Assembly: GCA_001661245.1 (NCBI GenBank)
Contig: KV454012.1
Coordinates: 1,910,418-1,974,417 of the forward strand
Length of the DNA stretch: 64,000 nucleotides
Origin: Pachysolen tannophilus NRRL Y-2460
Lineage: Eukaryota
Direction of reading: 5' to 3'
The position numbers were made by a program, and so were the translations under genes. The notes under the pieces were generated by a model. That model was not told where the DNA came from. It saw only the letters and a list, made by a program, of their open reading frames with translations, and made no database searches. This document shows positions 1-64,000 of the stretch, piece by piece. The number at the start of each line of letters is the position of its first letter. Positions within the stretch are counted from its first letter, which is position 1.

Positions 1-540
1 AATACATCTGGTTCAACTAATGCTACTCCAAAGTTAATGAAGCCATCTTCATATACTGCCCCTTTCCAACAAAAAGCAAATGTTGTATCACCGTCGTTAA
101 AGAATATATCACAACCGTCATCAGAGGTAACAAATACAAAATTAGAAAACGAAGATACCACGGCAGGTTTTTCTACTGATAATAATAATAACAATACCGA
201 GTCTAGTGATCTTAAACGTGAATATATTGCTATTGATATTGATAATATTTTGTCAGACAATGGTTCTCTAGATCTGAAAACTTTAGAGAAAACAACTACA
301 ACTTCTTTGAATACAGACAACAATTTTCAAGTACAAGAAACAAGTGTCTCAGAAGAAACCAAAGGTATAATGAAAGATGCTGAAATTAATGAATTAATGA
401 ATGAGGTCCAAAATGCGAGTGAAAATACTGAGGCTTTCAAAGATGATTTAGGAAATAATGATACTACATCGGTGAAAAGAGCAAGAGAAAAAGAGGATGA
501 AGATGAGAAAGATTATAACAAGATGGTAAGGTTACAATGA
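1..540 (+). CDS. 3' end of a protein gene truncated by the window edge; acidic, low-complexity C-terminus; possibly FHL1 by synteny only
   Basis: Frame 1 is open from base 1 to TGA at 538-540. It is convergent with PRE2, the same arrangement as FHL1(YPR104C)-PRE2(YPR103W)-RPL11A(YPR102C)-SNT309(YPR101W) in S. cerevisiae. No diagnostic domain is visible. Confidence 0.6.
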   Translation, partial: NTSGSTNATPKLMKPSSYTAPFQQKANVVSPSLKNISQPSSEVTNTKLENEDTTAGFSTDNNNNNTESSDLKREYIAIDIDNILSDNGSLDLKTLEKTTTTSLNTDNNFQVQETSVSEETKGIMKDAEINELMNEVQNASENTEAFKDDLGNNDTTSVKRAREKEDEDEKDYNKMVRLQ

Positions 541-716
541 ACCAATTAATTTGTAAATTTATAAATATAGAATTTTGGAAAGCTTTTATTTGCTGTATAT
601 TTATAATTATCATTAACAACAGTGAAACTTTTCTCAATATATCTAATAATGTAGTCAAGAAACGAAAAAAAAAAAAAAAAAAAGAATAAAGAAAAAGAAA
701 GATTAAAAGAGGAATT

Positions 717-1571
717 TTAAGCCAGAACGTTATTAAAACTTTTTTCAGCTTCTTTAGTATTCCAAAATAACTCACCAACATCAAAATTACCATGATAAAC
801 CCATCCTTGTTCTGTAACGTGGTATAAATTTACCGATCCACCAGAATAAGCATCTCTATGAGCAGCGGCCAAAATACTTCTTCTACCAAGATACAAAGCA
901 TCTTCCACAGACAAATCCCATTTATAATTTGAATCCAATACACCGTAGGCAAATGTTTGACCAGAACCAACACAAAATAAATCACCTTTCATTCTTGTAC
1001 CATCTGAATCCACGTAATATATGGTTGGGCCTTCTTTCTTGGTATATCCACAAATCATTGTACCCATTGATAATCCCATACCTTTATATTCATATACCAA
1101 GTTACTCAAGATCTTTGATGCTGCAGCTACTGAAATTCTTTCTTTATTTCTTAATTCATGTAATCTACATTGAGTTCCTAACCAAGTTTCCCAATATTGA
1201 CAATCAGCAGCTCCACCAGCCATAGTACCTAATAAGAACGGATTAATTTCAATTACCTTCTTCACAGTCTGGGATGCAATCCAATTACCTGCAGTAGCTC
1301 TAGAATCAACTGCAACAATAATACCACCTTGAAATCTAAACGCCAACGTTGTTGTACCATGTGCAACTTTAATCTTACAATCAGGGTTGACCGAATCATC
1401 TGTATGAGCTCTCAAGAATTCTGTTGGCTGTGAAATTGGAGCTATTGACAATGAAGGTGCCAATTTCAAATCAACTCCTTGGTTGAAAAAATCACTATTT
1501 GTAGATTCAAAATCATTTCTTAATTCATTTTGTCTTTTTTGGAAAGTAAATTCCTCTGTTATAGAATTCAT
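717..1571 (-). CDS. PRE2: 20S proteasome beta5 subunit precursor (284 aa)
   Basis: Propeptide followed by [25 protein letters not shown] (catalytic Thr1), then [10 protein letters not shown] and RDAYSGG. The true ATG is at 1571 (MNSITEEF); the ORF track's start at 1583 is a TTG. Confidence 0.98.
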
Positions 1572-1803
1572 GATTAAATTCAAATGCTATAATAAATTGT
1601 GCTATTTTCAAGATCCAAAACTATAGCTCCCGTTAAATTTATAAATATATTAAAAACCTAATTAATCCAATGGGATATAAAAGTCAATTTCCAACCACTA
1701 TTTATATAACCTTACCTGAAGTTTCAATTAAACTGTTTAAAAAACAATTGAATTGATATGAGTTTATTACCTTTATTACCATATAACGATTCTATTTTTC
1801 TTA

Positions 1804-1812
1804 GTGGCAATT
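1804..1812. promoter_or_regulatory. PACE-like (Rpn4) element upstream of PRE2
   Basis: AGTGGCAAT about 230 bp upstream of a proteasome gene; imperfect match to (G/A)GTGGCAAA. Confidence 0.3.
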
Positions 1813-2058
1813 AAAATTGTTGATATTTTCAGCACGACTTTAACAAATTCTGTTTTCGGAAGTTTGTGTTTTAACAACACTACCATGAAGTCGTGCTGTT
1901 TTGCTCAAAAGCAAAAAAAAAATTAAAAAAAATAAAATCTGTCAATTCCAAAAAAAAAAAAAAAAACCAAAATGCCGTGTACATAAAATTTTTAGATTTT
2001 TATTTTTATTTTTTACTTTTTTTCAAGTTATGTCTGGATGGTCAAAAAAATTAAATAA

Positions 2059-2124
2059 TAGGGTTATTGCAATGACAGCCCTAATTGCATTTTTTTGTTT
2101 TTTTCTATCATGTGACTGTGACTG
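2059..2124. promoter_or_regulatory. Ribosomal-protein promoter elements: inverted TAGGG...CCCTAA (Tbf1-like) and two overlapping Homol-D boxes
   Basis: TAGGG 2059-2063 and CCCTAA 2079-2084; TGTGACTG at 2111-2118 and 2117-2124. They lie upstream of RPL11, but the distance is uncertain because of the N-gap. Confidence 0.55.
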
Positions 2125-2202
2125 CTGTTACAATTTTTATTTGTCAATTTTTAGTTAATTTTTGTTGTTGTGCCACACGACGTTTTGTATGTGCAATTTT
2201 TT

Positions 2203-2697
2203 NNNNNNNNNNNNNNNNNNNNNNNNNNNNNNNNNNNNNNNNNNNNNNNNNNNNNNNNNNNNNNNNNNNNNNNNNNNNNNNNNNNNNNNNNNNNNNNNNN
2301 NNNNNNNNNNNNNNNNNNNNNNNNNNNNNNNNNNNNNNNNNNNNNNNNNNNNNNNNNNNNNNNNNNNNNNNNNNNNNNNNNNNNNNNNNNNNNNNNNNNN
2401 NNNNNNNNNNNNNNNNNNNNNNNNNNNNNNNNNNNNNNNNNNNNNNNNNNNNNNNNNNNNNNNNNNNNNNNNNNNNNNNNNNNNNNNNNNNNNNNNNNNN
2501 NNNNNNNNNNNNNNNNNNNNNNNNNNNNNNNNNNNNNNNNNNNNNNNNNNNNNNNNNNNNNNNNNNNNNNNNNNNNNNNNNNNNNNNNNNNNNNNNNNNN
2601 NNNNNNNNNNNNNNNNNNNNNNNNNNNNNNNNNNNNNNNNNNNNNNNNNNNNNNNNNNNNNNNNNNNNNNNNNNNNNNNNNNNNNNNNNNNNNNNNN
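2203..2697. other. Assembly gap (N run)
   Basis: Run of N. ORF-track entries spanning it are artefacts. Confidence 1.
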
Positions 2698-2876
2698 TTT
2701 GTATGTGCTTAATTTTTTTTTTTTTTTTTTTTTTCACTTTTTTTTTTTCAGTTGGATGTACACCGAAAGGGAAGGAAGATATAGAGATACATTTTTTTCT
2801 TATTTAATAAATACTTTTTATTTATATATATTTTAATAACAATCAAAATCTTCTCCAAATAAAAAAGTTAGCTAAA

Positions 2877-3854
2877 ATGGTAAGCAGAAATGTTAATAAT
2901 TGGATGTGAAAGAAGTGATAAAAGATGAAACAAGATAGTAAGGCAGCCTTGTAAAGGTGATGAAAGAAAATGACTTATTAAGTAATATCCAGTTGAATAC
3001 CATTTGAACCTAATTTTTGATAATTGATTTTTTGATTTATGATTTATATTTTATATATATATACTTGAGACGGTTGAGGTGTTATTTAATAAACTGATAT
3101 TTGTGTTGTTTATTGAGTTTACACATTTTGTTTCAAGTTTGTATAATTCGAAATATTTACCATAATGAACAAACATTGATTATTGAATATTATGTTAATG
3201 AACTGGTTTTACTTAATAGTGATTTATTCTACTTGTTTTTCTTCTTTTATAGCTTTAATAAATATCCATTCAAGGTTGTGTAAAATGTATTTTTGTTACT
3301 AACTTAAATTTTTTTTTTTTTTTTTTATTCAGTCATCAAAAGCTTCAAATCCTATGAGAGAGCTTCGTATTGAGAAGTTAGTCTTAAACATCTGTGTTGG
3401 TGAATCAGGTGATAGATTAACAAGAGCCTCAAAAGTTTTAGAACAATTATCTGGTCAAACTCCAGTTCAATCAAAGGCTAGATACACTGTTAGAACTTTT
3501 GGTATCAGAAGAAATGAAAAAATTGCTGTTCATGTTACCGTTAGAGGTCCAAAAGCTGAAGAAATTTTAGAAAGAGGTTTAAAAGTTAAAGAATATCAAT
3601 TATTAAAGAGAAATTTTTCTGAAACTGGTAACTTTGGTTTTGGTATTTCTGAACATATTGATTTAGGTATCAAATATGATCCATCTATTGGTATTTATGG
3701 TATGGATTTCTACGTTGTAATGGGTAGAGCTGGTGCCAGAGTCACTAGAAGAAAGAGATGTCAATCTAAGTTGGGTAACCACCACAGATGCTCAAAGGAA
3801 GACTCCATCCAGTGGTTCAAGACCAAATACGATGCAGATGTTTTAGACAAATAA
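2877..3854 (+). CDS. RPL11: 60S ribosomal protein L11 (uL5), join(2877..2879,3333..3854), 174 aa
   Basis: ATG|GTAAGC donor, TACTAAC branch at 3297-3303, poly-T then CAG acceptor at 3332. The spliced product is [33 protein letters not shown]..., a classic uL5. Confidence 0.98.
2880..3332 (+). other. Spliceosomal intron of RPL11 (453 nt)
   Basis: GTAAGC...TACTAAC...TTCAG; removing it restores the frame with the ORF at 3354. Confidence 0.93.
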
Positions 3855-4026
3855 GTTTTTAAGTTTTTCTTTTAGTTGTTTTATAGTAATCCCAAAAAAA
3901 AAAATTAATAAATATATATCAATAAGAAAGATTTTAATTAGGTTTTTTTCTTTTTCTTCTTACATTTTTTTAATTGCTTGAGTAACATAAAACGAAATGG
4001 ATAAATTTTATTTTAAAAGAAAGTTA

Positions 4027-4742
4027 TTAATCTTGATTTAATAATTCTAATCTAGTGCATTCAATACCAACATCAACACATGCTTTAATTTCTTCTCTCC
4101 ATTTATTTTGTAAATATTCATCTAAAGGTTTATAATTTAATTGTAATTTTTTTCTTTGTTCGTTTATATCATCAATAGCTTTTCTTTTCTTATTTAATTC
4201 TTTTTTCAAAATAGAATTGTAACATGATAATTGATTATTATATAAAAGCCATTTATTTTTAACTATTATATCATTATTAAAATTAGAAATTGTTAATGAT
4301 CTTTGTCTTAACATTGAATGAGCCAATGAAGTATATAATTTTGCATAATCCAACTCATTAGACTCAGTAGTTAAATTGTTATATCTTGTTAGATCTATTC
4401 CTCCAATAGAAGGTATTATAATTTCATCATTTTTTTTTTTCCTTTATCAAATTGATTATTTTGTTGAAATTCTTCAATTTTATAAATTTCTTTCATCAAC
4501 AATGGTTCAACCTTATTTTTTCGCACAAGTAAAATTTCATATCTATTCTCTAAACTTGGGTATAATTTATTGACATCAAAACTTGCCAACTCCTGAGTTA
4601 CAAGTTTATTAACTTCTTCTCTTTCTTGTTGTGTTATCTCATCATCAATATAAACCAAAGAGTCGTTAACTTGTTCTAAAACGTTTTCAACGTTGGATTC
4701 AAAAGAATTAAAGTTATTAAAAGATTCTTCCACAATAACCAT
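4027..4742 (-). CDS. SNT309: Prp19-complex splicing factor SPF27/BCAS2 (Snt309/Cwf7), split by a 1-nt frameshift in an A11 run
   Basis: The N-terminal ORF has DSLVYID...EREEVNKLVTQEL. The downstream frame has GGIDLTRY...KNKWLLYNNQL...IDDINEQRKKLQ...LQNKW (BCAS2 motifs). Adding one A at 4430-4440 gives a 238-aa protein. Adjacent to RPL11 as in S. cerevisiae. Confidence 0.85.
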
Positions 4743-5375
4743 CTCCACAAACTTATCTTTTGAAAAAAAAGTCTCCACAATAATATATATATATATATAT
4801 TAACACTTATTCATTTATTTGGTTTTACGGCCTCTTACCGAGGGCCTCTCATAATAGCCCTTTCATATGGCCTTCCTAACATCTTACACCAAATTACATT
4901 TTTTGAACCCACACGACTTGAAATTAATTTTCTCAATTTTCTCAATTTTTTCAAATTTTCTCATACGGTAACTTACATACTGATCCGATGTGCGTAGTAA
5001 TAAAATATGCGTAGCTTTACGTGCAAGATATGTAGCGCAGCCAATTATTACGCTATATTATTATGAAAAAAAAATTTTTTATTTTTTATTTCTTTTCTAA
5101 GCTATTTTTCTCTTTCTGTTTCTCTCTCAATATACATTTCCCTCTTGAGTGAGGTGACCTTCCTGGACTCGGGAAACTTGGTCCATGCACCACCGTTTTT
5201 TTTTTTGTTTTACTTTTTTACTTTTTTTTTTATATTGTCCCGATTTACTATTGTAACAAAAAAATATTTTTTTTTCTAAATTTTTTTTTTTTTTCTTCTT
5301 TTTAGTTTCTTAGGAAATAGAGAACAAATTCCATATAAAAGCAAAAAATAAAAAAAAAAAGTTCTACATTAAATA

Positions 5376-5406
<31 letters not shown>

Positions 5407-6173
5407 TCCCACCTCTAGGCCAAGAAAATCGATACTTGATTGATTAAAATTAGTTAAAGCCAGGTGAAGATTTATCAATTTTGTTTTAAATAATAAGGCA
5501 ATAACGTCACACAGTAAGCTTTTTTTTGTTTTTTTTTTTGTATATATTTATTTAAAGCTACAAGAACGTCGTGCTTTGGTGCCCAAAAAACGGCTTTAAT
5601 AGGAAGAAACAAGACACAGGGGAAAGAAGAGATTGCTCGATTCATTTTAAGAGAGTTTACAATACAGTACAATAATTTTGCTATAAATCATATTAGAGTA
5701 AAAAGATTTATTTTTATATTTGTTTTCCATCGGATAGTTGTTTTAGTGGGTGATTGAAATCATTGGGGTGGAAATATAATATTATTTTAATTTTTTTTGT
5801 GTGTGTATTTCTTGTTGTTCTTGTTCTTGTTGTTGTTGAGTGAGGACGATCGTGCTTAGTAGGTTTAAAAAGTTTTCTGACAGGTTCAGTTAACTTGATC
5901 TTGTAACAATTTTTGGTGTCTAGGTGAGGTATTAAAAGACCGATTACCAATCAAGTTTATTGATATTATTATTTATTTGGTGAAAAAAGGATTGATTGAT
6001 TGATTGATTCTTATTGGAAAAGGGAAACTATATTTTATTTTATTTTTATTTTTTTTTTTTTGGTCTTGGTTTTTTTTTGGGTTTTGCTTATTTGTTATTT
6101 GACTGTTGTTGTAGTCAAATCGACAAAGGGGATATTTTCATAATAATAAACAATATCTCATTCCAAAAAAAAA

Positions 6174-8294
6174 ATGGGTGAAACAGCAGTGAATAGACCG
6201 CGGAAGTCAACAATGTCAAAAATTGGGCGAGTCTTTGGAATAAATTCTACTTTGTCCCAGGAGAAGGAGAAGGAGAAGGAGAAGGAGAAGGAGAAGGAAA
6301 AGGAAAAGGAAAAGGAAAAAGAAAACACTCTTTGTCATCCCGGTGAATTAAACGTCAATGTTAGACTTAATGGGAATGGGAATGCCCACTCGGCAGCATC
6401 CACATCTGTTGATAATGCATCATCGGTGGGGCAGAGCGAGTTACCAACTCCAAATGGTTCATCGTCATCATCAGCTCCGGTTTCCCCAGAGTTTTCTCTG
6501 GGTTACTCGAAAAATAATTCCACAGCATCACTAATCAACACTCAACAGATTCTGCAGCAGCCGATCCAACAGCAGCATCAGCAGCAGCAGCAGCAGAGGC
6601 CTACAGTGACAACCACGAATGTGCCTTCTGTTTCTTCTATGCCTTCAGCTACTGGGATTACAAAATCTCCAACACTGCTTGCAAGATCAAATGGCCTGCA
6701 ATCACCAACAGTAGGCAATTCGCCTTTACTACTGCCACAACCTTCGCCAGCACAATTATTTTCAGCAACAAATCCATCCCGACAATCCTCTTTAAGAAGA
6801 CCTTTGGTCTCGAGTGTACCAAGTGTTCCAAGTATACCAAGTATTCCAAGTGCTGTTAACTTACCACAAGAATCTTCAAAGAAATCTCCAAATATTGCAG
6901 GTATAAGTTCTGGTGGTGGAATAACGCCACCTAATGAAATTTCTGCACAAAGTATTGCGGCTCCAACCCCAATACCCGCTGTTCCTTCAAGTGGTTCCAT
7001 CTCAAGGTCATCGTCTTCGGCTTCAACAAATAGATCACACAGTAATAGTGTTGTAAATCCACCAAGATTCATAATGTTGGAAGATGGAAGTCATGAGCAT
7101 TATTTGAAAAATGCAAAAAGACAAGAAAAATTAGGTCATATGATTAAAGATTTATTAGGAGCAAAGAAATTGAGAAGTGAAGCTATAAGTGCAGTGCCTA
7201 ACATTTTGAATTCTGTTATTCCACCAATAAGTGAAGTTCCAGAACATCAAGCTGCTATTACTCAAACAACTTCACCACCACAACAAGCTACAGACGTACC
7301 TCCTACATTATTTGCCGGTTTAGTTAACCAGGTTAAAAAGGGAGAATTGACCCAATTTAGTGGTGGTACTGTTCAATCTCAACCTATTATAAATGCCACT
7401 TCGACAACAAAAGTAGATTCAAGATCATTTGTTATGAAGTATGGTAAATGCCAAGAAGTTATTGGTAGAGGTGCATTTGGTGTTGTTAGAGTTTCACATA
7501 AAAAAGTTGAAGGTGAAAGAACTGAAGTTTTATATGCTGTAAAAGAATTTAAAAGAAAACCACAAGAAGCTGATCAAAAATATTCAAGAAGATTAACCTC
7601 GGAATTTTGTATTTCTTCATCATTACAACATATAAATATTATTCATACACTTGATTTATTACAAGATGCAAAAGGTGATTATTGTGAAGTTATGGAATTT
7701 TGTTCTGGTGGAGATTTGTACACATTAATTATAGCTGCAGGTAAATTAGAATATATTGAAGCTGATTGTTTTTTTAAACAATTAATTAGAGGTGTTAACT
7801 ATATGCATGAAATGGGAGTTTCTCATCGTGATTTAAAACCAGAAAATTTATTATTAACGGCAAATGGGGTTTTAAAAATTACAGATTTTGGTAATGCTGA
7901 ATTATTTAGAACTGCTTGGGAAAAGGAAATTCATTTAAGTTATGGGGTTTGTGGATCATCCCCATATATTGCACCAGAAGAATATTCAGCTAAAGAATTT
8001 GATGCAAGAAAGGTTGATATATGGGCTTGTGGTGTAATATATATGGCCATGAGAACTGGAAGACAATTATGGAAATTGGCAAATGTGGAAGATGAATTTT
8101 ATTCCACATATTTGGAAAAGAGAAAAGATGCTAAAGGATATGAACCAATTGAAAATTTGAAAAGGGCAAGATGTAGAAATGTTATTTATTCAATATTAGA
8201 TCCAGTTCCAACTAGGAGAATCACAACAAAACAGATTTTGAACAGTGAATGGTGCAGAGAGATTAAAGTTTGTCATGCTGGAGAAGGCAAATAG
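6174..8294 (+). CDS. SAT4: Hal4/Sat4-family Ser/Thr kinase (ion homeostasis)
   Basis: [54 protein letters not shown] and [18 protein letters not shown] match Sat4. It has a long S/P/Q-rich N-terminus with an (EK)n repeat and lies next to RVS161, as YCR008W/YCR009C do. Confidence 0.93.
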
Positions 8295-8908
8295 GATATT
8301 CATATCAATATAGTTTTCTTTTTTTCCAATTTGGAAAAGAAATATATGTTATCATAATTACTACCTTAGATTTATTTAAAACTCAAATAGGAAAAGAAAT
8401 GAAGTCAGCTAGTCACTCGTTCAATTTTTTCATTTTTTTTCATTTTTTTTTTTTTTTATTTTTTTTAAAAAATTTTCTTTTGCTTTTTCCTTTTTTTTTC
8501 ACAATTTCAAATAGCATAGCATTTGAGTTATTATGTTTATAAAAAATAGAGTATTTTCACAGGTTAGGTGTTTTAGTTATTAAGAGGTATAGTAGTAGAC
8601 TATTAATCACTTTTTTTATCTATAGTATGAAGTCGTGTATGACGTTTTAAAAACAAAGTGTGTAAATAAATTTTTTGTGGTGAACTTTTTAATTCTAATT
8701 TCCGAAAGTAAAGCGGCGGTTAGCAAATTTGAATTAATAAATATCTATCTATATAGATTGATAATTTTAAAAATAATATTAATTTAATTTGAGCTGTGTT
8801 TGTCAAAGTTTTTTAATCAAACTTTTAGAATTTAGTTGAAACAAGTAACAATTTTTTCCCAATTCTTTTTTTTTTTAAAAAAAAAAATAAAAAAAAAAAA
8901 ATAATTAA

Positions 8909-9910
8909 ATGTCTTGGGAAGGATTTAAGAAAGCTGTTAATAGAACAGCGGCATCGGTACGTAACTATTAACGAATCCTAAACGATTTTCTGAAATTTCT
9001 TCAGTTCATTGTTTCTTTTTTTTTTTTTTTCAAAAAATATCAATTGCTAATTTGTTTGTATATGTATATGTTTAGGTCACTGTGAAAAGTACTGATAAAG
9101 TCATTGATAGAGATTATGATACAGAAGAAAGAAGATATAAAACGTAAGTATATATATAATAATATACTTGAGGAGTGTATATGATGATAAGAAATACTAA
9201 CTTTTTCGTTTAAATTTTCATAATTTGGATAAAGTCTTGAGACAGCAGGTCAAAAATTACAAAAAGAAACAAAAGGTTATTTGGATTCGTTAAGAGCAGT
9301 GACGGCATCTCAAGTTACAATTGCTGAGATTGTTTCTAATTTATATGAAGATTCAAAAGATTCTGCTTATGGTGATGTAGGTTCATATTATTTACAAGCA
9401 GTTCAAGATTTTGATCAAGAAACTGTAAAACAATTAGATGGTCCATTTAGAGAAACAGTATTGGATCCTGTAACAAAATTTTGTTCTTATTTTACTGAAA
9501 TTGATGAAGCTATTAAAAAAAGAGCTCATAAAAAAGTAGATTATGAACAATGTAAGGCCAAAGTCAGAAGATTGATTGATAAACCATCTAAAGATGCTGC
9601 AAAATTACCAAGAGCAGAAAAAGAATTAGCATTAGCAAAAGATATATTTGAAGATTTAAATAATCAATTAAAAACAGAATTACCACAGTTAATTGGTTTA
9701 AGAGTTCCATATTTTGATCCAACTTTTGAAGCATTAATTAAAATTCAACTAAGGTTTTGTACAGAAGGTTATACTAGATTAGCGCAAGTTCAACAATATT
9801 TAGAACAAACTTCAAGGGATGAGTATGCCAATGGTCAATTGGACACCAAGATTGATGATTTAATTGGACAAATGAATAATTTAAACATATGTGCGCTTGG
9901 TCATAAATGA
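8909..9910 (+). CDS. RVS161: Amphiphysin/BAR protein Rvs161, join(8909..8956,9076..9143,9235..9910), 263 aa
   Basis: Exon 1 MSWEGFKKAVNRTAAS; intron 1 GTACGT..TGCTAAT..TAG; exon 2 VTVKSTDKVIDRDYDTEERRYK; intron 2 GTAAGT..TACTAAC..AAG; exon 3 LETAGQKLQKETKGYLDSLRAVTASQ. Frames join exactly. Confidence 0.96.
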
Positions 9911-12328
9911 GGATTCCATCCATGTATGATAAATATAAAGTCATCAACGTAAAATATATATATTTTCTCAAATTGAGAGTATATTGGAATTTCCTCCTCC
10001 CTTTTTGTCATATTTGGTTTTTTGTCTATTGTGAAATGTTTATTACTGGTAGTTTATTTTGATAAGTTTTTTTTTTTTTTTTTTTTTTTTTTTTCATTTT
10101 TTGGATAAGATGTTAGGTATAAAAGCAGTATATATGTATTTAAAATGTACTTCTATACTTAGAATCTATTTATCTAATGTAATCAATACAATAGTATCTT
10201 ACAGTAACAAATAATTGTTTTGCGTCATAAATCTGATTTTTTGTTTTAAAAAAAAAAAAAACAATAGAATTTAAGGTATGAAACCAAAAAAGACAAGGTA
10301 CAAATTTTTAATATTCTTGCCTTAGTTTACTTTTCTAATATTTAAAATACGAGTATGAATTCCCGAATAATCAATATTTATATTATCTATAAAGGGCATA
10401 AGTGAAATCAGAGATTAAGACTAATGTAATAATTATTAACTAAAAATATTTTAAAAATAATATGCAATGTATTGGGCACGAGTAATAACTCGGAGCTAAC
10501 AGTTTCCACAATATTTTAAAATACAGCCGATCTATTTATTGTTTATTATATTTTTTCAATAATATCAAAAGATTTGTACTATCAAGATTTGAATGATAAT
10601 TGGTTAAAAATCATTCTTAACAGCACCAAAAAAAAATTGCTTGTTCGTAATCTAGATAAATTTTATAATTCTTCTTTTTTTAACTGTTAACAGCTCTACA
10701 AGTTAGTAAAAATATGATTATAAATGTAAAAATTGAATTACGGGCGTTGTAATTGAATTATTCAAGTTTAGATTAATTTTTAAAAAGAATAATCCGATCA
10801 CACGGACAGACGGAGTAGAGTTTCCAGAACTTCTTCATACAGTTATGTCTATCTTTAAACACTTATTCAATTAGGCCTACTTCAGGGCAACATCTTCAAA
10901 AACAATATATATTTTTTTTTTTGCAATAGGTATACTGTGCTCCGATCTCAAACAATAACTTACTTGCTGGCATCTTTCAAAATATATAAAAAAAAAGAAA
11001 AAGAAAGAAACAAAACTAGAACTTATTTATCTACTAATACATAACGGCGAACGAGTTTTTTTTTTTTTTTTTTGTGTTTTTTTTTCTCAAATAATTAAGG
11101 CTTAAATGAGATCTCTCCCTTAAGTACCGGAGGATTTAACTGGGATATAAACAATTTAAAAGAAAAATCTAGCAGCAAAAGAATCAATACAACTCTGGGG
11201 GGAGAGTCTTGTTAAATTTTTTTTTTCTTTTTTTTTTAATACCTCAATTAAATCAATAATGATCAACATGTAAGCTATCTCAAGAATCAATTATAAGATT
11301 CTAACACTTTCTCTTGGTTGATTGACTGATTGATTACTTAGCTATCTATTAAAAGTTTAAATTTTTTACATTAAATTAATTGTAGTTTTACAAATGCTTT
11401 CTATATATCGTCATAAATAAAAATAAAAGAAAACTAAAGCTAAAACTAAAGGTAAAACGGCTTTTCTTAATACTAACATAATAACATTAGTAAAACTCAA
11501 AAACTAAAGCCAAAACTTCTCCTAGACTCCCATAAAATAAAAAATAATAAAATAATAAAATAATAAAATAATAAAATAATTAAATAATAAAATAAAAGAA
11601 TAGAAGATTACTTAAATTGCCCTTTTGACGCTTGTTCTAGTTATACTTTTATTTTAAAGTAATATTTTTTTGCATTTTCTTTGATTTTTTTTTTTTTTTT
11701 TTGTTTTTTGGATTTTTGACTTTTTTCGAATTTTCTCTTTTGATGAAAAATTAATAGTAAAAGAAAGAATAATAAGTAGCTAAACAATTATTATAATCAA
11801 TCAAAGGAAAAAGAAAAAAAAAATACATTTTGAAAAGTGTAGGCTTTAAAAGTAATGGCTCAGGATAAGGGATCCATAGACAAATTTTTAAAAAAGCCAT
11901 TGCAAAAAAAAAAAGAGACATATATATTCTTTTTAAGAATAGGCGTTTAGATCTTTATTAATATATATATATAAAATATATTAATTAATATAGATATATA
12001 TATATATACGTATATGTATATATGTATATATTTATGTATGTATATATATATATATATAATATAATACTCATTAGCCATAGTTTTCTTTAATTATTATAAT
12101 TTATTATTGGCTATCTAGTTCCAATTCATTGTTAAAAGAATTGATTGTTTGTTAATTGGCGGTTATTTCATAGAAAGCTGTTAAAATAAATGGATTCTTG
12201 ATTATTATTTTAAAAAATTGATTATATATATATAGAGATAAAAAGAAGGAGAATTGAGATAAATTTAATTAATAATAATAACAAAAAGATAATATATATA
12301 TAAAGAGAAAAAGGAAAAAGAAATAAAG

Positions 12329-15300
12329 ATGAAGAGATTGTTACCATTGCTGAAGCATATTTTAATTCATCATTTTAGATTTGAAATACTCAAATCATAT
12401 TATAATAGATTGGCTCAACAAATTTTAAAGAATCCGCGGTTATTCATATTATGGCCAATATTAATAATATTTATAATATCTTATCCGGCTATTTATTCTT
12501 TATATTCGGCTCCGTCATTAGCTCTTCATTCTTATAATTCGGATTTTAAAAGTATATTGGTGGATGAATCATCAATAATGCAATTTAATAATAAAGATTC
12601 CGATAATAGAGCATTGGCAGATTTGGAATTTAAACAATTATGGATTCAAACTAATTTTAACGATTATGATAATCAAGAAATTAATAATAACAATAATAAC
12701 AATAATAATAATATTAATAAGGAAAATCATCAATCGTATAATATCGATGATGATGATGAAGATAATAATAATAATAATAATTTAAATAAGGACATTCAAA
12801 TCAGCAAAAAAACTAATAATAAAAATAAAAAATTTAATGATGATGAAGATAATAGATCAAATGCATTACAAAAAACATTTCTCTTAAACGCATTAAGCTT
12901 ACAAAAGAGATTATTAGAAGGAATTCAAATTTCAGATAATGTTCATGATGGCCTGGCGGGACCCAGAGCTTTTGTACATTCACCACTCCAATTTTGGGGA
13001 AATAATGAAAAGATATTAGAAAATGATGAAAAAATATTGAAAACAATTCATGCAAATTCACCTAAAAAGTCCCCAACTGGTGTAACATTAGCACATTCAA
13101 GTTTATTTTCAGGAATAGTTAAAGTAAATGGTTTAGTCAAATCTGCAGATGCTTTAAAAATTTCTTTATTTTATAAACCTAATAAAGATGGAATTGATGC
13201 AGGTGATATTTGGGATCAAAATTTAAAATTATTAAAAGATGAACAATTACAAAATGAATTTGAAAATCTTAATTTTATAATATTTAACAAAGAAAAAAAT
13301 GAAACAAAATTTAAAAAAATTCATATGAGAATAATACCGATGAAGTTTGCTGATCAAATAATGCTTGCATTAACATATATATGCATAGTACTGTATTTCG
13401 TGATATCATTGGTAAATATTCATTCAGTTAAATCAAGAATAGGATTATTGATTGCATTTGTTGTTGAAGTGGCATTATCAATTTTTTCTGCCCTGACAAT
13501 AACTTCATATTTATTTAGAGGAATAGATTTTTTCCAAATGCCTTCACAAATTTTACCATTTGTTGTGATTGTGGTAGGCATTGAAAACATGTTTAGATTG
13601 CTCAATTCCATCTTATCAATTCCTGATGAAATGCCTTTGCAAATTAAATTATCAAGAGCATTAACAAACAGTGGGTTATCTTCAACTTTGATAGTAGCAG
13701 CAGATTTGTTGATACTAATATTTGTTATTCCATTTGTTGCTTCTTCAACTAGACAGTTTTGCTGTTTTGCTCTAATAGCTTTAGTAATTGATCATTTTTT
13801 ACATTTGACATATTTTACAGCAGTAGTTAGTGTTGATATGAGAAGATTAGAGTTAGAGAATTTATTACGCCGCTCAAATGCTCAAGGAGGCGGTTTAATT
13901 CCATCATCAGCTAACAGAGTGGATAATGGAAATAAGAAACGTGCTGTTCCTAAAAAGAATTTACTTTCAAATTCTCATTTGGATATATCCATTGATGTTC
14001 CTAGGAGAAGATTTTCTTTGAAGAATTTTTTTGGAGAAAGTTTCTTTAAGATTAAATTACCATTTTCAACAACAGTAGCTGGATCAGTATTTATGGTCGT
14101 TCTTCTATTAATTGTTAATTTACGTTGGATTGGAAGTAGTTCTCATATTAATGTATTTCATCAGGATAACGAAATATATAAATCGAGTTTACCTTCTTCG
14201 GAATATGATAAACAACAACCAGGAATTGTTTCAGAAAATCTATTATCATCTTCTGTCCATTTATCTGATCAGTTTAATATATCGGTTGTGGAAAATGGTA
14301 AATTTACGTTTTTCCTTGATCAAAAATATTTTGGTATGGAATTTGCCAAGTTATTGGAAATCCCAGATAAATACGATGTATACAAGCTAACAATATTAGT
14401 GGAAGAACCTTCGATTGCTGTTCATAAATCGGCTTTTGATGAATTTGAGTTTAATTTTTACAGAAACTATCATAATAACTATGGAAATAGATATGGTTTC
14501 CATAATAAATTGATCCCAATTGTGAATTTTGATTTACAAACCACCTACAAATTTGATGTTTATTATTTGTTTGAATTTTTAACTTCTTTAATTTTTACCC
14601 TGTCAGTTGCAAGTATGATTTTAAAGTTGTTTATTAAAACCAATGACTATGGAAGTATGATGACTTCAGACAATGTTCTTAGTGATGATACACTGTATAA
14701 GTTTAGTTTCAAGCCCCCATTTAACTGTAAAGAATTATGCAATGGTCATTTTTTGGATATTATTAATGTCACTACTTCTGCTTGTCCTTTTATAGTTTCA
14801 GTTGGAGTGGACCGAAAATTATTAGTTTGGTCACCCGTAACGAATCCACTTCCTCCACCTACAGAGTTACCTATTTCAAAGCAACTTTGGCCAATAACAA
14901 ACGTTGTTATGTCGGATTCTGGTAATTTCATTGCCGCATTTAACAAATATGGTACAATTAAATGTTGGTCAAGATTGTCAATGATTTGTATCTGGACTGT
15001 ACAGATTGATGATTTGAAAAAGTCTAAAATGTTGGAATCATTTTTCAGGAAAAGAACGGCTCCAGCATTTTCCAGCAGGAAGAAAGGAATTAAAAGTAGG
15101 TTGGCTAAAAAAACCCGTCCAAATGGTGGATCGAGTAACAACTTCAACTATAATCAAAGTGTTATAACTGAAGATGATGACAAGGTTAATTCTTCCGAGA
15201 GGTCTGAAGTGAGACATAGCAGGGCCACTTCAATTTCATCAATGACTCTCCCCAGATCAATGTCTATTGATTCTACTTTTGATCGCAGTAATAATTTGAA

Positions 15301-16675
15301 ACTGTTAAGTGAAAATACAGACTATGAATTCACTATGATTTTATCGAATGGATCTATGTATATAATTTCATGCGAAGACGGAAGTCTAAAAGAAGAAAAA
15401 ATAACCACATCACCATTAGTTAGTGCTGCAAAAATTATATCACCCAGAGTTAATGATAGATTGGTTTGTATTACGGACTCGGGTAATCTTATTGTCGCAG
15501 TAGTTATAAATAACAAATGGAAAATTAGAGAATTAGCAGTACAGAAGGAAAACTATAATTCGGGAAGAAGTTTATTGACACCTGCAGCATTATCTAGGAA
15601 GTCAAGTTTTTCATCTTTAGCACATCAAAATTTCCAAAAGAGTCCAGAATTACGATCGCAATTGAATTTTCAAAAAAAACATCCTTGGGACCATCATCTG
15701 GACGTTGACGATGATGAAGAGAATAGGAAAAAAACAGAATTTGAAAATTCGGAGATTGCTACAGTTTCGTTTGTTGGTATGATTGTTAGAACTAAAGGCA
15801 CTATTGCAGAATTAATTGATGTACAAACTGGGACATTAGTGAAAACTTTTAATATTGGACAATTTAAACGAGGTACTTTTAAAGTATTTCATTCACCTCC
15901 TATACATTGCAGATTTTGTGGTAGTGCTTCGATATCTTCTTTTTCTATTGTCTATATCGAATTGGATACAAATACTTTGATATTACATACATTTTCCATT
16001 GATAATAGAGCCAAAAACAATATTTGTTTACGTGTTGAGAGAGATCCTAGGGAAACGAGATGTCTTGGTTTTGAGAGGGTCACTGAGCATCAGCATTGGT
16101 TGGATAATGTTGAAGGTTGGTGTTTGACAGATCTGAACATGGTGATGGGTATTAGAAGAAAAGAAGGGGTAGAGATGAAAGACCGAGATATAATACATTC
16201 TTCTAGCTCTTATTCGACTTCAGTGCGGTCTTCTTTGATTAGCAACTTGAAACTTAAGAGGAATAGTGGTGGAAATGGTGTTGAAAGTCAAAAACTAGGA
16301 CAAAAACAGAATGGCGATTCCGGTTCTTCACTTAATAGTGATAAGATATGGGAAGGTTTTACCTTAGACGCATCTGGTAAGGTACTTTACAATCAAATTC
16401 CGAATGGTTCAGATAATGGCTTATTTATCAAGAGTATTGGCCCCGTTGCAAAGTTTGGTCATAAATCGATTGTTGTCACTTTTGGAAATGTCATGAAAAT
16501 TTTCTACAATGGAAATTCAAACTTATTTGATGTAGATGGTATTGGAAGTGACACCAGCGACAGTAATATTAACAGATTAGGTTTCATCAACAGAAGAAAG
16601 AGATTAAATGTTTATAATTATCAGTTGACACATTCGACAAATTATAATGTGACTGATGAGTTGCTGGAAGAATGA
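12329..16675 (+). CDS. SCAP: SREBP cleavage-activating protein (sterol-sensing domain + C-terminal WD40-like region), 1448 aa
   Basis: Luminal FVHSPLQFW; SSD with VKSRIGL, ILPFVVIVVGIENMFRL and YFTAVVSVDMRRLELENL (cf. mammalian VLSIDIRRMELADL); WD40-like GHFLDI...SVGVDRKLLVW; Cys-containing HCRFCG...ICLR...CLG segment typical of fungal SCAPs. Confidence 0.9.
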   Translation: MKRLLPLLKHILIHHFRFEILKSYYNRLAQQILKNPRLFILWPILIIFIISYPAIYSLYSAPSLALHSYNSDFKSILVDESSIMQFNNKDSDNRALADLEFKQLWIQTNFNDYDNQEINNNNNNNNNNINKENHQSYNIDDDDEDNNNNNNLNKDIQISKKTNNKNKKFNDDEDNRSNALQKTFLLNALSLQKRLLEGIQISDNVHDGLAGPRAFVHSPLQFWGNNEKILENDEKILKTIHANSPKKSPTGVTLAHSSLFSGIVKVNGLVKSADALKISLFYKPNKDGIDAGDIWDQNLKLLKDEQLQNEFENLNFIIFNKEKNETKFKKIHMRIIPMKFADQIMLALTYICIVLYFVISLVNIHSVKSRIGLLIAFVVEVALSIFSALTITSYLFRGIDFFQMPSQILPFVVIVVGIENMFRLLNSILSIPDEMPLQIKLSRALTNSGLSSTLIVAADLLILIFVIPFVASSTRQFCCFALIALVIDHFLHLTYFTAVVSVDMRRLELENLLRRSNAQGGGLIPSSANRVDNGNKKRAVPKKNLLSNSHLDISIDVPRRRFSLKNFFGESFFKIKLPFSTTVAGSVFMVVLLLIVNLRWIGSSSHINVFHQDNEIYKSSLPSSEYDKQQPGIVSENLLSSSVHLSDQFNISVVENGKFTFFLDQKYFGMEFAKLLEIPDKYDVYKLTILVEEPSIAVHKSAFDEFEFNFYRNYHNNYGNRYGFHNKLIPIVNFDLQTTYKFDVYYLFEFLTSLIFTLSVASMILKLFIKTNDYGSMMTSDNVLSDDTLYKFSFKPPFNCKELCNGHFLDIINVTTSACPFIVSVGVDRKLLVWSPVTNPLPPPTELPISKQLWPITNVVMSDSGNFIAAFNKYGTIKCWSRLSMICIWTVQIDDLKKSKMLESFFRKRTAPAFSSRKKGIKSRLAKKTRPNGGSSNNFNYNQSVITEDDDKVNSSERSEVRHSRATSISSMTLPRSMSIDSTFDRSNNLKLLSENTDYEFTMILSNGSMYIISCEDGSLKEEKITTSPLVSAAKIISPRVNDRLVCITDSGNLIVAVVINNKWKIRELAVQKENYNSGRSLLTPAALSRKSSFSSLAHQNFQKSPELRSQLNFQKKHPWDHHLDVDDDEENRKKTEFENSEIATVSFVGMIVRTKGTIAELIDVQTGTLVKTFNIGQFKRGTFKVFHSPPIHCRFCGSASISSFSIVYIELDTNTLILHTFSIDNRAKNNICLRVERDPRETRCLGFERVTEHQHWLDNVEGWCLTDLNMVMGIRRKEGVEMKDRDIIHSSSSYSTSVRSSLISNLKLKRNSGGNGVESQKLGQKQNGDSGSSLNSDKIWEGFTLDASGKVLYNQIPNGSDNGLFIKSIGPVAKFGHKSIVVTFGNVMKIFYNGNSNLFDVDGIGSDTSDSNINRLGFINRRKRLNVYNYQLTHSTNYNVTDELLEE

Positions 16676-16922
16676 TGAAGAATGAGAAATATATATATAA
16701 AAAAAAAAATAAATGGAAAGAACATTTACAAAAAAACAATTTTTTTTTCTTTTATTTTTTTTTAATAAAGGGAAAAGAAGAGCAGTATCAAAACTGACTG
16801 AATCTATTAAAGTTTAAAGGTCCTTCTTTTCTTTGGAACTATTGCATGTTGTTTTTCTTATTCCTAAAGCTTATGTTTACTTTATATTTCACTGTTTCTT
16901 TTTAAGGGAAACATTTTTTTTT

Positions 16923-16997
16923 TACTACTACTACTCTTACTACTACTATTATTATTACTATTATTATTATTATTACTATTATTATTATTATCATTAT
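16923..16997. repeat. (TAC/TAT)n trinucleotide microsatellite
   Basis: tactactac...tattattat tract in the SCAP-SNF6 intergenic region; it produces the spurious poly-Tyr ORF. Confidence 0.85.
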
Positions 16998-17444
16998 TGC
17001 GTTTTACTCATTTTATTCATTTGCCTGTATTTTTACTATTTTTAATTTTGTCTTGGAGTAAACAGTACAGGTTTATTTGTCTTAACTTTGATACATTTAT
17101 TCTATTGTAGATTCTTCACATATCCCTCCAACTAAAATATCAAAAAACCCACATCACCATCTACTCAACCCGGAAATCTTCAATAATCACAACTTTACCT
17201 CTCCTGATATCATCGTCGGTTTTATCACTCCATTTCCATCACCAGAAACCATATCCAAAATGGCAGGCGTGTAAACTGGATCAAAAACAGGTGAAAAAAG
17301 GTAGTGCACTTCTAACTGTATTTTGTTTTGATTAAAAAACTGTGGAACCAAAAAACGCCAGTACAGGATAAATATTATACGAATACGAGTTTTATTCAAG
17401 TTATTGGGATTTTGTTTTAAGTTGATCAAGAAAATTTTTTTGAA

Positions 17445-18785
17445 ATGAAGGAGCCAAGAGTGGGAAATGCGCCTTATAAGAAGCGGCGGTCGAAGTCGAA
17501 CGCTGTTCAGCAGCAGCAGCAAGCACATCAACAAGCACCGATTTCTCTGCCACCACCAGCTATTGAAGAAATTTCTATCCATGATGAAATTGATGTATTA
17601 TCATATAGACATGAAGTATCTCGTAAATTAATAGGCAATCAAGAATTATTGGAGAATGTGACTCAGAAATATTTTACCATTGATAGTATTGTTCCACCGA
17701 AATCGCTTCCTGATTCGATTATACAAGGTATTAAATTTGATTCTTCAAAAGATGATGTTGAAAATAAAAATCAAGAATTATTAGAGAGAGAAAATTTGAT
17801 ATTAAGAAGTAAATTGAATAATTTATTACCTAATGATATTATATTAGGTGACATAAAATTGATGAATTTAAAATTAAGAATGTTAGAAGAGGAAAATTTG
17901 TCTTTAAAAAATGAATTGGATGAATCGGAAAAAATATTGGTCAATGAAGAATATGAGTACCAGTTTAAAAAATCTGAAGAATTGAGAAAATCATTTATTA
18001 ACTTAAATGGAGCTGATAAATATGAAGAACAAACAAAGTTAGTTGAGGATATAATGAATAATGACTATAAATATAATTTTAAAAAAATTTTCCATAAAGA
18101 GGATGCCATAACTCAATTCTCACAACCAAACTTGTATAACAACAGAATAACGGCTGCTTCAGTAGCTTCACTGAATTTAGCTAAACAAAAAGAACTAGAG
18201 CAGCAACAGCAACAGCAACAGCAAGAACAGCAGCTGCAGCAGCAACAACAACAACTACAACAAACTGATAATATGAACATTCAAGACAACAATAACGATA
18301 GTGCTATTGTTTCGCCATTTCAACCCCTGCAATCAAGACCTTCTTCTCAAATGCTGCAGTCTCGTAATCATTTTTTGTCCAATCTGTCTGTACCATTGCA
18401 GCAGCAGCAGCCACAACCACAACAACTGTTTATTCCTCAAGACCGTTTCCAGCTCACTCCTCAGCAATCTTTCAACAATTTGGTTCCTCAGATAAACCAG
18501 CAACTGCCTCCTCTCCAGCAACTGCAACAGCAGCAGCCACAACAACAACAACAACAACAGCTGCCACCTGTATCTCAGCCTCAAAAAATGCAACAGTTGG
18601 CCCAACAGCAAAATCAGAATACTCTGTTATACGGGAACCAACTAGACAGTTTTGGAATATTGCCTCCAAATGATTTCACAGCTTCTGCCGGAAATGATGA
18701 TCTTTTGAAGGATGATGGATCCTTTAATGGATTGCTACAGTCTACATTGGATGATCAAGTTTTCTTTGATCATAGTATGGAATAA
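17445..18785 (+). CDS. SNF6: SWI/SNF subunit Snf6 orthologue (Q-rich)
   Basis: N-terminal KKRRS; IHDEIDVLSYRHEVSRKLIGN resembles ScSnf6 IHDESDTISFRSNLLKNFISS; C-terminal LDDQVFF resembles ScSnf6 DLDAVFF. It lies two genes from NPR3 (YHL025W/YHL023C in S. cerevisiae). Confidence 0.75.
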   Translation: MKEPRVGNAPYKKRRSKSNAVQQQQQAHQQAPISLPPPAIEEISIHDEIDVLSYRHEVSRKLIGNQELLENVTQKYFTIDSIVPPKSLPDSIIQGIKFDSSKDDVENKNQELLERENLILRSKLNNLLPNDIILGDIKLMNLKLRMLEEENLSLKNELDESEKILVNEEYEYQFKKSEELRKSFINLNGADKYEEQTKLVEDIMNNDYKYNFKKIFHKEDAITQFSQPNLYNNRITAASVASLNLAKQKELEQQQQQQQQEQQLQQQQQQLQQTDNMNIQDNNNDSAIVSPFQPLQSRPSSQMLQSRNHFLSNLSVPLQQQQPQPQQLFIPQDRFQLTPQQSFNNLVPQINQQLPPLQQLQQQQPQQQQQQQLPPVSQPQKMQQLAQQQNQNTLLYGNQLDSFGILPPNDFTASAGNDDLLKDDGSFNGLLQSTLDDQVFFDHSME

Positions 18786-19032
18786 ACATGCTATGAGAAA
18801 TTATATATTACTACTATTCTTATTATATATGTATTTTTAAAGAGCTTTTATGGACTGAAATTATAAATAACTTCGATGTACTTATGTTTTTGACCCTTTC
18901 AGGGTCCTTATATTCCTTGTAGATTATTAAGAAGTACCAATTGATTGATAGGAACTAAAAAAGCGAAAACTCCCCCTAACCCATCTGTGATTTTTCTTGT
19001 TCATTAAATAACAAGTATCTATTTTTTGTGAC

Positions 19033-22000
19033 TTAATTCGTAATATAAAAAAATTTCTTGACGACAAACCCGGTACTTACTATAGTAATTATTGTTATTG
19101 CATTGATAACTATTAGCACCATGCAACTAAAAAAACAACGAGGAGCAAAAATCTTCCATACCATTAAATGACGTCTAAAAAAGGTAGTCATTAAGGTACT
19201 TCCAAACAGCAAAAATAAATTGATCATTATGAAAAAGATTAAGTTTTCTGCAATTTTAGAAATTAAAGTAATTGGCTTAGATGAAGGAGATCGTTTGTAA
19301 ACAGATAGTAATCCAGCAGTCAAAGAACATATTATAAAACCTCCAAAAGTATTCAAAATAATAGGAATTTGATTAAATGGGAACATAATAGTTTCAGTTG
19401 CCAAAAATCCAATTTCCCATTGTATCGATTGTAAAGTTGCTTGATGTCCTGTTGAAAAAAAATTGGAATAAGCTAGTAAAGATAAAACCACAGTAATTAT
19501 GGAATGATTTTTTAGTTGCAAAATGTCCGCCAATTCTAGTAAAGATAATATTTGATTAACAAGTAAAAATAACGAAAGTTCTCCCAATGGTTTAGTGGCC
19601 ATTAAAACAGCAACCAAAAAGTTTACTATTAGCAAAAAATAGGACGACCCATAAACGTTACCGTACCCAACTATATAGGCCTCCTTACCTTTATTTGATA
19701 CCAGCGATTTTTCTTTTGAATTGTTATTATCATTAATTTCTAGTTTAATACATATAGGGCCAAATGACCAACTAATGTTTGCTGCAATCAACGATATTCC
19801 TAAAATTGTTCTTGAAATTGTAAGCTTAATCGATTTCAAAACTTCAAGATTAATGAAGCTCAAAGAAGAGAATTTGTCGTCATGCTCAATTAATTCTAAA
19901 GTCCAATAAACAGCAACACAAACCATAGAGTATTTCAATCCTTTTGAAATCCACATCTGCGCCGCTGTTTGATAAGACGAAGTAATATTATAAAACAGCT
20001 TCAAACATTCAGGTAGTAAGTAAGAGGTAATATACAATAGAAGCACAGACCACCAAGTGATTTCAAAATTAGATCTGCAATACGGATGCTGTTCTTCTCG
20101 ACACAAAGTAATCGTTGATGATAACCTTTGCAAAATAATAAACATCAAAGAGTGATAAATTCCCAATATTTTTGATAAGTTTGAGCTTGTATCATTAGCA
20201 CTGTATTTTTTTTGCAAGTTTCTTATTAAAGAGATGAAGCCAAAAGTGCTTAATAAAAATGAAACAATCTTATCTTCCCAAATGACAAATGAGTTTGAAG
20301 CAAAAATCAAACAGTGAATAAGTAAAAATGCAAAGCTTAAATACGACCAACCACCATCTAAAACATTCTCTCTAATTTGAGCTAAAAGCCATGGAATTGA
20401 ATATCTGTCCATTAGTGGAACCAAAATTCCAATGATGATACCAAATCCGACACCCAAAAGTGAGGACCACAGAAAATTGAGTGTCTCTGGCCTCAATACA
20501 AAAAATATTGAGTTGGTAATAGTTATACCTAAAAACATGGAAAACACACCAACGTTAAAAAACTGGTCATTTAACTGGCATATAACAATTGAAGGAATTA
20601 TTTTAGAGTAAGTTAACATTAAGCATAAAGAAACAAAAAGCAAAGAGACACCAATTGATATGCTCAATAAATCAAACCTTGCCCATAAATTTTTACATCT
20701 ATCCAATGATAAAGCTTGATAATTAAGAGCCGCGACATTGAAGTCAGTTTTATCATATGAATTTTTTTTATAAATTTCAAATAATTCTTGATATTTGTTG
20801 TTAATTTCCTCATCCCCAGCTAAAATTGAGGAAGAATTTCTATAATTTTGAATCTGCGTTACTGTCTCAAAATTTGCTCTTGCTAAATTTTCTATATTAT
20901 TATTAAAACATTCTTGAATTGGGATACCCAAATTATTATATGGAATTGGCAAACCTAATAGTAATGATAAAGTTGGCACCAAATCTATTTGATTAACAGA
21001 TCTATGATATTTCCCAGCATTTGAGATGTTGTAATAACTATCTTCCAATCTACCAAAAAAAGGTTTTTTGGAATACATGAATAAAGCAGCTTCAACTTCG
21101 TCTTTAGATTCGCCACCATGGTTCCCTGTTTGATCCATTCCATGATCACCCATAACCAATAACAAAGTTTCATTATCAATCTCGCTGATAACATTAGAAA
21201 TAAATTCATTCATTTGCTTTAATTTTGCAGCCATTGAAAAATGTTTTGGACCATACCTATGACCAGCATGGTCAACACCTAATAAATGAGCAATCATCAC
21301 GTCCCAATCTTTTTTATTATTATTTTCCAATAATGGGAAAATATGTTCTATTACACCATTGTCCACTGTATGCAAGTCCCATACGTTCAATGAGTCGTAT
21401 GGGAAAGATAATTTTTGATTGAAAAAAGGGTTAAATAAAGCTGTCCAAGTATCATCACCAATAAAAGCAACACTTTTATTATTATAATATAATTGACTAA
21501 TCCAATTATCTTCATCTATAACATCTCCATTAAAATTAGATCCAGCATCTATAAAAGTAGGTAAAGAACCTGTTGTTAAACCTTTTAATCTTTGTAAAGT
21601 TGTTGTTGGAGGATCAGCAATAAATTTCAACAACAAGGAATTCTCTTTATGTGATTGAGTTAAATCATACAAAACTGGGAGTTGATTATGATACATTTCT
21701 TTTGAACCTTCATTCGGTATAACAAAATCAAATCTTAAAGCATCTATTACTATCAATACAGCTTTATTGAAATGTGAAGGTTTAAAACAATTTTCATTGA
21801 CACAAGTGGAAGTGTTATCTAATACTGTCCTTGACAATAAAAATCCTTTCAAGAAAAAAGTTACACCTATTAATTGTAGAATGATGAATAATATTAAAAC
21901 CTTAACATAAGACCAATGAGAATTGTTCAATTTCTTTGCTCTTATATTCAACCTATCTCCAACCTGCTTCAAGATCCTTTGCCGTAACACACTATCCATT

Positions 22001-22218
22001 CGTTGAATGCCACCCTGCAGCAGCAGCACCAGCAGTACCAGCAGCGGTTCTTGTGTATTCAATGGGAGCTGGTATTGCAATGGAAGATTTTTGTTCAAAA
22101 GCTGTTCCGGTATACGTGGTATATCTGGTATGGCATCAAGCATATTGCTTGATGTCTTTAAATCAGAATTGCTTCCTAAAATGTCATCTGTCTGTTGCGA
22201 TTTATCTTCTTCAGACAT
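19033..22218 (-). CDS. GPI13: GPI ethanolamine-phosphate transferase 3 (PIG-O)
   Basis: VIDALRFDF, ADPPTTTLQRLKGLTTGSLPTFIDAGSNF, HLLGVDHAGHRYGP, MGDHGMD..GNHGG and RRHLMVWKIFAPR; multi-TM C-terminus. Confidence 0.97.
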   Translation of the reverse strand: MSEEDKSQQTDDILGSNSDLKTSSNMLDAIPDIPRIPEQLLNKNLPLQYQLPLNTQEPLLVLLVLLLQGGIQRMDSVLRQRILKQVGDRLNIRAKKLNNSHWSYVKVLILFIILQLIGVTFFLKGFLLSRTVLDNTSTCVNENCFKPSHFNKAVLIVIDALRFDFVIPNEGSKEMYHNQLPVLYDLTQSHKENSLLLKFIADPPTTTLQRLKGLTTGSLPTFIDAGSNFNGDVIDEDNWISQLYYNNKSVAFIGDDTWTALFNPFFNQKLSFPYDSLNVWDLHTVDNGVIEHIFPLLENNNKKDWDVMIAHLLGVDHAGHRYGPKHFSMAAKLKQMNEFISNVISEIDNETLLLVMGDHGMDQTGNHGGESKDEVEAALFMYSKKPFFGRLEDSYYNISNAGKYHRSVNQIDLVPTLSLLLGLPIPYNNLGIPIQECFNNNIENLARANFETVTQIQNYRNSSSILAGDEEINNKYQELFEIYKKNSYDKTDFNVAALNYQALSLDRCKNLWARFDLLSISIGVSLLFVSLCLMLTYSKIIPSIVICQLNDQFFNVGVFSMFLGITITNSIFFVLRPETLNFLWSSLLGVGFGIIIGILVPLMDRYSIPWLLAQIRENVLDGGWSYLSFAFLLIHCLIFASNSFVIWEDKIVSFLLSTFGFISLIRNLQKKYSANDTSSNLSKILGIYHSLMFIILQRLSSTITLCREEQHPYCRSNFEITWWSVLLLYITSYLLPECLKLFYNITSSYQTAAQMWISKGLKYSMVCVAVYWTLELIEHDDKFSSLSFINLEVLKSIKLTISRTILGISLIAANISWSFGPICIKLEINDNNNSKEKSLVSNKGKEAYIVGYGNVYGSSYFLLIVNFLVAVLMATKPLGELSLFLLVNQILSLLELADILQLKNHSIITVVLSLLAYSNFFSTGHQATLQSIQWEIGFLATETIMFPFNQIPIILNTFGGFIICSLTAGLLSVYKRSPSSKPITLISKIAENLIFFIMINLFLLFGSTLMTTFFRRHLMVWKIFAPRCFFSCMVLIVINAITIITIVSTGFVVKKFFYITN

Positions 22219-22324
22219 AATTGTTTGTTCAATATTTTAACAAAATATTATATGATTATGTGACACATGTGACTGACTATTGAATTATAATGCTGATGAT
22301 AGGATTACCGATATTTTTGGCAAG

Positions 22325-22359
<35 letters not shown>

Positions 22360-22517
22360 ATAAATATATTTTAATTATATATATATCATTAATAAAAACT
22401 TGTTTACTTTGGTATTTATTTATATAAATATACGTTAAAATTTTTTTACTATGTACACACCACAGCTTAACTAAACAACATTTAATTAACAAAAGAACTA
22501 AATAACAAGAGAAAATT

Positions 22518-25190
22518 TTACCAATGTTTTACAGTAACGACGTAATCTTCAATGTTGAGTAAGAGTTTTTTAAAATCTTGCCTAGAGATATTCTCCTTCA
22601 GTAATATCATTTCAAGTGCGTTTCTACCATTAAAGTATTTGAGGAGTTTGTAAAATAGAGCAGTTACTTCGGGTGATTTATTTTGAACAATTTTACTGAT
22701 CCATCTTCTTTCTAAAGCAGTAGCTCTTGCTGGATCCAATAATATGGTATCTTCTTCTTCTCTTATTATTATTCTTTGGTTATTTTTGGTATTAGTTGAT
22801 TGTGTTTTTTTCTTTTGTTCATTAATGTTTGCAGAGTTATCAGTTATTAAATTATCAATATTTTTATCAGCGATATTATTCTTGTTATCTGCAATAGGAT
22901 TGTCCAAGATGCCATTTTTATTATTAATATTATCATTATTGTTGTTGTTGTTGCTATTATTATTACTATTGTTGACCTTATTTGTACCATTATTTTTATT
23001 TTTATCCATTGCTTTTTTAAAATTTTCAATTTCAATTTCTTCATCAACGGCAATCTTGATATTATTTGTGATTTTCAACCAAAGAAAAGTATGTAATTGA
23101 ATAACCCAACCACTCCTAATAAGCCACGCTAGAGCATCCAAATATAAATCTCTATGGTCTCTTGATGGAACTATTGAAGAATAAGGACGCGTTTTGGAGT
23201 GTTGATGTGATAATAATGATAAAAAAGCTGGTAAAGAAGGTAATGATGGAAATTCTTGTTTGAAATCATCCAGATCTTTATATAAACTTTTAATAGATGC
23301 CATTGGTGATATCACATAGACATTACGGGTATGTAATGGAGGTACAGCAATTGCCCGCCTCCAATAAACTAAATGATGACAAAATGATAATACTTGAGAT
23401 AATTCAAGTCCACTTATAGCTGATAATTTAACAAGATTTTCTGTAGGTTTAATTAATCTTATGAAATTGGCAATTATACTATCATTATCTGCTTGAATAT
23501 CTTTTATAATTGTTTCTGGATCATCTAAAAGTAATAATGCAAAAAATTTTACCATATCATTATCCGATTCGTTATCAATAGCGTCTTGTCTGTGCTCAAT
23601 ATTTGAATTTTTGAAAAAAGGATTGATAGAAGAAATATAAGACCCAGGCAAAACAGGTACAGTTAATGGTGGCAAAGATTGAAATTCATTACGAATTGGA
23701 ATCTGGAAAGATCTAATTTTCCCATTTATATCAACGTTTACAATTTCACTAGTTGAAATAGATTTAAAAGTTTGATAAATGATATTAGCCAAAGAAGATT
23801 TTTCAATAATTAATGACCAAAGTTCATTAATTGATAACTGATCTTGATTTTGTTCTTTTAACATCATGATCTTGTGAGCCTCTTCATATACGAAATTCGT
23901 CTTATCTTGTTCATATCTCAATACTAGTGATAATCTAGATGCCACAAAATGATACATTTCATCAACACGATGATTGTATTCAACAACAGGCGGATTCATC
24001 ACAAATACTATATGAAACATATTCATTGGACATTTTTCATCATCTTCCTTAATGTAGGTTTTTACTTCGTAATTATCGTTTGCTTCATCATTGCTATCTA
24101 TGTCCTCCCGGGTACTCATATTATTATCACTCTGTTGTTCTTTTCCTTCATCTTCTTCATTAGTCTCTATATGTTTTGTATCATCTTCAACATGATTATT
24201 AATATCATTATTTTCATCACCATTTCCCTTAATCTCCTTCAGTCGATCATTCTCACTTCCCAGAGATTTTCTACTATTTCCACTTTTCCTACTTCTCCTA
24301 CTGGAATATTTTTTCCTACTTTTAACTAACCTCCATCTACCATTATCATAAACATGAATTGGAAGACCTAAAAATGACATATCATCAATCGTTAATTCAA
24401 ATCTAGTGTTACATAATTTCTTTGGAGGTGTCACCATTTCACTTAAGAAATCTGTCTCAAATCCAAAAACTTTTTTAAGAGATCTTAACCCATTAATTGG
24501 TAAATTGGATCTATTATTCGTAGCATGAGAAGTAGTTCGTGAAACACGAGAAACATTATCAGCACCTTCAGATGTTGTAATTCCACCGCTATTCGATTTA
24601 GCAGAATTCAAACCTTGATGTATAGTCTTTTGGGCCTCACCAGAAGAAATATTATCATTAACAGCAGTAATATCACTACTATTATTGGTATTGGTATCAC
24701 TGTGATTCAGTAGAGTACTCTCCATATTCCTATTCATTATATTTTTAATCAATTTTGTCTTCTTACTTTCCTTTCTTTTCCTTTTCCTATCTTGTTCATC
24801 CAATATATCCAACAATGCTTTCCCACTTAAGTAGTTTTGATCATTATAATTTGAAGCTTGATGACTGTTAAAACTATTAGTTCTATGTGAGCCAGAAGTA
24901 AAATCCAATGATGATTGATTAGCAGAAGAAGACACAGTAGCATCGTCTTCACCATCATCCAGATCCAACCCACTATCTCCTTCTTCATAATCTTCGTCCT
25001 CCGAGGAAGACGATGATGATTCCACCGCTCCTGTGGTCTTCAAATAATCTTTTTGTTGAGCCAATGGAGTAGCTTTGTAACCGTATTCATTTGGCCTAGG
25101 AGGATAATGAAACAGTAACTGTGGCCCATCATGTGTTGATATTGTAAATAATATCCCTAGCAAACACGGATTAGGTAAATAGAGTGACAT
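22518..25190 (-). CDS. NPR3: SEACIT/GATOR1 subunit Npr3 (Rmd11)
   Basis: LPNPCLLGILFTISTHDGPQLLFHYPP, CNTRFELTIDDMSFLGLPIH, MFHIVFVMNPP, HLVYWRRAIAVPPL and DTILLDPARAT. Confidence 0.96.
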   Translation of the reverse strand: MSLYLPNPCLLGILFTISTHDGPQLLFHYPPRPNEYGYKATPLAQQKDYLKTTGAVESSSSSSEDEDYEEGDSGLDLDDGEDDATVSSSANQSSLDFTSGSHRTNSFNSHQASNYNDQNYLSGKALLDILDEQDRKRKRKESKKTKLIKNIMNRNMESTLLNHSDTNTNNSSDITAVNDNISSGEAQKTIHQGLNSAKSNSGGITTSEGADNVSRVSRTTSHATNNRSNLPINGLRSLKKVFGFETDFLSEMVTPPKKLCNTRFELTIDDMSFLGLPIHVYDNGRWRLVKSRKKYSSRRSRKSGNSRKSLGSENDRLKEIKGNGDENNDINNHVEDDTKHIETNEEDEGKEQQSDNNMSTREDIDSNDEANDNYEVKTYIKEDDEKCPMNMFHIVFVMNPPVVEYNHRVDEMYHFVASRLSLVLRYEQDKTNFVYEEAHKIMMLKEQNQDQLSINELWSLIIEKSSLANIIYQTFKSISTSEIVNVDINGKIRSFQIPIRNEFQSLPPLTVPVLPGSYISSINPFFKNSNIEHRQDAIDNESDNDMVKFFALLLLDDPETIIKDIQADNDSIIANFIRLIKPTENLVKLSAISGLELSQVLSFCHHLVYWRRAIAVPPLHTRNVYVISPMASIKSLYKDLDDFKQEFPSLPSLPAFLSLLSHQHSKTRPYSSIVPSRDHRDLYLDALAWLIRSGWVIQLHTFLWLKITNNIKIAVDEEIEIENFKKAMDKNKNNGTNKVNNSNNNSNNNNNNDNINNKNGILDNPIADNKNNIADKNIDNLITDNSANINEQKKKTQSTNTKNNQRIIIREEEDTILLDPARATALERRWISKIVQNKSPEVTALFYKLLKYFNGRNALEMILLKENISRQDFKKLLLNIEDYVVTVKHW

Positions 25191-25368
25191 AACCTAGTAT
25201 TCATTTGAATTGTATAAAATTGATGTTTTATGACTATTTCTTTATCTTCAATAAATAGTTGAAAAAAAAAAAGATTAAAAAAAAATTAAAGTGAGAAAAG
25301 AAATAGAAATTGTACAAGAGAATTTATATGACAATTACGAAAATCCAGGCTTGAAATATACATTGTGG

Positions 25369-26232
25369 ATGAATGATGGCCAGTCTTTAGCTAAGCTGTT
25401 GAGCTTGCAACAGTATACGGAGCTGGAGTTGCGACAGAAGCAAATAGAGAAAGAAGAGGAGCGGAAAAGAATATGCACAAAATGTCATAAAGATAGATCA
25501 TTAGAAATCAAGCAAGGTTCATTGATGTTGAAGTATTCTCAGTGTTCTCAGTGTAGGTCTCTGGAAAGAATACGGTATCACAAAAGACATGAGATTGGAA
25601 GTAAGGAATTAGATCTAGAGCTGAATTTTTTAAAGAAAATTCAAGGTGATTTTGAATTTTTTTTGAAATGTATTTCAACAAACTCTACTAATAATGTCTT
25701 GAAGTTGAAATTCACCAATAAGACAATAAATGAAATTATTGTTCCTCGTATTCATGGAGATGTACTTTTACATTATTTTCAACAAAAATTTGAAAAAAAA
25801 GATGATAATAACGAAAAAATTCGTAATGAATTTGATAAAGTCTTAATACAATCAGACATTAATTCTAAAAATCATGAAATAAATGGAAATTTATTCTTAT
25901 CAGATGTAAAAGAATCATTAAAAGTTCACTACATAAACAGAATCATTTTTTTATTGAAAAAAATTTGTCAATTTGAATTCAAATATCGTTCATCATCTTT
26001 GAAAAATTACAAGTATTATGTACAGTATCATTGTAGTAAAGATTTAAAATTTAAAAGAGATAAACTGATTGGTGATCAGAAGCGAAAAAAACATCATCAT
26101 CATCATCATCATGATAATGATTATTTAAATTGTTCTTCTCTGATATCCCTTAATTACGATCTAAGAAATGGGGATTTAAGTATCGAATTTAACCATTTGA
26201 ATCATGATAAAGTAGCTACCTATAAAGAATAA
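25369..26232 (+). CDS. Uncharacterised protein (287 aa) with an N-terminal CxxC..CxxC finger and a C-terminal C..C..HxxH (WRKY/GCM1/FAR1-like) module
   Basis: First in-frame ATG at 25369. Motifs CTKC...CSQCR and FEFKYRSS...YHCSKD...CSSLISLNYD...LSIEFNHLNH. Divergent from NPR3 with a 178-bp spacer. Confidence 0.7.
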   Translation: MNDGQSLAKLLSLQQYTELELRQKQIEKEEERKRICTKCHKDRSLEIKQGSLMLKYSQCSQCRSLERIRYHKRHEIGSKELDLELNFLKKIQGDFEFFLKCISTNSTNNVLKLKFTNKTINEIIVPRIHGDVLLHYFQQKFEKKDDNNEKIRNEFDKVLIQSDINSKNHEINGNLFLSDVKESLKVHYINRIIFLLKKICQFEFKYRSSSLKNYKYYVQYHCSKDLKFKRDKLIGDQKRKKHHHHHHHDNDYLNCSSLISLNYDLRNGDLSIEFNHLNHDKVATYKE

Positions 26233-26666
26233 TAACATGTAATAATAATGTATATATATATTTATGTACATATATACGCATAATTTTGTATATTGACAAG
26301 AAACTTTTTATTATTGAAAACATAAATATCATTGTTCATATTGAAAAGAGGGAATATGGTGGTGGTAACTATAAAATCATGAAAATAGAAACAAGAAAAC
26401 ACCAAAAATCAAAATTAAATTAAAAAAAAAAAAAAAGGGTAAAATAAAATAAAAATTAGATATTACTTAAATAAAAATCGAAGGCAACCCCATTTTTCCA
26501 CTTCATGTGGAGGTGTAATCAAAAGACGAGTCTATTGTAAAACAAAAGAACTAAAACACAACGTGGTAACTAACAAACTATGAAACAGAGATAAGAAAAA
26601 CCAGACTAAAAGAAAAAAAAGATAAAAAGATAAAAAAAAAAAATTGTTTATTTTTTCTTTTTAAAT

Positions 26667-28133
26667 TTATTTTTCTCTCTTTTCGTCATTAGCTTCATCA
26701 CCGGATCCAATATCTGGAGTCTGGCTTGAAGTATCTGCAGCCTTAATAGTTTCTGGATCGTGTTCTTGTGTTGAGCGTATTGGTTCGGTAATGTACATTT
26801 CTGATTCCTGGTAAGTGAATTCACCAATTTGTGCTGCATCAGTACCAGCTTCTTCTTCTTCTTCATCCAATCTAATTTTCAAGAAAGGAATTCTGTTAAA
26901 TGTTAATAATAAGATTGCAGTAACAATGGTACTCCATAAGAAGATTGAAGTACAAGCAGCTAATTGATAACCTAATTGTTTATAGAAATGATTAATCCAA
27001 CCACCATTGATGACAGTAGCACCATCAGTAGCTGCAACGTAATCTGCAGCAAATAAACCAGTTAATACACTTCCAACAAATCCACCAATACCATGAAGAG
27101 CAAAGACATCCATACCATCATCAATATGTAATAATTCTTTTAAATCAACACCAAAATTACAAGCAACAGCTGTGACAACACCAATTGGAACGGCAAAATA
27201 AACTGGAACAAAACCAGCACCTGGAGTGATACCAACCAAACCTGCAATTGCACCTGAGCACATACCAACTGTTGTCCATTTCTTACCACAACGGAAGTAA
27301 TCAACAAACATCCAAGCTAAACCACCACAAGCAGCAGCCAAATTTGTATTAACATTAGCATAATATGATCTAATAGTGGCGTTACCAGTACTACCACCAT
27401 TGAAACCAAACCAACCAAACCAAAGGAAAACTGTACCCAATACAACAGAAGTAACAGAATGAGGTCTATATTTTGGTAAACCTCTTTGAGTAATTGGATC
27501 TTTTCTCTTACCACAGATAAGAGCATAAACTAAAGCACCATAACCTGAAGTTTGATGGACTGGTCCACCACCTGCAAAATCAAGAGCACCTAATGTATAT
27601 AACCAACCATTAGCATTCCAAGTCCATTCAGCAATTGGACAATAAACAATTGTAATCCAACAAAAGAGGAAAACCATCATTGGACCCAATCTTGCTCTTT
27701 CAGCGGCACCACCAAGCATTAAAATACCTGTAACACATGCAAACATACCTTGGAAAAATACAAAATCAATTTCTGGAATCAATGTTGAAGATGGAGATGG
27801 AGCACCCAATACTTCTTTTAAAGAGAAATTTTTCATAGTACCTAAAAAACATGAAGCATCAGAAGCAAAAGCTAAAGAATAACCCCAAAAAAACCATTGA
27901 AAAGAAACTAAACATGCAACCATCATTGAAGCCCATAAAAGTGATAAAGCATGTTTTTTTCTAGCTAAACCAGAATATAAAAGTCCAATACCAGGAACCA
28001 TAATCCAAACTAAAGCACCCGATACAGCAACCCAAGCCATATCGGCTTTATCAAATTGTTCATTTAAATCAACTTCTAAAGAATTACCACCGGTTCCAGT
28101 ACCGGTGATACCTGAAGGTAATGCTGTACTCAT
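26667..28133 (-). CDS. MEP2: High-affinity ammonium permease/transceptor (Amt/Mep)
   Basis: GTGTGGNSL..DLN.QF N-terminus, DFAGGGPVH and ALHGIGG (twin His), FLWFGWFGFNGGS and GTDAAQIGEFTY...EPIRS, all Mep2-type. Several GATAA/TTATC sites lie upstream (about 28246-28430). Confidence 0.96.
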   Translation of the reverse strand: MSTALPSGITGTGTGGNSLEVDLNEQFDKADMAWVAVSGALVWIMVPGIGLLYSGLARKKHALSLLWASMMVACLVSFQWFFWGYSLAFASDASCFLGTMKNFSLKEVLGAPSPSSTLIPEIDFVFFQGMFACVTGILMLGGAAERARLGPMMVFLFCWITIVYCPIAEWTWNANGWLYTLGALDFAGGGPVHQTSGYGALVYALICGKRKDPITQRGLPKYRPHSVTSVVLGTVFLWFGWFGFNGGSTGNATIRSYYANVNTNLAAACGGLAWMFVDYFRCGKKWTTVGMCSGAIAGLVGITPGAGFVPVYFAVPIGVVTAVACNFGVDLKELLHIDDGMDVFALHGIGGFVGSVLTGLFAADYVAATDGATVINGGWINHFYKQLGYQLAACTSIFLWSTIVTAILLLTFNRIPFLKIRLDEEEEEAGTDAAQIGEFTYQESEMYITEPIRSTQEHDPETIKAADTSSQTPDIGSGDEANDEKREK

Positions 28134-30038
28134 TTTTTTTTTCTTCTCTCTTCTCTCTTACCCTTCTCTTTTATGTTTTAAATTTCAATTTGATAGAATC
28201 AAAATGAAAAAAAAAAAAAGAATAAAAAATTCAGACTAAGATTAGATAAAGTATAAATAAATAGAAAAAGAAAAAGAAAAATAAAAAGAAGAAAAAAAAA
28301 AAAAAAAAAAGAAAAGCTAAACCTCAATTTGAAGGTGATATTGAAAAGTATAAATACTCCTTCCTAATATTTATCAACATACATATGAAAACTCGTTCTA
28401 TGTCATCTGTATCTTATCCTATTTAGATAACTAGTTCTTTATGGGTGGTAAAAGAAAACTTAAAAAAAAAAAGAAAGAAAAAAAATTTTTTTTCTTTTTT
28501 TTCTCTTTCTTTTAAAATTAAAGCCTTATATGATTCTTGTGTATCAATAAAAAACGTCTTTGATTAAACTAAGATATCAAATAACAAATTGGCCTCTTAA
28601 ATTGCAAGAATAGTTATTATCAGTTGGAAAATTTTTTGTACCCAGAAATATATGCAAGTATTCAATTGTTTATTGTACATAAAAGGACATATTATGCAGT
28701 AAAGATAGGGTCAGAAGATGACCGTGGAAACATGAATTCGCGAGAAGCTTGGCTCCAGAACTACATAAATGGAAACGCAAAAAAAAAAAAGCAAAACCGC
28801 CGCTGGAAAGATAGATAGCGCGAATTAGATATGTATCTGCAGGATATGCGAGAAAGAGAAAGAAAGAAAATAAAAAAAACCCTATAGTGGAAAGAGGAAA
28901 ACAAAATAACACTGTATATGATGCAGATATTGTGTGATTACAAGAGTTTTTGAACTAGTGTGTGTATGAGCATATTAATATGGACTATGCACTAGTAATG
29001 TATCGTTGGTCCAATTGGGAATGCCAATTGGGATTAACCAATTGGAGAATGAACCAATTCCCACGCAATAGTATTCCCCACCACCACTTCTAGCACCACC
29101 ACTATATATATATATTTTATTTAATTCTATTGTTCTAGCTAGACTTTCGCGAATTAATGTAAAATGTGTCAAAATGAGGAAATTACTTGCAGATGTAGAT
29201 TTGTAAACTTTTAATATGTGTTTAGTTTTAATAGTGAAAAAAAAGGAGGAATTAGGAGGATTACATAAGCCTGATATCAAAATAGCGAGAAGCGAAAATT
29301 ACAAAAAAAAAATTAAAACCTTAATTTGACTTGGACGTGCATGTTTTTTTTTGATGAGTAAGTAGTAATAAGTTTCGCGAATACGTAATGCTATGCGGAA
29401 TTTTTTTTTTAAAATTTGAATTTGAATTTGACACATAGCGATAAACTTGTTGTTAAATTGTGATTGGATAGATTACAGTTACTGATAAGAAACCAACCAG
29501 TTGAAATCTTTAACGAAACTAATTTACATACATATTATGCCATTTTTTTTTTTTATTAAAACATTTCGGAATATTATTTTCTGGAAATATATTCAAACGT
29601 TTGTTAAAATTGAATTGACAGTTAGTTTAGAGTGCTTTCCTTCTATATAGTGAAAATTAAATTCTTTATCAAAACTTTTCTCTTTATATGAATCATTCCA
29701 CTAAACCCAATTCTATTATCAGTTAATCAATTTACTCTTAACTATAAATCTGTATTATATACATATGTATACATATGTATATAAAAATGCCAATTATTAG
29801 GGCCTATATCGGCTTTTTTTGTTTGCTTGTTTGTTTGTTTGATACCGGAATTACAAATTACACTTTAATTTTTCTTCTTTTTTTTTTTTAGTTCTTAACG
29901 CCCCTATTGATCTTTCAAAAAAAATAAATAAAAAAAAAAAAAAAAGGAAATAATCGCTTTTTCATGCTTTAATCTATCTACTATCTCTTTTTTTATGAAA
30001 ATATATTTTATAAAGTCGTGCGCTAGCACAATATAACT

Positions 30039-30110
30039 GCCGTTATGGCCAAGTGGTAAGGCACCGCACTTGTAATGCGGCGATCCGCGGTTCAATCCCG
30101 CGTGACGGCA
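30039..30110 (+). tRNA. tRNA-Thr(UGU), intronless, 72 nt
   Basis: Acceptor stem GCCGTTA/TGACGGC; D arm GCC-AAGTGGTAA-GGC; anticodon arm CCGCA-CT TGT AA-TGCGG; T arm CGCGG-TTCAATC-CCGCG; T-runs downstream. Confidence 0.97.
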
Positions 30111-30393
30111 AAAAAATTTTTATTTTTATTTTTTATTTTGTTAGAGACAAAAAAGGTAGTGTACTTTTGTATTAATTGAAACCTCTTTTTTTTTTTTTTT
30201 TACTTTCTTTCTTTCTTTCTTAATGCTGCTCTCTTTTTGTATATGATGATGCAGATGTAGTAATAATAATAGTAAATAGTAATAAAACATAAAGTAAAAT
30301 TGTTTAATGTTTATAATACACAATTAATCAATTTTTTTCTTTTTCTTTTTCTTTTTTCTTTTGCTTTAGACAATTAGTATTTTAGAATTTTAA

Positions 30394-32280
30394 ATGTCAT
30401 TCAATGAAATATCGGAAGAAAATAATAATCCTTTTTCTTCTGGGATCAATGATGCTGATCAATTTAGCGATTTGCCACTAGATGATGAAGAGGATAATGG
30501 ATTGAACAATAGTACTTTGATATCTGCAGATAATACCAAGAACGGCAATAACGACAATAACCGCGATAGTCATGATATTTGTAATAATAGTGGTAATACC
30601 GGTAATATTGATAATAATAATAAGAGACTGGAATCTATAAATGGTGGAGAAGAAGAACAAGAAGAAGAAAAAATTGTTAATGATATTTTTAATCATAGAA
30701 ATGAAAATATGAATATTGAAAAATTATTTTCACAAAGAATTGAAGAAATTTTTATTAATAATCCAAGTCCAAAAAATTTACAAGTATCTATTATTGATGC
30801 TTCAAAATCAAATGAAAATGATCATCCAACAACTAGTAGATCTTATATTGTTTATACAATAAAAGTTGCTGATGATCTTATAGTTAAAAGACGTTATAGT
30901 GAATTTGAAAATTTAAGAAATATCTTAATAAAATTATTTCCAACAAAGATTATACCGCCAATTCCTGAAAAACAATCATTAACTTCAAATTTATCATTAA
31001 GTGGTGTTACTTCAACTACTTCTTCATTGGCTCATACAAGTATTAATAATGATAATAAAAAAAAACATGTTGATTTAGATTCTTCAAAAAATTATATTGA
31101 ATATAGAAGAAGAATGTTAACAAGTTTTTTAAATAGATGTTTAAGAATTGATGAAATTAGAGAAAATTTTGTCTTTTTAACATTTTTAGATCCTCATCCA
31201 AATTTTACTGAATTTATATGTTCTAATGAAATTGGAAAATTGAATAAAACTTCAATTTATAGATTATCTCCAGTGGATCCTTTATCAAAAATAAATGATG
31301 AATTATATTTGACATTACCAATTCCATCTGATCATCAATTTGTTAATGGATTACAAGAGGATGAAAATAAAGAACAACTGGAAATGTTTAATAAATTTGA
31401 ATCAAAATTTAAAGATTATGAATTAATTTTATCAAATATTTCAAAAATAAATAAAAGTATTGTAAAACATTTAAGTGATGTTTCAAATGATTTTACAGAA
31501 TTAGGTTCAAATTTTAATTCTTTATCTTTTGAAGAATCATCTTCAAATTTAGTTGAAAAATTTGGTCAAGTTCATGATTCAAGTTTTTTAGATATTAATT
31601 TATTAAAAAATTTAATAAATTTAAAATTTATTGAAAAAATTAATGAATTAAAAAATTTTATTAAAATTATTAGAAATTTAATAGAATTTAACAAAAGAAA
31701 ATGGTTACAATTATTAGGTATTGTAAAAATGATTTCTCAAACAGAAGAAATTTTAAAAGATTTTGAAAAAATTGAAAGTCAAAGTAAAAAAATTGATGAT
31801 GCTTTATCCAAATCTTCAATTTTAAACCCACCTGGGAAGGAAAGTAAAAATAATAAGATTTCTCAAGCTGAACCTTTGGAAGAAGATATGGAACAAGAAT
31901 TGATCAATCAATTATCTGAATCAAATCCAACTGTAAATACTGCTCAAACATCAACTACATCAAATAAACTTTTTGGGTATAAGATTCCAGGTTTGAAAAA
32001 ATTTAGCAATGTTTTACAATCGATGACAGATACAAACCCAGAGTTGACAAGAAAACAAACTATAACCAGAACAAAATTAAAAGTTTTGACATTGCATAAA
32101 CAATTTAACTTAATTAACAATGACAATAAATTTATAAATGAAAAAATTAATGAAGAATTGAAAAATTTTCAATTCTGGTTTAAGTTAGAGTTAAACAACT
32201 TGTGTTATAATTACAATAATGATCTAAAAGAATTCTTGAATAAAAACTATGAAAGTTGGGAAGAATTGAATGTTTCTTGA
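30394..32280 (+). CDS. ATG20: PX-BAR sorting nexin of the Atg20/Snx41 family
   Basis: PX domain VKRRYSEFENLRNILIKLFPTKIIPPIPEKQS...RRRMLTSFLNRCL...FLDP, then PVDPL...LPIP and a helical BAR region. Atg20 versus Snx41 is not firmly resolved. Confidence 0.72.
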   Translation: MSFNEISEENNNPFSSGINDADQFSDLPLDDEEDNGLNNSTLISADNTKNGNNDNNRDSHDICNNSGNTGNIDNNNKRLESINGGEEEQEEEKIVNDIFNHRNENMNIEKLFSQRIEEIFINNPSPKNLQVSIIDASKSNENDHPTTSRSYIVYTIKVADDLIVKRRYSEFENLRNILIKLFPTKIIPPIPEKQSLTSNLSLSGVTSTTSSLAHTSINNDNKKKHVDLDSSKNYIEYRRRMLTSFLNRCLRIDEIRENFVFLTFLDPHPNFTEFICSNEIGKLNKTSIYRLSPVDPLSKINDELYLTLPIPSDHQFVNGLQEDENKEQLEMFNKFESKFKDYELILSNISKINKSIVKHLSDVSNDFTELGSNFNSLSFEESSSNLVEKFGQVHDSSFLDINLLKNLINLKFIEKINELKNFIKIIRNLIEFNKRKWLQLLGIVKMISQTEEILKDFEKIESQSKKIDDALSKSSILNPPGKESKNNKISQAEPLEEDMEQELINQLSESNPTVNTAQTSTTSNKLFGYKIPGLKKFSNVLQSMTDTNPELTRKQTITRTKLKVLTLHKQFNLINNDNKFINEKINEELKNFQFWFKLELNNLCYNYNNDLKEFLNKNYESWEELNVS

Positions 32281-32395
32281 AAGGAAAAGGAGAAAAAAGA
32301 TATATATATATATATATTTATATATGTCATGTACATTTTATTGGAAGTATTGGTGTTAATATTTGTGTTTATTCTTTATTATTATTATTATTATT

Positions 32396-32404
32396 AGTAA
32401 TAGC

Positions 32405-32440
<36 letters not shown>
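32396..32440. repeat. (GTA)n microsatellite
   Basis: agtagtagtagt... tract between ATG20 and DUN1. Confidence 0.85.
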
Positions 32441-32441
<1 letters not shown>

Positions 32442-32528
32442 TTACAATTGAAGACTTTCTGGCATAGTACTAATGGTATTTTGATGATAACCTTTTATCA
32501 AGATTTGTTTAATTAATGAATTATTTTT

Positions 32529-32534
32529 ACGCGT
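32529..32534. promoter_or_regulatory. MCB (MBF) element
   Basis: ACGCGT about 120 bp upstream of the DUN1 ATG, consistent with a G1/S and DNA-damage gene. Confidence 0.6.
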
Positions 32535-32650
32535 AAACTCGTAGTATTTAAGAAAAAAATATGTTTACCTTTCAGATTTTATACGACTATACTAATTAAT
32601 AAAGTCAGTTCAATTTTTAGTTGGACAATATAGATTTAAGGCTTGTAAGA

Positions 32651-34152
32651 ATGGTTGAGTTGAATAGGAAAAGAGTAAGTTGATTAGTTAATTGTTATTA
32701 TTGTTGATTATTATTATTACTAACTGCAATTTTTAGAACAATGATCTGCTGATTTCAAGTCAGGAAAAACTCATAGTGAAGAAGCAACGATTTGATTCCA
32801 TTGTTAAAGAGGTTGCTGTGCTATTCAATCTTAATACTTCTGGTTCTGATATAAGGATAACATCTGATAAACAAGTTTTATTGCTTGGAAGGAGTAGTCA
32901 TTGTGACATTAAATTTGATAGTCCTGACGTTTCATCGAAACATTGTTCAATAGAGATAACACAAATATATACTGCATCTGTTATAAGATACAACTTGACA
33001 ATAACGGATTTAAGCTCTAACGGTACTTTTATTAACTCTGTGTTATTGGGGAGAGGAAATACTCACTTGTTGAAGTCGGGTGATGAGATAACGATTGCTC
33101 AGAGTGGTAACAAGTATATATTTAGATACCTTTCAGAGGTAAAGGGTAAGAATTCAAATTATATCATTGGAAAAAAATTAGGTTCTGGACATTATGCTGA
33201 TGTTAAAGAGGCCATAAATAGAGTTACAGGTGAAGTGGTGGCTATAAAAATATTTCATCCTAATAACAAAAATGATTACTTGAAGGAATTAAAACAGGAA
33301 TTACAAGTGTTGATGTCAATATCTCATCCGAATATTGTGAAATTCCATGATACTTTCACAGAATCTTTGGATAATTATACTCAAACTACATGTTTGGTAT
33401 TGGAAAAAGTAAATGGAGGAGAATTATTCCAAAGAATTGTGGATAAGCAAAAATTGAGGGAAAATGAAACTATTGCTTTATTTAAACAATTGTTACAAGG
33501 GCTAGGTTACTTACATTCCAGAAATATTATACACAGAGATTTAAAACCTGAAAATATTTTACTCGAGATAAAACCTAGAAGATCACTTTCAGAAACTCAG
33601 TCTGGTCCTTGGGATTCGAATGAACTAGATGTTCAAGTTAAAATTGCAGATTTTGGGTTGGCTAAATTTATTGGTGAGTTTAATTTTACAAACACTCTAT
33701 GTGGTACTCCTGCTTACGTTGCTCCAGAAGTTTTACAGAAAACACGAAAATATAATAAAGCAGTTGATTTATGGTCATTAGGTGTTTTGCTATATGTATG
33801 CCTTTGTGGATTTCCTCCATTTTCTGAAGAACTAGGTCCTCCTTCTATGAGACAGCAAATATTATCAGGTAAATTTGCATTTTTTTCACCTTATTGGGAT
33901 CCAATATCAGATTTTGCCCTAGATTTAATTACAAGATTATTAGTTGTTGATCCTACAAAGAGGTTAGATGTAAATCAAACACTGAATCACATATGGTTTA
34001 CTGAAAATAAAAATGAAAATAAAATTTCTGAAGCAACAAGGCAACTAAGTGTTACAAGATTGACGAAAAAAGATACAGTCCCACTCACTTTAAAGGAAAG
34101 AGTAGAAACTGCGATGGCCATTGATAATGTTGAAAAAGACAATAATAAATAA
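32651..34152 (+). CDS. DUN1: FHA-domain DNA-damage checkpoint kinase Dun1, join(32651..32674,32737..34152), 479 aa
   Basis: Exon 1 MVELNRKR; 62-nt intron GTAAGT..TACTAAC..TAG; FHA domain (GRSSHCD, SSKH, SSNGTFIN); kinase with LGSGHYA and the Dun1-specific insert GPWDSNELDVQVKIADFGLAKF. Confidence 0.95.
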
Positions 34153-35831
34153 ATTTAATTGCCTGCTTAATTTTTCCAAATACTCTAGTTTGAGGATTGG
34201 GACTTAGTTGGATATATCAAAAAAAAAAAAAAAAAAAACTTTGAACAAGAAATGAGCGTATATTTTTAGCTTCAAATTAAGAATCATCACCATTCATTAG
34301 CTTGCTAAAATCACATATATATATATATATATATTTCTTTTAATCTTAGCCCGCTAGATTTACTGTCATTAAAGCCTTATCGTTTTTCAAAAAGTTTTAC
34401 AATATTTTATGTCAACTATTTTTCAGTTTTCCGTGGTTGCCTTTAAGGTTCTCGTAGTGCTGTTATCGGATTCCAAATTTTTTCACCGATCCTAAAAGAT
34501 AAGGGAGTCCAAACCCGCTCACCAAGTAATATCTTATTGGTCTTCATCGCTCGCTCGCTACCTTGATTCTAATTCATTTTCACCTGAGAAACTATCTCAA
34601 TTTTAAAACATTATAAAAGCATTATAAAGCATCTTTGACAGTCTAGGTAGATGAGATCACAAACCTTGGATCTGGAAAGTTTCTTCTATTGCATTATCGG
34701 CTATCAAAAAGATATAAAAGACAAATTAACTTGTTGAAGTAAGGCCGCTCTTACTAATTTTTCACCTTGTAGATTTTTTTCCCCAAATAATACAAAGTTT
34801 CCATACAGACAATAAGCAAATTGTGGTTTGAAAACAACATCAATTTTCATTTAATTTTCTTGTCAATTTGAATTTATTTAATAGTTTAATGTTTTTTTTG
34901 CTTTCCCACTGAAAGGCCCATTCCAGGATATAGTGATGTTGTTCGTATTTCATTTCCATGTTGTTTTCTCTTGCGAGTAATGGAACTAAAAAATATATTC
35001 AAGATATATTCACCTTATTGATCGGAGTTTATTTTCCAGAAGATTAAGTACCATAATCCATAATCCATAATTTTATAAGTTTGATTTCTTTTCTCCGTTA
35101 AATTAAACCAAATGAAAATGTGTTGAAAATGAGCTTAAACACTTGTTTCTCTTGTTTCCGAGGAAGAGAAGAGAGCATATATCATTGATGGTATAGCATT
35201 TCGAATTCTATGGCGGAGTGAGTAACTAGCATTTGCTGAGTTTATGTGGTAGAAAATGGTAAAAAATGGTAAAAAGGTGTACTCATGAGGTGAAACTTGG
35301 ACAGTGTTAATACAGTTGGATGCTCGATTCGACACTGGATAATTCAATTTGATGGCGAACAGAACAGGTGTTTTTATCTTTTTGATAATTTTTTGGTTTG
35401 CGCCATTAATTGGTAGTAGAGCATCAAGCGAGGCATTATCATTTTGAATTCCATTCCCACCAGCAAGATGTTCACAGTTAATTAATGGATCCTATCCCTA
35501 CAATAGTAATGGTTTAGCAATCAGGGATAGGATAGACTTGACAGCTTTACAAAATATTTTATTATATTGTAGAAAAAACTAAAGAAAACACCATACACAC
35601 CATTGAGAAGTGATAAAGCTTAAGAAAACAGTCTGACCGTCCAAGAAAGGTACGGATTAATGGTAATAAAGAAAATTGATACAGCAGACTGGAACATCGA
35701 ACTGAAAAATCGAAATCAAAATCAAAGAAAAGATTAAAAAAAATAAAATAAAATAAAATAAAATAAAAAAAGAAATATAGAGAATTAAAAGCCAAATCAT
35801 CAAGAATTTATGGAGTTGGAATAGGAATAGG

Positions 35832-37475
35832 CTAGTGAGCCTTGAAACCATATTTATCAATCAAATCCCAATAGCTTTGGGCAGTCTTTTCCCGGAATTT
35901 TTTACCAACTGCAATCATAGCGAATGAAAGACCCCAGAAGAACATACCAAGAAATCCAATTGCGATATAAAGGTTTTGCACACCAACTTTTTCTAACCAA
36001 GGAGTAACAGCATAACTAAAACCAAAACCCATTGAGTTACGGATTAGGATCATAGTAACAAGACCATCTCCAGAGACTTCTTTATAACAATCAATAATGT
36101 AATTGATTGCAATTGCACTTCCCATTGGGAATGTAGAACAAATCATTCCTAAACCAAACGCGAGACCAATCCAATGAATGCCCTTAGCAGCACCAATACC
36201 ATACAAGAAACAACCAAATGGATGAATGATCATAGGTATGATTGATATGAATAAACGAGATTCTGGTTCTCTGTATCCTTCACTTTTACGTGCTTGTCTA
36301 ACTGTATATTGGTCTGCAATCTTACCAGAAAAGTAACTTCCAAGAGAAATACCAATTGCTGGACATATAAAAAATACACCGACAATATCTGCTGAAAAAT
36401 TATAAGGAGGATCACCAAGAACTGAAGCGATCGTTGCATTAACGACATTAAACCAAGAAAGAACGGCACCAACTGTGAGACCAGCGAATAAAATACTTGG
36501 ATATTTGACAAGGTAGAAAGGCATCCACATTGATTGGAAGAACACATTCTTTTGTCTTTTGTCTCTTGCTCCCCAAAGCTTAAGTTTTTGAGCAAAAGTC
36601 TTCCTTGTATAGGTTGCGGTGTTTGGAGTTTCATCACTGTTGACATTTTCAACATTAACTTTAGTATTGGATTTTTCGGACAACTTTGGTAATACATCTT
36701 GAGTTATTTCTTCGACATGGTCTAATTCCAAAATTGGATCACGATAGTACATCGTTTCTTCTAAACAGAAAAATAGGATAATCAAACATCCAGATGCTAT
36801 TATAGAGGCAATGAACTGAATCCATTGCCAGCCGTACCTGTCGGATATAAAACCAGCAACAATACCACTTAAAAATGGAATATTAAATAGAGTCCAACAG
36901 TACCACGCAATCCATCCACCACGTTCATGTGCGAAGAAGACATCTGAAATGCAAACTTCAATTAATGTTTCAATTGGTCCATAAAAAGTTCCAACTAATA
37001 ATCTGTTGATATACCATTCACCTGCACTTGTGACATACGCTGACCAAATAGTACATAGCATGCATGCTAATCCGCAAAATAAAATAATTGGTCTACGTCC
37101 GAATGTTAAACCAAGTGGTTGCCATATCAAATTAGACCAACCGAAGAAAAGGTATTGGATTCCAACACCTGTATTCAAATCAGTAAGCGATATACCGGTA
37201 TCTGCTTCGATGACAAGTAAAACAGCAGAAAGAGCAGTACTTAATATGTCCGCTGAAAATACTGCAAGCATAAGACAGAAGGCTAATTTCATTTTCCTTG
37301 GTTTTGACCAGTTCAATGGATCATCTGGATCGTCAGTTGGTTGAGGTACTAAAACAATATCATCACCTTCTTCATGTCTGATATCTAATGTACCCTCGAG
37401 ATCCACTAAATGAATGGTTCCTGGCACTTTTATCTCGTGGTTTACCTCTGGTTCTGCTGTCGACATGTCGGTCAT
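35832..37475 (-). CDS. HOL1-like major facilitator superfamily transporter (547 aa)
   Basis: PGTIHLVD...IVLVPQPTDDPDDPLNWS, FGRRPI, SDVFFAHERG, REPESRL and YIIDCY; about 12 hydrophobic segments. Confidence 0.93.
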   Translation of the reverse strand: MTDMSTAEPEVNHEIKVPGTIHLVDLEGTLDIRHEEGDDIVLVPQPTDDPDDPLNWSKPRKMKLAFCLMLAVFSADILSTALSAVLLVIEADTGISLTDLNTGVGIQYLFFGWSNLIWQPLGLTFGRRPIILFCGLACMLCTIWSAYVTSAGEWYINRLLVGTFYGPIETLIEVCISDVFFAHERGGWIAWYCWTLFNIPFLSGIVAGFISDRYGWQWIQFIASIIASGCLIILFFCLEETMYYRDPILELDHVEEITQDVLPKLSEKSNTKVNVENVNSDETPNTATYTRKTFAQKLKLWGARDKRQKNVFFQSMWMPFYLVKYPSILFAGLTVGAVLSWFNVVNATIASVLGDPPYNFSADIVGVFFICPAIGISLGSYFSGKIADQYTVRQARKSEGYREPESRLFISIIPMIIHPFGCFLYGIGAAKGIHWIGLAFGLGMICSTFPMGSAIAINYIIDCYKEVSGDGLVTMILIRNSMGFGFSYAVTPWLEKVGVQNLYIAIGFLGMFFWGLSFAMIAVGKKFREKTAQSYWDLIDKYGFKAH

Positions 37476-37643
37476 TGAATATCCTTATTATAATACAATA
37501 ATATTATAAGACTATATGTTTCTTCTAAAAAGAAAATAAACTAAGTTATATTACAATCACTTGCGAAAATAATGGAATTAAAAATTCATTTATAAACTTT
37601 AGCTTGAAGATATGAAAAATCAAGAAGACGTTTTGCTCATCAT

Positions 37644-38313
37644 AGTTATCTAGACAGAAGAAATCACAATAACGCTATTAGTTTAAAGATTTTTTTTCGT
37701 ATGCACATACTTCAAGATAAGACATTTAACGAGCTTCGTATTAACTTTACCCTTAATGTCATCTGGGTCCGGAGACTTATTTTTTGCTTATCAGTTATCA
37801 ATTTTTCCTTTATCACAGTTAATTCTGAAAACTGCATGTCGTCATTATCTACTCAACTTGTCGGATTCAATTATTCCTTGCAAAAGAAGACTAATCGAAA
37901 TATGTGCATTCCGAGCGCTTGTTAAACTCAAGTTGATACCAAATTGGGTTTCAGAGTTGTTTGTCTGACCAGTTCAAACTTCAAATTCAAGTTTTGTATG
38001 TATTAGGAAATTCCACATTTAAAGTTTCATGTGGAGCATTAAAAATACTGTCCTTATCTCTGCTTTACAGAAGATCAATTGTACAACGACGAACTTAATA
38101 AGGAAGGGAAACTGTGTCCTAAAAAGAACAATTTTATGGTATTTTGGATATGTGATTTACGATTGAATACTAATGAATGAGGAATAATTTACCTATATCA
38201 GCTATTATAATCCTTGATAACTGATTCTGTATGTTTTAAAGTTGGATTTAATCTAATTATACCAAGTTTTTCGACCACTAAAGATCAATATTAAGAGGGG
38301 GACACTTGATAAG
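37644..38313. promoter_or_regulatory. GATA-rich bidirectional promoter (nitrogen catabolite repression-type)
   Basis: GATAAG at 37716 and 38308, CTTATC at about 37787 and 38053, plus TTATC/GATAA at about 37646, 37795, 37810, 37845 and 38216. Confidence 0.6.
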
Positions 38314-38566
38314 CCAAATTTTGTTCAATAATCCAACAAAAAGGAATGAGATACGTCAGTTTCTCTTAGCTACGATTCAAAAAGTATAATAAACATACAG
38401 GTTTTAACGCTTGTACAGAAAAATTGTGCATTTAGGCAAAGTATTTTTTGTATCACTTCTTTAATCTTGGAAGAAAACATATTTAACCTTAAGAACATCT
38501 TGAGCGAATTTTTTAATTCCATTTCAGTTCTATAACTTTCTCCAACTGAAGAATCTGTTTTGAAAA

Positions 38567-40177
38567 ATGTCTATTGCTTATATCAACGGAGATATTTATA
38601 CTGTGGATGAGAACAGCTCTAGAGCTGAAGCTTTCATTGTTAATGCTGATGGAACTTTTGGTAAGGTTGGTACTACCGACGAAATTTTAGGCCTTGCAAA
38701 AAGCATAGAGGTAATTGATTTGCATGGTCAATTTGTAATGCCAGGTTTACATGATGCGCATTGTCATTTATTAATGGCTTCAGAAGAGAAAATTTTCCAA
38801 GCCAAATTAGGTTGTGATTTAGGTCCAAATGAAATTGTTAGTAAGCTTAAGGAATACCAAAGTGGAGCTTGTGCTCATTTAGAAACGGTTAGTAACTGGT
38901 TGGTGGGTAATTTTTATCATTACGCGAATTTTAAAGATGAAAAACCTGATAGGCAATTTCTTGATGATGCTTTCGGTGATCAACCGGTTGTTATCAGGGA
39001 GTATACTACTCATAATATTTTTGCAAACACTGCTGCATTAAGAGCTGCAGGTTATGAAGAAAATCCTAAAGATCCTTGGGACGGCTACTATGTTCGTAGA
39101 GAAGATGGTACAATTACAGGTGAATTAGTTGAAGGTGCTGCAACTAGAATGTTTGCTTCGTTACCAAAAGGTAGACCTGAAGACAACTTTAAAGCATTAG
39201 AATATGGTGTCAAAATGTCTAATCGTTTTGGTTTTACTGCGGTTCAAGAGGCATCGGCAAACACCGTTTATTTAGAGGCTGCCAAGAAATTGGAAGAACT
39301 GGGTAAACTTACTATCAATTTAGATGCACATGTTGTATTTTATGGTGTAGGCGCTTTCCCTCAAGAAAGTGTAGGTTCCTTACATCATACGCTTTATAAT
39401 GCCAAAAATTACAAAAGTAAACATTTTAACCCGATGTTCACAAAATGTTGGCTTGATGGTGTTCCATGGCATCCACATGAAACGCACTGTCCAATTAAAG
39501 GTGATAAGCCAGATTATGATAGATTATTGATTCCCCAAAGTACTTTCAAAAAGGCCATTGAGCGTTTTGATGCTGAAAACAGAACATGTAAAGTTCATGT
39601 ATGTGGTCAAGGTTCAGCTAGGTTTGCCCTAGATTGTTTTGAAGAATTACGTAAGATAAATCCAAATGGACCAAAACATGAGTTAGCTCATAATATGGAT
39701 GTCACTGAAGAAGATTGTAAACGTTACAAGGGTTTAAATATCACTGCAGAAATGAGTCCGGCTATTTGGCATGATCCCGATTTTCAACCAGAAACTAATC
39801 CTAAATCAGTTTATCCTTTCAATACTTTGAAAGATAATGGCGCTCTTATTACTATTGGTTCCGATTGGGTTTTTGCTCCTGATACTCCAAATATCTTTCC
39901 TGGAATTCAGGCTCTTACCGAAAACAAACATGGTTGGAATTTGAAAAGAGAAGAAGTTGCGAGAATGATTACAATAGATGGTGCTAAAGCTGTTGGAAGA
40001 GATTCTGCCGAAGGTAGTATCGAAACAGGAAAAATTGCCAACTTTATTTTATTAGATCGTGATTTCATTACTGCTCCAAGTATCTCTGAAACTATTGTCA
40101 AGAAAACATATTTTGAAGGTAAAAAAGTTTACGATTATGATACAGATGATCTCAAGCATTTGCAAGGAAAAGTTTAA
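38567..40177 (+). CDS. Metal-dependent amidohydrolase, amidohydrolase_3 / YtcJ-NfdA-like family (536 aa)
   Basis: NGDIYTVD, IDLHGQFVMPGLHDAHCH (HxH), H..FANTAAL, TGELVE, KCWLDG, VHVCG, HELAH, GSDW and GSIETGKIANFILLDRD. Confidence 0.92.
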   Translation: MSIAYINGDIYTVDENSSRAEAFIVNADGTFGKVGTTDEILGLAKSIEVIDLHGQFVMPGLHDAHCHLLMASEEKIFQAKLGCDLGPNEIVSKLKEYQSGACAHLETVSNWLVGNFYHYANFKDEKPDRQFLDDAFGDQPVVIREYTTHNIFANTAALRAAGYEENPKDPWDGYYVRREDGTITGELVEGAATRMFASLPKGRPEDNFKALEYGVKMSNRFGFTAVQEASANTVYLEAAKKLEELGKLTINLDAHVVFYGVGAFPQESVGSLHHTLYNAKNYKSKHFNPMFTKCWLDGVPWHPHETHCPIKGDKPDYDRLLIPQSTFKKAIERFDAENRTCKVHVCGQGSARFALDCFEELRKINPNGPKHELAHNMDVTEEDCKRYKGLNITAEMSPAIWHDPDFQPETNPKSVYPFNTLKDNGALITIGSDWVFAPDTPNIFPGIQALTENKHGWNLKREEVARMITIDGAKAVGRDSAEGSIETGKIANFILLDRDFITAPSISETIVKKTYFEGKKVYDYDTDDLKHLQGKV

Positions 40178-43100
40178 AAAGCTTTTTCTTCAGCTATGTA
40201 TATCGAGTTTATTTTTTCTTATTCTTCTTCTTTTTTTTTTTTTTTTAACTTTGCTACTTGCTACAATGCTTACTTAGTTCCTTAGTTCCTTAACTTTTTA
40301 TTTCGATTGATTTATTCATTTGAAGATCTCTCTTCATCGTTATAAATCAAAAATAAATTATACTTTTTTGAAGTTGTTCGCGAAAGCAAAAGTGTCTTAT
40401 CTTTAAACTATAAAATATTTCGTAAATTTTGAATTATTGAGCTGTTTCTAATGGTAGATAGATCAATAACCTGAATTATGTGATAGACAGTCAATGTTTT
40501 CGGTTTTCCCAAATTTTTACGAGCCAAGAAACACAGGTTATCTTGAAGTAAAAGTTTTGCGTAATCTTGCTTTGTTTTTTCTTTCGGCTAATGATAGTGT
40601 GTATTTTGGAACTACTGATAAGAAGTTGCATATATCTGCATCCAAAAAGATTCTCTTATGTAAATTTATTTAAATTGATAAATTATTATGATAGATCTGA
40701 TTAAAACAATTTCAATTATACAGTAACTGACTCTAGTTCAGCAGTTCCTTTCAAAAACAGACTTGTTTGAATATTAGGTTTGAAAATTCTTAATTTTTTC
40801 TATATTTTAGGAAAATATTTCCATTTCTTGAGATAAAAATATACGAAGATTGACCAAGAGTTACCATAACTCACTCATTGCATGTGATACGGGTTTAAAC
40901 ACTGTTTTGGGGAATATGATGTTTTGACCTTGACCAGTGTTCCAGTAAGTAAGTCTGTTTTATGGATATTTTGGTCATTTACAGAATTACCCCGAGCTAG
41001 ACTGTGGTTAACTTAGCCAGTGATTTCTCTCTTGCCTTGGATTTGTGGTATCTTTTAATTGATAGAAGCAAAAATAAAATTATCAAGATAAGTCACAATC
41101 TCCAAAATACTTTTCTTTTTAATCAAAGTAGCTAAATACCCTTTTAGGTGCAAAAACCTCAAACCCATTTTTGGGTATCACAAGAATTTGTGATAATTCA
41201 AACTGTAGATAACGATAAGAGAATATACAATCTCAATACATTCGTTAAATTGTTACCGTTTGAAGCAAAGTTTTTCAAGCAAAGTTTTATCTTTTACTTT
41301 TGAACCCAAATTGTTTGCTCTTTTATCTCAAAAAACTGATAAGAAAAACGCTTAAACGCTGTAGATGATTTACAATCCACTTTTCAATTTTTCAATTTTT
41401 CACTTTTTCACTTTTCTCTAATACAATGGAAACTATTCGAAATAATAACGGCCTTTCTAATGATCAATAAATTGCTATTTTTTATTTTTTTGCAGAGGTA
41501 TCGTTTGATAAAGATGTGTTTTATATGTTATGTGTGTTTTCTATGTCCGACGCACGATTATGCATATATATATATATATATATATTATTATTATTATCTG
41601 GACCCGTAAATAATACCATTTCGGAACTAGGTTACATTTTTGTAAATTACATTGCGGCTGCGGTTACAAATTCTGCAAACCAGAATTTTTCCAAACAGAA
41701 ACATTATAATTCAGCAATCGATCAGATAGAAACTGTTTAATTTTTGAAAAAATAATATCTTTATAGTTTAGGAGATACCGGCGAAGATTTTTTATCCATG
41801 AAAAGTATATATTCCAATGCCTATATTGGTCTTTAAAAACATGGTTTACCTTTTCGAAAATTGTTGACACAAAAAAAATGAAAAGAAAAATAGCTATTCA
41901 CAATTTTGAAATAAACTCAATTTTAATGAAAAATCTTCAGTGCTCCACGTAAGATATTAATTAAAAATGCATTGCAAAATGTAAGGAAAACTTATCTCAA
42001 ACAACTTCAATAATTGCTTTTTTGAGCATCAAAAATTTACCTAACAAAGAATAAACTATGACAATATAGAAAATATAGAATTCAGACCGTCAAATAGTCT
42101 GAAATAGATGCCAGTCTTTGAAAACGTTTTTTTTACAGCTTTCCAGAGAAACACTTTATTCTCAACTGGTTTCCATTTACCAGTCTCTAACATTTCCATA
42201 TTGTTCGGTAAATTCATATGCTACCAGAACTTTGAATAAAAAGTTCTAAAATTAGCTTTTTCAGTAACTGCCTCTTTCAACATTAAATTAAGCCCAACAT
42301 GACGTACCATATAAACTAGTTCTGGTTTGTTAAATAAGCTCAATATACAACCTTGAATAGAATCAATTGGAAAGCAAAGAGGAAGTTTAGTATTGTTTAA
42401 AACCAAATGTAGCTATAATTATAGAACGCTGAAAAAAAAACTACTAAAATATTAAAGATTAATGAACTCGTAAAAGCATCAGAAACCAATAAATTTCAAG
42501 ACCAAAAGAGCATCAAAAAACCGTTTCCAATATTAAAATATGAACAAAAGAAAGAAAGAAAGATCACTTGAATCTTGATATAAAAGTAGTTTCCTAATCA
42601 GGAAATATTTTTTGAGTCATATGCACAACGTACATGCAGGATTGAAGAGCAAATGACTGAGCGAGCATGTCTGGATGGATATCAATAATATACTAGTGAT
42701 ACGAAACCACTTCAATCTGTAATACAGTAATTTTAGAAAACATTTCCTTTCCATATACTAATGTGTAAAAAATTTAACCAGACTTTTTTTTTACCGATTG
42801 TGACAAGCTTTTCATTATTGTTGAAGGAGCCTGTTGCTTTATTTTTCAAAGCTATAGGAAGGACGCAAGGAAAGACCTTATCTAATTGTTTTTTTTTTAT
42901 TTTAGTTGTCAGAAAAGTGTATTCCAATTATAGCAAGATCCCATAATTATAGAAAAGTCCCTGGTTTTAATAGCAATCGAGATTTTCCCATAAAAAATCA
43001 TATCTCAATTTAAAGGACTGAAGTATCTAAAGTGAATAAGAGTATACTTAAGTATATACCTAATAAAGTACACTACTACTACATTAACTACGCATATTTA

Positions 43101-44508
43101 TTTGGTTGTTAATTGAAGATTTTAAAAAATTGCTAATTGCAAACAGTTTTCATCTGTTGCTAGGGAAGTAATTTTTTGTAACTGAATAAATTTGAGCATC
43201 TTAATTTCTCCTCTGCAGCTAAAAACCAGTAACTACGTAATCTCCCTCAATAAAAAAAAAACAATTCAAATAGAATCTTTTAATTAATTGCTTTAATTTT
43301 GAAAAAAAATTAGTACTATATATGAGATTTTTAAGATTTCATAAAGTAATGTTAGAATACATTTTAGCACCCCAATCTAAGCATAGCTTTAAGCGACTAA
43401 AAGAATTTCATAAAGTTAAATCCAACTAACTAAACTTTGATACAATTACAATCATAATGTTGATTTGAAATTGTTTTTTTGTTTTAAAAGGCGCTAAGTC
43501 TTATTTATTGCTTTAAAGTTGGATTCAATACTAACTCTACCTTGTAATAAGATCAAGTTGCTTTCCCCTACTTGCCCGTTGAAATTTCCAGCTTAATTTT
43601 TTTTTTTTCCTTTATGATCCACTGATCCACTGATCCACCCTTACAACAACGTTTTTTTATTATTTTCTTGGCGTGACTTGCTGGCTAATTTCATAGTATT
43701 CGGGAAACTTTTAACGGTATTAATCTATAACCTTTTTCAAAAAAAATTAGTGCGACAGAAAGTTTTCGAGTCTCATACCAATGTGCTACAAAGATTAAAG
43801 TAATACTGTCAAGCAAAAAATACGTAATATTTTTTTTTGTTATTATAAAGGGTTGAATTGAACTCCTAGCAAAGAAAAGTTATAGTTCGGCAAAAAATGA
43901 GGTTTGAATTTTTTTTGAGTTTAACCACTAAACTTTTAATTGTAGATAGGTAGATAGATGATCTATAATTTTTCAAATTGTTACTCATGAAGTCAGTCAT
44001 CTCCTAGATGTTATAGCCGAAAGAAAATAGCCGAGTTAATATTTGAAAATCAATTGAACAACCATCTTATCTGAACGTGGATCCCATATATATAAATAAG
44101 AATGTAGTCTAACAAGATTGTTCTTTATAAACTTGTATTCTTTAAAACAGAGAAGGCAAACAACTGTAAATATACTTTATTTATAACAACTGCATCCAGC
44201 TTAAACAAGAAAAAAAAATAGTAAAACTCCTTATACCAATAACAAAAGCGTCTAATTAATAAAACAATACTAAATTACAAAAAAGTTTATGATCTGAAAA
44301 ATGGCAAAAAAAAGAAAAAGTTATAATGGGAGGGACAAACAAAAAGTACCTGATAAAAAAAAAGAAAAAGAAAAAAAAACAGTACAAGTGCTGATTTGCT
44401 AAATGTAAAAATTCTTTCTATGGAAGAGCCAAAACCATTGAAGAGAACAAGAATCAAAAGTTCAAAAGCTATGGTATAGCTTGAGCTGAAGTGAAATCAA
44501 AAATTTAT

Positions 44509-45972
44509 TTAAGATGAAGAAACTGTTTCCTTTGGGTAATTGGAATCCATTTCATTGTGACTTTTATTTATAGACATTGGAATACTACCATTCTGAGGAA
44601 AAGTAGAAGACGATCCAGAAATTTGTGATTCTATATTTATCCCCGAATTGGACGAATGAATAAATTGTTGTTGATGTCTTTTCATCAGATCTTTTTCCTT
44701 TTTTATCTTTTGATTCCTTCCATGTAGTTTATAATGTCTCACCATGTTACTTCTTACCGAAAATTCTTTCCCACAACCATCCCATTTACATCTAAATGGT
44801 TTTTCTCCTGTATGAGAATATATATGAGTTTTCAAAGAACTTGGTCTCTTGAATTGTTTTTGACATGTGGGACAACGGTTTCTTGCTGCTGTTTCTGCTG
44901 ACATTCCATCTATTGTATTTCTTCTTTTTCTCTCTCTTGGCTGTTGTGCACTTATCATCGAAGGTAACTCACCTAACGATCCTGTATTAGGTATGAATGT
45001 GATGAAAGATGTATCTGGAAAATTAATCTCACGAAGAGGGGGTAAATTACTTGGTTGTGATGATGTATTATTATTAATATTAATACTATTAGCGGTAGAA
45101 TTAACAGCAGTAGCACCCGTAGATCCCAAAGTAGCTGTTGTTGTTGTTGGGTTTTGAAGACTTGAACCACTTCTTGCTGTTCCAGCTGTTGTTGGGATTT
45201 GTGGATATAGAAACGATCGATTTGCAGTATTAGCAGTAGAAAATGAATGTGAAGGGTACATCAATTGTGCCGAATTTTCATCAAAACTTCCATTTGTCGG
45301 TATACCAGAAGGTTGTGGAATAGCTTTTGAACTTCTTGGGGAAATATTACCAAAACTTTTCTTTAGCATTTGAGTATTATATACTGTTGGTAATACGACT
45401 TCTTCTTGTTCTGTGGGACTAAATTGTTGTGAAGAAGCAAGAGCTAATCCTTGAGGCTGTTGAACCACATCGTTACTTGGGGTTGCCCATTTCATATTCC
45501 ATTTATTAAATTGTTGCAGTTGCAGCAGCAGTTGCAGCAGTTGTTGTTGCAGTTGGAGTTGTTGTTGTTGTTGTTGTTGTTGTTGCAGCAGTTGCAGTTG
45601 CAGTTGTTGTTGTTGTTGACGGGGTAAAGTAGCGAAAGATCCTCTAAATTGAAGTTCCGAATTGTTTGGATAAAAGATTGTTGGTTGTTGTTGGAGCCCA
45701 GCTAATGCCTGATGGCCAAGGCCTGAATTATCTTGATAATTGCCAAAATTTTGGTTCCCCATCAGAGATGGGTGATAGTTCATCATTGTTGTCAACACTT
45801 GTTGATTATTGTTTGAATAGGAGGATGTCATTTGTTGTGATAATGGCGGTAAAGAATTTTGATTCAAAAAATTACTACTATTATTGCTGTTATTAGTATT
45901 ATTGTTTGTATTGTTATTATTGGTATTATTTGTTTGGTTGATATCTTGCTGAATTATAGGAATATATGACAT
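44509..45972 (-). CDS. C2H2 two-finger transcription factor (MtfA-like finger pair), Q/N-rich
   Basis: CPTCQKQFKRPSSLKTHIYSHTGEKPFRCKWDGCGKEFSVRSNMVRHYKLH; the upstream intergenic region is long (over 4 kb). Confidence 0.9.
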   Translation of the reverse strand: MSYIPIIQQDINQTNNTNNNNTNNNTNNSNNSSNFLNQNSLPPLSQQMTSSYSNNNQQVLTTMMNYHPSLMGNQNFGNYQDNSGLGHQALAGLQQQPTIFYPNNSELQFRGSFATLPRQQQQQLQLQLLQQQQQQQQQLQLQQQLLQLLLQLQQFNKWNMKWATPSNDVVQQPQGLALASSQQFSPTEQEEVVLPTVYNTQMLKKSFGNISPRSSKAIPQPSGIPTNGSFDENSAQLMYPSHSFSTANTANRSFLYPQIPTTAGTARSGSSLQNPTTTTATLGSTGATAVNSTANSININNNTSSQPSNLPPLREINFPDTSFITFIPNTGSLGELPSMISAQQPRERKRRNTIDGMSAETAARNRCPTCQKQFKRPSSLKTHIYSHTGEKPFRCKWDGCGKEFSVRSNMVRHYKLHGRNQKIKKEKDLMKRHQQQFIHSSNSGINIESQISGSSSTFPQNGSIPMSINKSHNEMDSNYPKETVSSS

Positions 45973-46202
45973 AACTCTCTCCGATATGAGAATTGAAACC
46001 TCTCTTTGTTTTCAATTTTTTTAATTTTTTTTCCTACTATAACTTGAGTTAGGATTATTTATTTCCTTGAAAGATTTGAATTCAAAAACATTAATATAAC
46101 AGGTGAATAAAATAGACAATCAAATTCATATATTTATACTTTCTGGAGAAATCATGTATTTTTTTTATCTAAGAGTATCTAGGCCTTTTCTTTTCTTTTC
46201 TT

Positions 46203-46234
<32 letters not shown>

Positions 46235-49151
46235 CCAATTCCACTTCTTATATACACATATATATAAATATATATAAATATTATCTTCAACCTTTAAATG
46301 TTTAGTGTATATACATATATATATATCTACATATATATGTATACATATATATATTTATTTATTTATTATATGTGCTATACGCAAGCTCAGCACATATAAC
46401 GGAGATTCGAAATTCTAATTAAAAGAAATTAGGGACAAAAACAATTCTTAAAATTACGTCTACCTACCCAAAATAAAGAAAGTTTTATGTTCCTGAAACT
46501 GGCATTTCACCAAACTTTAACTTTAAAGCTTAATGCATGTTCATGTGTGTATCATTACATCGGTCAATTTTTCAACCTAAGATTGAAAAAGAAAAACAAA
46601 AAAAAAACAGCAATTAATATAAACCGTAAAACTAGGTGAAAAAAAAAAATGACACTTAAGTACCTTAGACTTGTCTAATTGTTAGAGGTTTTTTTTTTTT
46701 TTTAAAAAAAAAACCAAAAAAAAAAGTCAATTAATAATTAATTTTTAAAAGTAAACTGTGTCCTGGATTTAACTTTTTTAACCACTTGGATTAAATTCGA
46801 AAGACAAAAAATCATTAAGTATGCATACTGTTGCATACTTAATTTGGTGTGCAATTATCCTCAATTTGGTCATTATTTTTTTTTTGAGCAAAATGATGAG
46901 GGAGAAATAAGTTAAGAGAATGCAGATACGGTACTAAATTCGCGCTTTTTTTTTTTTTTTTTTGGGTACATTTTATTGTATTCTTGCGCAAAAAGACAGA
47001 AAATATATATTGTGTATATTATAAAAGAAATTTTTCGTTTACGTCAGATACTTTGTTTAAGTTGGCAACATACATATAGAATTAGAAAATTTAGAAATTT
47101 GAATTACATCTTCAAATGGTATCAGCTTGTAACTATTGACTAAAAAGAAAAGAAATTCCGTCATTGTCGTTTTGATTGAATCTTTTTTGTTTTTTTTAAA
47201 AGAAAAGATTATGTTATTATATAAAGAATGTTGAACAATTTTTGTTTCAAAGACTTTTTTCCCCCAACCCAAACCCATTCCGATTTACAAATAATAAAAA
47301 AATGAAAAGAAAAGAAACGCAAAAGGAAAGGAAAGGATATAGGGTATAGGATAATAGGGTTTCTTTTTTTTTTTGCAGAGTGCAAATCTTTAACGTTGAG
47401 CAAGATTAATATTTGAGTTTATGTGCTACGTGGTGATGATCCAAACATATTTCGTATTTATTCATATATGGAGAAAATAGGTAATAACACCTCATATTGT
47501 GACGTTGTGAAATCTAAAAGCTTAGCAAGTAACTCTCTCCTCTATATGTTCTGTGGAATTCTGTGACTTTTGTTCTCAACAATAGCATTTCTGAAAAGAC
47601 GTCAGTTAGAAAACATATTTTACTTTAAAACAAACTAAAACAAAAAAAAACACAGCCAACCTGAAAGAAACCATTTAAGTTTCCATGCCGAGCCTCCTCC
47701 GCCAAATGTTGATATTTCGTAAAAAAAAAAAATTAGTGTAAGATAGACTTCACGATTATAGAAGGCATGAAGTAGGTACCGCAGCCCGTTCCTTCCTCCT
47801 TTGCGATCCGGGTTAAGAATTTTTTTTTTTCAAAAGAAAAAAAAAAAAAAAAGTGGGCAAATGTAAACAGGGAATAATCTGCACTATCCCCAACTTTTCA
47901 ATAAAATGTAGACTATCCTAGAAGAAAATTGAGCATATGGCCTCTAAATTAACTAAAAAAAAAAAAAAATACATACATATTCTTTAACTAAATTAGTGTT
48001 GCCATTTTATAACATCCATGACGAGTGTCAATTTTTCTGCCCCGAAATATGGTATGGAAAAACATTTACCAATACAGTTAAAAAAACTTGAACTTTTTCC
48101 GTTTGTCAAGGTTCAAGGTTGTAAGAACAAAAAATATTGAGGAACTGATCGGGTGATCTTGCCAATGTAAAAGTTTTCAATATGCTAATTTTTTATTTTT
48201 TAATTTTTGTTTTTGAAAGCATCTCAAAAACAAAAACAAAAACATGAAAAAATTGAGATATTCTTTCCATGCTACTATATTCGCCGAAAGTCTGATACTA
48301 GATTTAATACTGGGAACTATAGATACTACATGGGGCTTACAAAAGTATATAGGAATTCTTTGCTTTAATAAATTTAACCTTTACTTGATTTAAAAGTACT
48401 TGGTAAAGAAAAATATTATTTTGGCAGCGTAGTAGGCACCATATCCCATGAAATTAAAAGGTGATCCCGCAAAAAAAAAAAAAAATAAAAAAAAGAAAAA
48501 AACTATCTACGTTATCTTTACGCTTAGATAGGTCCACTTTGATCAATTTAAGATTCATTTGTCCGAGGACAATTTTTTTTTAAGGTATAAAGTTTAATTA
48601 TGTAAAATATGTAAAGTGTGTGTATTATTGTTTTAGTAAGCCGCGCGCGGTAATAATAATTTTTTTTTTTATTTTATTTTATTTTATTTTATTTTTTTTT
48701 AATAATTTCAGATAGTTTAGCTAAAATATTATTATATGTGAAAAAGAGCAAATTTTAATTTTTTGTCTGAAGATATAATTCCGGTATTTTTTTTTTTTTT
48801 TTTGACAACTACCAAAAGTTTTATAATTTTTAAAGATTGCCTGCCACACTTCAAGATAAATTTTTGAATAACATAGGAAGGAGGGATTAAAGAGAATTCG
48901 TGAGGCGATAGGTAGTATATGAAGTACTTCTTAGACAATGATAAACATAATAGTCATCCATATAGACTAAAAAAAAAAAATGGATATTATTATTATTTAC
49001 TAAAGGTGAAGATTTTTGAAAATCTTTAGATTCAATCAAACTTTTGACGAAACTGTCGATGAAGGTGGGTTGTTCTTTGATGTAAATGTAGAACTACAGA
49101 ACAGCAAAAATGTAAAATAGACTGATAAGCGCTATTAGTGCAGTATCTCCT

Positions 49152-50838
49152 CGCAGCTCTCTTTATTACTGTATCACGAAATTGTGACAAGTTGGAAAAA
49201 CAAAAACATCTTTTTTTTTTTTTTTTTTTTAATTTTTTTTTTTGGTCCGCTTAAAACATTTCTATTTGAAATCGAGTAAGGTGCATACTATGATCTGCTC
49301 TTATATGCTTTACTTTACTTTACTTTACTTTGCTTTTACTTAGTTCTACTGTGCTCTTTGGTGCTCTTTGAACAGGCTTTAGAAAACAAAACAAAATAGA
49401 AAAAAAAATATAATATATATTCATCTACATCCTAGTCAATATTATGTATTAAAAGCTTTTTTTAAAATCAAAATTCAAGATTTTTTATGCAACTATTAAT
49501 GATTCTCGATCCCTAAATACATGATGAACAAATAAGAGTAACACAATTTTTTTTTTTTTATAAAATATTATTTTGCAAGTACATCCCACTTATTATTATT
49601 ATTATCGTCTTTTAACCAATAAATAATAGTAATAATAGTCGTATTAGTAGTTGTAGTTTTTATTTTGTAAATATTATTAAAAAATTCAACTAAATTCGTA
49701 AAATCACATAATCACATAACCACAACTTCTCTTATGCATTCGTGCCTACTATAATATGACCTTTCTGAAATTTGTCCTTCTAGTAAAAGATGAAGATGAA
49801 TCTCCGGGTAAATGTTTTTGTTTTCGTTTTTCAAAAAAATCTCAACTAAACAAAGTCGTGTAATTTAAAATAAAAAAAAATCAAAAAAATTTAAAAAACC
49901 CAAATTGATATTACCAACACTACTTTTAATTTAATAATTTTTTTTTCTTTTCTTTTTTTTTTTCTTTTTTNNNNNNNNNNNNNNNNNNNNNNNNNNNNNN
50001 NNNNNNNNNNNNNNNNNNNCGCAGCTCTCTTTATTACTGTATCACGAAATTGTGACAAGTTGGAAAAACAAAAACATCTTTTTTTTTTTTTTTTTTTAAT
50101 TTTTTTTTTGGTCCGCTTAAAACATTTCTATTTGAAATCGAGTAAGGTGCATACTATGATCTGCTCTTATATGCTTTACTTTACTTTACTTTACTTTGCT
50201 TTTACTTAGTTCTACTGTGCTCTTTGGTGCTCTTTGAACAGGCTTTAGAAAACAAAACAAAATAGAAAAAAAAATATAATATATATTCATCTACATCCTA
50301 GTCAATATTATGTATTAAAAGCTTTTTTTAAAATCAAAATTCAAGATTTTTTATGCAACTATTAATGATTCTCGATCCCTAAATACATGATGAACAAATA
50401 AGAGTAACACAATTTTTTTTTTTTTTATAAAATATTATTTTGCAAGTACATCCCACTTATTATTATTATTATCGTCTTTTAACCAATAAATAATAGTAAT
50501 AATAGTCGTATTAGTAGTTGTAGTTTTTATTTTGTAAATATTATTAAAAAATTCAACTAAATTCGTAAAATCACATAATCACATAACCACAACTTCTCTT
50601 ATGCATTCGTGCCTACTATAATATGACCTTTCTGAAATTTGTCCTTCTAGTAAAAGATGAAGATGAATCTCCGGGTAAATGTTTTTGTTTTCGTTTTTCA
50701 AAAAAATCTCAACTAAACAAAGTCGTGTAATTTAAAATAAAAAAAAAATCAAAAAAATTTAAAAAACCCAAATTGATATTACCAACACTACTTTTAATTT
50801 AATAATTTTTTTTTTCTTTCTTTTTTTTTTTTTTCTTT
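49152..50838. repeat. ~820-bp direct duplication flanking an N-gap (49152..49970 vs 50020..~50838); probably an unmerged contig overlap
   Basis: The copies appear identical except for homopolymer lengths and are separated only by Ns (49971-50019). Confidence 0.9.
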
Positions 50839-50921
50839 ATCTCATCTCTTTTTCTCTGTAAGGAAAAGAAAAAAAAAAAAAAAAAAGAAAAAATTTTTTT
50901 TTTAAAATGGTGAAAAATTTT
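50839..50921. promoter_or_regulatory. Ribosome-biogenesis promoter elements: PAC-like and RRPE
   Basis: ATCTCATCTC (GATGAG core on the minus strand) at 50839-50848 and TGAAAAATTTT at 50911-50921, upstream of NOG1. Confidence 0.7.
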
Positions 50922-51031
50922 TTTTAGCTATAAAATAAATTAATTATCTATTATAGATTATAGATAGATAGATAGATAGATATCTATTATAACTATAAGA
51001 CCAAACGGGCCATTTTTATTAAGGAATAACG

Positions 51032-52984
51032 ATGCAGTTAACATGGAAGGATATTTCTACGGTTCCAACATCGAATGATTTGTTGGATATTGTTTTAAAT
51101 AGAACTCAGAGAAAGACACCTACTGTTATAAGACCTGGTTTTAAAATTAGTCGTATTAGAGCTTTTTATATGAGAAAAGTTAAATTTACAGCTGAAGGTT
51201 TTGAAGAAAAATTTAGTGATATCTTGTCTGGATTCCCAAATATAAATGATGTTCATCCATTTCATAGAGATTTAATGGATACTTTATATGAAAAAAATCA
51301 TTATAAAGTTTCATTAGCGGCTGTATCAAAAGCAAAGACTTTAATCGAACAAGTTTCAAGAGATTATAATAGATTATTAAAATTTGGTCAATCCTTGTTT
51401 CAATGTAAGCAGTTGAAAAGAGCAGCTTTAGGTCGTATGGCTACTATTGTTAAGAAATTAAAAGATCCTTTAATTTATTTAGAACAAGTTAGACAACATT
51501 TAGGAAGATTACCTTCTATTGATCCAAATACTAGAACTTTATTGATTTGTGGTTATCCTAATGTTGGTAAATCTTCATTTTTACGTTGTATTACTAAAGC
51601 AGATGTTGAAGTTCAACCATATGCTTTTACTACAAAATCATTATATGTGGGGCATTTTGATTATAAATATTTAAGATTTCAAGCTATTGATACTCCTGGT
51701 ATTCTTGATAGACCAACTGAAGAAATGAATAATATTGAAATGCAAAGTATTTATGCAATTGCTCATTTAAGATCATGTGTCTTATATTTTATGGATTTAT
51801 CAGAACAATGTGGATTTTCAATTGAAGCTCAAGTTAAATTATTTCATTCTATTAAACCATTATTTGCTAATAAATCAGTATTAGTTGTTATGAATAAGAC
51901 TGATATTATTAGAGTTGAAGATTTAGATGAAGAAAGACAAACTTTATTGAAAACTTTAACAGAAGTACCAGGTGTTGAAATTATGCAAACTTCATGTTAT
52001 GAAGAATCTAATGTAATGGATGTTAGAAATAAAGCATGTGAAAAATTATTAACAGCAAGAATTGAACAAAAATTAAAAGGAAGTGCTAGAATCACTAATG
52101 TTATGAATAAAATTCATGTTGCTCAACCTCAACAAAGAGATGATTTAAAAAGAGAAGCATATATACCAGAAGTTGTTAAATTATTACCTAAATATAATAA
52201 AGATGATCCAAATAGGAGAAAATTGGCTAGAGATATTGAAGAAGAAAATGGTGGTGCTGGTGTTTTCAATATTAATTTGAAAGATAAATATCTTTTAGAA
52301 GATGAAGAATGGAAACAAGATGTAATGCCAGAAATTTTAAATGGTAAAAATGTTTATGATTTCTTAGATCCTGAAATTGCTGCTAAATTACAAGCATTAG
52401 AAGAAGAAGAAGAAAGATTGGAAAAAGAAGGTTTTTATGATTCTGATTCTGAAGTTGAAGATGAAGAAATTGAAGAAATTAAAGAAAAAGCACTTTGGAT
52501 TAGAAATAAACAAAAGCAAATGATTAATGATGCAAGATCAAGAAAATCTTTAAAAAATAGAGCTATAATGCCAAGATCAAAAGTTTCTAAAACTTTTGAT
52601 GATATGGAAGAACATATGTATATGATTGGACATGATACTTCAAAATTATCAGAACGTAAGAGACAATTAAAAGAACAAAATAATTCAAGAAAGAGACACT
52701 TATCCGGTTCAGAAGTAATACAAAGAGAATCAGAATCATTAGATGCTTCTTCTTCTACTTCTACTTCTAATTCAAAGAAACAACCAGCAAGACAAACAGA
52801 TAGATTAAATGATGGTCTTGCAGATGGATCTTTACGTAGTAAAGCCGAAAGATTGGCCAAGATACAAAGAAGAGAAAGAAATAGACAAGCAAGACAAGGT
52901 GAAGCAGATAGACATGCAACTGCAAGTTTACCAAAACATTTGTTCAGTGGTAAGAGAGGTATTGGAAGTAATGATCGTCGTTAA
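51032..52984 (+). CDS. NOG1: Nucleolar GTP-binding protein 1 (60S biogenesis)
   Basis: MQLTWKDI.., [49 protein letters not shown] and [12 protein letters not shown]. Confidence 0.99.
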
Positions 52985-53812
52985 ACTCTTCCATCTCTTC
53001 CTACACACATACACATACTTACAATCACTCACACAAACAAACACATATATATATATATATAAATATATATATATATATTTTTTTCAATCAATATAATAAC
53101 CATTTTATTTTTAAATTGTGTGTTACCACCAACTAACCAACCAACCTATTATTGTAATGACATTCCTTCTATTACTTACTACTCATTCATTCTATTCCTA
53201 GATGCACCTTAATTGTAAAACAGAAAAACTGCAGTTTCCCCTTTAGGAAACTGTGTGTACCTACGTTTCTGTCAAGCCAAACTCCGGGTAACAAAAGAAA
53301 TTAAATTAATGTCTTGTTTTAATTGATAAGAATAAAAAGGACTTTATTAAACTAAAAGAGCGCTTAAACAAAAGTAATGAAACAAGATAAGTAGAAAGTG
53401 ACATAGTAATAAATAAAATAATAATAATAATAATAATATATATATATATAATTTATACTATTGATTTTTCATATATTAATACCATTATAAATAGTACTTG
53501 ATTTTAAAAAATAATAATAATAATAATAATAAGAAGTATAAAATTTAAAGTATAAACAGAAAAGAAAGATCAATTTAAGCGAGGTAAATAATAATAAAAT
53601 AATAATAAAATTAATAATAATATTATCATCATCATCATCATCATTTTTATTATTATTATTTGATTGGGGGTTTAATTAATTAATAAATTAATTGTAATTA
53701 ATTAACCATATTTTATTAGGTAATTTTTTTTTATTAAGGTTTTTTATACTTTAAAAGAAACAAAAAAATTAAAAATAAAAAAATAAAAAAAAAAGTAACG
53801 AAAAGTATATCT

Positions 53813-53892
53813 AGTGAGTGACTGAGTGAGTGATTGAGTGATTGAGTGAGTAAGTGATTGAGTAAGTGAGTGAGCGAGCGAGTTAGTTAGTG
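53813..53892. repeat. Degenerate (GAGT)n tetranucleotide array just upstream of LEE1
   Basis: agtgagtgactgagtgagtgattgagtg...gagcgagcgagttagttag. Confidence 0.8.
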
Positions 53893-53956
53893 AAAGAAAA
53901 AAAAAACAGTTAAAGGGCGCTTATATTTTAAATCACACTTTCGCTTTGTATAAACG

Positions 53957-54412
53957 ATGAATACGTTTATAGAGGATAAAAAGAATGCCATTAATCCGCT
54001 AATATATAATGGTAATTCTAATGGTAGCGTTATTGCAGGAACCAATAATTCCCAATTCTTACTTAACCATCAAAACAATATTAATTCTGCTAATATGAAT
54101 CAGTATATTGGGGGTGGGGGTCAGTATGTTGGTGTTGGCGGCAATGGTGGTAGTGGCAGCGCCGGGAACCGTGCTGGTTTCGGTGCTGGCATTGGTATCG
54201 GTACTGGTATTGGTCCTAATGCAGGAATTGGTGCAGGTACAGGCGTGGGTTCCAATTCCAGTCAGTACGTGCTAAGTAATAGCCACGGATTTAACAATGG
54301 TAATGGAACGGATTTATCCCTGCAACAACAGCCACAGCCACAGCAACATGTTCAAAGAGCTTACTCTAATGATTTCACCAGTAATGGGAATATTAATAAT
54401 AATAATAACAGC

Positions 54413-54452
<40 letters not shown>

Positions 54453-56119
54453 CGAGAAATTCAGTTAGTGGATATTCTACTTCTTCAAAATTGGATAATG
54501 GTTCTGGTTCAGCAGGAAAATCTCCTCCTGCTGCAAAGAATCTTTCTCATGTTCCATGCAAGTTTTTCCGCCAAGGCGCTTGTCAAGCAGGTTCTTCTTG
54601 TCCTTTCTCTCATTCAATGGATTCAGTTTCTGAACAAACTCCTTGCAAGTATTTCCAAAAAGGCAATTGTAAATTTGGTGTCAAGTGTGCATTAGCTCAT
54701 ATTTTACCTGATGGTAGAAGAGTAAACCCAAAATCGTTAGTGCAGGCTTATCAGCAGGTTCAGCAACAGCAGCAGCAGCAGCAGCAACAGCAACAACAAC
54801 TGCTGCCAGTTCACCCTGGTGCAAATACTCTTGGTGGAATCAATGCAAATAATAATACTGCCAACAATGGAGGATTGGTTGGCAGTGCGGGAACGGCAAA
54901 TGCTAATGGTAATTATTACTCATTATCATCGAATCCGTCGTTACAACGTGCTAGTTCTTTTGGTAATCCACAAGCATCATCAAGACCTATAAATTTCAAC
55001 CTGGCTGGCCCATCAGCTGTATCTTCCCTTGCTGTTAATAACCATGCTGCTGCAACGACCAACAATTCCAATAACAATAATAGTGGTAACAGTTCGTATT
55101 CGAACTCTTATACACTGCCTATTAGTATTAATGATAATAGCACCAACTTGTATTCAAATAACCATTCCAATTCGAATGGTGCCAATAATGGGTATTTAAA
55201 TAATACCGGCCCAGGTAATAGTTCCCAATATATTCATCAATCTTCAGGAACGTCTGCTTCACAAATTGGCTCTTCACCATTTGCTTCAAACAATTCAATA
55301 TGGAACAATAATAACAATTCGTCAAATACTTATATCAACAATCCTCAATTACAGAATAACTCCGGATCGTATGTTAGCTCGACTTTAACATCTCCAAGTC
55401 TAACTAGTCCTACGATTTCTAAAAACCAGCACCAGCCAATTCCAGTCAGATCATCTTCAATTTCATATTTCCCATCAACTCCGTCTTCTTCTAATGCTAG
55501 AACTTTGTCTAATAGCAATACCGTTAGCGGCAACAACCCTAATAATATTTCCAGCAATAATAATGGAACATCCAATAGTGCTGCACAACAAATAAGACAA
55601 TCTTTTGTTGCTTCATTATCTCAGACATTGGAGAATAAGAACAATCCAAATAGTAAGAGATTTATTGGAAGTGGTATGGAAAATTCTCCTTCTTATGATT
55701 TAAATGGAAGTGCCATAGTTGATGACGATGAGGAGGAAAGTGGCCGCGGTGCTAAATTTACTGGTACTGATGTTGGCGCACAAAACAATGGTGTTGAAGA
55801 TCAGGAGTTATTGGAGGACTATGTTCCATCAAGTTTATCGGATTTGTTGACTCCCCAAGAATTATTGAAAAGGAGAAATTCAAGGCAGAGTTTTGGAAGT
55901 AATAATGGTGGTAGTAGTGGTTCTGTTGAAGGAGGATTGCCTCAATTACAGCAACCACCAGCACAACCTCTGAATGAGCTTATGCTGCAATATCAACAAC
56001 AACAACAACAACAACAACCTCCGACTCCTCAGAGACTTGTTCATTCAGGAAGTTTTAGTGGGAATCACGTTCCATTAATTGCTGAAGAGAACGAAGAGAC
56101 TCAGTTCTTGATGGATTAA
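53957..56119 (+). CDS. LEE1: Tandem CCCH zinc-finger protein Lee1/Cps3
   Basis: LSHVPCKFFRQGACQAGSSCPFSH and PCKYFQKGNCKFGVKCALAHILPDG; conserved EDYVPSSLSDLLTPQE and terminal EETQFLMD; near MNN9 as in S. cerevisiae. Confidence 0.9.
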
Positions 56120-56401
56120 CAGGTACGATTGGGGTTTCTAGGTTCTCCTTATATGTTTAAGAAATATTTAATCAAATACTTCAATTTTTTGAGAAGATCT
56201 CGGAAAATCATTGTTCTTGGTACATGAGTTTACAGTTATGATTTGTATTAGAATAAAAAGGAAACCAAAAAAAAAAAAAAAAAAAAGCTAACGAAAAAGT
56301 AGAATAACAAAACAGAATAAAATAGTAATTTTTTTAATAAAATAGTTAGAATTAAAGCTTATACGAAAATACAATTTAATATAGATTTATTATACACATA
56401 A

Positions 56402-56790
56402 NNNNNNNNNNNNNNNNNNNNNNNNNNNNNNNNNNNNNNNNNNNNNNNNNNNNNNNNNNNNNNNNNNNNNNNNNNNNNNNNNNNNNNNNNNNNNNNNNNN
56501 NNNNNNNNNNNNNNNNNNNNNNNNNNNNNNNNNNNNNNNNNNNNNNNNNNNNNNNNNNNNNNNNNNNNNNNNNNNNNNNNNNNNNNNNNNNNNNNNNNNN
56601 NNNNNNNNNNNNNNNNNNNNNNNNNNNNNNNNNNNNNNNNNNNNNNNNNNNNNNNNNNNNNNNNNNNNNNNNNNNNNNNNNNNNNNNNNNNNNNNNNNNN
56701 NNNNNNNNNNNNNNNNNNNNNNNNNNNNNNNNNNNNNNNNNNNNNNNNNNNNNNNNNNNNNNNNNNNNNNNNNNNNNNNNNNNNNNNNNN
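56402..56790. other. Assembly gap flanked by a low-quality ~130-bp repeat of the preceding sequence
   Basis: 56791-56916 repeats about 56267-56401 with many single-base deletions. Confidence 0.9.
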
Positions 56791-57783
56791 NAAAAAAAAA
56801 AAAAAAAAGCTACGAAAAAAGTGAATACAAAACAGATAAAATGAATTTTTTTATAAAATAGTTGAATTAAAGCTTATCGAAAATACAATTTAATTATAGA
56901 TTTATTATACACATAAGGACTATTTTATTATTTGTTATCATTATATTTTGTGTTTTTACTGCTGCTGGACAGGAGAAAAGAAGGAAAAATGTACGACGAT
57001 TCCAACATACAAAATAAAAAAAAAAATAAAAAGAGTGTTTTAACTTTAGAATCTATTTAAAAGACTCAATCAAGTACAATATAGAGTTTTTCTAAAAAGA
57101 AAAATAAAAATTTATAAAAAAACATAGGGATGAATGAAGACAACTAAAAAGAAAAATTGTTTTTGGGTACATTTATTTAGTTAAGATTATTATTATTGAG
57201 ATTTTAAAAACCAAGAGAGATACGGAAAAAGGGTAAAAAAAAACTAGAAAAAAAAAATTGTTTGAGTTAAGGTACATAAGAAATCATTTTATTTTTTCAA
57301 AAACATTCATCATTAACAAAATCAATCACTTATTTCTTTTGAGAGCGAAGCTCTGTTTGCTTTTCAGTTTTTTTTTTTATTATTTTTTTTTTCAAGCCTT
57401 TTTCTTTTTTGAACATGACTATTTTTTTTTTTTTTTTTTTTTTTTGACTATATCTGATTTTTTTTTAAAACGGAACTTAATTTACTTTTCAATATACATT
57501 TCTTTATTACTGAAATTATAACATGAGATCAAAAGTTAAACTCCTTATTTTGCTTGAGTGTAATAAAGACAGGAAAGCAAAAAATATTATTGTAAAAATT
57601 CAAAATCAGAAAATAAAAGAGAAAAAAAAAAAAAAAAATAGAAATGGAATTAAATTTAAATCGAACCTATAGATATAAATAAACAACTTCTAGAAAAGTA
57701 GAAGTTAAGTATGAATGAGATAGATATCCAGTAGTCACTTGATTTTTTTTTTTTTTTTTTTTTGTTTGGGGGTTGAGACTCAT

Positions 57784-58905
<1,122 letters not shown>

Positions 58906-59489
58906 TCAATATTTTCAATAAACAAATTCACTAATGATCAATACAATTGAAATAAGAACCAAATCAAACCAAAAAAAAACCACACCCACTTCAAGATGAA
59001 AATTGATTTAACTGATTTAAAATTTATTAATTATACTTTATGAAAAAAACACAGGTTTCCTTGATTTAAAATACACTAGTAACAGAGTTTATAAGAATAT
59101 CAACGTTTAAAAGTAAAAAAAAAAAAAAAAAAAGAGAAATAGAAAGAAAGAAAAAAAAAAAAAAAACAATATTATTATTTTATTATCGAGACATTCATTA
59201 CGTTCTTTAATATTAAACGTTTCCCTTCAATATTCAATATTCTACGTAATAAATATATTTCTAGCTTTGCTTAGTTAATTTCGATATTAAACTGTTTTTT
59301 TTTCTTCTTGAAAAGATCAAATTTCAAGACATAAAAAAAATTAATTTTTTTTTGTGCTTACATGGATTATTTCACCGATCAAAATATAGAATTTATTCAA
59401 TTATTCAAAAAATTATACTAGAAACAATAGAAAAAAAAAAAAAAAAGAAATGGAGAAGGAAGAAGATTTATAGAGTGTATGGTATGAGC

Positions 59490-60740
59490 TTATTTGAAGA
59501 CTTTACCGTCAGCAATTTCTTTTGATTCACCATCAACAATGACTGGTTTATCCCAAGCCCACATATCGTTAACGAATTCTTTATCAGCTGGGTTAGAAGC
59601 ATCTAATTTTTCGTAAAAATAAGATTCCCAATCTGGAGCAACGTCAAAGGCTGGTTTAAAATCTTGGCCTCTAACTAAGAAGGCACCGATGATACCATTA
59701 TTGTTATTTTCACCGTAAACAACTAAACAACCAAACATGAATTTAGTTGAAGCAGATAATCTATTAAAGAAACCACCAACCAAGTTGTTTGACATGAAAG
59801 TTAAAGTTAATTCATCATTATATTTGTAACCAACTTTCCATAATGACCATTCTGATGGATCATAATGTTCCCAAAACCATGGTAAAGCTTTTGGTCTAGT
59901 ATCTTCATTAGAGTAAACTCTTTTCCATTCATCAATTGGTATTTTTGATTTACCAAGAGCTTCCAATGGGTGTTTAGCCTTCTTTGGTTCTTCAGAAGTT
60001 GGTTCATCAGCTTCTGGTTCTGGTTTCTTTTCAGCTTTCTTTTCAGCTTTTGCCTTTGGTTGAGCTTGAGTTTGAGTTTGTTTTTTCTCTTTCTTTGGTG
60101 GAACAAATTCAATTGGTGTATCTCTAAATTTGAAATTTTTATCAAATCTAGTGAATTGGAAAACTGGAGTTTGAGTAAGAGATTTAAACCATCTAGTAAT
60201 TGAAGGATATTGTTTTAAAAAATCTTTTGCCCAAATTGTTTCAAAAATTCTACCAACAACAGTACCAACAAAGATATCAGCTAAAGTTAATCTTTCACCA
60301 ACTAAATAAGTATAATTATATAATCTTTCTTCCAAAATATCAGCCAATTTTAAAGAACCACTTAAACCTTCATCAACTTGTTTTTTATTATAAGGAGTAG
60401 CACCTAATAATGGTAAAAAAGCTTTTGCAGCAGTTGGAATTAATTCAGAACTACCAAATGATAACCATTTAACAACTTGTGCATATTCTTTCAGATTTTT
60501 ACCAAATAATGGAGATTTTTCATTATCTAAAGAAACTAAATAAAGTAAAATTGCAATAACTTCAGTAAGTTTATAACCTTTTGGTCCAATAAAAGCTGGA
60601 ACTTTATTAAGTGGGAAATTTGATTGATATTCTGGATCTTCTTTTGAACTAATCTTAACATCCAATTTTAAATGCTTGATTAAAGCTTCAGCAGCAACAC
60701 AACGAATTTGTTCAGTGGCAAATAAAGTACCTTGAGACAT
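59490..60740 (-). CDS. CAM1: Translation elongation factor eEF1B-gamma (Cam1/Tef4), intronless
   Basis: MSQGTL, FPLNKVPAF, TYLVGERLTLAD (GST-like domain), KHPLEALG..DEWKRVYSNEDTR and AFDVAPDWESY. Confidence 0.97.
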   Translation of the reverse strand: MSQGTLFATEQIRCVAAEALIKHLKLDVKISSKEDPEYQSNFPLNKVPAFIGPKGYKLTEVIAILLYLVSLDNEKSPLFGKNLKEYAQVVKWLSFGSSELIPTAAKAFLPLLGATPYNKKQVDEGLSGSLKLADILEERLYNYTYLVGERLTLADIFVGTVVGRIFETIWAKDFLKQYPSITRWFKSLTQTPVFQFTRFDKNFKFRDTPIEFVPPKKEKKQTQTQAQPKAKAEKKAEKKPEPEADEPTSEEPKKAKHPLEALGKSKIPIDEWKRVYSNEDTRPKALPWFWEHYDPSEWSLWKVGYKYNDELTLTFMSNNLVGGFFNRLSASTKFMFGCLVVYGENNNNGIIGAFLVRGQDFKPAFDVAPDWESYFYEKLDASNPADKEFVNDMWAWDKPVIVDGESKEIADGKVFK

Positions 60741-61696
60741 TTTTGAAATAAAATATTTATATATATAGATAAATTGATTTAATTATAATTGACTTAAATT
60801 CAATTCTATAAATTATAATAAAATTATAATAATATAATTAAAATATTTTCTTTCATCAATTAAATTTAAATTTGTTGACGGTAAAATTAAAGCAAAAAAA
60901 AATTTTTCATTTTAAAAAAAAAAAATTTAACAAAACAATTTTTACGAAAATTTAGCCAAAAGAATAAAAAAAAAAGTTAACTCTCATTCAGATTTTATGT
61001 AAGAGACAAGTTTTGAAAAGAGGAATTGTAATTACAAAGAAAGATATGAATACTATATGTGAGACATTGAGTGATTCTTCAAGTAAATTTTCAAGTGAAT
61101 TAATTGTAGAGATTCAATGATTCTACAAAATATAACACAACAAAAACAAAACAAAAAAAAAAAAAAATTGTATATACAAAAATAATTAAAAGTAAATAGT
61201 AAATTTTCAGATAAAAATTTCTCGACACTGTTTATTAAGACAGGGATAACTGTATAATAAATTTGATAAATTTTTCTCATCATGTTAAAACTGAATTACT
61301 TTTAAAATAAAATGCAACAAAAAAAAAAAACAAAAAAACAAAAAATAAAACTTTCAAGTCTTTTGTATACTCTACTACACTCTACAGAGAAGGCAATGTA
61401 ATACTTTTTCCAAAACCTTTTGAAAACAATAATATATATAAAAGATTATCCTTGACAACTCTGAGATTGAAAACTTAAATATAATAATATAATAAATAAA
61501 TAGTATTAATAAAGTATTTAATTTATTATTAGTATTCTTTAGCGGTTATTTTATATACAAAATTTTTCTTTTTTTTGTTTGCAAATTTGAAAAATTTTTC
61601 TTGCAAAAAAAAAAAAAAGAGAATTACCTAAAACGGAAATTGTGTGTGTCTACGTGTTAGAAACACGACTTGTAGTAAAAAGAAAAAAGAAAAAAA

Positions 61697-61873
61697 GAGT
61701 GGTGTGAGTGGTGTAAATGGTGTGAGATGGTGTAGGATGCACTTACATAGTGGTGTGAGTGGTGTAAATGGTGTATGAGGTGTAGGATGTGAGTGGTGTG
61801 AGTGGTGTCGCTTCTAGTGGTTTGAGATGACACACAATGGTGTGCGATGTTAAGGGTTTGGTGTAGGGCGTGC
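61697..61873 (+). repeat. Degenerate GGTGT tandem array (telomere/Rap1-site-like)
   Basis: About 12 GGTGT cores, mostly at 9-10 bp spacing; the unit AGTGGTGTGAGTGGTGTAAATGGTGT...GGTGTAGGATG occurs twice. Confidence 0.8.
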
Positions 61874-62665
61874 ATTTTTTTTTTCTTTATTGAAAAACAC
61901 CAAACACGAAACACCACTCTTACAATTTTCAGGATCACGTATAGTTTTGACAATGTAATAATCACATAACCAGATTTAAAAAAAAATATATATATAAGCA
62001 AGATTTTATTTTATTCCAACCGCTCAACTGGCAAAAAATGCGGAAACGTCAGCATTTTTTTTGAAATTACAATTCGTAGTTGAAAAATAGAAAAAAAATA
62101 TTTTTAAAAGAGATTTTAATATCATAATTTAAAACCTATCTCTTTTTTGTCTGTATCTGTTCTCTTTTATACAGTCATAAATAAAAGAAAAAAAAAGATA
62201 AAATAAAATAAAAGGTGAAACCAAAAAGTTCCCATTATCTACTAGCACTTAACCAGTATACTCATCCATTAAGACACTCTGTGGAACTTTGTCGTATCCC
62301 ATTTGCACTTAGTGAGTTTTTATCAAAATTTCTATTTCTTTTCTAACTTTTTTTTTTTTTTTTTTTTTGGTTTTTTTTGCATCTTATTCTGTTTCAAATT
62401 TTAATCTTAATTTTTTTTTTTAAATAAAAAACAGTATTATTAAGAGACGGTAATTTCTTTATCTTTGCGTTCTTTTTTATTTTATTTTATTTTATTTAAA
62501 TATTTGTCTTTTTGATTTATTTATTTAATATATAATCAAGTGATTTTGTATCATATCTTTCTAATATCTAATTTTGTTTTATTTGAAATAAGGAATTGTT
62601 AAGAAATTAGGTATTTTTTTTTTAATTTTTTTTTTTTTTCTTAGTATAGATAGATATAGAGGATA

Positions 62666-64000
62666 ATGGCAACTTTATCTTCGCAAAAGGCGGATCCAAA
62701 GAATTGTACTAATAATAATAATAATAATAGTACAAGTACACCTATTGGTGAAAATGAAGTATTTCTGGAAAATTTTAATTCTAATCGTACAACAGATGAA
62801 TCATTGAAAGAAGAAGAATCAAGTACAATGGCAACAACTAAAAGAGTGAAAACAGATTTGAAGGAGGTTTCTAATAGTGAGGATGGAAATGGATTAAGTA
62901 TGAATAATATTACAGCGGCTGGTACCGCGGTTAGTAATGGTAATGGTAATGGTAATAGTAATGTTGGAGATAATTGTGGATCCAATTTCCATGGAAGTAG
63001 TAGGAAAAGACATAGACCATCTAGTCTTGATTTAAGAGATCATTCAAATTTACAACCAAATTCATTAAGGACAAAAGATGAATTAGGAAAAATTGCATTA
63101 AAGATTGTTTCTCCCGGTTTACCCCTGTTAAGTCCAACAATGCAAAATACAGTACTGATATCTAAAAATATAGAGTTGCAGCAAAAGCAGTTAATTGCAC
63201 TGAGGATGACCACACCAACTACAAGTACAGCAACTACAGCAACTACAGCAGCGGCGACGGCATTGGGGGCAGCGGCGCCAGCCGGTGCAACAGCGACGGG
63301 TGCAATGAATGCAAATGCAATGGGTACTGGAGGTCCATCGGCAGGAGGTCCACCAGCAGGATCTGTCAATTCATCTATTAACGCTATAAAAGCCAATGGC
63401 GGGAGTGCTGTGGTGGCGGCTAATTCAAATATTGAACCACAATTGGTCACAATTCCTCCTGCAGGTTTGAAATCAATAGGTCCTACCTCATCAATGTCTT
63501 CTTCTTCTTCAAATTCACAACATCATCAACATTCACAACAATCGACATCTGCAACAGGTCTAAGTGCAGATTTATCAAATCTTTCAATTCCAACTAAAAG
63601 ACTAAAGCGTGATAAAATCCCAACACCACTCAATGTTTCCGAATTGGTGAATGATGTTCCAAATCAACTGGTAAAATCTGCCCCTCCATTGAGATATTCC
63701 TATTATTCAAGACCTTTAGTATATCCATATCACAATCAGCAACCACAACAATTACCTTATCAACAACATACATCTCAACCATACCAATATCTGAGAACCG
63801 CAGTAGCTGGTGGCAGGAAAATCGTGAGACCTTATGGTCAATATCCACCATATCAACAGAAAGTTACTCCTTCACATCAAAACTTTTACAGATATCTGAC
63901 ATTACCATACTATACATCCACTTACCCTGGTGCAGCAGCGACTGCTGTCCAACCCCAACCTTTATACAACTCTCTCCCACCAGGACCGGCTCTTCATTTT
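62666..64000 (+). CDS. DIG1: Dig1-like MAPK-docking Ste12 regulator (runs off the window end)
   Basis: ATG at 62666; the frame stays open to 64000, so it is missing from the ORF track. Motifs RKRHRPSSLDL, LKIVSPGLP, KRLKRDKIPTPLNV (cf. ScDig1 KSLKRGRVPAPLNL) and KSAP. Divergent from CAM1 and near MNN9, as YPL049C/YPL048W/YPL050C are. Confidence 0.72.
   Translation, partial: MATLSSQKADPKNCTNNNNNNSTSTPIGENEVFLENFNSNRTTDESLKEEESSTMATTKRVKTDLKEVSNSEDGNGLSMNNITAAGTAVSNGNGNGNSNVGDNCGSNFHGSSRKRHRPSSLDLRDHSNLQPNSLRTKDELGKIALKIVSPGLPLLSPTMQNTVLISKNIELQQKQLIALRMTTPTTSTATTATTAAATALGAAAPAGATATGAMNANAMGTGGPSAGGPPAGSVNSSINAIKANGGSAVVAANSNIEPQLVTIPPAGLKSIGPTSSMSSSSSNSQHHQHSQQSTSATGLSADLSNLSIPTKRLKRDKIPTPLNVSELVNDVPNQLVKSAPPLRYSYYSRPLVYPYHNQQPQQLPYQQHTSQPYQYLRTAVAGGRKIVRPYGQYPPYQQKVTPSHQNFYRYLTLPYYTSTYPGAAATAVQPQPLYNSLPPGPALHF

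What the first reader, a model, noticed from the sequence alone, without database searches (positions are those of the whole stretch)
13391..63202. CTG codons behave as a small residue (probably Ala), not Leu: non-standard genetic code
Seen in sequence: (a) the GPI13 hydrophilic N-terminal tail (about 22018-22047, minus strand) has CCG CTG CTG GTA CTG CTG GTG CTG CTG CTG CAG, which is PLLVLLVLLLQ in the standard code and PAAVAAVAAAQ if CTG=Ala; (b) the C2H2 factor (about 45517-45604) has CAA-based poly-Q interleaved with CTG, giving typical QAQAQAAQ repeats; (c) Leu elsewhere is mostly TTA/TTG, and RPL11 has no CTG. From recalled homologues: SCAP TYICIV[CTG]YF (13391) aligns to human TYIILFAYIYF (Ala); amidohydrolase EE[CTG]GKL (39299) and DIG1 LIA[CTG]R (63200) also read better with a small residue. 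Established: CUG=Ala occurs in Pachysolen/Nakazawaea/Peterozyma and CUG=Ser in two other yeast clades. Inference: this is a CUG-Ala yeast and the supplied translations are wrong at CTG; Ser is not excluded. Counter-evidence: DUN1 QT[CTG]NHIW aligns to Leu in ScDun1 EALNHPW, and CAG>CTG point changes can also interrupt poly-Q.
Basis: partly seen in the sequence, partly recalled or inferred. Interest (0 to 1): 0.8.

Follow-up and report, generated by a model that had tools for sequence, protein, structure and literature searches.

The report
Known CUG-alanine yeast genetic code
This stretch comes from a budding yeast of the small group already known to read the codon CTG as alanine instead of leucine, and public records of its proteins already use that reading, so the finding is right but not new.

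Summary
In three orthologue alignments, CTG columns do not behave like leucine. Mean Leu frequency is 0.17 in 12 CTG columns, against 0.53 in 314 columns of the other five Leu codons (resampling P<1e-5; against the equally rare CTC+CTA, P=1e-4). CTG/CTA is 1.56, while NNG/NNA is 0.11-0.65 in 12 other codon boxes.

The columns do not name alanine. Mean Ala frequency is 0.08 and Ser 0.16, and Leu, Ala and Ser tie on BLOSUM62.

Alanine rests on other evidence:
- Public protein records of this locus carry Ala at 28 of 28 CTG codons in six genes, which means NCBI table 26.
- Three protein trees place the window, with one unnamed relative, as sister to the Kuraishia/Komagataella/Ogataea/Pichia clade. 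It falls outside the Candida CUG-Ser1 clade, Saccharomycopsis (Ser2) and Wickerhamomyces. This is the published position of the CUG-Ala clade.
- Published mass spectrometry for Pachysolen tannophilus found Ala at 97.2% of 907 CUG positions.

The tRNA(CAG) could not be examined: the window holds none and no genome is held. The GPI13 CTG tract lies upstream of the start of the public gene model, and the poly-Q tract is not diagnostic.

Verdict: real and correctly interpreted, but already known.

The parts
19033..22218 (-). GPI13 (GPI ethanolamine-phosphate transferase 3) ORF with 11 CTG codons. Four lie inside the public gene model: aa583, 741, 839 and 1004, with first bases at 20472, 19998, 19704 and 19209. 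Seven lie in the tract at aa59-67.
   Evidence: The public record P0001 has Ala at all four. Column 741 reads S68/A23/T9/G8 and column 1004 reads S56/T35/G24/L2/A1, out of 119 homologues.
22018..22047 (-). CTG-rich tract (7 CTG) upstream of Met74, where the public GPI13 model starts. It is unresolved whether this tract is translated.
   Evidence: The codon-usage score of the upstream codons 1-57 is 0.22, against 0.36+-0.18 for gene chunks and -0.41+-0.25 for non-ORF DNA.
22518..25190 (-). NPR3 (SEACIT/GATOR1 subunit) ORF with 7 CTG codons (aa26, 77, 161, 310, 317, 640, 864).
   Evidence: The public record P0121 has Ala at 7 of 7. Column 26 is V in 86 of 106 and column 864 reads L43/V26/I11.
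12329..16675 (+). SCAP-like sterol-sensing protein ORF with 10 CTG codons. Nine of them lie inside the public model, which starts at aa84.
   Evidence: The public record P0228 has Ala at 9 of 9. Column aa389 is A in 24 of 49, aa758 is L in 27, and aa1269 is L in 20. Column aa355 is V/I/L in fungi and Ala in chain 7lkf_A.
25369..26232 (+). Uncharacterised 287-aa ORF with 6 CTG codons.
   Evidence: The table-26 translation is held in the public library at 100% identity over 287 aa. Only 8 weak homologues were found.
59490..60740 (-). Elongation factor 1-gamma ORF with 1 CTG codon (aa83, 60492-60494).
   Evidence: The table-26 form is in the collection and the standard-code form is not. The column reads L, K and P in three solved chains.
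38567..40177 (+). Amidohydrolase ORF with 1 CTG codon (aa245, 39299-39301).
   Evidence: The table-26 form is in the collection and the standard-code form is not. No solved chain aligns over aa245.
33313..34152 (+). CHK2/Dun1-like kinase ORF with 1 CTG codon (aa224, 33982-33984) at a position that is Leu in CHK2.
57784..58899 (-). Mnn9/Anp1-family mannosyltransferase ORF with 2 CTG codons. The one at aa144 (58468-58470) aligns to Ala in S. cerevisiae Mnn9.
44509..45972 (-). C2H2 zinc-finger ORF with 13 CTG codons. Twelve are interleaved with Gln codons at 45517-45605, and one CTC sits in the same run.
62666..64000 (+).
   Evidence: No Pfam family matched. No homologue alignment was made.

Best explanation
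The window is nuclear DNA of a budding yeast of the CUG-Ala clade (Pachysolen, Nakazawaea, Peterozyma). I judge it most likely Pachysolen tannophilus or a very close relative. That call rests on about 30% G+C and on the codon usage; the GC figure for the species is recalled.

In this clade, a tRNA derived from tRNA-Ala by an anticodon change to CAG reads CUG. It keeps the alanine identity elements G3:U70 and A73. Alanyl-tRNA synthetase does not read the anticodon, so CUG is translated as alanine (NCBI table 26).

CTG is two base changes away from every GCN codon. New CTG codons therefore arise by non-synonymous single steps from Leu, Val, Met, Pro, Gln or Arg codons, at places that tolerate Ala. 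This would explain why they sit at poorly conserved columns and in Gln tracts and give no clear consensus.

Shown here: CTG is not an ordinary Leu codon, the lineage stands where the Ala clade stands, and public records translate CTG as Ala. Taken from the literature: the tRNA and the mass spectrometry. Inferred: the species, and the mutational origin of the CTG codons.
For: 1. Public protein records of this locus have Ala at 28 of 28 CTG codons: GPI13 4, NPR3 7, SCAP 9, ORF 25369-26232 6, EF1-gamma 1 and amidohydrolase 1. For the last two, the standard-code form is absent from the collection and the sources are listed as NCBI/UniRef.

2. Column test. All 20 control codons recover their own residue, at +0.37 to +2.71 bits per column. 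CTG recovers none. Mean Leu frequency is 0.167 against 0.528, and 3 of 12 CTG columns have Leu >=0.3 against 23 of 32 for CTC+CTA.

3. CTG/CTA is 1.56, against NNG/NNA of 0.11-0.65 in 12 other boxes.

4. Three trees. The window plus one unnamed relative (SH-aLRT 100) is sister to a monophyletic Leu2 clade (97, 96, 97). It lies outside Ser1 (100), Saccharomycopsis and Leu1. PMC5951914 (passages) places the Ala clade as the deep sister of Leu2 within Pichiaceae.

5. Literature. PMC4937558 (Results read) reports a Pachysolen tRNA(CAG) with G3:U70 and A73 and no long variable arm, and Ala at 97.2% of 907 fully supported CUG positions. A supplementary table of PMC5951914, as I read its row, gives 243 of 256 CUG sites as Ala.

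6. Supplementary Data 2 of PMC5951914. Genome-wide in P. tannophilus, only 554 of 20,511 CTG codons are scoreable at conserved sites. Of these, Ala is 30%, Leu 16%, Pro 10%, Gln 7% and Ser 4%. A weak Ala signal in a 64-kb sample is therefore expected.
Against: - The window's own columns do not favour Ala. Mean Ala frequency is 0.077, against 0.368 for GCN codons (P=4e-5).
- Ala is the commonest residue in only 1 of 12 columns. Leu is the commonest in 3 (SCAP aa758 and aa1269, NPR3 aa864) and Ser in 4.
- The kinase CTG aligns to Leu in CHK2.
- CTG codons are not enriched next to GCN codons (neighbour share 0.023 against 0.052 overall).
- The Ala in public records is an annotator's choice of table, not an experiment on this locus.
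- No tRNA(CAG) was seen. The window holds only tRNA-Thr(UGU) and no genome is held.
- The clade labels on the trees come from PMC5951914 for the genera it names and from my own knowledge for the rest.
Confidence: 0.9

Rival explanations
1. CUG is read as serine, as in the CUG-Ser1 (Candida/Debaryomyces) or CUG-Ser2 (Ascoidea/Saccharomycopsis) clades, through a tRNA-Ser with anticodon CAG.
For: Ser is the commonest residue in 4 of 12 CTG columns. Two of these are clear: GPI13 aa741 (S 68 of 119) and aa1004 (S 56, T 35, G 24). Mean Ser frequency is 0.159, twice that of Ala. The mean BLOSUM62 score of Ser equals that of Ala.
Against: The window lies outside the Ser1 clade in two trees (Ser1 monophyletic at SH-aLRT 100) and apart from Saccharomycopsis in the third. 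Ser frequency is far below that of true Ser codons (0.159 against 0.398, P=7e-4). Five columns are hydrophobic (V/I/L), where Ser scores -1.2 to -1.9. Public records use Ala (28 of 28). Only one Ser2 species was in a tree.
Confidence: 0.03
2. The code is standard (CUG = Leu). CTG is merely a rare Leu codon of an AT-rich genome that sits at variable positions and in CAG/CTG-type repeats.
For: The nearest named relatives (Kuraishia, Ogataea, Komagataella; 53-54% identity for GPI13) use CUG-Leu. Leu is the commonest residue in 3 of 12 columns and in CHK2 at the kinase site. The poly-Q run also holds a CTC. Fifteen of 86 CTG codons lie in Gln-rich context, as CAG>CTG changes would give.
Against: The equally rare Leu codons CTC (11 columns) and CTA (21) sit in Leu columns (mean 0.48 and 0.56), while CTG does not (0.167; P=1e-4). 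CTG/CTA of 1.56 is out of line with every other NNG/NNA ratio. The window is sister to the Leu2 clade, not inside it. Public records do not use Leu, and the standard-code forms of two proteins are absent from the collection.
Confidence: 0.02
3. CUG is read ambiguously, mostly as Ala with some Leu, as reported for Ser/Leu in Ascoidea asiatica. This would let CTG persist at Leu-conserved sites.
For: Four CTG codons sit at Leu-preferring positions: SCAP aa758 and aa1269, NPR3 aa864 and kinase aa224. Genome-wide in P. tannophilus, 16% of scoreable CTG sites face Leu.
Against: PMC4937558 reports Ala at 97.2% of 907 positions, with deviations no more frequent than at AUG, and a tRNA without the long variable arm that leucyl-tRNA synthetase needs. 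Leu-to-Ala replacement is a single base step (TTG or CTN to CTG), which explains these columns without ambiguity. Nothing in the window bears on decoding directly.
Confidence: 0.03

Closest known systems
Pachysolen tannophilus nuclear code (NCBI translation table 26; CUG-Ala clade: Pachysolen, Nakazawaea, Peterozyma)
   Same: CTG is not Leu-like in alignments. Public records of this locus read it as Ala. The lineage is sister to the Leu2 clade of Pichiaceae. CTG lies mostly at weakly conserved sites, as in the genome-wide table for P. tannophilus (554 of 20,511 scoreable, Ala 30%). The CTN/TTR codon proportions are similar: the window has CTT 113, CTC 27, CTA 55, CTG 86, TTA 520, TTG 262, and P. 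tannophilus ORFs have 42827, 9382, 19361, 20511, 169095, 90174.
   Different: Nothing found. The tRNA-Ala(CAG) and peptide evidence could not be examined for this window, and the species is inferred rather than read from a record.
CUG-Ser1 clade code (NCBI table 12; Candida albicans and relatives)
   Same: The codon reassigned is the same, CTG is likewise rare in highly expressed genes, and some CTG columns are Ser-rich.
   Different: The window lies outside that clade in two trees. Hydrophobic CTG columns fit Ser poorly. Public records use Ala.
CUG-Ser2 clade (Ascoidea, Saccharomycopsis), with competing tRNA-Ser(CAG) and tRNA-Leu(CAG)
   Same: It is an AT-rich budding yeast lineage with few CTG codons at conserved sites.
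   Different: Saccharomycopsis does not group with the window in the SCAP tree. PMC5951914 places Ser2 as sister to the Leu1 clade.

Membership tests
CUG-Ala yeast code (NCBI table 26) | A tRNA with anticodon CAG and alanine identity (G3:U70, A73, short variable arm) | not testable with these tools
   The window holds only tRNA-Thr(UGU) at 30038-30111. No whole genome is held. The feature is described for Pachysolen in PMC4937558.
CUG-Ala yeast code (NCBI table 26) | CUG-encoded positions are alanine in the proteome (mass spectrometry) | not testable with these tools
   Literature only. PMC4937558 reports 97.2% of 907 positions. A supplementary table of PMC5951914 gives 243 of 256. The supplements of PMC4937558 could not be read, so no peptide from this locus was checked.
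CUG-Ala yeast code (NCBI table 26) | CTG does not occupy Leu columns in orthologue alignments | tested here: met
   Mean Leu frequency is 0.167 in 12 columns, against 0.528 in 314 (P<1e-5). Against CTC+CTA, P=1e-4.
CUG-Ala yeast code (NCBI table 26) | Ala is the leading residue at conserved CTG columns | tested here: inconclusive
   Only 1 of 12 columns passes an 80% conservation filter, and it is Val. Ala leads in 1 of 12 columns and in 2 pairwise matches to solved chains: Mnn9 aa144 and SCAP aa355. The sample is too small, since the genome-wide Ala share is only 30%.
CUG-Ala yeast code (NCBI table 26) | Phylogenetic position in the Ala clade: sister to the Leu2 clade within Pichiaceae | tested here: met
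   Three single-protein trees agree. No named Ala-clade sequence was available as a positive marker. The one close relative is unnamed (P0002, P0122, P0229).
CUG-Ala yeast code (NCBI table 26) | Deposited annotation uses CTG=Ala | tested here: met
   28 of 28 CTG codons in six public protein records. For three further ORFs, neither form was found.
CUG-Ser1 clade (NCBI table 12) | Membership of the Candida/Debaryomyces/Babjeviella clade | tested here: not met
   Ser1 taxa form a clade (SH-aLRT 100) that excludes the window in the GPI13 and NPR3 trees. Babjeviella is unresolved at the base in the NPR3 tree.
Standard code (CUG-Leu, Leu2 clade of Pichiaceae) | CTG columns resemble those of the other Leu codons | tested here: not met
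   In addition, CTG/CTA is 1.56 against 0.11-0.65 for other boxes.

The most novel reading that the evidence does not exclude
Some CTG codons of this Ala-clade yeast sit at Leu-preferring positions: kinase aa224, SCAP aa758 and aa1269, and NPR3 aa864. A minority of CUG decoding might still insert Leu, perhaps only under some conditions. That would make part of the proteome statistical, as reported for Ascoidea. Nothing in the window excludes this, but published mass spectrometry for Pachysolen argues against it.
Probability: 0.03. Interest if true: 0.55.

Novelty: already known. Interest (0 to 1): 0.1.

Why it matters
Any translation of this window with the standard code puts Leu where the cell puts Ala at 86 codons in the 20 long ORFs counted. 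Annotation, structure prediction and heterologous expression of these genes therefore need table 26.

The reassignment was published in 2016, has its own NCBI table, and is already applied in the public records of these proteins. Nothing new follows for the biology of the genetic code.

The practical lesson for the scan is that a 64-kb window can show that CTG is not Leu, but cannot by itself name the new residue.

Tried and rejected
- Whole-genome search for the tRNA(CAG): no genome is held.
- ARAGORN with introns at a relaxed threshold gave ten further hits with implausible introns of 38-2638 bases. None had anticodon CAG, and I discounted them.
- Sequencing runs: no RNA holder is listed and all names are coded.
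- Earlier findings of the scan: nothing for this genome or for these words.
- Neighbour test (is CTG flanked by Ala codons?): no enrichment. CTG is instead enriched next to Gln codons and next to itself.
- Search for 'L' in the closest unnamed relative at Ala-conserved columns, as a sign of CTG=Ala there: 3 such columns, against 0-1 in four Leu2 species. This is too few to use.
- Solved-structure searches gave no aligned residue for amidohydrolase aa245 and no hit for the PX-domain protein.
- The one exhaustive protein search went to ORF 25369-26232. It returned only 8 weak homologues, whose columns at aa65, aa233 and aa258 are basic or variable.
- A literature search for a genome GC figure gave nothing usable.
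- The PNAS 2016 paper by Riley et al. that also reported CUG-Ala is not in the library, so I cite it from recall only.
- The supplements of PMC4937558 could not be read, so no published peptide could be matched to a CTG site of this window.
Full report
**What is in the window.** The window has about 30% G+C and three N-masked stretches. It carries typical budding-yeast genes (Pfam):
- a proteasome subunit
- RPL11
- two protein kinases
- a SCAP-like sterol-sensing protein
- GPI13
- NPR3
- an ammonium transporter
- a PX-domain protein
- an MFS transporter
- an amidohydrolase
- C2H2 and CCCH zinc-finger proteins
- NOG1
- an Mnn9/Anp1-family protein
- EF1-gamma

In the first set of 20 long ORFs, CTG occurs 79 times in 10,812 codons. 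In a second set of 20 ORFs it occurs 86 times; that set leaves out the N-masked ORF and adds the 3'-open ORF at 62666. The RPL11, ammonium-transporter, MFS and NOG1 ORFs have no CTG.

**Checking the observation.**
- The GPI13 tract is in frame with the ATG at 22218. However, the public gene model of this protein (P0001, 988 aa) starts at Met74, downstream of the tract, and 116-118 of 119 homologues have gaps there. A codon-usage score for the 57 codons before the tract is gene-like: 0.22, against 0.36+-0.18 for gene chunks and -0.41+-0.25 for non-ORF DNA. Whether the tract is translated is therefore open, and it cannot carry the argument.
- The poly-Q tract of the C2H2 protein does interleave CTG with CAA/CAG, but it also contains one CTC, which is Leu in every known code.
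- CTG in general is concentrated in Gln-rich context: 15 of 86 codons, against 10 of 977 for the other Leu codons and 3 of 575 for GCN. This fits CAG>CTG changes and says nothing about the residue encoded.

**Orthologue columns.** I collected homologues of GPI13 (119 used), NPR3 (106) and SCAP (49), and aligned them with the standard-code translation of the window. I then tabulated every codon whose column had under 30% gaps.
- All 20 control codons recovered their own residue as the best log-odds, at +0.37 to +2.71 bits per column. This includes the five other Leu codons, with mean Leu frequency 0.48-0.56.
- The 12 CTG columns gave no positive score for any residue. Mean Leu frequency was 0.167, Ala 0.077 and Ser 0.159.
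- By resampling, 12 columns drawn from true Leu, Ala or Ser codons were as low in 0, 4 and 74 of 100,000 draws respectively.
- Against the equally rare CTC+CTA (32 columns), the Mann-Whitney P is 1e-4.
- The commonest residue per column is Ser in 4, Leu in 3, Val in 2, and Ala, Lys and Asp in 1 each. Mean BLOSUM62 scores tie: L -0.02, A -0.12, S -0.13, and the bootstrap intervals of A-S and A-L both span zero.
- Matches to solved chains add five data points: Leu in CHK2 at kinase aa224; Ala in S. cerevisiae Mnn9 at aa144; L, K and P at EF1-gamma aa83; and Ala at SCAP aa355 and Val at aa389 in chain 7lkf_A.

So the window shows that CTG is not an ordinary Leu codon, but it does not show which residue it encodes.

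**Composition.** CTG/CTA is 1.56. The NNG/NNA ratio in 12 other boxes is 0.11-0.65. CTG therefore does not follow the synonymous bias of its box.

**What the public records say.** The protein collections hold the window's own proteins.
- Compared with my standard-code translation, they differ only at CTG codons, and there they carry Ala: GPI13 4 of 4, NPR3 7 of 7, SCAP 9 of 9.
- The table-26 translation of ORF 25369-26232 (6 CTG) is found at 100% identity over its whole length.
- For EF1-gamma and the amidohydrolase, the table-26 form is in the collection (sources NCBI, UniRef) and the standard-code form is not.
- That makes 28 of 28 codons in six records.
- For Mnn9, the C2H2 protein and ORF 17445-18785, neither form is present, presumably because the gene models differ.

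This shows that the depositors already applied CTG=Ala. It is an annotation choice, not an experiment on this locus.

**Phylogenetic place.** Three maximum-likelihood trees were built: NPR3 with 29 rows, GPI13 with 21 and SCAP with 15. I selected the named rows and left out the unnamed hits except the closest one.
- All three give the same picture. The window plus one unnamed relative (SH-aLRT 100) is sister to a monophyletic group of Kuraishia, Komagataella, Ogataea, Pichia and allies (97, 96, 97).
- The joint clade has support 91, 97 and 96.
- The Candida/Scheffersomyces/Metschnikowia group (100) excludes the window, as do Saccharomycopsis and Wickerhamomyces/Saccharomycetaceae.
- PMC5951914 (passages) defines exactly this. 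The Ala clade (Pachysolen, Nakazawaea, Peterozyma) and the Leu2 clade (Citeromyces, Kuraishia, Komagataella, Ogataea, Pichia) form a deep split within Pichiaceae, and Ser2 is sister to Leu1.
- The clade labels for species not named in that text are my own.

**Literature.**
- PMC4937558 (outline, Results and passages) reports the Pachysolen tRNA(CAG) as an anticodon-mutated tRNA-Ala with G3:U70 and A73 and no extended variable loop. It counts 16,824 CUG codons in 5288 predicted proteins, and finds Ala at 97.2% of 907 fully supported CUG positions.
- A supplementary table of PMC5951914 gives, as I read its row, 243 of 256 CUG sites as Ala for P. tannophilus.
- Supplementary Data 2 of the same paper gives the conserved-site tabulation. 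Only 554 of 20,511 CTG codons are scoreable, against 2216 of 19,361 CTA. Among the 554, Ala is 167.5 (30%), Leu 87.3, Pro 53.1, Gln 40.1, Lys 30.6 and Ser 23.8.
- This explains why a 64-kb sample with 12 alignable columns shows no Ala consensus. It also matches the mix of Leu-type, Gln-associated and small-residue contexts seen here.

**Mechanism.** The literature gives the following account. The ancestral tRNA-Leu(CAG) was lost and CUG usage fell. A duplicated tRNA-Ala gene then acquired the anticodon CAG. Because alanyl-tRNA synthetase recognises the acceptor stem and not the anticodon, CUG became Ala.

My inference adds one point. CTG is two substitutions away from any GCN codon. Every new CTG is therefore a non-synonymous step from TTG or CTN (Leu), GTG (Val), ATG (Met), CCG (Pro), CAG (Gln) or CGG (Arg), fixed where Ala is tolerated. 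This predicts the pattern observed.

**What could not be done.** The window has only tRNA-Thr(UGU), no genome is held, and no RNA run is listed. No peptide from this locus could be checked, because the supplements of PMC4937558 are not held.

**Verdict.** The finding is real and its interpretation is correct. The code is NCBI table 26, it has been known since 2016, and it is already applied to these genes. The novelty rating is 'already known' and interest is low.

Noticed in passing
window 21999-22218 (-): The GPI13 ORF extends 73 codons upstream of the start of the public gene model (Met74). Codons 1-57 have gene-like codon usage in this frame only. The upstream ATG has A at -3, while the Met74 ATG has C at -3. 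The public model may be truncated at its 5' end, or the extension may be an upstream ORF.
   Followed up: partly
window 2203-2697, 49971-50019, 56402-56791: Three runs of N (495, 49 and 390 bases). The first lies inside an ORF at 2189-2836, which was therefore left out of the later counts.
   Followed up: no
window 61203-61291 (-): A C/D-box snoRNA match to Rfam snoR38 (50.9 bits, gathering score 45) between the EF1-gamma gene and the ORF at 62666.
   Followed up: no
window 30038-30111 (+): tRNA-Thr with anticodon TGT is the only tRNA gene in the window (ARAGORN, and Rfam at 67.9 bits).
   Followed up: yes
window 33313-34152 (+) and 3354-3854 (+): The CHK2/Dun1-like kinase ORF begins at position 55 of the Pfam kinase profile, and the RPL11 ORF at position 3 of Ribosomal_L5. 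Both probably have an upstream exon or a start outside the ATG-to-stop ORF listed.
   Followed up: no
all long ORFs of the window: CTG codons cluster in Gln-rich tracts: 15 of 86 have at least 3 Gln codons among their 6 neighbours, against 10 of 977 other Leu codons and 3 of 575 GCN codons. In this yeast, such tracts would therefore read as Gln/Ala-rich, with the Ala supplied almost only by CTG.
   Followed up: partly
proteins P0002, P0122, P0229 (unnamed, from assembled public reads): One unnamed yeast is the closest relative in all three searches (62%, 52% and 47% identity) and groups with the window at full support. It is probably another member of the Ala clade whose proteins were predicted with the standard code.
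   Followed up: partly

Follow-up and report, generated by a model that had tools for sequence, protein, structure and literature searches.

A head-to-head transporter and YtcJ-like amidohydrolase gene pair of Pachysolen tannophilus with linkage kept in distantly related fungi

The gene pair and its surroundings

A gene for a major facilitator superfamily (MFS) transporter and a gene for a YtcJ-like amidohydrolase lie head-to-head around a spacer of about 1.09 kb in Pachysolen tannophilus NRRL Y-2460, within a 64,000-nucleotide stretch of contig KV454012.1 (the window; Table 1). This layout and the coordinates of both open reading frames (ORFs), proposed in an earlier sequence-only reading, were confirmed, as were the gene-free stretches of 1.7 and 4.3 kb to either side. 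Both genes are intronless, as had also been stated, because collinearity with homologues spans 98-100% of each ORF. The same reading remarked on missing N/Q tracts; these are indeed absent from both proteins, but their absence is not distinctive, since 8 of 15 other large ORFs share it.

Table 1. Features of the locus (positions in the window) and linked orthologue pairs in other fungi
Feature	Position or locus tags	Strand	Description
Left flank	34153-35831	.	Gene-free, 1,679 bp, between 3' ends of kinase gene and transporter gene
MFS transporter gene	35832-37475	minus	ORF, 547 aa
Divergent spacer	37476-38566	.	Sequence, 1,091 bp; presumed bidirectional promoter region
Six GATAA cores, two of them GATAAG	37646-37849	.	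170-375 bp upstream of transporter start codon
Three more GATAA cores, two of them GATAAG	38054-38312	.	255-513 bp upstream of amidohydrolase start codon
YtcJ-like Amidohydro_3 gene	38567-40177	plus	ORF, 536 aa
Right flank	40178-44508	.	Gene-free, 4,331 bp, between 3' ends of amidohydrolase gene and C2H2 zinc-finger gene
Yamadazyma tenuis pair	PSN45_000877/878		Adjacent locus tags
Exophiala mesophila pair	B0A52_02453/02452		Adjacent locus tags
Cladophialophora carrionii pair	G647_07848/07849		Adjacent locus tags
Ogataea philodendri pair	OGAPHI_006335/006333		One gene apart by locus tag

The flanks contain no notable ORF (0 of 18 flank ORFs had a Pfam match below E 0.03), no tRNA and no Rfam match, and the repeats in both are of low complexity only. 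Searches around the pair found neither flanking repeats nor mobile-element relics. Gaps of 4.0 and 5.1 kb are present elsewhere in the window, and its six convergent-gene intervals measure 176, 247, 434, 1,664, 1,679 and 4,331 bp, the two longest being the flanks of the pair.

The spacer holds nine GATAA cores, four of which extend to GATAAG, and nine HGATAR motifs. Against an expectation of 4.5 GATAA from the whole window, nine give a Poisson P of 0.04, and at least nine are found in 7.6% of sliding 1,091-bp windows; the four GATAAG compare with 0.72 expected (P 0.006; 1.9% of windows). A density of six sites per 200 bp is reached in just 0.16% of sliding 200-bp windows. When intergenic DNA only serves as background, P is 0.029 for GATAA and 0.018 for GATAAG, all of these GATA P values being uncorrected for multiple testing. 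Among the 17 intergenic regions of at least 300 bp, the spacer ranks first in density of GATAA (8.2/kb), GATAAG (3.67/kb) and HGATAR (8.2/kb), with the promoter of the window's MEP-type ammonium transporter second for HGATAR. Comparable local GATAA clusters occur near 22.8 kb and 41.1 kb of this AT-rich window, and the right flank, downstream of the enzyme gene, carries eight GATAAG sites. The GATA array described earlier therefore stands as to its nine sites and as the densest in any intergenic region of the window, but the enrichment, while real and consistent, is modest (P about 0.02-0.03). The pair is probably under GATA-factor (nitrogen catabolite) control.

The two encoded proteins

The transporter belongs to the MFS by its Pfam MFS_1 match (E 5.7e-26; 91.7 bits against a cut-off of 33.4), and its Atlas naming is generic MFS only. 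The database copy begins at the second Met and has 544 aa. Orthologues are 64-79% identical in yeasts and 55-59% identical in Chaetothyriales and Leotiomycetes, and form a clade with support of 100/99. All 13 NCBIfam matches fall under their cut-offs, the nearest being drug-efflux families of bacterial multidrug-efflux MFS types (TIGR00880, drug:H+ antiporter-type, scores 54.5 bits, below its cut-off of 131). Saccharomyces cerevisiae Hol1 is a DHA1 family MFS protein with mutants in histidinol/cation uptake and a role in high-affinity polyamine import; by description, it is alike in MFS_1 fold and similar in size. The 'Hol1-type' label given to the transporter is unsupported: the sole source-named HOL1 (P0183), a Fusarium relative called 'HOL1 substrate-H+ antiporter' by one source, is 42% identical and lies in the sister clade, outside the orthologue clade.

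The enzyme matches Amidohydro_3 (PF07969) with 177.3 bits against a cut-off of 29.7 (E 1e-51), its residues 48-522 covering profile positions 1-472 of 472. It has the binuclear-metal subtype pattern of HxH after strand 1, Lys, a pair of His, and an Asp that follows strand 8; all 31 aligned sequences keep the ligands H65, H67, K293, H344, H375 and D433 without change, and the metal centre is thus predicted to be intact. The confident AlphaFold2 model (pLDDT 92.4, pTM 0.92) has as its top fold matches the Pyrococcus metal-dependent hydrolases 3IGH (E 4e-28, TM 0.70/0.77) and 3ICJ (E 6e-28, TM 0.69/0.78), which are archaeal, uncharacterised and 20-21% identical to the enzyme; an imidazolonepropionase match is far behind (TM 0.54). 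The closest folds and the sequence names, including the JGI name 'predicted amidohydrolase YtcJ' for orthologues at 68-70% identity, place it in the YtcJ-like subgroup (COG1574 / cd01300), so that its first assignment as a YtcJ-like Amidohydro_3 protein holds, with all six ligands kept. In the host code CTG is read as Ala (Pachysolen-type); translating with table 26 reproduces the database copy exactly, and in that copy residue 245, from the gene's single CTG codon, is Ala. Two Gram-negative homologues in the alignment have about 25 extra hydrophobic N-terminal residues, and the absence of this extension from the fungal enzyme fits a cytosolic enzyme needing an importer.

The enzyme orthologue group is sharply isolated: at 50% identity it makes up a single cluster, and the next match over the full length stands at 43%. 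The enzyme shares 81-82% identity with O. philodendri and 79% with Y. tenuis, alongside 78% and 77%, respectively, for the essential ribosome-biogenesis GTPase NOG1, and this very strong conservation suggests one specific, recurrent natural substrate. No NCBIfam equivalog reaches its cut-off against the enzyme (best 42.8 bits against 298). NfdA, the N-substituted formamide deformylase of Arthrobacter pascens, was reportedly described by Fukatsu et al. in PNAS in 2004; it belongs to the same Pfam family, PF07969, and by its chemistry secondary amides are split into a primary amine and an acid, its defining reaction being the hydrolysis of N-benzylformamide to benzylamine and formate. This likeness to NfdA is one of description, and the sole match bearing the NfdA name (Cyphellophora, P0114) shares 35-37% identity and belongs to another fungal clade. 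According to alignments in two 2026 preprints, NfdA falls in the YtcJ-like subgroup, whose ligands are HxH / carboxy-Lys / His / His / Asp (PMC13081902, PMC13081988). An NfdA-labelled enzyme did not cleave N-benzylformamide, and the label therefore transfers no substrate (PMC13081902, PMC13081988). The 'N-formyl/N-acyl amine' substrate first proposed rests on this label, which is not substrate-predictive in the subgroup, and is unsupported.

Linkage in other fungi

Adjacency in other fungi was read from locus tags, and a shared contig was otherwise taken from equal contig size, which is an indirect sign of it. Among the matches listed, eight named species have an amidohydrolase orthologue of at least 66% identity, and in four of the eight, two yeasts and two black yeasts from two subphyla, the transporter orthologue adjoins it or lies one gene away by locus tag (Table 1). 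In Candida arabinofermentans and Tortispora caseinolytica both orthologues are on contigs of equal size; for Scheffersomyces coipomensis and Exophiala oligosperma the transporter orthologue was not among the best 120 matches listed. Seven of 14 further orthologue rows are on a contig equal in size to that of a transporter orthologue, small contigs of 8,856, 13,068 and 15,300 bp included, and four of the other seven are on contigs under 3 kb, too short for two genes.

Recurrence of the pair in other genomes, a point on which the proposal of a two-gene unit had been put at risk beforehand, is thus positive across budding yeasts and Pezizomycotina, and the linkage is kept across distant taxa as in fungal metabolic gene clusters. 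The two protein trees mirror each other, each dividing into Pichiomycetes yeasts with the window's copies among them, Tortispora, and a Chaetothyriales-rich Pezizomycotina group. These observations support the two genes as a unit, and linkage kept in distantly related fungi suggests that they probably work together. A literature search on six orthologue locus tags returned no publication naming any of them.

Function, descent and significance

We regard the pair as a real catabolic module of two genes, undescribed so far though conventional in kind, and consider it on balance probable that this two-step module is co-inherited, old within Ascomycota and kept in scattered lineages only. The plasma-membrane MFS protein would import, in the direction that we infer, a nitrogenous compound that has a C-N (amide-type) bond open to hydrolysis. 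The binuclear-metal YtcJ-like amidohydrolase, putatively cytosolic, would cleave the compound, presumably at this bond, to an amine or ammonia plus an acid. One divergent promoter region, probably GATA-factor controlled, would drive both genes.

The strongest alternative, which we nevertheless hold to be unlikely, is detoxification: a toxic amide, such as a xenobiotic or a defence compound from plants, insects or microbes, would be inactivated by the hydrolase, and the DHA1-like MFS protein would export either this toxin or its product. Many hosts, such as black yeasts and Amorphotheca, tolerate toxic substrates, which counts for this reading. The multidrug-efflux families nearest to the transporter, all under cut-offs, point the same way, as do solved xenobiotic hydrolases of the wider superfamily (molinate hydrolase, AtzA, TrzN) and the ties of the DHA1 family mostly to drug and xenobiotic resistance (PMC4021133). 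However, the spacer's GATA density, the highest in the window, points to nitrogen rather than stress control, the enzyme's conservation suggests a recurrent natural substrate, and bacterial homologues sit mainly beside uptake systems. For the last point, 36 of 79 bacterial loci were picked by eye, three of them without a called enzyme ORF, and the four nearest ORFs were examined at the remaining 33, with 130 of 132 neighbour ORFs assessed and two left out. An uptake-type transporter was among the four at 19 of 33 loci (TonB receptor 9, MFS 4, ABC 3, SSF 2, NCS1 1), a CobW-type metallochaperone occurred at seven, and genes for amine oxidase, class-III aminotransferase, DAO, methylamine dehydrogenase or amidase were found at scattered loci. 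By analogy this also counts for the import reading, but these contexts are heterogeneous, and the enzymes there are only 34-41% identical to that of the window.

Arrival of the pair in the window's lineage from another fungus as a two-gene unit, as opposed to vertical descent with many losses, seems to us quite improbable. The patchy distribution, rightly called accessory-like at the outset, would suit such a transfer, as would NOG1-level enzyme conservation across yeast orders and flanks that are the two longest convergent-gene intervals. The Tortispora enzyme groups with Chaetothyriales (99/94), a single yeast clade being disfavoured in the enzyme tree (delta lnL 13.8, p-AU 0.018, for a group named after the tree was seen), and the window's transporter groups with Serinales yeasts (96/92), not with the Pichiales trio. 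On the other side, the window's copies lie inside yeast-only clades with support of 98/98 and 100/100, the position of Tortispora in the transporter tree is unresolved, and repeats or mobile-element relics were not found at the flanks. Composition is native, with GC of the two genes at 0.365 and 0.376 against 0.23-0.39 in their neighbours and GC3 at 0.22 and 0.28 against 0.10-0.30. The window's copies appear to fit vertical descent, and the conflict with the species tree seems limited to the Tortispora enzyme.

Chance neighbourhood of genes with unrelated functions is very improbable and is contradicted by the recurring linkage, as adjacency recurs across lineages split at the base of Ascomycota and the two trees are parallel. 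Recent acquisition from bacteria, as an operon-like transporter plus hydrolase or as the enzyme alone, is largely refuted and carries next to no weight: although the family has a great many bacterial members (11,891 representative clusters at E 0.001 or better), identity goes up to 40% in actinobacterial homologues and an MFS gene is nearby at four actinobacterial loci, no match exceeds 41% identity in a set with one genome for each of 185,579 bacterial and archaeal species, bacterial enzymes have a 100/100 clade of their own, away from every fungal sequence, and the MFS proteins encoded near the bacterial enzymes are similar to the window's transporter at superfamily level only (E 0.006 and 8e-5, over partial stretches). 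Neither nesting, nor a close bacterial relative, nor foreign composition was found as a sign of bacteria-to-fungus transfer, and the earlier suggestion of horizontal acquisition at this locus, given these results, the well-supported yeast clades and the lack of flanking repeats, was not borne out.

The preferred reading, a co-inherited catabolic module, resembles a known kind of system. The yeast DAL allantoin cluster is a small fungal cluster with a permease and hydrolase under nitrogen control; it is alike in co-location, a divergent promoter with GATA sites and patchy retention, and unlike in its protein families and in that the pair here has only two genes. The 2026 preprints place unexpected metal-dependent bile-salt hydrolases of gut bacteria, BwBSH1 and a Turicibacter faecis enzyme, in one YtcJ-like branch (PMC13081902, PMC13081988). 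As described there, these are YtcJ / COG1574 / cd01300 / PF07969 proteins modelled on 3ICJ, also a closest fold of the fungal enzyme, and cleave an N-acyl amine (taurine conjugates), the cell using the freed amine. They differ, again by description, in being bacterial, BwBSH1 being a 101-kDa protein with extra domains, and yeasts associated with wood and insects would not be expected to have bile-acid conjugates as a substrate. More speculatively, and rather doubtfully, the module may salvage a natural N-acyl/N-formyl amine or related amide, not yet recognised as a fungal nutrient and typical of wood, bark, tannin liquor or insect frass, with the enzyme clade a new YtcJ-like substrate class and the pair having moved as a unit at least once between subphyla (Tortispora, Chaetothyriales).

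To our knowledge, very few members of the very large YtcJ-like amidohydrolase family have known substrates. The clade described here is sharply delimited, conserved at the level of NOG1 and tied to a dedicated transporter, in yeasts that are growable and genetically tractable, which makes it a well-posed target for substrate finding. The pair is a useful lead, with no surprise in kind. If its substrate is found, it would add a nitrogen- or carbon-source trait to yeast physiology and supply one more example of a small metabolic gene cluster that is retained or lost whole.

Gene models and chromosomal setting

The transporter gene and the YtcJ-like amidohydrolase gene (whose product is here the enzyme) form a divergent pair, and the head-to-head layout and coordinates given by the sequence-only reading hold, with both reading frames open and uninterrupted. 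Both genes are intronless, as it had also claimed, because they are collinear with their homologues across 98-100% of their length. The pair lacks the Asn/Gln runs that had been offered as a distinguishing mark, but so do 8 of the 15 other large ORFs, and the trait does not set the pair apart. Core genes surround the pair, encoding a proteasome subunit, NPR3, a MEP-type ammonium transporter, NOG1, ANP1 and EF1-gamma; two nitrogen-related genes, the NPR3 homologue and the ammonium transporter, lie approximately 8-13 kb to its left. The genome of Pachysolen tannophilus is about 30% GC, and the chromosome is AT-rich here (22-37% GC in most 1-kb bins of the window). For GC and GC3 alike, both genes lie inside the range of their neighbors, and the locus bears nothing that marks an insertion.

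Features of the gene pair and of its surroundings
Feature	Position	Strand	Remarks
NPR3 homologue	22518-25190	-	GATOR1/SEACIT subunit
MEP-type ammonium transporter	26667-28133	-	
tRNA-Thr (TGT)	30038-30111	+	
Left gene-free flank	34153-35831		1,679 bp
MFS_1 transporter gene	35832-37475	-	547 aa; uninterrupted ORF, Pfam
Divergent spacer common to the pair	37476-38566		1,091 bp
Six-site GATAA cluster	170-375 bp upstream of transporter gene		
Three GATAA sites	255-513 bp upstream of enzyme gene		
Amidohydro_3 gene	38567-40177	+	536 aa; uninterrupted ORF, Pfam model matched end to end
Right gene-free flank	40178-44508		4,331 bp
C/D-box snoRNA	61203-61291	-	snoR38 family, 50.9 bits

The gene-free stretches reported on either side of the pair were confirmed. 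Both separate convergent genes (3' end against 3' end), and none of the other four convergent intervals in the window (176, 247, 434 and 1,664 bp) is as long; other gene-free gaps in the window reach 4.0 and 5.1 kb. No ORFs of note, Pfam matches, tRNA or Rfam features were found in the flanks to account for their size. Gene relics were considered and rejected, since the 18 stop-to-stop flank ORFs gave two Pfam matches (E 0.037 and 0.09) that were treated as noise. Repeats in and around the pair and its flanks are of the low-complexity type only. Elsewhere, a stretch of ~770 bp occurs twice (49198-49970 and 50064-50838; 93-100% identical, starts 866-868 bp apart), and a listed repeat ending at 49971 includes an N; the arrangement resembles a tandem duplication or a misassembly at a gap. 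The kinase gene adjoining the left flank (32737-34152, + strand) has a frame that continues open for 576 bp ahead of the first ATG (33313) with no in-frame ATG, and this extension, judged by eye, resembles an FHA-type segment. A 5' exon followed by an intron is probable, which would make this an FHA-plus-kinase gene longer than its listed ORF. The tRNA-Thr and the snoRNA were the only RNA genes detected in the window.

Translation of the enzyme gene with table 26 (CTG = Ala) reproduces the database protein exactly, and translations with table 1 (Leu) and table 12 (Ser) differ from it at residue 245. The source genome was therefore annotated with the Pachysolen-type code, which assigns the host to the CUG-Ala yeasts. 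Residue 245 is the enzyme's single CTG codon and lies in a variable alignment column, so that homologues are uninformative on its decoding; the 17 large ORFs of the window contain 78 CTG codons among 10,244. NOG1 has no close sequenced relative (best match 82%), and its named matches at 77-81% are from Scheffersomyces, Candida, Kuraishia, Ogataea and Yamadazyma.

Recurrence and descent of the pair in fungi

The enzyme belongs to a tight orthologue group of 66-83% identity, below which identity drops to 48% or less. Its members include the yeasts Ogataea philodendri, Yamadazyma tenuis, Candida arabinofermentans, Scheffersomyces coipomensis and Tortispora caseinolytica and the black yeasts Cladophialophora carrionii, Exophiala mesophila and E. 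oligosperma. In an exhaustive search of 1.84 billion representatives, a single cluster at 50% identity (876 bits) held the whole group, and the best full-length match outside it stood at 43% identity and 380 bits. Identity of the enzyme is 81-82% in O. philodendri and 79% in Y. tenuis, against 78% and 77%, respectively, for NOG1.

Transporter orthologues were found in the same organisms, and for two of the eight named species the partner was absent among the 120 matches listed. Whether the linkage recurs, a question raised by the sequence-only reading, can be answered in the affirmative: judged by locus tag, the genes are direct neighbors in Y. tenuis, E. mesophila and C. carrionii and have a single gene between them in O. 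philodendri. Both orthologues lie on equal-sized contigs in C. arabinofermentans and Tortispora, as they do for 7 of 14 further enzyme-orthologue rows, where three such contigs are only 8.9-15.3 kb long.

The careful enzyme tree (26 rows, unrooted), with which a 67-row quick tree agrees, resolved three separate groups, namely the bacteria (support 100/100), the orthologue clade (100/100, stem 0.79) and other fungal paralogues (94/90). Within the orthologue clade, the window's enzyme grouped with four other Pichiomycetes yeasts (98/98), and that of Tortispora clustered with three Chaetothyriales (99/94). A constraint that held the six yeasts together in one clade cost 13.8 log-likelihood units (p-AU 0.018, for a group chosen post hoc). 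In the tree of the transporter, the orthologue clade (14 rows, 100/99) comprised six yeasts (100/100), seven Pezizomycotina (100/99) and an unplaced Tortispora sequence; the window's transporter joined Yamadazyma and Scheffersomyces (96/92), and a protein named HOL1 by its source sat in the sister clade. Comparison of the two trees indicates that the two genes share a history. The window's copies are compatible with descent within yeasts plus many losses, and one inter-fungal transfer involving Tortispora is possible.

The enzyme and its bacterial relatives

All 31 aligned sequences, drawn from orthologues, fungal paralogues and bacteria, retain the binuclear metal ligands H65, H67, K293, H344, H375 and D433. 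AlphaFold2 predicts the fold with confidence (pLDDT 92.4, pTM 0.92), and the nearest solved structures are those of two Pyrococcus hydrolases without characterised function, 3IGH and 3ICJ (TM ~0.7, 20-21% identity); structures of characterised enzymes reach a TM of at most 0.57. By sequence, solved structures gave weak partial matches (best E 3e-8). No NCBIfam family scored above cut-off for either protein and no equivalog came near it for the enzyme, and ESM Atlas matches carried generic names only. According to two 2026 preprints (PMC13081902, PMC13081988), 3ICJ, NfdA and newly described, taurine-specific bile-salt hydrolases belong to one YtcJ / COG1574 / cd01300 subgroup, and an enzyme carrying the annotation N-substituted formamide deformylase did not cleave N-benzylformamide. 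The known members of this subgroup split secondary amides with release of a primary amine. The NfdA-type label of the sequence-only reading tells nothing about the substrate of the window's enzyme.

Across 185,579 bacterial and archaeal species, represented by one genome each, 208 of 238 candidate stretches encoded relatives of the enzyme. Transfer of a bacterial operon was rejected because the best of these reached 41% identity, the bacteria form a separate clade, and the MFS genes adjoining Rhodococcus homologues resemble the window's transporter at superfamily level only; with native GC and GC3 and no insertion marks, the suggested horizontal acquisition finds no support for a bacterial source.

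Bacterial context was sampled at 36 of 79 loci, selected by visual inspection so that flanks were complete and taxa varied; the enzyme ORF was called in 33 of them, and 130 of the 132 neighboring ORFs (two nearest per side) were scanned. An uptake-type transporter was among the four neighbors at 19 of the 33 loci (TonB receptors 9, MFS 4, ABC 3, SSF 2, NCS1 1), a second amidohydrolase lay nearby at four, and amine- or amide-handling enzymes were scattered among them. A CobW/COG0523-type GTPase (metallochaperone) adjoined the amidohydrolase at seven of these 33 bacterial loci (L010, L017, L038, L040, L042, L057 and L065), which hints that such GTPases may be dedicated metal-insertion partners of YtcJ-like amidohydrolases in bacteria.

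Proposed regulation and function

The approximately nine GATAA/GATAAG sites described for the spacer were recovered as nine GATAA cores, four of them GATAAG. The whole-window background predicts 4.5 GATAA (Poisson P 0.04) and 0.72 GATAAG (P 0.006) per spacer, 7.6% and 1.9% of sliding windows, respectively, equal its counts, and an intergenic-only background gives P 0.029 and 0.018, uncorrected for multiple looks. Of 17 intergenic regions, the spacer has the highest density of GATAA, GATAAG and HGATAR alike; second for HGATAR (7.4/kb) is the region upstream of the ammonium-transporter gene. Similarly dense local GATAA clusters occur elsewhere in the window, for example downstream of the enzyme gene, and the right flank holds 8 GATAAG sites. 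The enrichment is consistent but modest. GATAAG arrays are established Gln3/Gat1 targets in S. cerevisiae, and this meaning may carry over to Pachysolen.

We propose that scarcity of good nitrogen would induce both genes from one divergent, GATA-rich promoter region, that the transporter would import a compound having an amide-type C-N bond, and that a cytosolic metalloenzyme would hydrolyse it, yielding an acid and either an amine or ammonia; transport direction, protein location, regulation and bond type are what we infer here. The chief rival explanation is a detoxification and efflux pair. The bacterial neighborhoods, by analogy, would fit a catabolic role following uptake, although these contexts are heterogeneous and the homologues are 34-41% identical to the window's enzyme.

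A literature search found nothing in print on the pair, six orthologue locus tags or a Pachysolen tannophilus amidohydrolase. What stands out is the strength of the enzyme's conservation and the fidelity of the pair's linkage across subphyla. The pair is a small fungal permease-plus-hydrolase cluster, the enzyme clade of which is a sharply isolated, uncharacterised subset of a known subgroup.
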